Shown: piece by piece, positions 1 through 26,392 of the stretch | How positions within the stretch are numbered: position 1 is the stretch's first letter | Layout of the letters: each line of letters starts with the position of its first letter | IMG/VR virus record: IMGVR_UViG_3300045988_023824 | Span: 1-26,392 of that record | Direction: 5' to 3' (one strand) | From: a virus | Length of the DNA stretch: 26,392 bases | Notes under the pieces: model-generated | The model's database searches: none | What the model saw: only the letters and a program-made list of their open reading frames with translations | Told to the model about the DNA's origin: nothing | Translations under genes and position numbers: made by a program

Positions 1-326
1 TTTTTTTTTGTAAACTTATTGCAAGTATCAACGCTGAGTACCCTACACTCTTCGGAAAGGGAGATGAAGAAGAGACTAAGGAAAACCAAGGACAAACTGG
101 AAAGGAGGAAACTTCTGAAGAGCTTAATACAGACGAGACGATTAATCCTTTTACTCAAAAATGAAGCTGAATTATCTGAATAGATAAGGTGAGTGAAGTT
201 ACCAGATTTAATTGGCATCAGATATATGATATGCAGATTAAAGAGTTCCTGAATCTTATATGCTATGTTATAGATAAAGCTAATGAAGAAAATAGACAGA
301 TTGAAGAATGAAAAAGAAAACATTAA
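1..326 (+). CDS. C-terminal part of a late-region protein of unknown function (5' end outside window); readable only with TGA=Trp
   Basis: Codon phase 3,6,9... has no TAA/TAG from the window edge to TAA 324-326. Four in-frame TGAs (162,168,177,309) give ...PFTQKWSWIIWIDKVSEVTRFNWHQIYDMQIKEFLNLICYVIDKANEENRQIEEWKRKH. No family recognised. Confidence 0.5.
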
Positions 327-350
327 CTGTAACCTTTTTACTCATATTTG

Positions 351-377
351 GTACTAAGATAATATAAAAAAGTTACA
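351..377 (+). promoter_or_regulatory. Degenerate copy of the recurring intergenic motif (GTACT-N8-ATAAAAAAGTTACA)
   Basis: GTACTAAGATAATATAAAAAAGTTACA matches about 19 of 28 positions of GTACTTTGAGTGAGTAAAAAACTTGACA at 18732-18759. Like the other copies it is intergenic, plus-oriented and followed by a hairpin. Confidence 0.3.
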
Positions 378-380
378 TAT

Positions 381-407
381 AAAATAGGGAGTAAACCTCC
401 CTATTTT
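381..407. terminator. Intrinsic-terminator-like hairpin
   Basis: Perfect 11-bp stem AAAATAGGGAG / CTCCCTATTTT with loop TAAAC, flanked by A and T tracts, between TAA 324-326 and ATG 448. Confidence 0.6.
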
Positions 408-447
408 CATTAGCTACTAATATATAAAATAATATATTTTAACAAAA

Positions 448-936
448 ATGAATATTCAAGAATTAAAGTTCTCAAATTTAAGTGAGCTATTAAGAAAGTG
501 AGGAGATCTTATAATTTCTCTTTATAGACAGGAATTAGTTAAAACCAGATCTGATGACACTGGAGCATTAGGTAATAGTTTAAACTATATAGTTGAGACT
601 CAGGATGGAGACTATGAGGTTAATTTTAGCTTATTAGATTATTGAGAATATGTTGAAGAAGGCAGAGCTGCTGGTAAATTTCCTCCATTATCTGATATAA
701 AGAGTTGGATTAAAACTAAGCCAGTAATTCCAAGACCTTATAATGGCAAGTTACCTACTGTAGATCAACTTGCATATTTAATTGGAAGAAAGATACATCT
801 TCAAGGAACTCAAGGAAAACATCCACTTGCTAATACTCTAGAATATATAGAGAACAATTATATGGAACTTCTTGATGATGCTATAACTAAAGACTTACAA
901 GGACAAGTAGATTATTATTTATTTAAAGACTTTTAA
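448..936 (+). CDS. HK97 gp10-like tail-completion / head-tail joining protein, 162 aa (2 in-frame TGA)
   Basis: ATG 448, TAA 934-936, TGA at 499 and 643; checked codon by codon. DTGALGNSL ... LLDYWEYVEEGRAAGKFPP resembles the DTGxLrxS ... YaxyVEyGt signature of the HK97 gp10 family. Missing from the standard-code track because it is cut into three short pieces. Confidence 0.55.
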
Positions 937-938
937 AA

Positions 939-3119
939 ATGACATTTATACCAAGTAAATTAGGAATACCAAGAAGTACAGGAACATATCCTGTTAAATG
1001 GGAAAATCCAGGATGAGGTCTTACAGGAGTATATGATTATTGGCTATGAGGAGATGACTATTCAGAAGAGGGTCCATTAGATGTTACTATTTCTAATGCA
1101 AGTACAAGTGGTTGTACTATTAACTTTACAAATCCCTCAACTATTACAACAGACTCTTCTACAATATTTAGATTTTATCCAAAAGGACTGACTACTGCTC
1201 AATTAGAAGATACTATGCCAGTTTATCTTCATAGTAAAGCCCCTGGATATTATCCTGCAAATGGCAGTATAACAGTGCCTAATACTGGAGGTACTTATAC
1301 TGTTGAATATATATTAAGTAGAGCAGATATTATTAAATGAACTTGTGATGTAGTAAATGCTACTGCTTTAGTGAGTGTTGAGGTATTAGAATGAGATTCC
1401 TGCTCTATTAAGTTTAAGATTACAGTAAATGCTAATACTCAATGAAATACAGATTTAACTGGAACTATCCAATTAGGAGCTTATTATGAAACTAATAAGT
1501 TTATTTCTTATAGTTATGGCTTTACTATTGAAAAAAGCAATACTCCAGAAGATTTAAAGTTAGTAGTTACTCCATCATCTGGAACTTATGGAGCATCTGC
1601 TTTTGTTACTGAAGAATTCCATTTAAGTACAACTAAAGCAGAAGAAACAATTACCTCATTTAATGTTACCTGCCCTCAAGCTAGTGATATTAAAAAGGAT
1701 ATTGTTGATAACTATTTTGTATTAACTGTTCCAGAGAATAAAACTACTAATAATTTAGAGTTTAGTGCAATGGTTACTGCAACAACTTCTGGAGGTTATA
1801 CTCTTGAAGCTACAGTTCCAATTAAACAAGCTGCAACATCTTTAGTGATTCCTAATACTAATTATGAAGTAAGTTGAACTGCATCTACATTAAATATAAT
1901 TGGTACAGGCTCAAATAACTTAGATGATGTTGTATTTAGTATTCCTGTAGGTTGGATTAGTGGTCAGAAGTTCTCTGTGAATCCTCAAGGTGTAGCAACT
2001 ATTAGTTTGAACATTGCAGAAAATTCAGGTTTATCTTCTAGACAAGCAACTATTGGAGTATCTGTTATAAAGAATAGTTCAAGTATTATTAATTTATCTA
2101 TTAATATTACACAATCTGTTAAATCTGATATATCTCCTATTTGGAAAGATTATGTTTGGGAAGAAATTATCAGTTCTGATTTTATTGAATATCATCTAGA
2201 TTATGCAGGAGAAATGGTGTATGCAGGTAAAGCTTATAAATATCCTGAAACTGATAGAGTAGAGTTTTTATTAAATAATGTTGCTGAAAATTATCTATCT
2301 AATGGTATTATATTTAATACTTCTAAAACTATAATATCTCCAGAATATTTGAAACCATTTACTTTGATAACATCTAGTGGAAATGAAAAACCAATTACTT
2401 TCTTCAATGACTGGAGTTATAAAGATAGAGATCTAACTAAAGGCACTATGTTAAGTGATCCTATTACTGGTTTAGTTGATCCCAGGCAGTATTTAGTATC
2501 AAGTTGAATTCTACCAACTGGAACTGGAGTTATTAATAGATTCTTTTATATAGATGGAGTACAATCTGTTATGGATATTAGTTTAAATTCTGGAATTAAT
2601 GGATATACATATACAGAAGATTTAAGTAATAAATTATGGCCTTGTGGAAGCTATTTAATAGTAGGATTTGTAGAAGGTGGAAATATTAGTGATAGACAGA
2701 TTAGATATGATATAGATACTACAGGTAAAGATTATGTATTATATTATACTAATTCAGCAGGTGGATGGGATTCATTACTTGTTGAGGGTAATGTTAAAAA
2801 GAATGATGAGATTAAATCTGAAACATATACTCGTAAGGTATTAAATACATCACAAGAGTTTGCAAGAAATAAGTATTTGAATACTATAACTTCAAGCTGG
2901 ATTCTTTATACTGGTTATTTAAATGATATTCAAGCTTCTAAGATGTTTAATCTAATTGAGAGTACTAAAGTATATTTGCATAATCTTAAAGATAATACTA
3001 TCACTCCAGTATTGATTACTGATACAAATTGCGAATATAAAACTTATACTAATCAAGGTAAAAACAAGTTCTATTATACAATTAATGTAGAAGCTTCTCA
3101 AGATACTTATCGTAAATAA
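939..3119 (+). CDS. 726-aa tail/baseplate-associated protein with BACON-like Ig domains (7 in-frame TGA)
   Basis: ATG 939 to TAA 3117-3119. Track ORFs 1977-2507 and 2571-3119 are in the same phase, and 942-1976 has no TAA/TAG (checked by codon). TGA at 1014,1047,1338,1392,1443,1875,2505. The segment VGWISGQKFSVNPQGVATISLNIAENSGLSSRQATIGVSV (about 1947-2066) looks like a BACON/Ig domain. Confidence 0.6.
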
Positions 3120-3121
3120 TT

Positions 3122-6100
3122 ATGAGAAAGAATATAAAACTATTTATTGCAAATAAAGAGGTTGACTGTAGTGAGGGAATTAGTCTTCCTATAACTTATA
3201 CAGTTGAGGATTTCCAAAACCCCACTATAGTCAAGAACTCGTTTAGTAAAACGATTTCTATACCTGGCACAAAGAATAATAATAAGATTTTTGGAGAGAT
3301 TTATAAGTTAGATAGATTTCTCCATATAAAAGAAGGTAATTTCTCTGGAGTATATTTTGATCCTTCAAAACGAGTTGATTTTGGAATTTATAATAATGGG
3401 TATTTAGTTGAATCTGGATATATGCAATTAAATAGTATATCTATAAAACAAGCTGTCATTACTTATAATATTACTTTATATGGAGGATTAGGAGATTTCT
3501 TTTATGGACTTAAATATAAAGAAGATGGTACTATTAGGACTCTTGCTGATTTACAATACTTTGTAACTGATGAAGATGGAAATACACTTCCTGCTGATAC
3601 TGAACTTAATTTTTATATTAACAAAGATTTTGTAAATACTTGTTTTGACTGAAGTAAAACGAATGAAGGAAGTCAAATATATGATTATTTGACATTTATT
3701 CCAGCATATAATGGTTTATATGAAAACTTTGATAATGAAACTTGTTTAATAAATACTAATGAAAATAGCATATTTCCTACTAGTAAGACAGATTCAGGAG
3801 TTACATATACACCTTATAATGGGTATGGATTAGCTAAATTAAATAGAGCATATACAGAATGAGAGATGAGAGATCTTAGAAGTTATATGCAGAGACCAGC
3901 TTTAAAATTGAGTAAGTTAATTGAAACTATCTGTAGAAAAGAAAATTCTGGATATGATGTTATAATGGACCCAGATTTCTTTAATTACTCAAATCCATAT
4001 TGAAATAAAGCATTTGTTGCATTGCCTTTATTAGGATCTACTGAAGATGAAGAATCAGATAATATTACAGAGAATGCCAAACTTACTAAATATAATGATT
4101 TATTTTGGTGCGGATTAAAACCTGGAGGAACAACTACTTCAGTAAACTGGGGTAGATTTAGTGTTACAGGGAGTGATGTAATAGTTCCTGGGGAAGGTCA
4201 AGTAATTGATTTATCTGCAACTCCTGCTAATACTCTTGTTAATATTAATGTTGATTTTCAGCTATTTTATAATGCAAATGTTTCAGCAGGTAATGATTTA
4301 TATTTATCTTATGTAAGGAACGGAAGAGCTGGAAATATAGATTATAGGAATGATCCTTACAGAACATCAGTAACAGCACAGATATTGATATATGATGCTG
4401 AAGATATTTCATCTCCTAGTAGACCTATAGCATACTCTCCTTTATATAACTTTACAAATAAGATAAACACTCAAGTTCAATCAGGACCTGGAACTTGGTT
4501 TAATTATTATCCATTAACTGATGCGCCTGTAGAAGCTATTTTTGGTCACTTTGTAAAAGATAGTGGAAATAGGTATTATTTTAAAAGTGATAATAATACT
4601 AATACTTTCAGATTTACTGTAAAAGATATGCCTAAAGTCAATAAGATTTTAGTGAATATACAAATTGCAAGAAGAACTGAGAATTTATACAATCAAGATG
4701 CAGTATGACAATCAGATAATATGCATCCTAATAATGTCACAGCAAATAGAGTGGCTGGATGGTCAGAATTTTTATATGATGAAACTCAATATACATTAAA
4801 GGCTTCTTGGCCTTCAGCAGTTACTTCTGATGCTTTAATTACTAAGCAGAAATTATTAAAGACAGAACAATCTCCTGTTGATTACTTGTTAAGTTATGCA
4901 AAACTATTTGGATTATATTTTACAAAAGATATTGACAGTAAAACAATTAGAATATATACTAGAAATAATTTCTTTAAGAATATAATCTCTGATTGGAGTA
5001 AAAGGATTGATTATTCTAAAGACTTCAATGTAAATCCAATATTATTTGATAAGAAGTGATACACTATGTCATTAGAAACTCCAGAAACATATTATGCCAA
5101 GAAATATGATAGACAATATGATATAGATTATGGTCAGCAAAGATTAAACACTGGATATAATTTTAATAGTGATAATACTGATTTATATTCTGGAAATATA
5201 TTTCAAAATGTAGTATCCGCAAGAGATGCAGATAAGTATTTTAGAAATTTCTTTAATTCTGGAAATACTTATGTACCTGCATTTATGAATGATAATATTA
5301 CATATAGTTTATTTAATAGAACTTCTACAGAAGTAAAGACTAATGATCAGGATTTATATGGAGCTAATTTTATAGATCAAGGTAAGACTACAGAATGGTG
5401 GGATGTTCCTGGAAATGATATATTTGCAAAAACTTGTTTTTATACATTAGATAATAATGAACAAAGTCTTGAAGAGATAAAAAGTGCTTTATTATTTTAT
5501 AATGATGATGTTAATATGCAGGATATAAATGGAAATCCTATTTATTATTGGATTACTGATGATGTTACAGAAATGTCAGTTCTTAATGATGGAGAACCTT
5601 GTTATATCTATACTAATAGTGAAAATAATTCTGCAGGACAAAAAATAGCTATTAGAAGAAACATATTACCACAATTTATAAGATACACTATTTCTAGTAA
5701 TTTTATATCTTCATCTTGAGATTTTGGGGTTCCAAGAGAAATATACATTGATAAAGTTAGTTATTTAGAACAATCTACTTTATATAGTAGATTCTGGAGT
5801 GAATTTTATAATGATCAATTTGATGTAAATACTAAAAAAGTTACCTGCTTTGTAAGATTGGATGATTTAGATGTTAAGTATGATTTACTTAGACAGTTCT
5901 ATTATTTTGAAGATTCTTACTGGATACTTAATAAGATTGATGCTTATGATATTAATTCAGATTCTACAGTTAGATGTGAATTTATTAAAGTTCAAGATAT
6001 TAATAGTTATTTAGCTGGAGTTCAAAATCTAGGTGAATATATATCATTTGATGATTCAGATCCAGTTGTAGATTATAAAGCTGGGACTAAAAAGATTACA

Positions 6101-6562
6101 GTTACTTCTAATATTCCTTGAGAATTAGGATGATATAGTCCAAATGAAATTGTAAGCATTACACCTGAATCTGGGCAACCTGGAGAAACAGAATTAACAG
6201 TTACTTATAATGAGAATACTAAATATGACCAAAGAAGTTTCTACTTTAGTCTTTATAAACAAGGAGGCGTAGGTGGCCCTCAATGTATGTTTACTCAAAC
6301 TCCAGACCCAAATAAAACTATTCTTATTACAGGAAAGCTTCAAACTTCTACTGGAGGTATTCCTTCTGGTGTTAATCAGATTCTAACTGAAAATGATAAT
6401 TTCTTAAATGTCACTTATATGAGAGATGATGGAAGTTATAGAATATATGCTCAAAATGGAGTTCAATTTTTATTTAGAGTATCTGACGGACCAACAGGAA
6501 CAATTAAATATACAGAGAATTTAACACTAACAGAAGATACTGTTAAAAATATTACAATCTAA
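3122..6562 (+). CDS. 1146-aa large tail/baseplate structural protein with C-terminal Ig/BACON-like segment (8 in-frame TGA)
   Basis: Track ORFs 3122, 4022, 4721, 5066, 5858 and 6287 all share phase 2. All gaps were checked by codon and contain no TAA/TAG. TGA at 3650,3860,4001,4706,5057,5717,6119,6131; ends at TAA 6560-6562. Call rests on size, position and ITPESGQPGETELTVTYNENTKYDQRSFYFSL (6158-6253). Confidence 0.6.
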
Positions 6563-9234
6563 TGGCACAAACAGAAATTAAAAAGGTTATTAGTATTGAT
6601 ACTAAGTCAAGTAATAAGTCAATAAACTCTTTAAAGAAGGATATTGATGCGTTATCTAGTTCTCTGAATGATTTAGAGATTGGTACTAAGGAATATAATG
6701 AAACTCTTGCATTACTAGGTAAAAGACAATCAGAGTTCAATAAGATTAATGAGCAGATAGCAAGATCTTCAAGAACTACTGCTCAAAGGTTTGAAAGTGT
6801 AGCTAAAATATCCACTGGGTTGGCCAGTGGATATGGAGCTGCAACAGCTGCCATTACTTTATTTGGGAAAGAATCAGAGGATTTAAATAAAGTAATGATT
6901 AAACTACAGTCTACTATAGCATTAGTGCAGGGAGTTGGCGGTTTAAAAGATTTATTAGAAGAATTGCCCACTTTAGGTAATTGGTTTAAGAAATTAACTG
7001 ATTTTATTTCCCCATTTAATACAGGATTGAATAATGCTGCCAAAAACCTTAATCAGATTGATACATCTAAGCTTAATAGCATTGGCACATCTGTTGGTAA
7101 TGTTGGAACTGAATTAGGTAATATCTCTAAAGTAGTCAAGGATCTAGAAGGCACCAATATTAATTTTAAAGGAGGTATGATTCAAGGAGTAATGGGCACT
7201 CCTGCTGAAATATCTGCTACTAATAAGAGTGTATCTAATACGATTCCGATTATAGGTAAATTAAATGATAGTACTAAAGAAGTTCGTAATAGTATAGCTG
7301 TAACCAATGAGCAATTAGAAAGACTAAAAAGAAATTCTCCTGGGATAGCTGCTGCTCTTAATAAGCAAGCTGAAGCATCTAATGCAGCTGCTAAAGGTGC
7401 TGCAGAATTAGCTTCTGGCGTAAGTAAAGTTAAAACTGCACTTAAAACTATTGGTAATGTAACTGTATGAATTGCATTGGCTACAGCTATTGGAGTAGCC
7501 ATTAATAAGATAATAGAGTATATATCCTCAATAAAATCAGCTGAAAAGGAGGCTGCTGAATTTAGAAAGTCTATTACAGATACTACTAATCAGATTGCTT
7601 CTAAATCTATAGCTATCTTTAGAGAGTTACAAATAGCTTACGAAAGGGTTGGAGATTCTGCAGATGCTAAGCGTAAGTTTATAGAGCAGTATTCAGATAA
7701 GATTAAAGAGACTGGTTTAAATATTACTGATGTAAAGACTGCAGAAGATGCGTTTGTAAATAATACTGGTAATTATGTAGAAGCATTAACCGCAAGAGCA
7801 AAAGCTCAGGCTATTGAACAGGCTGCAATTAAGCTTTATGAGGAGTATTTAAACAAACGTACTGAACTGGAGAATCAAATTTCTGATACAAGTTTTGGAG
7901 AGGCATCTGCTTGGCAGGCTTTTAAAGCTACAGCAATGTTCTGAAAAGATTATTCTAATACTATTTATGAGTACACTAAGAAAAATAAAGAGAATACTTA
8001 TAAACAGTTGGATGATTTAAATAAAGACATTGAGAAAAGGCTTAAAAAGCTATTTGAGGATGTAGCAGATACTAATAAAAAGTATGGTGGGTTCTTTAAT
8101 ATTCCAACTATTACAAAGAACACTACTGAAGCTAAGAAGGTAATTAATGAATTTGATGAATGGCTTCAAAAGAGATTAGAGGATAAAGACCCAGTAGATG
8201 AACTTGAAGATGAATATATTAGACTATTAGCACTAGCTATTAAAAATAATAGAAGTCTTGAAGAAGTTGAGGCTTGGCATCAAGAAGAGCTGAAGAAAAT
8301 TAGAGATAAGGCTAGAGAAGATGAAGAAAATGCAAGAAAAAGTGCTGCAGATAAAGCTTGAGATGATCTTCAGACTGAATTAAAAAGAATGCGCGAGGCA
8401 AGGTATGATATAAAAGATACATCTTTAGAAATTCCTAAAACTCAATATACACAAGGATTTGCCAAAATATTTGGATTAAGCGGTGAGTTCTCTTATTCAA
8501 GCAAAAAAGACATAGAGGGATATAAAGATCGTTTATTAGGAACAGATACTGAAGAAGGTTCTATAGATAAATATCATAATCAAATAAAAACAAGATTGGA
8601 GGAGCAGAAGTCTTTTCTATTAAAACAATTAGAAAATGAGACTTTAACAGCTGATCAGAGAAAACTTATTAAACTAGAATTAGATTCTATTGATGAGCAA
8701 TTAACTGAAAATGAAATAGACAGAGAAAATAAGAAAAACAAAGTTAGAGAAAATGTTAATAAACAATATCAAGAATCTATAAAAGCTCGTCTTGATCTAG
8801 CATCAAAGGTTGCAGGAAGTATGGCAACTATATGGGGAGAGGAAAGTAAAGTAGGTAAAGGATTTGCAACAGCTCAAGCTTTAATTGATACATATAGTGC
8901 AGCTAACAGTGCTTATTCTGCAATGGCAGGAATTCCAATTGTTGGTCCAGCTTTAGGTGCAGCCGCTGCTGCTGCAGCAATTGCTGCGGGTATAGCTAAT
9001 GTTAAAAAGATCTGGGAAGTAGACGAAACTAGTGGTGCATCTGCTTCAGGAGCATCAGCATCAGTATCTGCTCCAGCTGCTTTAAATACAGCTCCTGTTG
9101 AATATACTCGCAACCTATTAGGAGATAAAGAAACTGACCTTTTAAACGAACCAGTTAAATGTTATGTAGTTGAGAGTGATATTACTACTGCTCAAACTAA
9201 AGTTGCAGTTACAGAATCAAATGCAAGTTTCTAA
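6562..9234 (+). CDS. 890-aa coiled-coil tape-measure-like or internal ejection protein (3 in-frame TGA)
   Basis: The start overlaps the previous stop (TAATG). Track ORFs 6562, 7477, 8008 and 8389 are co-phased; TGA at 7468,7942,8359. Long heptad-like K/E-rich stretches and a Gly/Ala-rich hydrophobic segment GIPIVGPALGAAAAAAAIAAGIANV near the C-terminus. Confidence 0.55.
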
Positions 9235-9254
9235 AGTGAGTAAAATTTATGACA
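9235..9254 (+). promoter_or_regulatory. Variant copy of the conserved intergenic motif (AGTGAGTAAAATTTATGACA)
   Basis: Starts directly after TAA 9232-9234. Shares AGTGAGTAAAA...TGACA with the 18740 and 26169 copies and is followed directly by hairpin 9255-9298. Confidence 0.4.
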
Positions 9255-9298
9255 CACTACTATGTAAGTTGCTGATTATCAGTGCTTATATAGTAGTG
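9255..9298 (+). terminator. Long compound hairpin (possible terminator or RNA structure)
   Basis: The 14-nt arms CACTACTATGTAAG (9255-9268) and CTTATATAGTAGTG (9285-9298) pair with one G-U. The loop holds a nested palindrome, CTGAT T ATCAG. No clean U-tract follows. Confidence 0.4.
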
Positions 9299-9332
9299 CT
9301 ATGTCAAAATTTATTTATCTTAGATACAAATT

Positions 9333-9349
9333 TGAGTAAAAACTTGACA
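9333..9349 (+). promoter_or_regulatory. Copy of the conserved intergenic motif core (TGAGTAAAAACTTGACA)
   Basis: Identical to the 18742-18759 and 26171-26188 core apart from one fewer A. Lies 80 nt upstream of the head-module start (ATG 9429). Confidence 0.45.
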
Positions 9350-9428
9350 TTTGATAGTATATAAATATATAAAAATAAAAGATTGTAACAATATTACATT
9401 TTTAAAATAGCTTATATATTAATAAAAA

Positions 9429-10022
9429 ATGGAAAAAATGTATAATGATCTTCCATTATATCAAGCAATTATTGCTGATGATTGTGATGGAATAGAGTTC
9501 GTAGCATTGACCAGTAAACCTGCAACCCAAGTTAATTGGCTTGCTTTTGGGGAATCTCAGAAGTTCTCGATGGATGAAGAAAAACATATAGTTACTTCTT
9601 GTTTAATGGTATGTGATATACCTATATTTAGACGGGATAGTAAAAACGGAGAATATTATATTCAATATGATAAAGAAACTCTCCGTTTAATGGCTGAAAA
9701 AATGATGTATGATAAGAGAACTACTGATGTAAATATTGAACATTTGGAAGATTCAGTAATTCCTGGAATAATTCTTCAAGAACTATATATTAAAGATATA
9801 GATAGAGGAATTAATCCAGTTGAATTTGCTGATTGTCCAGATGGTTCATTATTTGCTACTTATAAAGTAAATAATCCTGTTATATGGGATGCAATTAAAG
9901 CTGGCAAGTTTAAAGGGTTCTCTATTGAGGGATTGTTTACTTTAGAAAGACAATCTGATGAATATGAGGAACTTAAAGAGATTCAAAAAATGTTGAGAAA
10001 AATAAAAAGAATTAAACATTAA
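9429..10022 (+). CDS. Putative prohead protease, XkdF-like, 197 aa
   Basis: Intact standard-code ORF with no TGA. Sits directly upstream of the scaffold-like and capsid-like genes. VALTSKPATQ ... VNIEH pattern is reminiscent of XkdF-type phage proteases. Recognised by eye only. Confidence 0.45.
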   Translation: MEKMYNDLPLYQAIIADDCDGIEFVALTSKPATQVNWLAFGESQKFSMDEEKHIVTSCLMVCDIPIFRRDSKNGEYYIQYDKETLRLMAEKMMYDKRTTDVNIEHLEDSVIPGIILQELYIKDIDRGINPVEFADCPDGSLFATYKVNNPVIWDAIKAGKFKGFSIEGLFTLERQSDEYEELKEIQKMLRKIKRIKH

Positions 10023-10028
10023 TTAATT

Positions 10029-10640
10029 ATGAGTAAATTCACAAAAATTAAACTTGAGTTAGCTAAGATGCTTGCAAAGTTCAGTGATGTTAAAACTGAC
10101 AAGGCTGTGCTTACTTGGGATTCAGATGAGGATCTGAGAGAAGGTATGGATGTTTATGTAGCTGATGAAAATGGCGAATATGCACCTGCTGCTGATGGTG
10201 AGTATGTTACCGAAGATGGCAAAACGATTGTTGTTAAAGACGGTAAAGTAGAGTCCATTACTGATCCTAAAGCTGAAGTAGATCCAGAAGAAGCAGCTAA
10301 AGCAGAAGTTGATGCTGCTTGTGGGAAACGCAAGGTAGAAACTGCTGAAGAGCCAGTTGATCCTGAAGTAGCTACTGATGGTGACAAAGAAACTGTAACT
10401 GATGCAATTGATGCAATTCATCGCGAAATTAATGAGCTTTATGACATTGTTGATAAGCTTGTTAAGAAAGTAGCTGAATTAGAGGGTAAATCTGAAGCTA
10501 CAGAAAAGACGGTTGAAAAGATGAGCAAAATGAGTGCTGCATTTTCAGCTGAGGAACAGATAGAAGGCAAAGCTTCAATAATGACTGGTAATCCTGTCAT
10601 TGATAAAAAGCTTAAAAATATCCAAGGAATGTTTGAGTAA
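10029..10640 (+). CDS. Putative scaffolding protein, 203 aa, acidic coiled coil
   Basis: Intact ORF, highly acidic (D/E-rich), with predicted helical ends. Lies between the protease-like and capsid-like genes. Confidence 0.5.
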   Translation: MSKFTKIKLELAKMLAKFSDVKTDKAVLTWDSDEDLREGMDVYVADENGEYAPAADGEYVTEDGKTIVVKDGKVESITDPKAEVDPEEAAKAEVDAACGKRKVETAEEPVDPEVATDGDKETVTDAIDAIHREINELYDIVDKLVKKVAELEGKSEATEKTVEKMSKMSAAFSAEEQIEGKASIMTGNPVIDKKLKNIQGMFE

Positions 10641-11278
10641 TGTACCATTATATTTATGAAATTCAGCCTTTAATGCCTGGATGGGAAAACACTTACTATA
10701 TAGGCAAGCATAGTACTGATGAAGATCCATTTAATAATAGCTATGCAGGAAGTGGCACTATTCTTACTAATTACTATAGTAAATATGGCAAGATTAAAGA
10801 TGTTACTTACAGAAAAGTTATAATTGAATTTAATGATTCTTCAAAAGATAATGCTTTAAGAGAAGCTGATATTATAGGCGATTGTTATAACACCGATAAG
10901 AGATGTTTAAATCTTAAACCAGGAGGTTATGGAGGAATGACTCCAGAAATAGCTATTAAAATATCAGAATCTTGCAAAGGTCGTAATCCCTGAAATAAAC
11001 ACAAAACGGGAGTATATAATGCTGAAACTACAGAAAGACTTAAAAATATAGCTATAAATAGAGAGTTTACTTCAGAGACAAGAAAAAAGATGTCTGAATC
11101 TCATATAAATAAAGGTATAAAATCAATCATTATGCTAGATTTAGAAGGAAATATAATTAAAACTTATCCTTCAATTAAAAATGCTGTTTTAGATGGATAC
11201 TGTAAAAGCTCTATTCTTAGAGTATTAAACGGAAAATATAAACAGCATAAAGGTAAAATATTTAAGTATAACAATTAA
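10640..11278 (+). CDS. GIY-YIG homing endonuclease, 212 aa (1 in-frame TGA)
   Basis: Track ORFs 10640-10993 and 11090-11278 are co-phased, the gap has no TAA/TAG, and TGA is at 10991. HYIYEI...YYIGK (GIY...YIG), CLNLKPGGYGG, NUMOD3-like SETRKKMSESH, and a C-terminal DNA-binding tail ending KGKIFKYNN. Start overlaps the scaffold stop (TAATG). Confidence 0.8.
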
Positions 11279-11292
11279 AAAAATTTTTAAGT

Positions 11293-12195
11293 ATGGCAAA
11301 CCCCGTAATGACGAGTTTAACTAGTTACGTAGAACAGCGCAGGCTTCCATTGATAAAAGAGGCTGTATTAAAGGCTAAGAGTGCTTCGTTGTTCAATCTT
11401 CAAACTGACATCAAAACTAGTGCTGCTCTTAACCTGTTATCAACTGCTATTCAGTTTGGCGATGGCCTAGCTTGTGGTTGGGATGAAGCTGGAACTCAGA
11501 CTCTTTCTCAGAGAATTCTGACTACTGGTAATATTAAGATCAATATGGCATATTGTGATAAAGAGATGCTTAAATACTGGACTCAGTATCAAGTACGAGT
11601 AGCTGCTGGTCAGAAGACGCTTCCTTTTGAAGAGGATTTCGTAAATGCAGTAGTTGAGAACGTTAAGGCTGCTATCGAGACTGCTATTTGGCAGGGTGAT
11701 ACTACTTCTCAGACTAATAACCTGAAGTACTTTGATGGTCTGTTAAAGATCTTAAAAAATGCTGCTGGTACTGTTGATGTAACGATTACTGGTACTTCTG
11801 CTTATGATGACATTATGGCTGTTTATAACGCTATTCCTGAGAAGGTTCTGGATGGTGCTTCTATCTTAGTTGGTAGTGATACTTTCCGTAAATTTATCCA
11901 GGAGTTAGTTGCTAAGAACTACTACCATTATAGTGGTGAGAATCTTAATGGTGAGATTATGCTTCCTGGTTCGCAGGTTAAAGTAATCGCTGTTAATGGT
12001 CTTAATGGAACTGATAAGATTGTTGCTGGTCAGTTAGATAAGAACTTCTTCTATGGTTGCGATATGATGAACGATGAGGAGAAGTTTGAATTGTGGTATT
12101 CACAAGATTTCCGCGAATTTAGATTAGCTATTGAATTTAACGCTGGCGTACAGGTTGCATTCCCTGATGAGGTAGTTCTTGGTGCCAAAGCCTAA
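11293..12195 (+). CDS. Putative major capsid protein, 300 aa
   Basis: Intact ORF in the protease-scaffold-capsid position. Codon usage is visibly different and more G+C-rich (ggt/gct/cgt/cag), as expected for an abundant protein. Four TGG, no TGA. Confidence 0.6.
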   Translation: MANPVMTSLTSYVEQRRLPLIKEAVLKAKSASLFNLQTDIKTSAALNLLSTAIQFGDGLACGWDEAGTQTLSQRILTTGNIKINMAYCDKEMLKYWTQYQVRVAAGQKTLPFEEDFVNAVVENVKAAIETAIWQGDTTSQTNNLKYFDGLLKILKNAAGTVDVTITGTSAYDDIMAVYNAIPEKVLDGASILVGSDTFRKFIQELVAKNYYHYSGENLNGEIMLPGSQVKVIAVNGLNGTDKIVAGQLDKNFFYGCDMMNDEEKFELWYSQDFREFRLAIEFNAGVQVAFPDEVVLGAKA

Positions 12196-12233
12196 TTTCA
12201 ATAGAGTTTAACTTTAAATAAGATTGAAATTAT

Positions 12234-12758
12234 ATGGCTTGTTTAATAACTATCGCTGGTATTACCCTGGATTGCGAATCTTCGCTTGGTGGTATCAAAC
12301 AGGTATGGATTACTCAGTACGATAATGTTAAGAGTGTAACTGTAGATGATGAGACTAATCAAATCTCAGCTATTACTCTTGAAGAAGATGCTAAATGGTA
12401 TAATTACCAATTCCGCAAAGGTACTGGTTCTCTAACCTCAACATTGAACGTTGACGAAACTGCAGGAACCAACTATGTAAGTAATGAGCTTGCTCTTGTA
12501 TTTACAAAGATGGAGACTAAGAAAAGAATCGAGATTGCTGCTCTTTCTATTGGACAACTTGTAGTTGTTGTAGAAGATTCTAATGGCAAATACTGGTTCT
12601 TAGGAAAAGATGACTATGTAAGCGCTTCCGCTGGTACGGGTGTTACTGGTACTGCAAAAGGTGATCAGAACGCTTATACGCTGACTTTAGCTACTGACTC
12701 TGAATCATATCCTTATGAGTTGAGTGCAGAAGCTATCCAAAGCGTTGTAGGTGCTTAA
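12234..12758 (+). CDS. Abundant virion protein of unknown role, 174 aa (candidate tube/major tail or capsid-associated protein)
   Basis: Intact ORF with the same high-expression-like codon usage as the capsid gene, followed by a strong terminator. Three TGG, no TGA. Confidence 0.4.
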   Translation: MACLITIAGITLDCESSLGGIKQVWITQYDNVKSVTVDDETNQISAITLEEDAKWYNYQFRKGTGSLTSTLNVDETAGTNYVSNELALVFTKMETKKRIEIAALSIGQLVVVVEDSNGKYWFLGKDDYVSASAGTGVTGTAKGDQNAYTLTLATDSESYPYELSAEAIQSVVGA

Positions 12759-12770
12759 TAACAGAAAGAG

Positions 12771-12801
12771 GGGCGAGTATTAATTTACTTGCCCTTATTT
12801 T
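12771..12801 (+). terminator. Intrinsic terminator after the capsid block
   Basis: GGGCGAGTA (12771-12779) pairs with TACTTGCCC (12786-12794) with one G-U; loop TTAATT; followed by TTATTTTG. Confidence 0.65.
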
Positions 12802-12847
12802 GTTATATACCACATAATGAATAATTTATATTTTATAGAAAAATAAT

Positions 12848-15370
12848 ATGGCAAACGAAACTGAAAAGACAATTCTTCCTTATCTTAATGTCCTTGAAGT
12901 TGAAACAATAGATAAGTCAAATGTGACTAAAGTTATTGTTATTGACAAGGATGATGAAGTTAAGGTTATGGATGGTTCTCAGTTAGCTACTAATAGCTAT
13001 TTTGATCTTCAGGATAAACCTGAAATCAATGGCATTGAGTTAAATGGTAATATGACTTCAGAAGAGTTGGGATTAGCGTCATCTGAAGATATTGTTACTA
13101 TTAATTCTGAGTTAGAGCAAATAAAGAGTACTATTCCAAGTGCTGAAAATATTGATAATCAGATAACTGAACGATTAGCTGATTATCCAACTAAAGAAGA
13201 GGTTACAACTGAAATTTCAGATGCAGTTGCCAATAAAGCCGATAAATCTGAGATACCAACAAAAACTTCACAATTAACTAATGATAGTGGATTTATTAGC
13301 AGCTTAGATGGATATGCTACTGAAAAATGAGTTGAAGATAATTATCTTACAAAAGAAGCTGCTGAAAGTGCATTAAATTCTAAACAGAATAAATTAAACC
13401 AAGGTGACGGTATAGTAATTGAAGAGAATACTATTTCTGCAGATTATAATACTATTCGTAACAAACCATCTTTAAATGGAACTGAATTATCTGGAGCAGC
13501 TTCAATAGTACCTGCCATTAATATTCAATCAGTCCCATCTAAAGTTACTTTAGCTCCTGTATTTGGTAATCAAACTGGAGAAGCAGTTGAACTTCCAATA
13601 TATAATACAGAGACTAATCAAGCTGGTATTGTTAATGGTCCTCTATATGCACAATTAGCAGATAAATATACTAAAGCTGAAATTGATGCTTTAAATACAG
13701 CTATTAATAAAGAGATAGCTTCAAAACAGGGAACGCTTACAGCAGGAAAGAATATATCTATTATAGATAATGTAATCTCTGCTTTTGAGAATCATTTCTT
13801 ACTTAATTTAGATGAGAATGATCCTGTAAGACAGAAACATATCTATGACTTTATTAGAACTAATCTGGACTTCTATTTATTCTGCCAGATTACATATAAA
13901 GGTGATATTATAGTTATTCCTGTTGCAACTATTGAGCATCCTGAAACTATTGATTTATATGGCTATTATTTCCAAGATAATGGTGTATTAGTAGTTATTA
14001 ATGCAATCTTAGTAAATAATGGTAATATGACTGTTAAAGTTACTGAGGTTGATCTTACTAATAAAGGATATACTAAAGAAGAAGTAGATGCCAAACTTGA
14101 GGAAAAACAAGGAGTATTTACTCCACAAGCTCCATTAGCTTTTAATGAAGATAAATCCCAATTATCTGTAGATTTATCTGGATACCAACCAGTTGGTGAT
14201 TATGCTTTAAAGAGTGATATTCCAACTAAAGTTAGTGAGCTTACTAATGATTCTAACTTTGTAACTGAAGCAGAGGTTTCTGGAGATTTAGCAGGTAAAG
14301 CAGATAAGACTTATGTTGATGAGCAGCTTGCTACTAAACAGCCTGTAGGAGATTATGCAACAAAAACAGAACTTGCTGGTAAAGCTGATTCTTCTGTGGT
14401 AGAATCTTTATCTACTCAAGTAGCAACTAATACTTCAGATATATCAATTATTAAAACAAAACAAGAAGAAGATGGAGATAAGATTGATTCTCTTGATAAA
14501 GAGATGGCTACTAAGCAAGATTTACTTGTAAGTGGAACTAATATCAAAACAATCAATAGTCAGTCTTTACTTGGAGAAGGTAATATAGAAATTGAAAGTG
14601 GCTCTAATATTCCATTTCTATTTATAAATTCCACTACTCATCTTTCTGGAGATTTCGCTGCTGTTAAGAATGCTATAGCTAATAAAACACCATTTGAGCT
14701 TTATTATGTAAATATTCTAGGTTATGGTGATATAGCAGCTCCAGAAGTATGTTTTGTTTCAGGAGAAAATATTCAAGCTACTTTCCATTTTGAAAGTACT
14801 ACAGCTAATCATACTGTAGTTCAAACTACTATTACTCCAACTGGAGTATCAGCAGATACTAGTTATCATAGTTATCAAGAGCAATTAGTTAGTGGTACGA
14901 ATATAAAAACCATAAATGGACAGGATATTCTTGGTTCTGGTAACTTAGATGTTTCAGGAGGTGGAGGTACTACTGATTATAATCAATTGACCAATAAACC
15001 TCAAATCAATTCTGTTGAACTTAGTGGTAATAAGAGTCTTGAGGATTTAGGTATACCAACTAAGACATCTGAGCTTACTAATGATAGTGGCTTTTTAACT
15101 TCTATTCCTGATGAGTATGTTACAGAAACTGAATTAAATGCAGGATTAGGAAATAAACAAGACACTTTAGTTAGCGGAACAAATATTAAGACAGTTAATG
15201 GAGAAAGCTTGTTAGGTAGTGGAAATATAGATATTGAGAGTGTTTCTAATCCAGTTACTTATGGAAGTGGAACTCAACCACAAGTTCATACTATTCTTGT
15301 GGTAACTCAGTCTGAATATGATGCTATTTCAAGTAAAGATCCAAATACTCAATATTTAATTGTAGAGTAA
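12848..15370 (+). CDS. 840-aa tail fibre protein with repeated fibre motifs (1 in-frame TGA)
   Basis: Track ORFs 12848-13330 and 14027-15370 are co-phased, and 13331-14026 has no TAA/TAG (checked by codon). TGA 13328 is the only Trp codon in the gene. Three copies each of IPTK(T/V)S(Q/E)LTNDS(G/N)F, LVSGTNIKT(I/V)N..S(L/I)LG.GN(I/L) and NKP.(I/L)N..EL.G. Confidence 0.75.
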
Positions 15371-15371
15371 T

Positions 15372-16298
15372 ATGAATATTCGAGATAATTTAAAAGCTTT
15401 TTATGTAGGTAACAGACAAGGTACTGCCATTTATGTGGGCAGTACCAAAGTCTGGCCTATTGATCCTTGTAATCCTATAACCTTTATAGACCCAGTATTT
15501 GGAAGTCAAGTTAAAATACATTTATTAGATGATAAACCTGTAACGGATTGTAATATAGACAGTGTAAAAAGCTGATATTATCCAAGTCCTTCAAATGACT
15601 CTGCATTTACTGGTTCTGCTGTAGTTACTAACGAGGATTATAAAAAATTCAATGTTCCTGCATCTAATGATGATAATGTGGTATTTATGAGACTTTTTCA
15701 AAGTTGCGCCGATTTAACTACATTTGATACTGGAATGGTTGAAGGTGGAGAAGATAAATTAGGACTGTTATACAATATGGGCGGTTTTTATTGTACATTA
15801 CAAGGATGCACTTCATTAACTACTATTATAGGAGATTTTGATGGTTCTAAGATATATAATTATAACTGGATGTTTGGAAATTGTAGATCTTTAATTACGG
15901 CTCCAAATATAACATTTCCTCATAGGGATTATTTAGTAACTCATACAGTTAATGTAAGCAGATTATTTGATGGTTGTACTTCATTAACCACCATACCTTT
16001 ATATGATGCATATTCTTGGGAATATTTAAGTCTTACGTTTAATGGTTTATCTAATTTAGAGAATGTTGGAGGGTTTAAAGATATAGGAAAATGCTTTACT
16101 ACTAACTCCGTTGCTGGATTAAATTTTGAAGATAGCCCAAAGTTAACTAATCAATCAGTACAGAATATAATTAATAATTTAGCTACTCCAAGAGTATCAC
16201 TTGCTGGAGTTCTAAAACTTGCAGAGAATGTTTACAATTCATTAACAGAGGAACAAAAATCACAAATCACCAGTAAAGGCTGGTCAGTAACATACTAA
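15372..16298 (+). CDS. 308-aa BspA/DUF285-type leucine-rich-repeat protein, probable receptor-binding protein (1 in-frame TGA)
   Basis: Track ORFs 15372-15575 and 15678-16298 are co-phased, with TGA at 15573. Repeats FQSCADLTTF, LQGCTSLTTI, FGNCRSLITA and FDGCTSLTTI. The C-terminus LTEEQKSQITSKGWSVTY is paralogous to the end of 17719-18708. Confidence 0.6.
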
Positions 16299-16299
16299 T

Positions 16300-16521
16300 A
16301 TGAAAGTTGAAATTAAAGAAAAGTATCAAGTAGTTAAGCCTGAAGATAGTATGCTTCTGACTAACTATAAAGACGAAATGGATATTAAAGGGTATAACTC
16401 ATTTAAAGAGTGTATTTGTCCATTAGATTGCGATTTAACTCATCTAAGAGAAATATCTCTGGAACAAGACAGGGTTTATAAAGAACAAGCTGAGAAGGCT
16501 ATTGAAGAATCTCTTAAATAA
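16300..16521 (+). CDS. Small acidic protein, 73 aa (possibly a fibre assembly factor)
   Basis: Intact ORF packed tightly between two fibre-cluster genes. No recognisable motif. Confidence 0.35.
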   Translation: MKVEIKEKYQVVKPEDSMLLTNYKDEMDIKGYNSFKECICPLDCDLTHLREISLEQDRVYKEQAEKAIEESLK

Positions 16522-16528
16522 TAAAACT

Positions 16529-17203
16529 ATGATTATATTAAAGAATACTAAGAATACTCAGACCTTCTATGTTAGTAAGAAATGCGGTATTGAGACAGCT
16601 CAGCTTCCTGTTGGTTCTTATACAAAGATTGAAGCAGATGCGAGATTTCAACCTAAAGGTAATTACATTTCCGAAGATAAGGCTGTTGAAATAATTGATG
16701 AGCAAATTAATTCTCAGTTGGATGTTATACTTGAACCTAAGTTAGAGCCAATTAAGAATGATATTACTGAATTAGAAACATCTAAGATGGAAGTATTTCA
16801 AGTAAACTCTCCTATGTCATTTAATAGAGAGGGTGAAGATTTACATCTATCTATTGATCTTTCTAACTATGCTCTCAAGTCAGATATTCCAAGTACTGAG
16901 GATTTTGCTACTAAAGAAGAGCTTGCATCTGTTGAAAATGAAGTTGGAAATAATTCTTCTAAGATTACAGCTATTGAAAGCAAGCAAGAAGAGGATGAAC
17001 TAAAGATTGATGCATTAGATAAGGAAGTTGGGACATTAGATGCAAATAAAGCAGACAAATCGGAACTATCTAATTATGTAACATTAGAAGTATATAATGC
17101 TAAGGTTTCAGAATTAGAAGCTGCTATTCAAGCTTTACAGGCACAAATCGGAACTATCTCAACTACTCTTGATACAATTAATGGTGAAATTCCAAATGAA
17201 TAG
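16529..17203 (+). CDS. 224-aa coiled-coil tail-fibre protein
   Basis: Track ORF 16502-17203. I prefer ATG 16529 because it does not overlap the upstream stop at 16519-16521. [19 protein letters not shown] is paralogous to IKTKQEEDGDKIDSLDKEM in 12848-15370. Ends in TAG. Confidence 0.6.
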
Positions 17204-17717
17204 AGTATTAACAAATTATCCTAACTATAGTGTATCTTCTACAGGAGATGTATATAGTAACCCATTGACTTTTAAAGATTCTATTGGAAGAACCAGAAAA
17301 CAAATACATAAAAAGCTAAAACAGCATATAGATAAATATGGCTATAATTATGTAATTCTAGTATCTGGCTTAGATAAACCTAAAGCTATTAAAGTTCACA
17401 GACTAGTAGCAGAAGCATTTATTCCAAATCCTGACAATCTACCATATGTTAACCATATAAATGAAAATAAGACAGATAATAGGGTAGAAAATTTAGAATG
17501 ATGTGATGCAAAGTATAATAATACATATGGAACTAGAATAAATAGATGTATTGATAAAATTAGTAAACCTGTAGGGCTATTTATTAATGATTTACTAGTT
17601 AAAACATATAAAAATGCAATTGAAACATCAATAGATGGGTATACTCATAGTAGAGTTATAGATTGTCTTAAAGGAAGAACAGACACTTATAAAGGGGTAA
17701 AATTTAAATATATCTAA
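17196..17717 (+). CDS. HNH homing endonuclease (NUMOD4-like N-terminus plus HNH_3-type core), 173 aa (1 in-frame TGA)
   Basis: ATG 17196 overlaps the fibre stop (ATGAATAG). [14 protein letters not shown], then [35 protein letters not shown] followed by TGA 17499 at the conserved W of NLEW. Continues 72 codons to TAA 17715-17717, ending KGVKFKYI. Confidence 0.85.
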
Positions 17718-17718
17718 T

Positions 17719-18708
17719 ATGGCAAATACAATTTCTGATAAATTAACGTATCTTGAAGGTACTAAGAGTGCCATTAAAGATGCTATTGTAGCTAAAGGTG
17801 TTGCTGTATCAGATTCCGATACCTTTAGAAGCTATGCAGATAAGATAGGACAGATTTCTGGAGGTGAGGTGTTTGATGTTACTAAAACAGGATTAACGTT
17901 TGCTTATTGTAATATGCATCATAGTCAATTTGGGAAACTAAATTGAACTATAAATCCAAGTACTGCAGATATTTCATATTTATTTAGCAATAGTAACTTA
18001 CCTGATAGCTATATTGATTTAGGTAGTAAATTAGATACTTCTGTTTCTTATTTAGCAAAAGAGAGTTTTAAACAAGCTAATATTCACCAAATAGCAATAA
18101 ATTCAGGTCAACAGTTTAATAACCCTTCAAGTATGTTTGAAAGCACTATATCTCCAAATTCAACTCTGCAAGATATAGTTTTTAATATAACAGAATCATA
18201 TATTCCTTTTGTTTTATATTTTACAAACATAAGTACTACTGGTACAATTACAGTAAATATTAAAAATGGAATTAATGCATCACTAGTTTACTTTATGTAT
18301 GGATATAATGGCAACGAAATATGTGATAAAATAGTATTCAATGGATATAATTCTAGTACATTATCATTAGAGCAATTCTTTTGGACTGGTAGTACAAATC
18401 TAACTAAAATTCCAGAAATAGATTTGACAGCTGTTGATAACTATACATTTAGCGAATTAATAACAGGTGGAGAAATGACTTCTATAACTACATTTGGAGG
18501 GATTACAAATTTAAAGGTAGATCTTAATTTGCAGTGATTACCAAATCTTAATGCTGAGTCAGTCGATAATATCTTAAATAAAGCAAATGATTTAACAGGA
18601 AATCCTACTCAAACTATTACATTTAATTCTGCTGTTTATAATACCCTTACTGAGGAACAGAAATCATTAGCTACATCTAAAAACTGAACTTTAGCAAGTT
18701 CAAACTAA
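17719..18708 (+). CDS. 329-aa fibre/receptor-binding protein, second DUF285/BspA-like paralogue (3 in-frame TGA)
   Basis: Track ORFs 17719-17946 and 18133-18537 are co-phased and the gaps were checked. TGA at 17944,18535,18685; TAA 18706-18708. The N-terminus MANTISDKLTYLEGTKSAIKDAIVAKGV is fibre-like. C-terminus VYNTLTEEQKSLATSKNWTLASSN. Confidence 0.55.
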
Positions 18709-18723
18709 TTGTCAGTTTTTATT

Positions 18724-18759
18724 TTTTCTTAGTACTTTGAGTGAGTAAAAAACTTGACA
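18724..18759 (+). promoter_or_regulatory. Conserved 36-nt intergenic element, copy 1 (TTTTCTTAGTACTTTGAGTGAGTAAAAAACTTGACA)
   Basis: 32 of 36 identical to 26153-26188, with a 20-nt perfect core (18740-18759 = 26169-26188). Intergenic and plus-oriented. Confidence 0.55.
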
Positions 18760-18785
18760 TTAAAGGAGGCTTAGGTCTCCTTTAA
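18760..18785. terminator. Terminator-like hairpin directly after the conserved element
   Basis: TTAAAGGAGGC / GTCTCCTTTAA (one G-U), loop TTAG, followed by TTATTTTAAT. Confidence 0.6.
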
Positions 18786-18861
18786 TTATTTTAATACATT
18801 AGTAAATTGGTTTATATTTTAAGAAAAAGATATGTAAAACTAATGTAAATTGCTGTAAAAT

Positions 18862-19254
18862 ATGAATTATACTTTATTAATGCAAAATACAACTACTAAA
18901 GAAGTTTATATATTTAATCTTGAAAATCAGAATTATGCTGAAAATATCTACTATAAGTTTGATATTACATTATCTGATGATATGCCTGATGGTGAATATC
19001 AGTATATTCTGTTTAGTAATCCAAATAAACTTGAAGTAATTGTAGATGTAAATAATCCTATGCAGTCAGAGCTATATGGTAATCCAGTTATTCTGGTAAC
19101 TTATGAAAATACTCTTACTACAGGAACACAGATATTAGTTGCTGGTAAACCTATACCTGTATTGAGTTCAGGACTAATAAGAGTTGGAGATTATCAGAAT
19201 AATAAATACCAATACGATAAACAAAACAAATATACGGCTTATGAGCGAAAATAA
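18862..19254 (+). CDS. Hypothetical protein, 130 aa
   Basis: Intact standard-code ORF and the first gene after the 18724-18785 element. No motif recognised. Confidence 0.45.
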   Translation: MNYTLLMQNTTTKEVYIFNLENQNYAENIYYKFDITLSDDMPDGEYQYILFSNPNKLEVIVDVNNPMQSELYGNPVILVTYENTLTTGTQILVAGKPIPVLSSGLIRVGDYQNNKYQYDKQNKYTAYERK

Positions 19255-20323
19255 AACAAAAGTACAATTAAGTGCAATTGATCCTGTTGTAGTGTCAAAT
19301 TTAGTACTTCCTGTAGAATCGAGAAAAAGGGGTTCTGATTGGATTTCTTGGGGTGAAGATAATCGCTATCCTGTATATTTATGGGATCTATATTTAAATG
19401 TAGCTACTCTTCAATCTATCATTAATGGGACTGCTGACTTTATTGTTGGTAATGATGTTATATGTAATGCACCAGGATTTGAAGTAACTGTAAATAAGAA
19501 AGGTGAGACTATTATGGATATTATGCGTAAAGTATCTAAAGATAAGATGATTTTTGGAGGATATGCTTTACAAATAATTAGAGATATGTTAGGTAGAGTT
19601 TCAGAGATCTATCATCTTGACTTTATGAAGATTCGTTCTGATGAAAAGAATGAAGTATTCTATTATGCCGATGATTGGTCTGCTTGGTCTATTAAAGCTA
19701 TCAAATATCCAAAATTTAATTATTCAGATGATAATCCTACAAGTGTTGTTTATAATAAGGGCTATATAACAAGAAAAGTATATCCAGTCCCTGTTTATGG
19801 TGCAGCTATCCTATCTTGCGAAACTGAGAAGAATATTAATGAGTTCCATCTAAATTCTCTTCATAACGGATTTATGGGTAATATTATCATTAACTTTAAT
19901 AATGGACAGCCTACAGACGAAGTTAAAGAAGAGATTGAGATGAATATTAATGAGAAATTCTCAGGATTTCAAAATGCTGGTAGAGTTCTTATTTCATATA
20001 ATGATGATGAAACAAATAAGACTACTATTGAGCGTTTAGATTCTGATGATTTTGATGAGAAATATAGTGCTTTATCTGATAGAACAAGAGAACAGATATT
20101 CTGTGCATTTAGAGCTAATCCTAACTTATTTGGAATAAACTCTGATTCTACTGGATTTAATGAGCAAGAGTTTAATTCATCATTTAAACTATATAATAGA
20201 ACGATGATTAAACCTATGCAAAAAGAGATTTGTGATACATTTGACAAAATCTTTGGTATGAAGAATTCTATCACAATTACCCCATTTAGCTTAGATACAG
20301 CTGATTCTAAAATAGTTGAATAA
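19241..20323 (+). CDS. Putative portal protein, 360 aa
   Basis: Track ORF 19184-20323. I prefer ATG 19241 (MSENKTKV), which overlaps the upstream gene by 14 nt. GSDWISWGEDNRYPVYLWDLY...LQSIINGTADFIVG resembles N-terminal portal motifs of Bacteroidota phages. Five TGG, no TGA. Confidence 0.55.
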   Translation: MSENKTKVQLSAIDPVVVSNLVLPVESRKRGSDWISWGEDNRYPVYLWDLYLNVATLQSIINGTADFIVGNDVICNAPGFEVTVNKKGETIMDIMRKVSKDKMIFGGYALQIIRDMLGRVSEIYHLDFMKIRSDEKNEVFYYADDWSAWSIKAIKYPKFNYSDDNPTSVVYNKGYITRKVYPVPVYGAAILSCETEKNINEFHLNSLHNGFMGNIIINFNNGQPTDEVKEEIEMNINEKFSGFQNAGRVLISYNDDETNKTTIERLDSDDFDEKYSALSDRTREQIFCAFRANPNLFGINSDSTGFNEQEFNSSFKLYNRTMIKPMQKEICDTFDKIFGMKNSITITPFSLDTADSKIVE

Positions 20324-20324
20324 T

Positions 20325-21008
20325 ATGGAACAAATGGATTTTAGAAATGTACTTCTAATTAGTGAAGATTATATCAAATCTGAATCTAACTTAGACAATA
20401 ATGTTTCTGGTAAATATCTTCAGTCAGCAATTAAACTTGCACAAGATATTGAGCTTCAGTCATTAATTGGAACTAAGCTCTTAGAAAAGATTCAGAAATT
20501 AGTAATTGATTGGAAAGATCCAAATAAACCAGTTCATCCAATAGAACCTCCTATTTATGATCCTACTTCAATAGATGACCCAGAAAATCATAGATATAAA
20601 GAATTGCTAGATTACTATATTCAGCCTTATTTACTTTATCAAGTATTAAGTGAGATTACTATACCCATCTCATTTAAGCTGAGTAATTTTGGGGTTATGA
20701 GGACTGATGATGAGAAAGATTTAACTTCTGATATTAGCCAAGTTAATCTTATTAAGAAATATTATAGAGATAAAGCAGATTTCTTTAAAACGAGATTACA
20801 AAATTGGGTAATTACATATTATAATGATTTTCCTGAATTGTATTCTTATAAACCTCTTAAAGATATGTATCCAAATATGTATTCAAGTTCATCTTGTACT
20901 ATTTGGTTAGGTGGAGCTAGAGGTAAAGGTTGGAGATATAATTCTTGTGAAGGTCCTCTTCAAAGAGCTTATGATTTTCCTTCAAGTAACAATAAAAAGA
21001 GTAAGTAA
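20325..21008 (+). CDS. Putative head-tail connector/adaptor protein, 227 aa
   Basis: The track start at 20316 is TTG, so I prefer ATG 20325 just after the portal stop. The position after the portal and LISEDYIKSES...YLQSAIKLAQDIELQSLIGTKL resemble gp6-like connector N-termini. Weak call. Confidence 0.4.
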   Translation: MEQMDFRNVLLISEDYIKSESNLDNNVSGKYLQSAIKLAQDIELQSLIGTKLLEKIQKLVIDWKDPNKPVHPIEPPIYDPTSIDDPENHRYKELLDYYIQPYLLYQVLSEITIPISFKLSNFGVMRTDDEKDLTSDISQVNLIKKYYRDKADFFKTRLQNWVITYYNDFPELYSYKPLKDMYPNMYSSSSCTIWLGGARGKGWRYNSCEGPLQRAYDFPSSNNKKSK

Positions 21009-21010
21009 TT

Positions 21011-21436
21011 ATGACCTACTATGAGATAATTAGCAATTTAAAAGCTTGTGCATTAGAAGAGCCAAACATCAATTTTGTAGGAAGTAAAGACATTTATGAG
21101 TTAAATAGCTTACCAACTATTGAGTATAATGTGTTCTATATAACACCTAATACTTTTAGTGTAGATGAAGATACTATTACTTACTCTTTAAACCTATACT
21201 TCGTATCAAGATGGGATGAGACTGATAACAACCAATTGGAGGAACAGTCAGCAGGTATGCTTGCACTGCAAAATATAATTAATCGTTTTAATAACCTATA
21301 TCCAGAAGTTGAAATAGCTTATCCTTTAATTTATACTCCATTCTATCAAAAGTTCAAAGATATTACCTGTGGAGTGTTTGTTAGAGCTGATTTCCAAGTT
21401 GACAACACATTAGGCTTATGTCAAGACAGTATGTAG
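21011..21436 (+). CDS. Hypothetical neck/head-completion protein, 141 aa
   Basis: Intact ORF ending in TAG. The functional guess rests on position only. Confidence 0.3.
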   Translation: MTYYEIISNLKACALEEPNINFVGSKDIYELNSLPTIEYNVFYITPNTFSVDEDTITYSLNLYFVSRWDETDNNQLEEQSAGMLALQNIINRFNNLYPEVEIAYPLIYTPFYQKFKDITCGVFVRADFQVDNTLGLCQDSM

Positions 21437-22002
21437 TTTATATTCATACTTTTCCAAATGGTAAAAGATATGTTGGATTAACCACTCAGTCAGTAAATAG
21501 TAGATGAAGAGGTGGAGAAGGATATAAAGATCAATTTGTTTACAGACCAATTAAAAAGTACGGTTGAAACAATATTAAACATACTATTTATTATGTAAAT
21601 AGTGAATCGGAAATGAAATATCTTGAAAAATACTTCTTTAGCTATTATAATACTACAGATTTAAGATTTGGTTATAATAGAACTGACACAAGTAATCATC
21701 CTATAGTTTCTAATGAAACTAAAGTTATTATTTCTGAATTTGCTAAAACTAGAATAGGAAATAAAAATCCATTTTATGGGAAGCATCATTCAGAAGAAAC
21801 TAAGGAATTAATACGCAAGAAAAATCAAAACTATGGAACTAAAGCTATTAGTCAATACACTTTAGATGGAAGATTTATAAAATCTTATAAAAGTATAAGA
21901 TCAGCAGCAAGAGAGTTAAACATAACTTCTTCTTTAATATCTTCAGTTTTAAGTGGCAGACAAAAACAAACTAAAGGATATACCTTTAAGTATAATATGT
22001 AA
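21418..22002 (+). CDS. GIY-YIG homing endonuclease, 194 aa (2 in-frame TGA)
   Basis: ATG 21418 overlaps the upstream gene by 19 nt. MSRQYVVYIHTFPNGKRYVGLTTQSVNSRWRGGEGY...KKYGWNNIKH, with TGA at 21505 and 21565. Co-phased with track ORF 21613-22002, which carries NUMOD3-like GKHHSEETKELIRKKN and the tail TKGYTFKYNM. Confidence 0.85.
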
Positions 22003-22658
22003 TGGAAAATAAATTAAATTGGTTTGGTAAAGTATTAGAATGGGTTGATAAATATGGATTACTAAAGATATTTAAAGCAGGGATTGGATTAATATTTATA
22101 TCCTATGTAATGGTTATTACACTTAATCCCTCTATTGTTTATAATAAGGTTGTAACCTATATTGAACAAACTCACAATTCTAAAACTATTGCAAGAAATG
22201 AAGCAACTTTAAAGATTAAATATAAGCTTAAAGAATTGCTTCAAAGCACAAATGCTGATAGAGCTTGGGTTATTGAATATCATAATGGAACTACTGGATT
22301 AGGAGGACTTCCATTTACCTATGGAGTAATGAATGCAGAGGAAGTAAAACCAGGAATAAGACCTGTAAGTAGCCATTATAAAGACTTCCTCTTATCTGAC
22401 TATACTTCAATTATAGAGTTTTCTAAGAATGATGGATGGTTTGGTAATATAGATAGTTTAGAAGCAGATGATCCAAGATTATATTATGCATTTAAATCCA
22501 ACAGAGTGAATGAAATAGCAGTATTTTATTTAAAGACTGAGGATAAAGATATTGGCATTTTAGGTTTGTCATTCTGTGATACACCTATGCCTTATGATAC
22601 TTGAGTACATCTAAGAAGAGCTGGAATACAGATAAGTATAATTTTAAATAAAATATAA
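22002..22658 (+). CDS. 218-aa N-terminally membrane-anchored protein of unknown function, first gene of the lysis cassette (1 in-frame TGA)
   Basis: Start overlaps the previous stop (TAATG). TM segment GLLKIFKAGIGLIFISYVMVITL. TGA 22602 extends the protein by 18 codons to TAA 22656-22658, one nt before the holin-like ATG. Confidence 0.45.
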
Positions 22659-22659
22659 T

Positions 22660-22818
22660 ATGAAATATTGGTTAAAATATGTAATAGTAGTTGTACTATT
22701 AATGATTGCATTTTTGTTAATTAAAGTAATTCCTTTTTGGATTACTATTAGTTTAACGTTATTTGGAGCAGTGTGCTATTTTATTTACCTTTATAAACTG
22801 CATAATTCATATAAATAA
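22660..22818 (+). CDS. Holin-like small membrane protein, 52 aa, two predicted TM helices
   Basis: MKYWLKYVIVVVLLMIAFLLIKVIPFWITISLTLFGAVCYFIYLYKLHNSYK. Below the track's size cut-off. Its stop overlaps the endolysin start (TAATG). Confidence 0.6.
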   Translation: MKYWLKYVIVVVLLMIAFLLIKVIPFWITISLTLFGAVCYFIYLYKLHNSYK

Positions 22819-23270
22819 TGAAGTATTTCACACTCGAAGAATTAACAAGATCTGATACTGCTTCAATTAAGCATATAGATAACACTCCAGATGAGAGTAT
22901 AACAGAGCACCTGATAGAGTTGGTCGAGAAGCTTTTAGACCCAATAAGAGAGAGATGGGCAAAGTATTGTGATGACAATCAGCTTGGCAATGCAGGCATC
23001 AGGATTTCCTCTGGTTTTAGAAATAAGGAGCTTAATAAAGCAGTAGGAGGATCTTCAACTTCTGCTCATTTAACAGGGTATGCAGCAGATATATCTCCAA
23101 TTAATGGTAATATGAAAGTATTCCAAAGTTGGATTGCTGAAGCTATTGAAGAATTAAATTGAGACCAGTTGATATATGAAAAGCCTAAGAATGGTATAGC
23201 AAGTTGAATACACTTGGGATTAAAGAATAAAGACGGGATGCAAAGACGACAGAAATTTACTATTATATAA
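22818..23270 (+). CDS. Endolysin, zinc peptidase M15 (VanY / L-Ala-D-Glu peptidase type), 150 aa (2 in-frame TGA)
   Basis: FTLEELTRSDTA...IDNTP, then SSGFRNKELNKAVGGSSTSAHLTGYAADI (H-x6-D). TGA 23160 and 23205 are followed by WIHLG (third His). TAA 23268-23270. Confidence 0.85.
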
Positions 23271-23839
23271 TGTTTTACTATTGTTATAAAATAATTTTAA
23301 CTGCAGGTACATTAAGAGGCAAGTATTATATTGGGAAAAGGATTTATAGAGGTAAAGACATAAATAAAGATCCATATAAAGGATCAGGAAGGATTATTAC
23401 TAATTATTACAAAAGATTCCCTAATGCATACCAAAAGATTATTTTGGCAACTTGCACTAATGCAGATGAATTATCTAAATTAGAATACAAACTAATTGGA
23501 GATAAATGGGACACTGATCCTATGTGTTTAAATTTGAAACCTGGAGGAGAAGGAGGCAATTACGGAGTCAAATTTAATTCTGAATGAAAGAAGAAACTGT
23601 CTAATTCTAATAAGGGAAAGAAACATAATTGCCCAGAATCTTGAAGAGATAAAGTAGATGCTCATAACAAACAAAGATGTCGTAAAGTAGCTCAGTATGA
23701 TTTAGATGGTAATTTTATTCAAGAGTATGAAAGTTGCACAGAAGCAGCCAAATCTGTAGGAACTGATAGAGGAGCTATTAGTAGAGTATGTGGTGGATTA
23801 GCAAATACAGCTAAAGGATTCAAGTGAAGATATGTTTAA
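23270..23839 (+). CDS. GIY-YIG homing endonuclease, 189 aa (3 in-frame TGA), paralogue of 10640-11278
   Basis: YCYKI...YYIGK, YKGSGRIITNYY and CLNLKPGGEGG are shared with 10640-11278. TGA at 23585,23642,23825. C-terminal tail AKGFKWRYV. Start overlaps the endolysin stop (TAATG). Confidence 0.8.
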
Positions 23840-23847
23840 TAAAAAAG

Positions 23848-23874
23848 AAAAGGAGGGCAAATAACCCTCCTTTT
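23848..23874. terminator. Bidirectional intrinsic terminator between the convergent gene blocks
   Basis: 10-bp stem AAAAGGAGGG / CCCTCCTTTT with loop CAAATAA. The A-tract on one side and T-tract on the other give a U-run on either strand. Confidence 0.75.
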
Positions 23875-23877
23875 TGT

Positions 23878-24018
23878 TTATTCCATTATCTCAAATAATT
23901 TCTCATCTTTAGGTATTAATTCTCCAGTTTGTAAATCTACTAAGAATTTACTATTTTCGGGAATTACATAAACGTAATTTACTCCATTTAAGCATAATTT
24001 ATATGTAAAGTACTTCAT
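23878..24018 (-). CDS. Small hypothetical protein, 46 aa
   Basis: MKYFTYKLCLNGVNYVYVIPENSKFLVDLQTGELIPKDEKLFEIME. Its start lies 1 nt after the upstream stop; ends in TAA next to the terminator. Confidence 0.4.
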   Translation of the reverse strand: MKYFTYKLCLNGVNYVYVIPENSKFLVDLQTGELIPKDEKLFEIME

Positions 24019-24019
24019 A

Positions 24020-24154
24020 TTAGTCAATATATGTTGCGTTAGGAATCTCTGGTTTTTCTTCTACTTCTTCCCAAACTAAACCTCTATTCTGGTTTTCTAG
24101 TTGAACTATTCTATATTCTAGTTCTTCAAGCTTTTTAAATAAATAATCATCCAT
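24020..24154 (-). CDS. Small hypothetical coiled-coil protein, 44 aa
   Basis: MDDYLFKKLEELEYRIVQLENQNRGLVWEEVEEKPEIPNATYID. Tightly packed with both neighbours. Confidence 0.4.
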   Translation of the reverse strand: MDDYLFKKLEELEYRIVQLENQNRGLVWEEVEEKPEIPNATYID

Positions 24155-24156
24155 AA

Positions 24157-24318
24157 TTAATCAAATTTAGAAATAAACATATAATCTTTATCTTTTAATA
24201 CTTTATCTATAATATCACCAAATCTTTTAGTAGCCTCTTTACATTCGAGCATTCATTTATCCAATTCTTTAATATACTCTTCTGTTTGTTTAATTGTTTC
24301 TTTAATATCACTTTCCAT
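24157..24318 (-). CDS. Small hypothetical protein: 53 aa if TGA 24253-24255 is read as Trp, otherwise two mini-ORFs of 21 and 31 aa
   Basis: MESDIKETIKQTEEYIKELDK-TGA-MLECKEATKRFGDIIDKVLKDKDYMFISKFD. The TGA is followed directly by an ATG, so both readings are possible. Confidence 0.3.
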
Positions 24319-24337
24319 AATTAAAATATTTTAATAA

Positions 24338-24388
24338 ATGTCTATTTTTACTCAACTAATGTATATAGATAAAAATAAAAATAGACAT
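24338..24388. repeat. 12-bp perfect inverted repeat (ATGTCTATTTTT ... AAAAATAGACAT) with a 27-nt spacer
   Basis: Arms at 24338-24349 and 24377-24388, just downstream (minus sense) of the helicase TAG stop and upstream of the small-ORF cluster. Confidence 0.5.
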
Positions 24389-24389
24389 A

Positions 24390-26108
24390 CTAATTTTTAA
24401 AGACATACTTTTTACCTATAATAGTATATCCATAAGATCTGTTTCCATTCACTGATTTTTTAGTTACCTTAACTTCATAATATTTTGTAATATCAGTAGC
24501 TTTAGCATTAGTTTTATTAACTAAATCATAAGCTTTTTGTAGTATCTTTTTAATATCAGTATTAGAATACCACATACCTAAAGTTATATCTTTATTAAGT
24601 TTATTTGCTACTTTATTATCTACAGATTTATCTGAAGTTTTAATAAGTTCATCTTTTATTTTAGTAATACAGTATTTTAGAGTGGCCATTTTATTGAATC
24701 CAAGTTTAGTAATAGCATCCATTAACCAAGGGTATTTAATAAGAGCATCATCTAATTTTGGGGTGTTTACCTTATATAAGGTTTCATATTCCTCTCTTAC
24801 TTCTTTAATTATATCTTTAAATGCTTTTGTTTTAGTATTTAGATCTATTTTTATAGAATTATCATATTGTTCTACTACTTTATTAAATCCTTTATTAATA
24901 TATTCATTAGAAAGATTAGCTCTAGCAGAATACAGTCCTCTGGATACTTTAAAATTAAATAAATCGATCTTAGCCATATTAGGGTCAAATTCAAATACAT
25001 CATCCCAATTTAATTTAATGTATGCATCAGAAGTAAATTCTCTAAGTTTCTTTTTAGCTATCTCTGGAAGTTTATTGTATGCTTCTACAGCAATTTTAGT
25101 TTCTTCAATATTCTGGATATTAAGCTTTTTAAATTCTTCATAAGATATATCAGCATATCTTGTTGTAGAATAAATGTGAGTTATCCAATTAATATATTTA
25201 CTATTTCTAATTCTACCAGCAATCTGCTGTATAGAAGTTGATATATCAAGTAATGTATTAGCTTTACTTGGATCAGATATAATTATTATCCTTCCATTTT
25301 CATCATAAATATCAGAACCTTCAAATACAGTTGAAGTTAATAAGTTTATTTTCTTAGGTTCATCTAAGACTGTTGAATTAGGAATTGACAGTTTAGTTTT
25401 ATTGTTTTTGGAATATATAACTCTGGTATTATTAGATGTTAATTTGGCTTTCTTAATAAGGTTCTTTATAAAGTCTACTGAATTAACGAATATGTAGGCG
25501 TTACCTTCAACCTGTCCGTTTAAAAATCCATTTATAAGTTTAATAGTAGAAGCTTCTACATTATCGCATTTAACAGTTTGTACTTTTACATCTATAACAT
25601 CATCCCATTCCTGCTTTACTAATTCTAAATCTTTTAATTCATCTAATACAAACTCTTCCTCTAAAGGTGTTGCGGTCATAAATGTAAAATTACCAAATAA
25701 TTTATAATATTTAAGCACTGATTGAATAGCAGAGCTTCTAAAGCTATACTGATTAAAGAGAATATGATATTCATCAATTAAAATGCTAAACTCTTTAGGA
25801 TTAATTGCAGAAATAACTTTATAAAGAGAATCATATGTAACAATAATTTTAGGACATTTAACACTATCTACGTAATCTTTAATCTCTTTAATAGTAACTC
25901 CAGCATAAACTCCAAATATCTTCTCAGTACGTCTTTCATTTGGATATTGTTGAAGTTTATTTTCAACTAAGCTAGTAAATGGAACACAAATAACATAAGG
26001 CTTATTACATTCAATTGCCATTGAAGTTCCTCCACATCCAACTTTTCCTTTATCAAATAAACAGTTAGTTGGCAACTCATTAATCAAATTGTTTAAATAT
26101 GTTTTCAT
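24390..26108 (-). CDS. SF2 DExH-box helicase-like protein, 572 aa
   Basis: Intact standard-code ORF ending in TAG. Motif I-like GKVGCGGTS, motif II LIDEYH, motif III MTATP, motif VI QQIAGRIRN. Five TGG, no TGA. Confidence 0.7.
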   Translation of the reverse strand: MKTYLNNLINELPTNCLFDKGKVGCGGTSMAIECNKPYVICVPFTSLVENKLQQYPNERRTEKIFGVYAGVTIKEIKDYVDSVKCPKIIVTYDSLYKVISAINPKEFSILIDEYHILFNQYSFRSSAIQSVLKYYKLFGNFTFMTATPLEEEFVLDELKDLELVKQEWDDVIDVKVQTVKCDNVEASTIKLINGFLNGQVEGNAYIFVNSVDFIKNLIKKAKLTSNNTRVIYSKNNKTKLSIPNSTVLDEPKKINLLTSTVFEGSDIYDENGRIIIISDPSKANTLLDISTSIQQIAGRIRNSKYINWITHIYSTTRYADISYEEFKKLNIQNIEETKIAVEAYNKLPEIAKKKLREFTSDAYIKLNWDDVFEFDPNMAKIDLFNFKVSRGLYSARANLSNEYINKGFNKVVEQYDNSIKIDLNTKTKAFKDIIKEVREEYETLYKVNTPKLDDALIKYPWLMDAITKLGFNKMATLKYCITKIKDELIKTSDKSVDNKVANKLNKDITLGMWYSNTDIKKILQKAYDLVNKTNAKATDITKYYEVKVTKKSVNGNRSYGYTIIGKKYVFKN

Positions 26109-26152
26109 AATTTTAATAATTTAAATAGTTAAAGTTTTTGTCAATATTTTTA

Positions 26153-26188
26153 TTTTCTTACTACTAAAAGTGAGTAAAAAACTTGACA
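26153..26188 (+). promoter_or_regulatory. Conserved 36-nt intergenic element, copy 2 (TTTTCTTACTACTAAAAGTGAGTAAAAAACTTGACA)
   Basis: 32 of 36 identical to 18724-18759. Plus-oriented although the adjacent gene is on the minus strand. Followed 16 nt later by hairpin 26205-26223. Confidence 0.55.
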
Positions 26189-26204
26189 GTAAGATTCAAA
26201 AAGT

Positions 26205-26223
26205 GGCAGGACTTTCACCTGCC
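26205..26223 (-). terminator. GC-rich hairpin that reads as an intrinsic terminator or attenuator on the minus strand
   Basis: GGCAGG / CCTGCC stem with a 7-nt loop. On the minus strand it is followed by ACTTTTTGAATC; on the plus strand no U-run follows directly. Confidence 0.45.
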
Positions 26224-26251
26224 TAGAATTATTAGTTTTAGTTTCATACTG

Positions 26252-26283
26252 CAAATATAATACATAAAAATTAAATTTCCAAA
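26252..26283 (-). promoter_or_regulatory. Bacteroidota-type promoter P1 (minus strand): -33 TTTG, 20-nt spacer, -7 TATATTTG
   Basis: Plus strand shows CAAATATA at 26252-26259 and CAAA at 26280-26283. The reverse complement is TTTG-N20-TATATTTG, an exact match to TAnnTTTG. Confidence 0.6.
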
Positions 26284-26341
26284 TAATTTAGCAATTATTT
26301 TTAATAAATTTTCATTTTTATTATTTCTTATTTTGATAGTA

Positions 26342-26373
26342 CAAATATACAACATTATTTTTAAATTTCCAAA
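26342..26373 (-). promoter_or_regulatory. Bacteroidota-type promoter P2 (minus strand), a tandem copy exactly 90 bp upstream of P1
   Basis: CAAATATA at 26342-26349 and CAAA at 26370-26373, with the same 20-nt spacing. 26336-26379 matches 26246-26289 at 36 of 44 positions, with the mismatches concentrated in the spacer. Confidence 0.6.
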
Positions 26374-26392
26374 TAATTTTAAGAAAAAAAAA

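Follow-up and report, generated by a model that had tools for sequence, protein, structure and literature searches.

UGA as a probable genome-wide tryptophan codon in a tailed phage without a detectable suppressor tRNA

The window, the whole 26.4-kb stretch of DNA analysed here, comes from a tailed phage with a GC content of 30% and, together with 4.6 kb lying outside it, makes up a circularly permuted genome of ~31 kb. UGA is very probably read as Trp throughout this genome, on both strands and in early-looking, structural and lysis genes, with only UAA and UAG terminating translation. The phage probably has a Bacteroidota host, and its complete genome holds no suppressor tRNA to account for how TGA is decoded. 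The first-pass annotation had placed the recoding in the plus-strand late genes; it was found there, but the confinement to those genes was not upheld, recoding being genome-wide and on both strands, with TGAs outside the window in the genes for TerL and an HTH regulator and in small genes upstream of TerL.

ORFs on the plus strand with a minimum length of 100 aa were called under different codes. Table 11 gave 33 ORFs (6,795 aa in total; longest, 679 aa), while reading TGA as sense gave fewer and longer ORFs (24; 7,958 aa; longest, 1,148 aa), as the first-pass annotation had anticipated. A control in which TAG was read as sense produced no comparable gain (35; 7,093 aa; 679 aa). Stop-to-stop ORFs reproduced exactly the fused genes at 939-3119 (7 TGAs), 3122-6562 (1,146 codons and 8 TGAs) and 6562-9234 (3 TGAs), and no TAA or TAG interrupted any fused plus-strand gene. 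The earlier total of 39 TGAs in 14 genes is made up of 35 in 13 genes with real starts plus four in ORF 3-326, a frameshift extension; counting simply from stop to stop yields the same 39 in 14 yet takes in TGAs 10634, 12225, 21388 and 21400, which sit upstream of likely starts. None of the 34 gene models genome-wide ended in TGA (TAA, 29; TAG, 5); in standard-code relatives TGA accounts for 15 to 24% of stops. The features of the window are as follows.

1-9, plus strand: T9 slippery run (ATG TTT TTT TTT) in the gene after TerL, where the −1 ORF opens
3-326, plus strand: −1 frame extension ORF, like the gpG/GT tail-chaperone frameshift product; TGAs 162, 168, 177, 309
448-936, plus strand: tail completion/Neck1-like protein, 162 aa (phrog_5); TGAs 499, 643
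939-3119, plus strand: structural protein, 726 aa; TGAs 1014, 1047, 1338, 1392, 1443, 1875, 2505
3122-6562, plus strand: structural protein, 1146 aa; TGAs 3650, 3860, 4001, 4706, 5057, 5717, 6119, 6131
6562-9234, plus strand: tape measure-like protein, 890 aa; TGAs 7468, 7942, 8359
9429-12758, plus strand: head module, nearly TGA-free; protease (S78_2), scaffold-like, major capsid and 174-aa proteins
10640-11278, plus strand: NUMOD-type homing endonuclease-like gene; TGA 10991
12848-15370, plus strand: tail fibre-like protein (Phage_tail_C), 840 aa; TGA 13328
15372-16298, plus strand: 308-aa protein; TGA 15573; C-terminal W encoded by TGG 16281
17196-17717, plus strand: HNH_3 homing endonuclease (PF13392); TGA 17499
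17719-18708, plus strand: 329-aa paralogue of the gene at 15372; TGAs 17944, 18535, 18685
19241-21436, plus strand: TGA-free block; portal, DUF6712 and 141-aa proteins
21418-22002, plus strand: homing endonuclease with NUMOD1/NUMOD3 and I-HmuI NUMOD-like domains; TGAs 21505, 21565
22002-22658, plus strand: 218-aa protein with an N-terminal membrane segment, possibly a lysis partner; TGA 22602
22818-23270, plus strand: Peptidase_M15_3 endolysin; TGAs 23160, 23205
23270-23839, plus strand: NUMOD1 homing endonuclease-like gene; TGAs 23585, 23642, 23825
23846-23880, both directions: intrinsic terminator read from the sequence (GGAGGG-loop-CCCTCC, then a T run)
24157-24318, minus strand: conserved 53-aa ORF with an in-frame TGA at codon 22 (plus-strand 24253-24255)
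24390-26108, minus strand: helicase-like protein, 572 aa; P-loop-like, DEYH and QxxGRxxR motifs
26252-26283, minus strand: leftward match to the Bacteroidota-type promoter motif TTTG-N20-TAnnTTTG
26342-26373, minus strand: second leftward match to the same motif

The identity of the residue was examined with about 20 clade members as close relatives and with 24 verified standard-code homologues; it is Trp, as the first-pass annotation had concluded. Among the close relatives, TGA exchanged mainly with TGG and next with Phe and Tyr codons, and opposite the TGA codons of the window they carried TGA 201 times and TGG 40 times, followed by TTT, AAT and TAT; the substitution spectrum of TGG codons resembled that of TGA codons. 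Over all 39 sites the non-TGA partners were W (33%), Y (12%), F (11%) and L (9%), and 24 of the sites had TGG in at least one relative. In the standard-code homologues, W made up 31% of the residues in TGA columns, compared with 29% in TGG columns and a background of 1.6%. TGG is kept in use, TGA being an additional Trp codon.

Individual columns were consistent with this assignment. TGA 17499, proposed to encode the W of the HNH_3 motif, lies opposite the W of the solved HNH endonuclease I-HmuI (PDB 1u3e). The paralogous C-termini that pair TGG 16281 with TGA 18685 read as quoted, and 18685 is TGG in seven relatives. The other positions put forward as Trp gave W (three) and F (two) in relatives at 21505, and TGA (seven) or F (five) in clade relatives at 23825, which is TGG in the standard-code locus L020. 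At 23205 the Trp reading (WIHLG) was borne out by TGG in relatives, L020 among them, whereas the restored third zinc ligand of the endolysin stands as a putative, sequence-based assignment: the H..D zinc motif lies upstream of TGAs 23160 and 23205 and the third His downstream of both, and an alignment to PDB 1lbu covered the first two ligands only. Columns 162 and 168 of the −1 extension were W in 17/17 standard-code relatives and 309 in 12/16; column 643 was W (TGG) in 18 relatives, including the standard-code loci L021 and L022; and columns 3860 and 5057 were W in 22/24 and 17/24 standard-code homologues. Column 15573 was TGG in four relatives. TGA itself was kept at 13328 in 11/11 relatives and at 22602 in 17/17, while columns 7468, 7942 and 8359 varied and give no residue information.

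A reading of TGA as glycine (code 25) or selenocysteine could appeal to the occurrence of code-25 phages in human and animal microbiomes (PMC10746230) and to UGA being the selenocysteine codon. The column statistics rule it out, and we regard it as extremely improbable: TGA columns are dominated by W, Y and F, with essentially no Gly in the relatives or the standard-code homologues; TGA swaps with TGG, not with GGN or TGY; and none of the 39 sites in structural proteins matched a Cys pattern. The TGAs might alternatively be genuine stops produced by a decaying prophage, separate genes or assembly errors, a reading for which the table-11 ORF picture speaks and nothing more. Frames are broken solely by TGA, never by TAA, TAG or frameshifts, and the same TGA sites are seen in independently assembled sequences of several samples and are therefore not sequencing errors. 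Sequence beyond the TGAs keeps aligning to full-length standard-code homologues; the 1146-aa protein and the 1186-aa homologue in L021 form one alignment that covers all eight TGAs, and the counterpart of 939-3119 in L001 is called as one 726-aa gene. The contigs also match complete-genome size. On all these grounds true stops were refuted and are given next to no weight.

The T9 run, whose ATG lies immediately upstream of the window, has equivalents in L021 and L022 (standard code) and in L048 and L050 (recoded). The extension ORF was conserved by tblastn in about 30 loci, standard-code ones included, and the 0-frame gene that it overlaps stops at TAG 181-183. The protein encoded at 21418-22002 has a GIY-YIG-like N-terminal sequence but no Pfam GIY-YIG match. 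Weak sraA and pseudo-tRNA matches at 23846-23880 arise because of the terminator there, which separates convergent units. TGA was present in the minus-strand 53-aa ORF of 16/16 relatives, and the halves on either side were conserved in frame; the next codon is ATA rather than ATG in several relatives, which rules it out as a start for the second half. The helicase-like gene has no TGA, five TGGs and a TAG stop, and its homologues are widespread at 45 to 50% identity, one being on a Hymenobacter chromosome.

TGA makes up 36% of the Trp codons, and the other NNA/NNG pairs in the genome are 66 to 97% A-ending. Of the 34 gene models, 19 contain it; adding the −1 extension and the 53-aa ORF brings this to about 21 of 36. 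In most genes exchange between TGA and TGG is neutral: TGG-to-TGA change among relatives (25.3%) equals the G-to-A synonymous rate at Lys, Glu and Gln codons (25.3%). Selection acts about five-fold against TGA in the capsid, portal, neighbouring head and helicase-like genes (4.8% versus 26.9%), an approximate figure given that this gene set was picked with the data already in view and that the relatives lack independence. Over the whole clade, the capsid protein had a TGA/(TGA+TGG) of 1/55, the 174-aa protein 2/42, the scaffold 1/11, the portal 2/72, the DUF6712 protein 0/58, the 141-aa protein 0/17 and the helicase-like gene 0/67.

Decoding machinery was sought in the complete genome and its relatives. 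ARAGORN at default settings detected no tRNA genes in the ~31-kb genome or in more than 20 clade members, and relaxed settings gave spurious calls in coding regions only. There was no Rfam match at the gathering threshold or at E ≤ 5, no translation-related gene among the Pfam and PHROGs matches, and no RF1 or TrpRS gene. Thus, the tRNA(UCA) or release-factor gene that the first-pass annotation suggested seeking elsewhere in the genome was found neither there nor in any relative examined.

The Bacteroidota are indicated as the host phylum by the promoters, by the lack of Shine-Dalgarno motifs and by the standard-code relatives in Bacteroidales genomes, which together make the standard-code host assumed at the outset plausible. 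Three of the four genome-wide matches to TTTG-N20-TAnnTTTG lie in one 375-nt divergent intergenic region, the third copy being rightward at genome positions 26422-26453, just beyond the window end, and just 2 of 33 genes are preceded by a Shine-Dalgarno core. Relatives were present at 24 GTDB loci, most of them from Bacteroidales or Bacteroidia MAGs, including contigs of 218 kb (Alistipes) and 122 kb (Bacteroidales). Loci L020 to L047 use the standard code, while L048, L049 and L050 are also TGA-recoded and extend the recoded clade beyond the close relatives; this clade nests among standard-code relatives residing in Bacteroidales genomes. Integrases matching Pfam Arm-DNA-bind_5 and Phage_integrase, a type typical of Bacteroidota, occur at the related loci L022 and L050, and the Hymenobacter homologue of the helicase-like protein points to the same phylum.

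As one 1,146-codon gene contains eight TGAs, each UGA must be decoded efficiently, and TGA is also used in both of the divergent transcription units. An infected cell would therefore need, from the start or very soon after infection, an efficient Trp-tRNA activity that reads UGA and/or weak RF2 competition. Our preferred reading, held with about even confidence, is that the cell supplies this activity; it may belong to an as yet unrecognised UGA=Trp lineage of Bacteroidota or carry a suppressor tRNA on its chromosome or on a resident element. Against this, no UGA=Trp lineage is on record in the Bacteroidota; those listed in PMC13462651 and PMC13092985 are in the Bacillota, Pseudomonadota, Verrucomicrobiota, Actinomycetota and Patescibacteriota. 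The 36% TGA share and the 19/34 genes with TGA also count against it, fitting published recoded phages in standard-code hosts, which have in-frame stops in 26 to 71% of genes (10.1101/2021.08.26.457843).

Such values would suit a phage that itself switches the code of a standard-code Bacteroidales host, as in the type described by Borges et al., a possibility that we entertain tentatively. The phage factor, as yet unrecognised, could be a small early RF2-disabling protein, an enzyme editing or modifying the tRNA-Trp(CCA) of the host to make it read UGA or a highly non-canonical tRNA, and recoding would then time or limit expression. Standard-code (pro)phages in Bacteroidales genomes make up the sister lineages, TGA is under-used and missing from the helicase gene, many small ORFs have no known function, and suppressor tRNAs are found in only 15 to 35% of code-4 phages, for which hidden mechanisms have been suggested (10.1101/2021.08.26.457843; PMC11210395). 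However, TGAs in both divergent units (small leftward ORF, HTH regulator and TerL) leave almost no gene set to act before a switch, and the sole early gene that is large and free of TGA is matched by ordinary homologues in standard-code genomes. Avoidance of TGA by late head genes is the opposite of late-gene gating, neutrality in most genes requires efficient decoding, and no tRNA-like RNA appeared even at relaxed thresholds. An improbable alternative is that the phage simply has the same code as a known host outside the Bacteroidota that natively uses code 4, for instance Mycoplasmatales or, among gut Eggerthellaceae, the genera Equivita and Gorillivita. Genome-wide recoding with neither suppressor tRNA nor TGA stops would agree with such a host, and the phage GC is near the lower edge of the range of code-4 gut Eggerthellaceae (31 to 40%), whose cell-envelope genes are mostly intact (PMC13462651). 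The Bacteroidota-type promoters, lack of Shine-Dalgarno motifs and family relatives mostly in Bacteroidales genomes oppose it, the M15 endolysin speaks against wall-less Mycoplasmatales, and the TGA fraction is well below that of Mycoplasma phages P1 and MAV1.

Recoding of this kind was known, as the first-pass annotation had noted; TGA-to-Trp (code 4) gut phages were reportedly described by Ivanova et al. in 2014. As in the code-4 gut phages of Yutin et al. 2021 (PMC7886860) and Borges et al. (10.1101/2021.08.26.457843), in-frame TGA matches Trp, table-11 calls are fragmented and close standard-code relatives exist, and a suppressor tRNA is undetectable, as in 65 to 85% of those reported. Compared by description, the genome size is that of the small ~34-kb recoded Garnet and Amethyst clades (10.1101/2021.08.26.457843), and the predicted host phylum is shared with the Garnet clade. 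In contrast to these phages, recoding is not concentrated in structural genes: capsid and portal avoid TGA, which does occur in regulators, TerL and a small leftward ORF. Jade phages carry an RF1 or TrpRS gene, neither of which was found here. Mycoplasma phages P1 and MAV1 likewise have no suppressor tRNA, no TGA stop and TGA in all functional classes, but TGA makes up 78 to 95% of their Trp codons and occurs in 82 to 93% of genes, compared with 36% and about 57% here, and the window phage differs in having an endolysin and Bacteroidota-type promoters. TGA is likewise a sense codon in the code-25 phages of Absconditabacteria and Gracilibacteria (PMC10746230), where it matches the host code without phage machinery but stands for Gly rather than Trp. 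The crAss-like and Lak phages, whose TAG-to-Gln reassignment (code 15) was validated by metaproteomics (PMC9523058), differ in codon and amino acid, commonly carry suppressor tRNAs and reassign a codon that is a genuine stop in the window phage; they too represent stop reassignment in a phage lineage with Bacteroidota hosts.

The window, which had a GC content of 30%, was analyzed for ORFs with TGA read either as a stop or as a sense codon. Conserved ORFs were broken by in-frame TGA only and never by TAA or TAG. With table 11, 33 ORFs of at least 100 aa were detected on the plus strand (6795 aa in total, the longest being 679 aa), while reading TGA as sense resulted in 24 such ORFs with a total of 7958 aa and a maximum of 1148 aa. 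A control in which TAG was treated as sense produced no comparable gain in this window. This comparison of table 4 with table 11, proposed in the first-pass annotation, indicated that reading TGA as sense gives longer genes and more coding sequence, and the full-length models agree with some automated gene calls already present on related contigs. The gene coordinates of the first-pass annotation were reproduced exactly for the following genes.

939-3119: gene with 7 in-frame TGAs
3122-6562 (+): gene for a structural protein, 1146 codons, 8 in-frame TGAs
6562-9234: gene with 3 in-frame TGAs

The 39 TGAs previously assigned to 14 genes were recovered as 35 codons in 13 genes with real start codons and four further codons in ORF 3-326.

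A search with the minus-strand 572-aa protein, termed here the helicase-like protein, detected contigs of 30,974 and 31,204 nt. Overlay on these contigs demonstrated that the window and a further 4,591 nt form a circularly permuted genome of ∼31 kb, with the additional part containing small genes, an HNH endonuclease, an HTH protein, a putative small terminase and TerL. In-frame TGAs are found in the majority of these genes. A minus-strand ORF within the window is also interrupted.

24157-24318 (-): 53-aa ORF with a TGA at codon 22, kept in 16/16 relatives

As the codon following this TGA is ATA in several relatives, the second half of the ORF cannot start at this point. The TGAs outside the window and in the minus-strand ORF indicate that recoding is genome-wide. 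Hence, the earlier assignment of sense TGAs to plus-strand late genes was accurate for those genes, but the restriction to them was not, as TerL, the HTH protein, small genes and a minus-strand ORF are affected. Among the 34 gene models of the whole genome, 29 end in TAA, five in TAG and none in TGA (compared with 15 to 24% of genes ending in TGA in standard-code relatives), so that the proposed absence of TGA terminators extended to the complete genome. Trp codons in these models consist of 44 TGA and 77 TGG.

Three independent lines of evidence concurred that the residue inserted at TGA is Trp. Codons of the window were compared with those of 20 closely related loci (74 to 98% protein identity) from IMG/VR and SRA assemblies. 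Opposite window TGA codons, the relatives had TGA 201 times and TGG 40 times, followed by TTT, AAT and TAT; Gly codons were not prominent in these 20 relatives. A similar spectrum was observed opposite window TGG codons (529 TGG and 41 TGA, followed by TAT and TTT). TGG was present in at least one relative at 24 of the 39 TGA sites, and the non-TGA partners over all 39 sites were W (33%), Y (12%), F (11%) and L (9%). For the 1146-aa protein, homologues number in the hundreds, and 24 standard-code examples were checked at the DNA level as having no in-frame stop, TGA as a terminator and only TGG for Trp. In these 24 homologues, W accounted for 31% of residues at TGA columns and 29% at TGG columns against a background of 1.6%, and column 3860 was W in 22 of the 24. 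TGAs 162 and 168 were opposite W in 17/17 standard-code relatives. Tabulation of homologue residues at the TGA columns, as advocated in the first-pass annotation, therefore revealed a pattern of Trp and not of Gly, and a TGA-to-Gly reading (code 25) was rejected since Gly was negligible at these columns.

The placement of TGA 17499 at the Trp of an HNH motif was borne out by a W at the equivalent position of the solved HNH endonuclease I-HmuI (1u3e), and the four other examples put forward for Trp were backed by relatives or paralogues. One of these concerns the endolysin, for which a PDB match spans the first two zinc ligands only; a downstream His is, from its sequence context, the probable third ligand. 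Interruption of ORFs by TGA, Trp at the aligned columns, interchange of TGA with TGG and absence of TGA stops together establish code 4, in which TGA specifies Trp. The data on the TGA sites exclude a reading as Gly (code 25) or selenocysteine, and likewise exclude pseudogenes and assembly error. The initial interpretation was, therefore, correct and it matters for annotation, as that of the whole window hinges on table 4. With table 11, the genes for tail, lysis and endonuclease proteins are split, as is the terminase gene directly beyond the window, and the endolysin would be deprived of its putative third zinc ligand.

A conserved programmed -1 frameshift lies at window positions 1-326, in the gene directly after TerL.

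1-9: T9 slippery run
181-183: TAG stop of the 0 frame
162, 168, 177 and 309: TGAs of ORF 3-326
326: end of the -1 ORF

The -1 ORF and the T9 run are conserved: the ORF is present in about 30 related loci, some of them standard-code, while standard-code loci L021 and L022 and the distant recoded loci L048 and L050 retain the ATG-T9 site. ORF 3-326 is, hence, real coding sequence and the -1 continuation of the post-TerL gene, opening at the T9 run. The arrangement resembles the frameshift of gpG/GT tail chaperones but differs in that three other genes separate it from the tape-measure-like gene. Between the frameshift ORF and the next gene, a hairpin and adjoining T run (TAGGGAG-taaac-CTCCCTA-TTTTC, 385-408) resemble a terminator or attenuator internal to the long rightward unit.

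The gene order over 448-23839 is unusual. TerL, the frameshift gene, a Neck1-like gene, the genes for the 726-aa and 1146-aa proteins and a tape-measure-like gene precede the protease, scaffold and capsid genes; fibre-like genes follow and only then the portal, about 20 kb downstream of TerL, and the lysis genes. Two paralogues of ∼310 to 330 aa (15372-16298 and 17719-18708) have a common C-terminal TEEQKS...SK.W motif. Matches of the DUF285/LRR_5 type occur in similar positions of related loci and, because of this, the paralogues may be receptor-binding proteins. Five homing-endonuclease-like genes, of HNH_3 or NUMOD types with some GIY-YIG-like, are present in the 31-kb genome.

10640-11278: homing-endonuclease-like gene
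17196-17717: homing-endonuclease-like gene
21418-22002: homing-endonuclease-like gene
23270-23839: homing-endonuclease-like gene
Genome 27161-27655: homing-endonuclease-like gene, past the window end

These genes vary in presence and position among relatives: in related locus L002, the 726-aa and ∼1120-aa genes flank an HNH gene, and in L048 a GIY-YIG gene follows that for the capsid.

TGA accounts for 36% of Trp codons in this genome, while all other NNA/NNG pairs are 66 to 97% A-ending. Usage was uneven between genes.

Use of TGA among Trp codons across the clade, as TGA/(TGA+TGG)
Major capsid protein: 1/55
Portal: 2/72
DUF6712 protein: 0/58
174-aa head protein: 2/42
Helicase-like gene: 0/67
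TerL: 13/26
Homing endonucleases: about 60-70%, the highest share
HTH protein: 9/10

The genes avoiding TGA (0 to 5% of Trp codons across the clade), namely those for the capsid, the portal and neighbouring head proteins and the helicase-like gene, lie in three regions.

9429-12758: TGA-avoiding genes
19241-21436: TGA-avoiding genes
24390-26108 (-): helicase-like gene

For this genome alone the unevenness was not significant (permutation p=0.09), the signal being plain only across the clade. After normalisation by synonymous change, most genes exhibited TGG-to-TGA differences of 25.3% among relatives, the same value as for G-to-A changes at Lys, Glu and Gln codons. The TGA-poor set exhibited 4.8% against 26.9%, with other synonymous G-to-A changes being normal, although the size of this avoidance factor is approximate as the set was picked post hoc and the relatives are non-independent. 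What is clear is the direction: in most genes TGA behaves as an effectively neutral synonym, and it is counter-selected in a few, mostly highly expressed, genes.

Decoding machinery was sought in the complete genome. ARAGORN detected no tRNA in the window, the rest of the genome or more than 20 recoded relatives, and no phage suppressor tRNA(UCA), RF1 or TrpRS was recognised in the complete genome with ARAGORN, Rfam, Pfam and PHROGs. The first-pass annotation had raised the prospect of a tRNA(UCA) or release-factor gene elsewhere in the genome; neither was found there. ARAGORN was run with default settings, with thresholds of 80 to 90%, allowing introns, and in its mitochondrial mode, and the relaxed calls were spurious, falling inside coding sequence or on a terminator hairpin (23846-23880). 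A second hairpin (26205-26223) was rejected as an anticodon arm, its loop (ACTTTCA) lacking both U33 and an in-register UCA. Rfam gave zero matches both at the gathering threshold and at E<=5. Matches to Pfam and PHROGs were restricted to phage structural, lysis, endonuclease, terminase and HTH proteins, with almost none for the small proteins. The TGA-free leftward gene for the 572-aa protein was considered as a code-switch factor and discarded, since homologues of 45 to 50% identity are widespread in standard-code genomes; one homologue has a Helicase_C_2 match, and a homologue of 46% identity lies on a Hymenobacter chromosome.

The host was approached through promoters and relatives. In Bacteroidota, promoters have a -33 TTTG / -7 TAnnTTTG consensus and translation starts without a Shine-Dalgarno (SD) sequence. 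Three near-identical 32-nt elements, TTTGGAAATTnAA...TAT[A/C]TTTG, are present in the intergenic region from which the leftward helicase unit and the ∼29-kb rightward unit diverge.

26252-26283 (-): promoter-like element
26342-26373 (-): promoter-like element
Genome 26422-26453 (+): promoter-like element, just past the window end

These predicted promoters fit the Bacteroidota consensus and represent three of just four matches genome-wide. An SD core was present upstream of only 2/33 genes. A GTDB scan with the 1146-aa protein detected 24 relatives, all standard-code. The majority were in MAGs of Bacteroidales or Bacteroidia, among them an Alistipes contig of 218 kb and a Bacteroidales contig of 122 kb. 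A few relatives were in bins labelled Clostridia or Eubacteriales. The Bacteroidales relatives are distant (27 to 38% identity), and a prophage copy from the recoded clade was not detected in the GTDB representative genomes. L048, L049 and L050 (49 to 57% identity) are also TGA-recoded and have no tRNAs, and the recoded clade is, therefore, nested in a standard-code family associated with Bacteroidales. L022 and L050 have integrases with Pfam Arm-DNA-bind_5 and Phage_integrase matches, a type typical of Bacteroidota. The closest standard-code relatives are on contigs far larger than the ∼31-kb genome, of 86 kb for L022 (k141_393909) and 89 kb for L021 (NODE_310). In L022, the structural module occurs together with integrases and a replication module of another kind (YqaJ, DEAD helicase); this locus could represent a mosaic element or a prophage within a host contig. 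A megablast of 24 kb found no match among GenBank phages, and a portal protein query gave only matches of about 26% identity, in Nonlabens phages.

UGA is read as Trp in this phage, which brings no recognisable means for doing so. A protein with 8 UGAs would not be attainable by leaky read-through and, because of these 8 UGAs and the neutrality of TGA in most genes, decoding must be efficient. As TGA is present in both transcription units, the decoding capacity must be available at the onset of infection or very shortly thereafter. The cell may already supply UGA reading, being an unrecognised Bacteroidota lineage in which UGA is Trp or ambiguous, or having a suppressor tRNA on the host or on a resident element; we put the chances of supply by the cell at roughly even. 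An undiscovered host lineage is not far-fetched because descriptions of new code-4 gut lineages continue to appear, namely Eggerthellaceae (PMC13462651) and Patescibacteriota (PMC13092985), and would add one more bacterial phylum with UGA-to-Trp reassignment. A distinctly lower probability is given to an unrecognised phage factor that reprogrammes a standard-code host by RF2 inhibition, editing or modification of tRNA-Trp, or a very atypical tRNA. Without a tRNA gene, such reprogramming could involve RF2 inactivation or editing of the host tRNA-Trp(CCA) to UCA, and the strong avoidance of TGA in genes for the capsid, portal and helicase would, in that case, represent a real decoding cost. Under-use of TGA and its avoidance in these genes fit a recent or costly reassignment, whether UGA reading is supplied by the cell or by a phage factor.

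Provision of a suppressor tRNA by a helper phage is improbable, and a known code-4 host outside the Bacteroidota even more so. Phages of native code-4 hosts would be expected to have TGA as the predominant Trp codon, as AT bias dictates, and to use it in nearly all genes; TGA accounts for 95% and 78% of Trp codons in Mycoplasma phages P1 and MAV1, respectively, of similar GC content, but contributes only 36% here. Possession of an endolysin is weakened as an argument against a code-4 host by a 2026 report that code-4 gut Eggerthellaceae keep cell-envelope genes (PMC13462651), but still counts against Mycoplasmatales. The Borges model, in which a phage of a standard-code host switches code with its own machinery, would have early genes readable in the standard code and recoding concentrated in late structural and lysis genes. 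This division was not observed: TGA is present in both transcription units, in the HTH gene, TerL and small ORFs, capsid and portal genes avoid TGA, and only the helicase-like gene fits. Novelty would lie either in an unrecognised Bacteroidota host with native or ambiguous UGA-to-Trp decoding or in a phage that reprogrammes termination without a tRNA gene, and we regard this pair of possibilities as tentative.

Recoding as such is an established phenomenon and would not surprise a specialist: TGA-to-Trp gut phages have been known since 2014, and published work also covers small recoded clades of ∼34 kb and a frequent lack of suppressor tRNAs. Suppressor tRNAs were reported in 35% (10.1101/2021.08.26.457843) or 15% (PMC11210395) of code-4 phages, and UGA decoding in the 65 to 85% without one is acknowledged in the literature as an open question. 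In comparison with these systems, the present clade is a compact, complete and tRNA-less test case in which just about 45 genes need to be searched, with sister phages that use the standard code at roughly 30 to 65% protein identity and a measurable selective signature of neutral and counter-selected TGA. The decoding question is testable because a complete tRNA-less clade with standard-code sisters is combined here with gene-specific selection on TGA.

What the first reader, a model, noticed from the sequence alone, without database searches (positions are those of the whole stretch)
9429..21436. Recoding is module-specific: head, portal, connector, holin and helicase genes contain no TGA
These are my counts from the translations. 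The 14 recoded genes (tail/baseplate, tape-measure-like, fibres, LRR proteins, membrane protein, endolysin and all four homing endonucleases) contain 39 TGA and about 41 TGG, so roughly half of their Trp codons are TGA.

The following genes contain about 28 TGG and zero TGA: protease, scaffold, capsid and 12234-12758 (block 9429-12758); portal and the two genes after it (19241-21436); the holin; the helicase; and a small minus-strand ORF. If TGA usage were uniform at about one half, 0 of 28 would have a probability of order 1e-8.

The split therefore runs inside the late region (head versus tail/lysis), not simply early versus late as usually described. Two non-exclusive readings:
- A translational checkpoint: capsid assembly can proceed in the host code, while tails and the lysis enzyme need the suppressor.
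- Selection against a slow or leaky codon in the most abundant proteins.
Basis: partly seen in the sequence, partly recalled or inferred. Interest (0 to 1): 0.8.

Follow-up and report, generated by a model that had tools for sequence, protein, structure and literature searches.

The report
Abundant virion proteins avoid recoded TGA
In this ~30-kb gut phage that reads the stop codon TGA as tryptophan, TGA use is graded gene by gene (almost none in the capsid and tail-tube genes, most in homing endonucleases), which looks like ordinary selection against a costly codon in abundant proteins rather than a head-versus-tail switch.

Summary
TGA aligns with Trp in standard-code relatives (code 4).

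The 1e-8 probability is post hoc. An unbiased permutation gives p = 0.005.

In about 40 recoded IMG/VR relatives, 13 of them full-length contigs:
- The conserved TGA-poor genes are the major capsid protein (1/150), gene 12234-12758 (1/90), the scaffold, the helicase and the small holin-like gene.
- Gene 12234-12758 has a tail-tube fold, so it is not a head gene.
- Protease, portal and connector genes carry at least one TGA in all 15 relatives tabulated by class.
- The large terminase carries TGA in all 13 with it, as do genes just downstream of host-type early promoters.

So the pattern is a gene-by-gene gradient that follows expected protein abundance. A strict "heads in host code" checkpoint is not supported. 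The slow or leaky codon reading is supported.

No suppressor tRNA is found in any complete genome. Promoter motifs and the absence of Shine-Dalgarno sequences suggest a Bacteroidota host. How TGA is decoded remains unknown.

Gene-level bias in recoded phages is already published, so this is a new member of a known kind.

The parts
1..9 (+). T9 slippery run where the 213-aa chaperone-like ORF (frame 1, ends at 183) meets ORF 3-323; cut by the window edge
   Evidence: The T-run is strictly conserved in all relatives, including those of 54-56% GC with fully diverged flanks. Both frames are conserved.
3..323 (+). Probable frameshift extension of the tail-assembly-chaperone-like protein; 4 TGA / 1 TGG
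   Evidence: TGA fraction in relatives is 0.71.
448..936 (+). Neck / tail-completion protein; 2 TGA / 1 TGG
   Evidence: phrog_5; counts.
939..3119 (+). 726-aa tail/baseplate protein; 7 TGA / 9 TGG
   Evidence: TGA fraction in relatives is 0.37.
3122..6562 (+). 1146-aa tail/baseplate protein; 8 TGA / 11 TGG
   Evidence: TGA fraction in relatives is 0.46.
6562..9234 (+). Tape measure protein; 3 TGA / 6 TGG
   Evidence: phrog_9483 and phrog_3336.
9334..9349 (+). Conserved intergenic motif GAGTAAAAACTTGACA about 80 nt upstream of the protease-scaffold-capsid-tube unit
   Evidence: It sits at the same place in all relatives examined.
9429..10022 (+). Prohead protease (Peptidase_S78_2); 0 TGA / 2 TGG here, but one TGA in about 10 relatives
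10029..10640 (+). Scaffold-like protein; 0 TGA / 1 TGG
   Evidence: 0/29 summed over relatives.
10640..11278 (+). GIY-YIG homing endonuclease between scaffold and capsid; 1 TGA / 1 TGG
   Evidence: phrog_314. Present in only some relatives.
11293..12195 (+). Major capsid protein; 0 TGA / 4 TGG; distinct codon usage (GC3 0.34)
   Evidence: (1 TGA in 150 Trp codons over 38 unique sequences).
12234..12758 (+). Probable major tail tube protein; 0 TGA / 3 TGG
   Evidence: AlphaFold2 pLDDT 70. Foldseek top solved structures are lambda, SPP1, Sf11 and Milano tail tubes. BFVD matches include 'major tail protein'. 1 TGA in 90 Trp codons in relatives.
12848..15370 (+). 840-aa fibre protein; 1 TGA / 0 TGG
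15372..16298 (+).
17184..17717 (+). HNH homing endonuclease; 1 TGA / 0 TGG
   Evidence: phrog_59.
17719..18708 (+).
18743..18759 (+). Second copy of the motif GAGTAAAAAACTTGACA, upstream of the unit that starts with 18862-19254 and the portal gene
19241..20323 (+). Portal protein; 0 TGA / 5 TGG here; TGA fraction 0.12 in relatives, with 9 inferred TGG/TGA flips
   Evidence: phrog_11226.
20325..21008 (+). DUF6712 protein (likely connector); 0 TGA / 4 TGG here; TGA fraction 0.27 in relatives
21011..21436 (+). 141-aa protein; 0 TGA / 1 TGG
21418..22002 (+). GIY-YIG homing endonuclease; 2 TGA / 0 TGG
22002..22658 (+). Membrane protein upstream of the lysis genes; 1 TGA / 4 TGG here, up to 6/0 in relatives
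22660..22818 (+). 52-aa holin-like membrane protein; 0 TGA / 2 TGG
   Evidence: 0/10 in relatives. The function is inferred from position and hydrophobicity only.
22818..23270 (+). Endolysin (Peptidase_M15_3); 2 TGA / 2 TGG
23270..23839 (+). GIY-YIG homing endonuclease; 3 TGA / 1 TGG
24157..24318 (-).
   Evidence: Its single Trp codon is TGG in two relatives.
24390..26108 (-). SF2 helicase-like protein (motifs read by eye; no Pfam or PHROG hit); 0 TGA / 5 TGG
   Evidence: 0/51 at conserved Trp columns in relatives; one TGA in one relative.
26172..26188 (+). Third copy of the motif GAGTAAAAAACTTGACA, facing the rightward early unit beyond the window end
26252..26373 (-). Two tandem matches to the Bacteroidota promoter consensus TTTG-N17-22-TAnnTTTG (26252-26283 and 26342-26373), facing the helicase operon
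   Evidence: In every full-length relative and most partial ones, matches cluster in the divergent early intergenic region.

Best explanation
The window is most of the genome of a ~30-kb siphovirus from the human gut that reads TGA as Trp throughout its genome.

TGA is usable but costlier than TGG. AT-biased mutation keeps turning TGG into TGA. Purifying selection removes TGA with a strength that scales with how much of each protein is needed. The outcome is a gradient, not a module boundary:
- Essentially no TGA in the major capsid protein and the tail tube (hundreds of copies per virion) or in the scaffold.
- 7-27% TGA in protease, portal and connector genes (roughly a dozen copies).
- 35-50% in the large tail and baseplate proteins, the tape measure and the terminase.
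- Near the neutral A/G equilibrium (65-100%) in homing endonucleases, the frameshift extension of the chaperone-like protein and a lysis-region membrane protein.

A second, separate constraint keeps the helicase and the first small genes after the host-type early promoters TGA-free, probably because they are translated first.

Shown here: the counts, TGA = Trp, the conserved gradient, the lack of a tRNA, and the tail-tube fold. Inferred: protein abundance from standard virion stoichiometry, the cost of TGA, the timing of gene expression, and the host.
For: 1. Conserved and specific to Trp codons.
- At conserved Trp columns the capsid gene has 1 TGA in 150 codons over 38 unique sequences, and the tube gene has 1 in 90.
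- In the same genes, 74% and 58% of conserved Lys/Glu/Gln columns are A/G polymorphic.
- Against the A/G odds at Lys/Glu/Gln sites of the same gene, TGA is about 75-100 times under-represented in capsid and tube and about 10-40 times in portal and protease. It is 2.5-5 times under-represented in the big tail proteins and not at all in GIY-YIG 23270-23839 or ORF 3-323.

2. Parsimony on gene trees.
- The capsid gene has 0.25 Trp-codon changes per column against 1.28 at Lys/Glu/Gln.
- The portal gene has 2.25 against 1.53.
- So TGA keeps arising and stays rare where it is selected against.

3. General codon bias points the same way.
- The capsid gene has A-ending Lys/Glu/Gln/Leu/Arg codons at 0.41 against about 0.75 elsewhere, and GC3 of 0.34 against about 0.15.
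- Stronger codon selection in phage structural genes is established (Lucks et al. 2008, PMC2266997).

4. The TGA-free gene 12234-12758 has a tail-tube fold. The TGA-free late set is therefore the most abundant virion proteins, not the head module.

5. Whole genomes of relatives.
- Capsid + tube + scaffold: 0/7-8 in all 15.
- Protease, portal and connectors: at least 1 TGA in all 15.
- Terminase: 1-4 of 4 Trp codons are TGA.
- Homing endonucleases: about 50-80% TGA.

6. Enough time has passed. The sequences differ by up to 41% at the nucleotide level in the capsid gene. The closest standard-code relative has only 67% capsid identity. Retained ancestral TGG or recent import therefore cannot explain the pattern.
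Against: - There are no expression or proteomic data. Abundance is inferred from virion stoichiometry.
- Across genes, TGA fraction and A-ending Lys/Glu/Gln fraction are only weakly correlated (Spearman 0.16). Helicase, protease and the holin-like gene avoid TGA without a general codon shift, so a second cause has to be invoked.
- Trp codons are few: 4 in the capsid gene, 3 in the tube, 1 in the scaffold. Within any single genome the core set is only p = 0.007-0.048, and the relatives are not independent samples.
- One distant recoded relative (L036) does have a TGA in its capsid gene.
- The TGA-free late genes are also the first genes after a conserved upstream motif, so position in the transcription unit is confounded with abundance.
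- In TAG-recoded crAss-like phages, capsid and portal are among the proteins detected only under the recoded (code 15) gene predictions (PMC9523058). Avoidance is therefore not universal.
Confidence: 0.6

Rival explanations
1. Translational checkpoint. Head genes are kept in the host code so that procapsids can be built before TGA decoding is available. Tails and lysis then wait for the suppressor.
For: In this window all Trp codons of protease, scaffold, capsid, portal and the two following genes are TGG. The capsid gene and scaffold stay TGA-free in the close relatives. Regulation of late and lysis genes by recoding is the prevailing published hypothesis (10.1101/2021.08.26.457843).
Against: - At least one of protease, portal and connector genes has TGA in all 15 relatives tabulated by class. 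The large terminase has TGA in all 13 that include it.
- The tail tube is as TGA-free as the capsid gene.
- TGA occurs in genes next to the host-type early promoters, including an HTH protein that may be a transcription regulator.
- No suppressor tRNA or other code-change gene is detectable.
- The holin-like gene, which a lysis timer should recode, is TGA-free.
Confidence: 0.08
2. Position in the transcription unit. TGA is purged from promoter-proximal genes because slow decoding or premature termination there would uncouple transcription from translation and reduce expression of everything downstream.
For: Each TGA-free block starts right after a host-type promoter or the conserved motif GAGTAAAAA(A)CTTGACA. 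This holds for protease to tube, for 18862-19254/portal/two following genes, for the helicase, and for the first two early genes. TGA appears further down each unit.
Against: - The pattern is confounded with function and abundance.
- A GIY-YIG gene with TGA sits between scaffold and capsid in the same unit.
- The portal gene, second in its unit, flips to TGA freely in relatives.
- TGA and TGG show no positional bias within genes (Mann-Whitney p = 0.50).
- In some relatives the same motif also precedes the neck gene, which carries TGA.
Confidence: 0.1
3. The host itself reads TGA as Trp. There is then no recoding switch, and the gene-to-gene differences simply follow the host's codon preference in highly expressed genes.
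For: No tRNA is found in any complete genome. TGA is present in 52-71% of Trp-containing genes, including genes near the early promoters. [quoted passage not shown]
Against: - The known TGA=Trp bacteria, Mycoplasma and Spiroplasma, lack a cell wall (my own knowledge), whereas this phage has an M15 peptidoglycan peptidase and a holin-like gene.
- Early promoters match the Bacteroidota consensus and genes lack Shine-Dalgarno sequences. Bacteroidota use the standard code.
- Sister phages use the standard code. The higher-GC ones use TGA stops.
- The share of genes with TGA lies in the 26-71% range reported for recoded phages of standard-code hosts, below the 90% reported for phages that share their host's alternative code.
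Confidence: 0.12
4. History rather than selection. Head genes either keep ancestral TGG because they evolve slowly, or were recently imported from a standard-code relative.
For: The family includes standard-code and TGA-free relatives. The capsid block has a higher GC content than the rest of the window.
Against: - Synonymous A/G sites in the capsid gene are nearly saturated among relatives: 35 of 47 conserved Lys/Glu/Gln columns are polymorphic.
- Nucleotide divergence of the capsid gene (up to 0.41) is like that of other genes.
- The nearest standard-code capsid is only 67% identical.
Confidence: 0.03

Closest known systems
TGA-recoded (code 4) gut phages with gene-level codon bias, e.g. the Agate clade (Borges et al., bioRxiv 10.1101/2021.08.26.457843)
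   Same: - In-frame TGA read as Trp in a low-GC gut phage.
- Close standard-code relatives exist.
- The genes that use TGA most are a homing endonuclease, tail proteins and a transmembrane protein next to the lysis genes. That is the same trio reported for Agate.
- Low-GC sister phages have already lost TGA as a stop, as in the evolutionary path those authors propose.
   Different: - The genome is ~30 kb against ~127 kb for the Agate genomes analysed.
- It has no suppressor tRNA, release factor or synthetase gene.
- TGA also occurs in genes beside the early promoters and in the terminase.
- The complementary result, near-total avoidance in the capsid and tail-tube genes, was not reported there.
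Early/late dual coding in crAss-like and Lak phages (PMC7886860, PMC9523058)
   Same: The replication helicase and the first early genes are free of the recoded stop codon, while many late genes use it.
   Different: - There is no clean block structure.
- The most abundant late proteins avoid the recoded codon. In crAss-like phages, capsid and portal are among the proteins detected only under the recoded gene predictions.
- The codon here is TGA to Trp, not TAG to Gln.
Translational selection on codon usage in phage structural genes (Lucks et al. 2008, PMC2266997)
   Same: The strongest codon bias lies in the genes for the most abundant virion proteins. The capsid gene shows a general shift in synonymous usage as well as TGA avoidance.
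   Different: The codon selected against is a reassigned stop codon. The bias against it is much stronger than against ordinary non-preferred codons in the same gene.
Phages that simply share a code-4 host's genetic code (Mycoplasma and Spiroplasma phages; PMC11210395)
   Same: No phage suppressor tRNA, and TGA spread over most of the genome.
   Different: The phage has peptidoglycan-lysis genes, Bacteroidota-type promoters, no Shine-Dalgarno sequences and standard-code sister phages.

Membership tests
Stop-codon-recoded phage, TGA to Trp (code 4) | In-frame TGA inside conserved genes, with code 4 restoring full-length genes and coding density | tested here: met
   Code-4 ORFs of 726, 1146, 890 and 840 aa replace fragmented code-11 ORFs. 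In close relatives, coding density rises from 0.71-0.83 to 0.96-0.97.
Stop-codon-recoded phage, TGA to Trp (code 4) | TGA positions align with Trp (not Gly) in homologues that use the standard code | tested here: met
   W in 55 of 116 non-gap cells, then Y 16 and G 7. The profile is the same as at TGG positions. Single Trp codons switch between TGA and TGG among relatives.
Stop-codon-recoded phage, TGA to Trp (code 4) | TGA not needed as a terminator | tested here: met
   All 25 complete genes in the window end in TAA or TAG.
Stop-codon-recoded phage, TGA to Trp (code 4) | Phage-encoded suppressor tRNA(UCA) (frequent but not obligatory: reported in 15-35% of code-4 phages) | tested here: not met
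   ARAGORN finds none in the window or in the 49 recoded and sister loci scanned; the only tRNA found is a tRNA-Leu at the edge of a distant standard-code relative, L051. Rfam at E <= 1 finds none in the window or in one complete genome. Relaxed ARAGORN gives only non-conserved hits, most of them inside coding sequence.
Stop-codon-recoded phage, TGA to Trp (code 4) | Host uses the standard code, so the phage code differs from the host code | tested here: inconclusive
   Bacteroidota-type promoters cluster in the early intergenic region of the relatives, and genes lack Shine-Dalgarno sequences. The GTDB scan returned only whole-phage contigs binned into unrelated MAGs. No direct link to a host was obtained.
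Early/late code-switch model of recoded phages | Genes expressed before the switch contain no recoded stop codon | tested here: not met
   The helicase and the first two small genes are TGA-free. The next genes of the same units carry TGA in nearly all relatives: 144-aa, 102-aa, an 85-aa HTH protein, a 110-aa membrane protein and the 53-aa ORF after the helicase. Expression timing is inferred from position only.
Early/late code-switch model of recoded phages | Late structural and lysis genes are uniformly the recoded set | tested here: not met
   Capsid, tail tube, scaffold and the holin-like gene are TGA-free, while tail, fibre, endolysin and membrane-protein genes are recoded.
Translational selection on codon usage in highly expressed genes | Bias strongest in the most abundant products and graded with abundance | tested here: met
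   TGA fraction at conserved Trp columns: capsid 0.01, tube 0.01, protease 0.07, portal 0.12, connectors 0.12-0.27, large tail proteins 0.37-0.46, homing endonucleases 0.75-1.0. Abundance itself is inferred, not measured.
Translational selection on codon usage in highly expressed genes | The same genes show a general shift in synonymous codon usage | tested here: inconclusive
   Clear for the capsid gene (A-ending 0.33-0.41 against about 0.7-0.8) and moderate for tube, portal and connectors (0.53-0.58). Absent for protease and helicase (0.74-0.75). Spearman correlation is 0.16.
Translational selection on codon usage in highly expressed genes | Measured expression or translation rates correlate with the bias | not testable with these tools
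   No transcriptome, ribosome-profiling or proteome data exist for this uncultured phage.

The most novel reading that the evidence does not exclude
The phage recodes TGA without any tRNA of its own. It neutralises or outcompetes host release factor 2, so that the host's ordinary tRNA-Trp(CCA) reads UGA by near-cognate pairing. Such decoding would be slow and error-prone. That would explain why TGA is tolerated in low-copy proteins and purged from the capsid and tail-tube genes, and why all phage genes end in TAA or TAG. An early TGA-free product (the 59-aa or 79-aa protein, or the helicase-like protein) would then be the effector.
Probability: 0.12. Interest if true: 0.85.

Novelty: new member of a known kind. 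Interest (0 to 1): 0.35.

Why it matters
Recoded stop codons in phages are usually described as an early/late switch that times lysis. This clade offers a clean comparative case: about 40 related recoded genomes plus sister phages that use the standard code or lack TGA altogether.

Here the use of the recoded codon looks like a balance between mutation and selection, graded by how much of each protein is needed. That implies the reassigned codon still carries a measurable cost. Presence or absence of recoded codons in a gene should therefore not be read as evidence of regulation without a comparison across relatives.

The clade is also a compact, very common gut phage that uses TGA in most of its genes with no suppressor tRNA, and it probably infects a standard-code Bacteroidota host. 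That makes it a practical system for the open question of how the majority of code-4 phages decode TGA.

Tried and rejected
- Cultured or deposited phages (INPHARED): no match by DNA or by capsid protein.
- Host from genomes: the GTDB scan with a capsid profile gave five contigs of 8-35 kb binned into Lachnospiraceae, Saccharimonas, Bacteroidaceae and unnamed MAGs. These look like mis-binned phage contigs and give no host call.
- A 148-kb IMG/VR contig was considered as a possible prophage. Its two ends repeat each other about 29.8 kb apart, as in a concatemer of the phage genome.
- Hidden suppressor tRNA: relaxed ARAGORN thresholds gave a 98-nt hit inside the 726-aa gene whose 'anticodon' varies among relatives (tct, tcc, tca). 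Rejected as a false positive.
- Base after the codon: TGA is followed by A in 22 of 40 cases in the window against 12 of 41 for TGG (p = 0.025). The excess is small and inconsistent in 15 relatives, so it was not used as evidence.
- Position within genes: no difference between TGA and TGG (p = 0.50).
- TGA = Gly (code 25): rejected by alignment.
- Import of the head block from a standard-code phage, or slow evolution of the head genes: rejected.
- Looking for genes unique to the recoded clade: the early genes have no homologues in the parts of the standard-code relatives that were fetched, so nothing can be concluded.

Full report
WHAT THE WINDOW IS

The window has about 30% GC, and nearly all genes lie on the + strand. 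Under the standard code the large genes break into fragments. With TGA read as sense they become continuous ORFs of 726, 1146, 890 and 840 aa.

PHROG and Pfam annotation gives this gene set:
- a neck protein, two large tail or baseplate proteins and a tape measure protein;
- an XkdF-type prohead protease, a scaffold-like protein and an HK97-type major capsid protein;
- fibre and LRR-type proteins, a portal and a DUF6712 protein;
- a membrane protein, a small holin-like protein and an M15 endolysin;
- three GIY-YIG and one HNH homing endonuclease;
- on the minus strand, an SF2 helicase-like gene followed by three small ORFs.

IMG/VR holds 55 relatives found through the capsid protein and 22 more loci found through the helicase. 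From overlapping loci I rebuilt 15 genomes or near-genomes of 27-33.6 kb. Six have 55-85-bp terminal overlaps, which indicates circular assemblies. The window is therefore about 85% of a ~30-kb genome. The missing part holds about ten further genes, including both terminase subunits.

CHECKING THE OBSERVATION

- 39 TGA and 41 TGG in the 14 recoded genes.
- 27 TGG and no TGA in protease, scaffold, capsid, 12234-12758, portal, the two following genes, the holin-like gene and the helicase.
- One more TGG in a small minus-strand ORF.

TGA means Trp. Where standard-code relatives can be aligned, TGA positions carry W in 55 of 116 non-gap cells. That profile is the same as at TGG positions. Gly is rare, so code 25 is excluded.

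The stated probability of about 1e-8 is not valid. The genes were selected for having no TGA, and the rate of one half came from the other genes only. An unbiased shuffle of the 39 TGA among all 107 Trp codons gives:
- p = 0.005 for this many Trp codons lying in TGA-free genes;
- p = 0.014 for chi-square heterogeneity;
- p = 4.8e-5 for an a-priori split of seven head genes against the rest.

Its single Trp codon is TGG in two relatives.

WHAT THE RELATIVES SHOW

About 40 relatives are recoded. More distant ones use the standard code. Among the standard-code relatives, the high-GC ones use TGA as a stop. The low-GC ones closest to the recoded clade (L038, L042) have no TGA stops at all. That matches the published route to recoding.

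At Trp columns conserved across unique sequences, the TGA fraction is:

| Gene | TGA fraction |
|---|---|
| Capsid | 0.01 (1/150) |
| 12234-12758 | 0.01 (1/90) |
| Helicase | 0 (0/51) |
| Holin-like | 0 (0/10) |
| Protease | 0.07 |
| Portal | 0.12 |
| 21011-21436 | 0.12 |
| Neck | 0.22 |
| DUF6712 | 0.27 |
| 726-aa protein | 0.37 |
| 1146-aa protein | 0.46 |
| Endolysin | 0.50 |
| Membrane protein 22002-22658 | 0.65 |
| ORF 3-323 | 0.71 |
| Homing endonucleases | 0.75-1.0 |

In the same alignments, conserved Lys/Glu/Gln columns are mostly A/G polymorphic (74% in the capsid gene). Synonymous change is therefore near saturation, and the retention of TGG is specific to Trp codons.

Parsimony on gene trees gives 0.25 Trp-codon changes per column in the capsid gene against 1.28 at Lys/Glu/Gln. 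In the portal gene the figures are 2.25 against 1.53. TGA keeps arising in the portal gene but stays rare.

By functional class in the 15 rebuilt genomes:
- Capsid + tube + scaffold: 0 of 7-8 in every one.
- Protease, portal and connectors: at least one TGA in every one. The window's 0/12 is the extreme of the distribution.
- Terminase: 1-4 TGA among 4 Trp codons.
- Tail genes: mostly about 35-55% TGA.
- Homing endonucleases: about 50-80% TGA.

IDENTITY OF GENE 12234-12758

An AlphaFold2 model (pLDDT 70, pTM 0.71) was compared with solved structures. Nearly all of the best matches are tail-tube or tail and neck proteins: lambda gpV, SPP1 gp17.1, Sf11, 7-7-1, Milano and the gene transfer agent. 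Probabilities are 0.9-1.0, but E-values are only about 2e-3 and TM-scores 0.3-0.45.

Among predicted viral structures it matches about 170-200-aa siphovirus proteins at TM 0.6-0.8. These include two named 'major tail protein' and proteins of phages of the Bacteroidota genera Nonlabens and Polaribacter.

With an 890-aa tape measure and no sheath gene, a tube protein is required, and this is the only candidate. The late genes that strictly avoid TGA are therefore the capsid and the tail tube, the two most abundant virion proteins, plus the scaffold. The boundary is not head versus tail.

EARLY REGION, HOST AND DECODING

In the relatives, nearly all matches to the Bacteroidota promoter consensus TTTG-N17-22-TAnnTTTG fall in the divergent intergenic region between the helicase operon and the rightward operon. 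There are two facing the helicase, one facing the other way, and often one before the 53-aa ORF. In the window they lie at 26252-26283 and 26342-26373. That this consensus is specific to Bacteroidota is my own knowledge of the Bacteroides and Flavobacterium promoter literature.

Genes lack Shine-Dalgarno sequences. A Bacteroidota host with the standard code is therefore likely, but it is not shown.

Immediately downstream of these promoters, the helicase and the first two small genes are TGA-free. The next genes carry TGA in almost all relatives. They are a 144-aa protein, a 102-aa protein, an 85-aa HTH protein with weak similarity to sigma region 4, a 110-aa membrane protein and the 53-aa ORF.

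No tRNA was found in the window, in any recoded relative or in any rebuilt genome:
- by ARAGORN at default settings;
- by Rfam at E <= 1, on the window and one complete genome;
- at relaxed thresholds, which gave only non-conserved false positives.

This agrees with published figures: only 15-35% of code-4 phages have a detectable suppressor tRNA. How TGA is decoded here is unknown.

INTERPRETATION

The best-supported explanation is a balance between AT-biased mutation (TGG to TGA) and purifying selection against TGA that scales with protein demand. A separate constraint applies to the very first genes expressed.

Points in favour:
- The gradient tracks expected copy number per virion.
- The capsid gene also has a general codon-usage shift.
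- The low-abundance frameshift extension and the homing endonucleases sit at the neutral A/G equilibrium.

A strict checkpoint that lets heads assemble in the host code is contradicted by several results:
- TGA in the terminase in all 13 relatives that include it, and in at least one protease, portal or connector gene in all 15;
- the TGA-free tail tube;
- TGA in genes beside the early promoters;
- the absence of any visible suppressor.

A positional alternative, avoidance in promoter-proximal genes, cannot be excluded. Each TGA-free block follows a host-type promoter or the conserved motif GAGTAAAAA(A)CTTGACA. Import of the head block and slow evolution are both rejected.

COMPARISON WITH WHAT IS KNOWN

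Borges et al. (10.1101/2021.08.26.457843) already reported three things:
- Recoded codons concentrate in structural and lysis genes.
- Only a few gene families are significantly biased towards them. In TGA-recoded Agate phages these are a homing endonuclease, a tail protein and a transmembrane protein in the lysis cassette.
- Most code-4 phages lack a detectable suppressor tRNA.

The present clade shows the same trio of TGA-rich genes.

What is added here:
- the complementary, conserved avoidance in the capsid and tail-tube genes;
- the graded pattern across genes;
- the presence of TGA in the terminase and near-early genes;
- a compact tRNA-less genome with Bacteroidota-type promoters.

In TAG-recoded crAss-like phages, capsid and portal are among the proteins detected only under the recoded gene predictions (PMC9523058). 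Avoidance in the capsid gene is therefore not universal. Stronger codon selection in phage structural genes is established (PMC2266997).

VERDICT

The module framing and the checkpoint are not supported. The costly-codon reading is supported. This is a new member of a known kind and of moderate interest.

Noticed in passing
window 1-323 (T-run at 1-9; frame 1 ORF ends at 183; frame 3 ORF 3-323): Two conserved overlapping reading frames meet at a T9 run. The run is strictly conserved in all relatives, even 54-56% GC ones whose flanks have fully diverged. It looks like a programmed ribosomal frameshift of the gpG/gpGT tail-assembly-chaperone type, joining a 213-aa protein (complete only in relatives) to the 107-codon ORF at the window start. 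The extension is very TGA-rich (4 of 5 Trp codons).
   Followed up: partly
window 9334-9349, 18743-18759, 26172-26188 (+ strand): A 16-17-nt motif GAGTAAAAA(A)CTTGACA recurs about 80-120 nt upstream of the protease unit, the portal unit and the rightward early unit, and upstream of the neck gene in some relatives. It always has the orientation of the downstream genes and is conserved in all relatives checked. It could be a phage-specific promoter, perhaps read by the 102-aa and 85-aa HTH/sigma-like proteins, or another regulatory site. Two copies are followed by a hairpin.
   Followed up: partly
window 26252-26283 and 26342-26373 (- strand); same region in complete relatives: Tandem matches to the Bacteroidota promoter consensus (TTTG, 17-22 nt, TAnnTTTG) face the helicase operon. 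In every full-length relative and most partial ones, matches cluster in the divergent early intergenic region. Together with the lack of Shine-Dalgarno sequences, this points to a Bacteroidota host.
   Followed up: partly
whole window and complete relatives (for example L030 + L059): No tRNA gene of any kind is present in a phage that uses TGA as Trp in more than half of its genes. No release factor or tRNA synthetase gene was seen either. The decoding agent is unidentified.
   Followed up: yes
window 10640-11278, 17184-17717, 21418-22002, 23270-23839: Four homing endonuclease genes (three GIY-YIG, one HNH) sit between structural and lysis genes. Their presence and position vary among otherwise collinear relatives, some of which have extra copies next to the portal, protease or capsid genes. 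All are TGA-rich, so they appear to be long-term residents of recoded phages.
   Followed up: partly
L038, L042, L078 (low-GC standard-code relatives): These relatives have no in-frame TGA (L038, L042). None of the three has a TGA stop in the 9-22 genes examined (all TAA or TAG). This TGA-free state could be the intermediate before recoding.
   Followed up: partly
L015 + L075 (IMG/VR contig 3300045988_175865, 148,631 bp): The two ends of the fetched 33.5-kb stretch of this 148-kb 'viral contig' repeat each other at 100% identity about 29.8 kb apart, as in a head-to-tail concatemer of the ~29.8-kb phage genome. It is not a prophage in host DNA and not a large phage.
   Followed up: yes
window 12759-12847, 18760-18800, 23840-23885: GC-rich hairpins followed by T-runs lie after the tail-tube gene, after the second LRR gene and after the last + strand gene. 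They look like intrinsic terminators that split the + strand into several transcription units.
   Followed up: no

Follow-up and report, generated by a model that had tools for sequence, protein, structure and literature searches.

An intergenic inverted repeat at gene-block junctions in a clade of uncultivated TGA-recoded phages

Phages T7 and SP82 carry intercistronic hairpins that serve as RNase III processing sites. The λ nut site, composed of boxA and boxB, and the put RNA of phage HK022 are antitermination signals. Cluster K mycobacteriophages possess start-associated sequences (SAS) located 3-8 bp before start codons, together with extended SAS (ESAS) inverted repeats, and cluster A mycobacteriophages possess stoperators. 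In T4-type phages, promoter-early stem-loop (PeSL) cassettes combine a stem-loop, an AT-rich region, sigma-70 -35 and -10 boxes and a Shine-Dalgarno sequence (PMC2839356, PMC4122927).

The element described here, an imperfect inverted repeat of ~50 nt, is a clade-specific new form of these familiar phage intergenic regulatory repeats and cassettes. Like the T7 and SP82 sites, it occurs as several sequence-related, imperfect and bulged ~50-nt hairpins between genes, mostly co-oriented with transcription, with a stem of about two helical turns, and the hairpin would stay at the 3′ end of the upstream message. It differs from them in that its stem, known here from sequence and predicted folds, is almost purely A.U and G.U, one of its strands is far more conserved than the other, two of its site types are inverted relative to the neighbouring gene and a terminator directly follows the copies designated A and C, where a processing site just upstream seems redundant. 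With nut and put it shares a linear conserved box beside a stem-loop, a predicted location in transcripts upstream of terminators and orientation dependence; however, the copies lie at unit ends rather than just after promoters, one of them is inverted, and neither an N-like or Q-like protein nor an Rfam match was identified here. The hairpins downstream of the element are unrelated in sequence, whereas λ boxB is conserved, so the element is not strictly nut-like and we rejected assignment to the λ nut type. As with SAS, ESAS and stoperators, the motif is a conserved, clade-specific intergenic sequence at gene or unit starts, some of those motifs also having inverted repeats, but sequences, host phylum and spacing are unrelated, and the position of SAS is closer to that of a separate TATATTTTA box (see below) than to that of the 50-nt element. 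The likeness to PeSL lies in composite conserved intergenic repeats, with a stem-loop terminator and a promoter just before the next gene, that recur at gene-cassette borders with different flanking genes around a constant cassette (PMC2839356, PMC4122927). Unlike PeSL, the GC stem-loop has an extra A/T-rich inverted repeat of 50 nt ahead of it, the box presumed to be the promoter does not resemble that of sigma-70, no Shine-Dalgarno sequence is present and genome breakpoints mostly do not coincide with the element.

The stretch of DNA analysed (26,392 nt, hereafter the window) represents ~26.4 kb of the circular genome, ~30-34 kb in length, of an uncultivated tailed phage. Stop-to-stop ORFs join into long genes only when TGA is taken as a sense codon, and because the residues aligned with TGA codons in divergent relatives are mainly Trp (25) and Tyr (14), we read TGA as Trp; a suppressor tRNA was found neither in the window nor in the complete relatives. 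Two encoded proteins (726 and 1146 aa) have no family match, and a very divergent polymerase is possible there. A Shine-Dalgarno sequence precedes none of 25 genes and the early region possesses TTTG-N20/21-TAnnTTTG promoters, which together suggest a Bacteroidota-type host. GenBank phages gave no nucleotide match to the window and no match to the capsid protein, and the terminase returned only hits of <30% identity in unrelated phages; hence, no cultured relative or host was obtained. GTDB genomes yielded two distant relatives and no others; both are on MAG contigs of phage size, with the labels Azospirillum sp. CAG:239 and Bacteroidaceae, which do not amount to a reliable host call, and the fetched part of a 148-kb contig (175865) was entirely phage, leaving no host flank. 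IMG/VR holds about 55 relatives, from which seven contigs were rebuilt, six of them in full, with overlapping ends in four indicating circular assemblies. According to these relatives, the 5.6 kb lying outside the window contains divergent early promoters, small ORFs, homing endonucleases, the terminase and two ORFs, of 102 and 84 aa, that lie side by side.

The first-pass annotation of this DNA had described a 36-nt intergenic motif. That motif is real, yet its description was incomplete: it is the 3′ half of an approximately 50-nt imperfect inverted repeat that can form a hairpin, and both the left half and a fifth copy had been missed. The window contains five copies, three on the plus strand and two on the minus strand (Table 1), and all are intergenic when genes are read with TGA as Trp, in agreement with the claim that no copy lies in coding sequence. 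Positions 18724-18759 and 26153-26188 are indeed identical at 32/36 nucleotides, and their 20-mer core AGTGAGTAAAAAACTTGACA occurs exactly twice (0 expected in shuffles). The sequence TGAGTAAAAACTTGACA is likewise present at 9333-9349, and AGTGAGTAAAATTTATGACA, a half-copy that resembles the 3′ arm (R′), is related to the core at 16/20 positions. The claim that every copy is plus-oriented did not hold, as A and E are on the minus strand; what had been called a degenerate plus-strand copy at 351-377 belongs to a good minus-strand one (copy A: nhmmer, 31.5 bits on the minus strand versus 3.1 on the plus strand; covariance model, 31.8 versus 21 bits). Copies B, C and D scored 29.1, 44.5 and 45.1 bits with nhmmer and 44.2, 76.1 and 60.3 bits with the covariance model, under which copy E scored 40.1 bits. 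Across the window, the nhmmer profile returned the five copies at 26-45 bits and everything else at ≤4.2 bits, R′ being non-significant (2.4 bits); because the five copies seeded the profile, the information it gives lies solely in the lack of additional copies. C and D resemble each other over 62 nt (81%). The repeat is thus far beyond chance and confined to five intergenic sites of the window.

Table 1. Positions of the repeat copies, adjoining hairpins, start-associated boxes and gene blocks in the window
Feature	Position	Strand	Remarks
Copy A	328-377	-	TGTAAC...GGTTACA on the minus strand; inverted relative to flanking plus-strand genes
Copy B	9302-9349	+	TGTCAA...CTTGACA; one A fewer
Copy C	18710-18759	+	TGTCAG...CTTGACA
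Copy D	26139-26188	+	TGTCAA...CTTGACA
Copy E	24339-24387	-	TGTCTA...TAGACA; perfect 12-bp outer stem
Half-copy R′, 3′-arm-like	9235-9254	+	16/20 match to core
GC hairpin and TTTTC, terminator-like, by copy A	381-407	+	fold -13.6 kcal/mol
Long hairpin between R′ and copy B	9255-9298	+	no U-run after it; fold -23.8 kcal/mol
GC hairpin and TATTTT, terminator-like, directly after copy C	18759-18786	+	terminator scan; fold -15.6 kcal/mol
GC hairpin 16 nt after copy D	26205-26223		minus-strand terminator score; fold -10.5 kcal/mol
Element-free unit boundary	12769-12842	+	terminator-like hairpin at 12769-12796 (terminator scan), then box
Start box TATATTTTAACAAAAA	433-448	+	exact match; ends at ATG 448
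Start box TATATATTAATAAAAA	9413-9428	+	directly before ATG 9429
Start box TATATTTTATAGAAAA	12827-12842	+	before ATG 12848
Start box TATATTTTAAGAAAAA	18813-18828	+	exact match to TATATTTTAnnAAAAA; upstream of ATG 18862
Block 1	448-9234	+	neck protein, two large proteins with no family match, tape-measure-like protein
Block 2	9429-18708	+	prohead protease, scaffold-like protein, capsid protein, fibre-like proteins
Block 3	18862-23839	+	portal through endolysin
572-aa helicase-like gene	24390-26108	-	small ORFs come next on the minus strand

From 5′ to 3′, each element comprises TGTxxx, a T-rich stretch of 17-18 nt, (T)AC, 6-7 nt, GAGTAAAAA(A) and yyyACA. Spacing is rigid among the 36 distinct variants collected from relatives, with 15-17 nt from GAGTAAAAA to the end of the element. 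The first and last hexamers are complementary and change in step: the arm types TGTCAA/TTGACA, TGTAAC/GTTACA and TGTCTA/TAGACA, which covary as CAA/TTG, AAC/GTT and CTA/TAG, each appear at several sites and across several genomes. When the arms are anchored at the element ends, 86.7% of cells pair, compared with 72.8% in shuffles (0/500), the covariation score is 0.339 versus 0.108 (0/500) and both sides change in four pairs; the variants are related sequences, and these shuffle counts are therefore not probabilities. In an alignment made with the covariance model, which leans toward the structure to which it was fitted, 93.5% of cells pair versus 44-56% with slid partners, and there are eleven both-side changes versus 2.1 in shuffles (0/500). 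The structure appears only with arms anchored or model-fitted: RNAalifold on a plain MAFFT sequence alignment returned no consensus structure because the arms are misaligned there. The inner pairs never vary, two U.G wobbles among them being kept in 32-33 of 35 rows, and the inner stem is consequently uninformative on pairing. Exceptions to arm pairing also occur; several variants pair TGTCTA with TTGACA, leaving one broken pair, and in one lineage the left arm at sites A and D is TTTAAAG and the right arm has not changed, so that only 5/7 pairs form.

Predicted RNA folds depend on the strand. The sense strand folds better than the antisense in 33/36 variants (means of -10.6 and -6.2 kcal/mol, respectively) and in each of four window copies folded on both strands (copy C: -10.7 versus -6.1 kcal/mol). 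Copies D and E reach -12.1 (z -3.5) and -14.8 kcal/mol, single-copy z-scores being modest (-1.7 to -3.5), and the minimum-energy folds have 15-20 bp with a 1-2-nt bulge. Such an imperfect predicted duplex of ~20 bp between cistrons has the structural character of an RNase III-type site. No Rfam 15 family, CRISPR-DR included, matched the window at threshold, and at E<=1 the only hit was a sub-threshold sraA (23784-23882) elsewhere in the window; a tiny tRNA was rejected as there is no UCA in the loop.

Conservation is much higher in the 3′ strand than in the 5′ strand, and since a plain hairpin requires no such bias, this suggests sequence-specific recognition, possibly of DNA. This could be explained if a phage regulator, such as the 84-aa protein with its helix-turn-helix (HTH), bound the element as duplex DNA, making it an operator or an upstream activating site; the closest analogues are the φ29 p4 sites (CTTTTT-N15-AAAATG) and the P2 Ogr sites (TGT-N12-ACA). 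The element has T-tract/A-tract symmetry and invariant TGT...ACA ends, as might be expected of such a site, but its conserved boxes CTTAGTAC and GAGT are asymmetric, and the three arm types present in one genome, with arms that co-change, argue for base pairing rather than the half-sites of a homodimer. A regulator of this kind would activate from upstream of the late start boxes and repress at D, which lies between the early leftward promoters and the 572-aa gene. Function independent of orientation would accommodate the inverted copy A and the position of D; in addition, there is a gene for an HTH protein, no -33 element is present in the late boxes, and the intergenic cassette at C is about 90-92% conserved versus 68-78% in the flanking coding DNA. 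Against this, about 40 to 100 nt separate the element from the presumed start point, with a terminator in between. Overall, we consider a DNA operator unlikely.

The copies occupy gaps between transcription units. Copies A, C and E start 1-2 nt past a stop codon: A is 1 nt from the TAA at 324-326, C starts 1 nt after the TAA at 18706-18708 and E is separated by 2 nt from the TAG (24390-24392) that closes the 572-aa gene, with 21 nt between its far end and the minus-strand ATG that comes next (24317). R′ directly follows the TAA stop of the tape-measure-like gene. Between copy D and the start of the 572-aa gene, which is on the minus strand, lie 30 nt, and no co-oriented gene is upstream of this copy. 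Distances from the element to the next ATG range from about 20 to 102 nt. The hairpins that had been reported beside the copies all fold, at the spacings claimed, and those after A, B (R′), C and D are unrelated to one another in sequence. At A and C, GC hairpins with U-runs follow within 0-3 nt; in the hairpin after C, a G.U pair is replaced by A-U in relatives, and the D-site hairpin is retained in relatives, with a different sequence in some.

The element itself is not an intrinsic terminator, as its stem is A.U/G.U with no U-run and the terminator scan picks the adjacent GC hairpins instead. Element and GC hairpin fold as two adjacent hairpins (z -3.8 and -5.6); at A and C they stand side by side and share 1 nt, and there is thus no mutually exclusive structure, which led us to reject competition between an antiterminator and a terminator at these two sites. 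The B site is organized differently. The half-copy upstream is a better pairing partner for the left arm of copy B than the copy's own right arm is, and in the minimum-energy fold R′ pairs with this arm around the 9255-9298 hairpin to give a duplex of ~40 bp (-42.6 kcal/mol, z -6.75). In L068-type relatives, the B element directly follows the stop codon and this hairpin is absent.

A second conserved sequence, TATATTTTAnnAAAAA, occurs with 0-1 mismatch near four unit starts: it closely precedes the ATGs at 448, 9429 and 12848, and for ATG 18862 (unit C) the distance is 42 nt. The TATATTTTAAGAAAAA box of unit C is conserved in relatives whose neighbouring sequence has diverged. Where the unit beginning at 12848 is concerned, the terminator and the box are present and the element is absent; the element-free relative L112 carries the TATATTTTAnnAAAAA box at least five times, each after a terminator-like hairpin, and a relative without copy E has TATATTTG 5 nt before the ATG that follows E in the window. 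These TATATTTTAnnAAAAA/TATATTTTA boxes are more probably the late-block promoters than is the element. The late start boxes lack the -33 TTTG, and for this reason some phage factor is probably needed.

The element matched neither the sigma-70 nor the Bacteroidota sigma-A promoter class. As the first-pass annotation had noted, it is not a sigma-70 promoter: no -10 box follows TTGACA at A, C and D. For the consensus TTGACA-N16-18-TATAAT, the -10 position would fall inside or beside the GC hairpin at C, D and the plus-oriented A copies of relatives, and only B has TATAAA at an 18-nt spacing from TTGACA. Its rejection of a Bacteroidota -33/-7 promoter also stands, since variants of the element lack the -33 TTTG of the sigma-A consensus (TTTG-N19-21-TAnnTTTG). 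TAAATTTG occurs in some variants and TAAAAGTG at the same place in others; the only two full matches in the window (26252-26283 and 26342-26373, both minus) lie outside the element. A promoter for a single-subunit or virion RNA polymerase (T7-like, N4-like or crAss-like) was rejected, no polymerase family match being found in the window or in the missing 5.6 kb of relatives (~30-34 kb).

Genes for a possible phage factor were sought in the window and in relatives. Alongside the lack of a polymerase match, no N-like or Q-like antitermination protein was identified, small ORFans being possible candidates, and what emerged is the weakly sigma-like pair of ORFs of 102 and 84 aa. The 84-aa ORF has a Pfam HTH_50 match above cut-off, a Sigma70_r4_2 match below cut-off and weak matches to PHROG sigma-factor families (E 2e-3 to 6e-3). 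The 102-aa ORF has a region-2-like motif recognized by eye and is named 'RNA polymerase sigma factor' in one NCBI TPA record, but it matched neither Pfam nor PHROG, and a Foldseek search with its AlphaFold model (pLDDT 73) returned nothing significant, its best match having E=5, with SigW second (probability 0.15). A homologue search made to check for a split sigma factor returned clade members only. The pair is encoded in the 26 fetched stretches that cover the region, two of which have one ORF only; where both are present, the ORFs are always neighbours, an insert interrupting the pair in one stretch.

This pair keeps alive the idea that the element is a late promoter for a phage-encoded sigma-like factor, with a transcript that would begin in or just after the conserved 17-mer (GAGTAAAAAACTTGACA). 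TGTxxx, 17-18 nt and TAC would correspond to the geometry of promoters of the sigma-70 family or of ECF factors; the SigX promoter of B. subtilis, for comparison, is TGTAAC-N17-CGAC. Alternatively, TGAGTAAAAA might serve as a -10-like box, with a start at the terminal ACA. Every late block and one minus-strand unit has a copy upstream, usually in the same orientation, the unvarying 17-mer and fixed spacing are reminiscent of phage-specific promoters, the late boxes appear to need a phage factor, and even the inverted copy A reads TGTAAC-N18-TACTAA on the plus strand. However, the terminator-like hairpins at A and C would lie 0-3 nt beyond such a promoter, neither arm covariation nor the G.U asymmetry is expected of one, and the most conserved block would be transcribed leader rather than -35 and -10 boxes. 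Moreover, A is inverted here and in at least six relatives, E is dispensable, being absent from close relatives, unit 12848 and L112 dispense with the element and have the TATATTTTA box, the sigma assignment is weak and a ~30-kb genome shows no phage RNA polymerase. We therefore regard a promoter role for the element as doubtful, and the phage-factor promoter offered by the first-pass annotation is weakened, whereas its other suggestion, a box plus stem-loop RNA site, fits better.

The motif is carried by relatives and is always intergenic there. Complete relatives (~30-kb circular genomes with TGA as Trp) have 4-5 copies at homologous junctions, with sites A-D occupied in every one. The 17-mer occurs up to four times per complete relative genome, always on one strand, and no further match was found in these genomes when up to three substitutions were allowed. 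Relatives with <=68% capsid-protein identity share the unit architecture, yet fuzzy matching, nhmmer and the covariance model, the last applied to the retrieved loci, detected no copy in them. Other 17-mer matches in IMG/VR share only those 17 bases and were attributed to chance, excluding other phage clades; the element is restricted to one clade according to these searches. A CRISPR-repeat mimic was likewise rejected, as no pair of 17-mers 40-70 nt apart occurred in 241 million metagenome records.

Restriction to one sub-clade and the variable presence of E keep alive a further explanation, namely a selfish or recombination-prone palindromic repeat (REP/MITE-like, or a PeSL-like cassette repeat) that would have spread into the few intergenic gaps on offer, with no more than side effects, for instance weak termination or a site for crossovers that swap modules. 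Some close relatives have copy E, which is missing where the 572-aa gene has another allele. Both orientations occur: the A copy is inverted in this genome and in at least six relatives, with its conserved boxes kept, and plus-oriented between identical flanks in others. The same arm families also turn up at different sites, and flanking genes vary around a constant element and hairpin at A. On the other hand, inspection of the flanks revealed no consistent target-site duplications, no transposase or RAYT gene is present among the annotated ORFs, sites A-D are always filled in complete relatives and the conserved boxes persist through diverged genomes, and we rejected a REP/MITE-like mobile element on the first two grounds. 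BLAST breakpoints between genomes fall mostly inside genes and not at elements, which also led us to discard the idea of a recombination hotspot. A selfish repeat thus appears quite improbable.

The sequences establish the repeat, its placement and orientation, its capacity to fold, the covarying arms and its confinement to one clade. Four features speak for an element that folds within a transcript: the covarying arms, the difference between strands, the close approach to stop codons and the neighbouring terminators. We infer that the repeat is probably not a promoter itself and serves instead as a regulatory signal at the level of transcripts. Our tentative preference, which we hold with less than even confidence, is for an RNA-level stem-loop at unit junctions that takes part in processing, 3′-end formation or control of read-through. 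The element would form the tail of the transcript of the unit before it (C, E, B and, in relatives, A), whereas copy D would lie within a leader, and the RNA would fold into an A.U/G.U stem of 15-20 bp whose 3′ strand (GAGUAAAAA...ACA) and UAC tip are conserved. Acting in cis at the junction, this hairpin would most likely be a double-strand-specific processing signal or one that defines a 3′ end, in the manner of the T7 and SP82 intercistronic RNase III sites; alternatively, it may be a signal recognized by a factor that decides whether the polymerase stops or reads through at the adjacent terminator. Transcription of the late blocks would more probably begin at the TATATTTTAnnAAAAA boxes. 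The inverted copy A, which keeps its conserved boxes, counts against the stem-loop, and the sense RNA of D may never be made, as no co-oriented gene lies upstream of it. One-strand conservation, inverted A and the position of D are also what keep the two DNA-level explanations alive.

A more specific and rather improbable version makes the stem-loop the cis half of an undescribed late-gene switch of TGA-recoded, Shine-Dalgarno-less phages that probably infect Bacteroidota. In it, a two-polypeptide sigma-like factor (the 102-aa region-2-like and 84-aa region-4-like ORFs) or another small phage protein would recognize the conserved 3′ strand and UAC tip of the hairpin, either in nascent RNA or as extruded DNA, and the polymerase would then either get past the terminator behind each copy or initiate on its far side, so that the tail, head and lysis blocks would be opened in order.

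Knowledge of such phages comes solely from metagenomes, and here a compact, repeated and strongly conserved signal marks every major unit border of a clade. Together with the start box and a possible split sigma factor, the element yields a concrete map of transcription units. As a mere processing hairpin or selfish palindrome, it would be an ordinary phage intergenic feature. Were it an RNA switch or a phage-factor promoter, it would offer a handle on late-gene control in gut phages that lack Shine-Dalgarno sequences and recode a stop codon, and would be a useful part for engineering such phages.

Plus-strand gene units in this phage share a start-associated box, TATATTTTAnnAAAAA, which lies just upstream of the first ATG of unit A (ATG 448), unit B (ATG 9429) and the unit beginning at ATG 12848, and 42 nt upstream of the first ATG of unit C (ATG 18862). 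The box is also found in a relative, L112, lacking the ~50-nt intergenic inverted repeat (the 50-nt element). It is likely to represent a late promoter or a translation-start signal, with leaders that are very short or absent. The leader of unit C, downstream of the TATATTTTAAGAAAAA box and ahead of the ATG, contains a pair of mini-ORFs, each consisting of a start and a stop codon (ATG-TAA), and both are kept in relatives.

A second set of repeats comprises two 52-nt units, spaced 90 nt from start to start. On the minus strand, each contains TTTG-N20-TATATTTG, a match to the Bacteroidota promoter consensus, and these matches face the gene for a helicase-like 572-aa protein. The units are probably early promoters, although they could instead be origin iterons. 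The window begins with T9 and terminates with A9; these termini may be artefactual, stemming from assembly or window cutting, rather than phage ends.

Outside the window, relative L137 (097310) encodes neighbouring, slightly overlapping ORFs of 102 and 84 aa, which resemble regions 2 and 4, respectively, of a small sigma factor divided into two polypeptides. In another relative, L138, a segment is inserted between the two ORFs.

In the predicted fold around copy B of the 50-nt element, the left arm of that copy joins the hairpin at 9255-9298 and the half-copy resembling the 3′ arm of the element (9235-9254) in one extended hairpin of very high stability (-42.6 kcal/mol, z -6.75); this structure offers the left arm alternative pairing partners. 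Comparison of the GC hairpin that follows copy A with its counterpart at site A of L134 revealed that the loop is flipped in one relative (GGGAG-TAAAT-CTCCC vs GGGAG-ATTTA-CTCCC), the same kind of inversion between inverted arms as is seen in element copy A itself.

Coordinates of features (window positions unless stated)
Feature	Position	Strand
Start-associated box	433-448, 9413-9428, 12827-12842, 18813-18828; also gaps of L112	+ (window)
Start-associated box	24321-24330	-
52-nt repeat units	26238-26289, 26328-26379; also 25677-25704	
572-aa gene	24390-26108	-
Start-stop mini-ORFs	18832-18837, 18844-18849	
Extended hairpin	9228-9360	
GC hairpin after copy A	381-407	
T9; A9	1-9; 26384-26392	
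102-aa and 84-aa ORFs	13186-13732 (L137)	
Endonuclease-like ORFs (by eye)	10640-11278, 21418-22002, 23270-23839, 17181-17717	
Repeated fibre motif	13253-13294, 14218-14266, 15052-15100	
TGA-containing genes (examples)	939-3119, 3122-6562	

Interspersed with the structural and lysis genes are four endonuclease-like ORFs; by eye, three resemble free-standing homing endonucleases of the GIY-YIG type, and the fourth resembles an HNH endonuclease. Relatives carry further such ORFs in the early region (HNH-like by eye, with a T5orf172 match by Pfam). This density of homing-endonuclease-like ORFs is unusual for a 30-kb genome. Among the remaining proteins, an 840-aa fibre-like protein repeats the peptide motif IPTK.S.LTNDSGF, and a similar C-terminal segment is common to the 308-aa and 329-aa proteins.

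No tRNA genes were found in the window or in the complete relatives. The 572-aa gene contains no TGA, while most other genes, early genes included, contain some, with 7-8 in frame in the two tabulated examples. TGA encodes Trp throughout the window and in the complete relatives (L137, L098, L140, L109 and others).

Follow-up and report, generated by a model that had tools for sequence, protein, structure and literature searches.

Organization of the lysis region

A holin-like open reading frame (ORF) and an endolysin gene lie directly downstream of a gene for a 218-amino-acid protein, and constitute the last cellular-type genes of a plus-strand unit that ends at a two-way terminator-like hairpin (Table 1). 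The start of the endolysin gene overlaps the end of the holin-like ORF by one base (TAATG). The window, by which we mean the whole analysed stretch of 26,392 nucleotides (IMG/VR record IMGVR_UViG_3300045988_023824), covers most of a phage genome of about 31 kb and maps circularly onto complete contigs of 30.2-30.9 kb, leaving about 5.8 kb of the genome outside it. The window genes encode tail proteins, an S78-type protease, the capsid and portal proteins, several free-standing homing endonucleases and the lysis proteins; the terminase gene falls within the missing 5.8 kb and was seen only in the complete relatives. Searching with 25 kb by megablast and with the capsid protein by tblastn retrieved no close relative among GenBank phages, and the comparisons below draw on more than 50 related contigs from IMG/VR and human-gut assemblies.

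On the minus strand, we observed a helicase-like early gene whose product, in an AlphaFold2 model, matches DEAD-box and other SF2 helicases. Ahead of this gene, tandem promoters are followed by a terminator-like hairpin at 26223-26205 (26205-26373 in all, minus strand), an arrangement suggestive of attenuation or of a short leader transcript. The plus strand carries four free-standing genes for homing endonucleases (10640-11278, 17181-17717, 21418-22002 and 23270-23839), three of the GIY-YIG/NUMOD type and one of the HNH type, with TGA shares of 0.5-1.0; two of the four lie on either side of the lysis cassette. Their patchy occurrence, in just 2-7 distinct relative sequences each, makes it probable that these genes are mobile.

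Table 1 Features of the lysis region and of the genes compared with it. Positions are those of the window; zinc ligands and the protein strand 130-134 are predicted.
Feature	Position	Strand	Remarks
Protease gene	9429		TGA in 4 of 71 Trp codons across the clade
Gene at 10029	10029		TGA in 0 of 25 Trp codons across the clade
Capsid gene	11293	+	TGA in 1 of 200 Trp codons across the clade
Gene at 12234	12234	+	TGA in 2 of 114 Trp codons across the clade
218-aa protein	22002-22658	+	One N-terminal membrane segment; directly 5' of the holin-like ORF; TGA at 22602 (codon 201)
Holin-like ORF	22660-22818	+	52 aa; two hydrophobic segments, about residues 8-26 and 24-44
Endolysin gene	22818-23270	+	150 aa with TGA as Trp; ATG at 22818, TAA at 23268-23270
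SSGFR			Endolysin residues 64-68
SAHLTGYAADI			Endolysin residues 82-92
Hx6D motif, first two zinc ligands	23067-23090	+	H84 at 23067-23069; D91 at 23088-23090
TGA codon 115 of endolysin	23160-23162	+	In frame, as Trp
ASWIHLG			Endolysin residues 128-134; its W is the TGA at 23205
TGA codon 130 of endolysin	23205-23207	+	Trp of the WxH signature, two codons 5' of ligand H132
H132, third zinc ligand	23211-23213	+	On predicted strand 130-134; invariant column
Two-way terminator-like hairpin	23847-23875		Closes the plus-strand unit with the lysis genes and a converging minus-strand unit
SF2 helicase-like early gene	24390-26108	-	572 aa; TGA 0, TGG 5; TGA in 1 of 106 Trp codons across the clade
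Tandem Bacteroidota-type promoter elements (TTTG-N20-TAnnTTTG)	26252-26283, 26342-26373	-	Upstream of the helicase-like gene

TGA is a tryptophan codon throughout the phage

Thirty-five in-frame TGA codons are spread over 13 of the 25 window genes. All 25 genes stop at TAA or TAG and none at TGA, and treating TGA as a sense codon gives longer reading frames across the window. At the sites where the window carries an in-frame TGA, the relatives have TGA 469 times, TGG 169 times, a Tyr or Phe codon 29 times and a Gly codon once. Judged from these alignments, TGA is read as Trp (genetic code 4) genome-wide in this phage. Since TGA aligns with Trp and exchanges for it in relatives, where it swaps with TGG, a reading as Gly (code 25) was rejected, and selenocysteine was rejected on the same evidence. 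Context-dependent read-through of the sense TGAs was also considered and set aside: a purine follows 29 of the 35 sense TGAs, as against 41 of the 67 TGGs, a skew too weak to support it.

TGA makes up 35 of the 102 Trp codons in the window genes (34%), compared with 65-99% for the A-ending codons of other A/G pairs, and it therefore lies far below the mutation-bias expectation. Across the clade, the capsid gene, the genes at 10029 and 12234, the protease gene and the helicase-like gene contain very few TGAs or none (Table 1). In the window, the head genes and the helicase-like gene together have none among 15 Trp codons, against 35 of 87 elsewhere (p = 0.002, with the grouping chosen post hoc). 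Across the clade, many TGAs are found in the tail genes, the terminase gene, the homing endonuclease genes and several small genes near the control region. TGA avoidance thus follows the head genes and the SF2 helicase-like gene, and not the lysis genes. This distribution fits a codon that is usable but costly, and that has been eliminated from the proteins of highest abundance as well as from the first early gene.

Two further observations concern this distribution. A strong terminator-like hairpin at 12769-12796 lies behind the capsid gene and the gene at 12234-12758 (plus strand, 11293-12796 as a whole), and the near lack of TGA from both genes across the clade agrees with high expression of this unit. 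A minus-strand ORF of 53 amino acids (24157-24318), located downstream of the helicase-like gene, has TGA as its single Trp codon, with an ATG directly after it; TGA is likewise the only Trp codon in 15 of 15 distinct relative sequences, and the homologue in one complete relative (c097) has a promoter-like element of its own. The TGA in this ORF is hard to fit with the notion that early genes are TGA-free.

The endolysin is a predicted M15 zinc peptidase with a TGA codon in its catalytic signature

The endolysin matched Pfam family PF08291 (Peptidase_M15_3) with 52.4 bits against a curated cutoff of 23.2, and PHROG 894, annotated as 'endolysin', at 4e-29 over residues 1-145. Its full-length identity to endolysins of Moraxella, Achromobacter, Bacteroides and crAss-like phages is 40-46%. 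Two alignments, one of 19 and one of 42 sequences, show no variation at H84, D91, W130 or H132. The family matches and invariant motifs bear out the earlier assignment to the M15 peptidases, which had been made from the letters of the window by a sequence-only reading.

When PDB sequences were searched, the single-sequence and the profile query both matched the zinc D-Ala-D-Ala carboxypeptidase 1LBU over residues 45-93 only, with the H84/D91 region opposite SRHMYGHAAD. The third His cannot be placed from an alignment covering residues 45-93, and it was placed by way of the invariant columns, the motif known from the literature and the predicted fold. An AlphaFold2 model of an 86%-identical homologue, which has the same length and an identical C-terminal half, reached a pLDDT of 96.6 and has strands at residues 61-65, 89-94, 117-121, 130-134 and 145-149. 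Foldseek with this model returned 1LBU first (E = 1.3e-4); hedgehog N-terminal domains, VanY, LdcB and MepA came next with weaker scores (E = 0.03-2), and this set of matches points to the LAS fold. The characterised M15A endolysin of Burkholderia phage ST79 has the Hx6D and WxH motifs, with His/Asp/His ligands (PMC5025407). Taken by sequence and modelled fold, the gene product is predicted to be an M15A / Peptidase_M15_3 zinc peptidase of the LAS fold.

The sequence-only reading had proposed that the His and Asp ligands, within SSGFR and SAHLTGYAADI, precede the first TGA, while the third ligand follows both TGAs. The positions of the motifs were confirmed, and the homologues and the predicted fold uphold H84, D91 and H132 as the ligand triad, with H132 in an invariant column. 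Direct translation under the standard code ends after 114 codons. As had been suggested, this product lacks the third His; a stop at codon 115 would also remove three of the five predicted strands, and the 114-amino-acid fragment should therefore be inactive.

The two TGAs differ in their conservation. In 36 distinct endolysin sequences, codon 130 is TGA in 31 and TGG in 5, and codon 115 is TGA in 10, a Phe codon in 25 and a Tyr codon in one; in an alignment with homologues, the second TGA stands opposite an invariant Trp and the first opposite Phe. W47, which is as invariant as W130, is always TGG in the same 36 sequences, in counts that ignore kinship. The TGA at W130 is kept even in variants with a divergent C-terminus. 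Compared with four relatives (L065 and L075-L077), the endolysin gene is a mosaic, in which the N-terminal part is near-identical and the C-terminal third (about 23100-23270) occurs in at least three versions, which suggests recombination inside the gene.

A gene with two in-frame stop codons could also be a decaying pseudogene that has gathered nonsense mutations, and public gene calls do shorten the endolysin, to 127-129 amino acids. We give this reading practically no credence: the sequence 3' of the TGAs is conserved, with W130 and H132 invariant, in-frame TGA occurs in 13 genes, and relatives exchange TGA for TGG. The conservation data rule it out.

The lysis genes are not preferentially recoded

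As the sequence-only reading had noted, the holin-like ORF has two Trp codons, both TGG (22669 and 22738), and no TGA. We found no Pfam or PHROG family match for this ORF and call it holin-like only, by its size, its membrane segments and its place beside the endolysin gene. The 218-amino-acid protein encoded directly upstream had no Pfam match and may be a lysis accessory protein. Its gene carries TGA in 32 of 32 distinct relative sequences, where TGA accounts for 91 of 176 Trp codons. The endolysin itself has no N-terminal membrane or signal segment, and so should need a membrane protein to reach the wall.

In the window, TGA accounts for two of the four Trp codons of the endolysin gene and neither of the two in the holin-like ORF. 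Against the rest of the window, Fisher tests gave p = 0.61 for the endolysin gene and p = 0.54 for the holin-like ORF; at a TGA share of 34%, the chance of no TGA among two Trp codons is 0.43 and that of at least one among four is 0.81. The contrast between the two genes is thus no greater than chance within the window. Clade-wide, the TGA share is 0.39 in the endolysin gene and 0.33 overall, and neither these shares nor the window Fisher tests revealed preferential recoding of lysis genes.

Among the relatives, 34 of 37 distinct endolysin genes contain TGA at least once, and 20 of 21 distinct holin-like ORFs lack it, these 21 having one TGA in about 41 Trp codons, again in counts that ignore kinship. 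Exceptions were observed in both directions. One relative (L122) has a holin-like ORF with TGA at W27; in this relative and another (L123), TGG encodes W130 of the endolysin, and TGA is found at positions 105 and 115. A third (L125) has a TGA within the Hx6D motif, and a fourth (L124) has a TGA-free endolysin gene beside a neighbouring gene with an in-frame TGA. The arrangement of TGA over the holin-like ORF and endolysin gene is therefore not fixed among relatives. The retention of TGA at W130 and the near absence of TGA from the holin-like ORF could reflect selection and not shared ancestry.

No phage tRNA for TGA was detected, and the host is probably a Bacteroidota member

ARAGORN detected no tRNA, either in the window or in the related loci, of which more than 80 were scanned, some of them together covering complete genomes of about 31 kb, and Rfam gave no tRNA, with no tRNA-like match at E values up to 5. 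Among the proteins scanned with Pfam, none showed a domain of a release factor or of a tRNA synthetase. A hidden suppressor tRNA was sought with relaxed ARAGORN thresholds and the intron mode, which gave only scattered matches in coding sequence. The mitochondrial mode of ARAGORN called a 64-nt 'tRNA(UCA)' at 22373-22436 (plus strand), within the gene for the 218-amino-acid protein, which recurs at the homologous place in two relatives and is the only recurring call with a UCA anticodon; its T arm is missing, its A/T stems are weak, and calls of this kind number about eight per genome, so that we regard it as a false positive. Detectable suppressor tRNAs have been reported in 35% of code-4 phages (Borges et al., bioRxiv 10.1101/2021.08.26.457843) and in 15% (PMC11210395), and missing suppressor tRNAs in such phages are a known gap.

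Several features bear on the host. The source samples of the relatives are from the human gut, and the phage genes lack Shine-Dalgarno sequences. The two-part element TTTG-N20-TAnnTTTG, which we take to be the Bacteroides promoter consensus, has three matches in the window against 1.09 expected, two of which lie upstream of the helicase-like gene, and it recurs in both orientations in the control region of the complete relatives. The short motif TAnnTTTG by itself is not enriched in the window (37 found, 38.6 expected), and only the full two-part pattern is informative. A temperate sister phage (L119; Logan SRR15399167, a contig of 28.8 kb) uses the standard code, with no in-frame TGA, 30 TGG codons and four genes that stop at TGA; it shares the gene order of the present phage (portal, DUF6712, small ORFs, endolysin) and has in addition an integrase, for which all named matches are from Bacteroidota. 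A Hymenobacter chromosome encodes a homologue of the helicase-like protein at 46% identity, and relatives of the capsid protein occur on long Chitinophagaceae contigs. On these sequence affiliations, a standard-code host from the Bacteroidota is probable.

Two long assemblies contain related sequence. In the 33 kb that were read of a 148-kb IMG/VR contig (3300045988_175865; L019/L099), all genes were phage genes, and tail-fibre genes occur a second time upstream of one genome length. This contig therefore probably represents related strains joined into a concatemer during assembly, and not a prophage within a host. In the 20 kb that were read of a 193-kb ENA scaffold (L126), all genes were likewise phage genes.

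Discussion

Our analysis of the lysis region leads us to consider it likely that the gene encodes a complete, predicted functional endolysin of a circularly permuted human-gut phage of about 31 kb, in which both TGAs are ordinary Trp codons and do not act as a timer. The lysis genes would be expressed at the end of a plus-strand unit that appears to begin near 18.86 kb and to close with the terminator at 23.85 kb, and the TAATG overlap makes translational coupling of the holin-like ORF and the endolysin gene probable. The full-length enzyme is predicted to bind zinc through H84, D91 and H132, and would reach the wall only once the membrane has been opened. Where TGA is not decoded, a fragment of 114 amino acids missing three strands and H132 would be produced, and should be inactive. 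The same dependence on TGA would apply to about half of the genes, including those for tail proteins, homing endonucleases and the neighbouring membrane protein, and the terminase in the complete relatives. Virion assembly, too, depends on TGA decoding. As TGA decoding is needed by so many genes, lysis would require it and yet would not be specifically timed by it.

The sequence-only reading had gone further, and held that murein hydrolysis but not the membrane component is conditional on TGA, the holin being readable under the standard code, so that recoding would act as a switch that times or licenses lysis. The skew among the relatives, with TGA in nearly all endolysin genes and in a single holin-like ORF, agrees with such a switch, as does the persistence of TGA at W130 across divergent C-terminal variants; a homologue in a crAss-like phage has three in-frame TAGs, one of them directly before the first His ligand; and the idea that recoding regulates lytic genes has already been published (Borges et al., bioRxiv 10.1101/2021.08.26.457843). 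However, by chance alone 81% of endolysin genes with four Trp codons would carry TGA and 43% of ORFs with two would carry none, the relatives include exceptions in both directions, the neighbouring membrane protein has TGA in every relative sampled, no code-switch module was found in the complete genomes, and the head genes are TGA-free despite being late genes. In lysis by holin and endolysin, moreover, the holin is the clock, and the cytoplasmic enzyme accumulates harmlessly; a holin that fires without the enzyme kills the cell and does not release the phage. A gate on the enzyme alone would therefore not determine when the cell lyses. We therefore regard this extension of the sequence-only reading as quite improbable.

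How TGA is decoded is a related matter. We favour, as a moderately probable account, a standard-code host in which decoding proceeds by a route other than a detected phage tRNA. The host might instead be a code-4 bacterium that natively reads TGA as Trp, in which case nothing would be gated. This agrees with the lack of a tRNA in any complete genome, with TGA never serving as a stop, with the presence of TGA in genes directly behind host-type promoters (the minus-strand ORF at 24157-24318 and small early-region genes in relatives), and with the report that most GenBank (INPHARED) phages for which table 4 is predicted infect Mycoplasma or Spiroplasma, which use code 4 (PMC11210395). The phage, however, retains a conserved peptidoglycan peptidase, in contrast to what wall-less Mollicutes would call for; its promoters are of the Bacteroidota type; the named homologues of the integrase and the helicase-like protein are all from Bacteroidota; the sister phage uses the standard code with TGA stops; and TGA is strongly under-used for a genome of 30% G+C and almost absent from the head genes. 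To our knowledge, the known code-4 bacteria, insect endosymbionts aside, are wall-less Mollicutes. A native code-4 host is thus unlikely, although it retains some weight. Beyond the favoured account of a standard-code host lies a more elaborate proposal that we find doubtful, namely that the clade infects standard-code gut Bacteroidota and achieves UGA-to-Trp decoding without a phage suppressor tRNA, with TGA gating low-copy or dangerous proteins and the TGA of the WxH signature serving as a selected fail-safe. The gated proteins may then be the endolysin, the homing endonucleases, the tail fibres and the terminase, and the decoding route may be a protein that disables release factor 2, a decoder supplied by the host or a co-resident element, or a non-canonical RNA.

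The phage resembles the Agate/Jade code-4 gut phages in its low G+C content, its in-frame TGA read as Trp and its probable standard-code host, and also in having TGA in tail, lysis and homing endonuclease genes, a TGA-free replication gene and close standard-code relatives. Recoded lysis genes, recoded homing endonucleases, TGA-free replication genes and close standard-code relatives were already noted by Borges et al. (10.1101/2021.08.26.457843), and the present phage shares its lack of a detectable suppressor tRNA with about 65% of the code-4 phages surveyed there. By contrast, its genome is about 31 kb, as against roughly 150-200 kb for phages of the Agate/Jade type, no module of suppressor tRNA, release factor or tRNA synthetase was found in it, its head genes are almost TGA-free and its lysis genes are not preferentially recoded. 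With the phages of wall-less code-4 hosts it has in common a genome-wide use of TGA as Trp that needs no phage tRNA, but it differs from them in encoding a peptidoglycan peptidase and carrying Bacteroidota-type promoters.

With respect to the enzyme, the ST79 endolysin (PF08291; PMC5025407) and the Streptomyces albus G enzyme 1LBU belong to the same Pfam family and share the Hx6D and WxH motifs, the His/Asp/His order and the LAS fold, a likeness that is drawn by sequence and predicted fold. The present phage differs from both in encoding the Trp of the WxH signature by TGA. Reassigned stops also interrupt the endolysin gene of a crAss-like phage, a group that reads TAG as Gln. The homologous M15 endolysin of crAss-like phage cr114_1 (NC_055897.1, 59723-60118; YP_010112963.1; 41% identity) contains the three in-frame TAGs mentioned above, and not TGA, including the one directly before the first zinc-ligand His.

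Public gene calls P0027, P0050 and P0364 cut the endolysin short at a TGA, under the names 'putative chitinase', 'YcbK (DUF882 family)' and 'peptidase', and recoding-aware gene calling is needed for genes of this kind. If the endolysin were indeed timed by TGA, it would provide a clean single-gene test of recoding-controlled lysis; the evidence instead presents it as one of many genes in a code in which TGA specifies Trp. What is new here is a small, abundant, tRNA-less clade of code-4 phages together with a recoded codon within a catalytic signature, and the interest of the locus would rise further only if the decoding route proves unusual. With complete genomes and no tRNA, the clade offers a convenient system for studying how code-4 phages get their TGA codons decoded.
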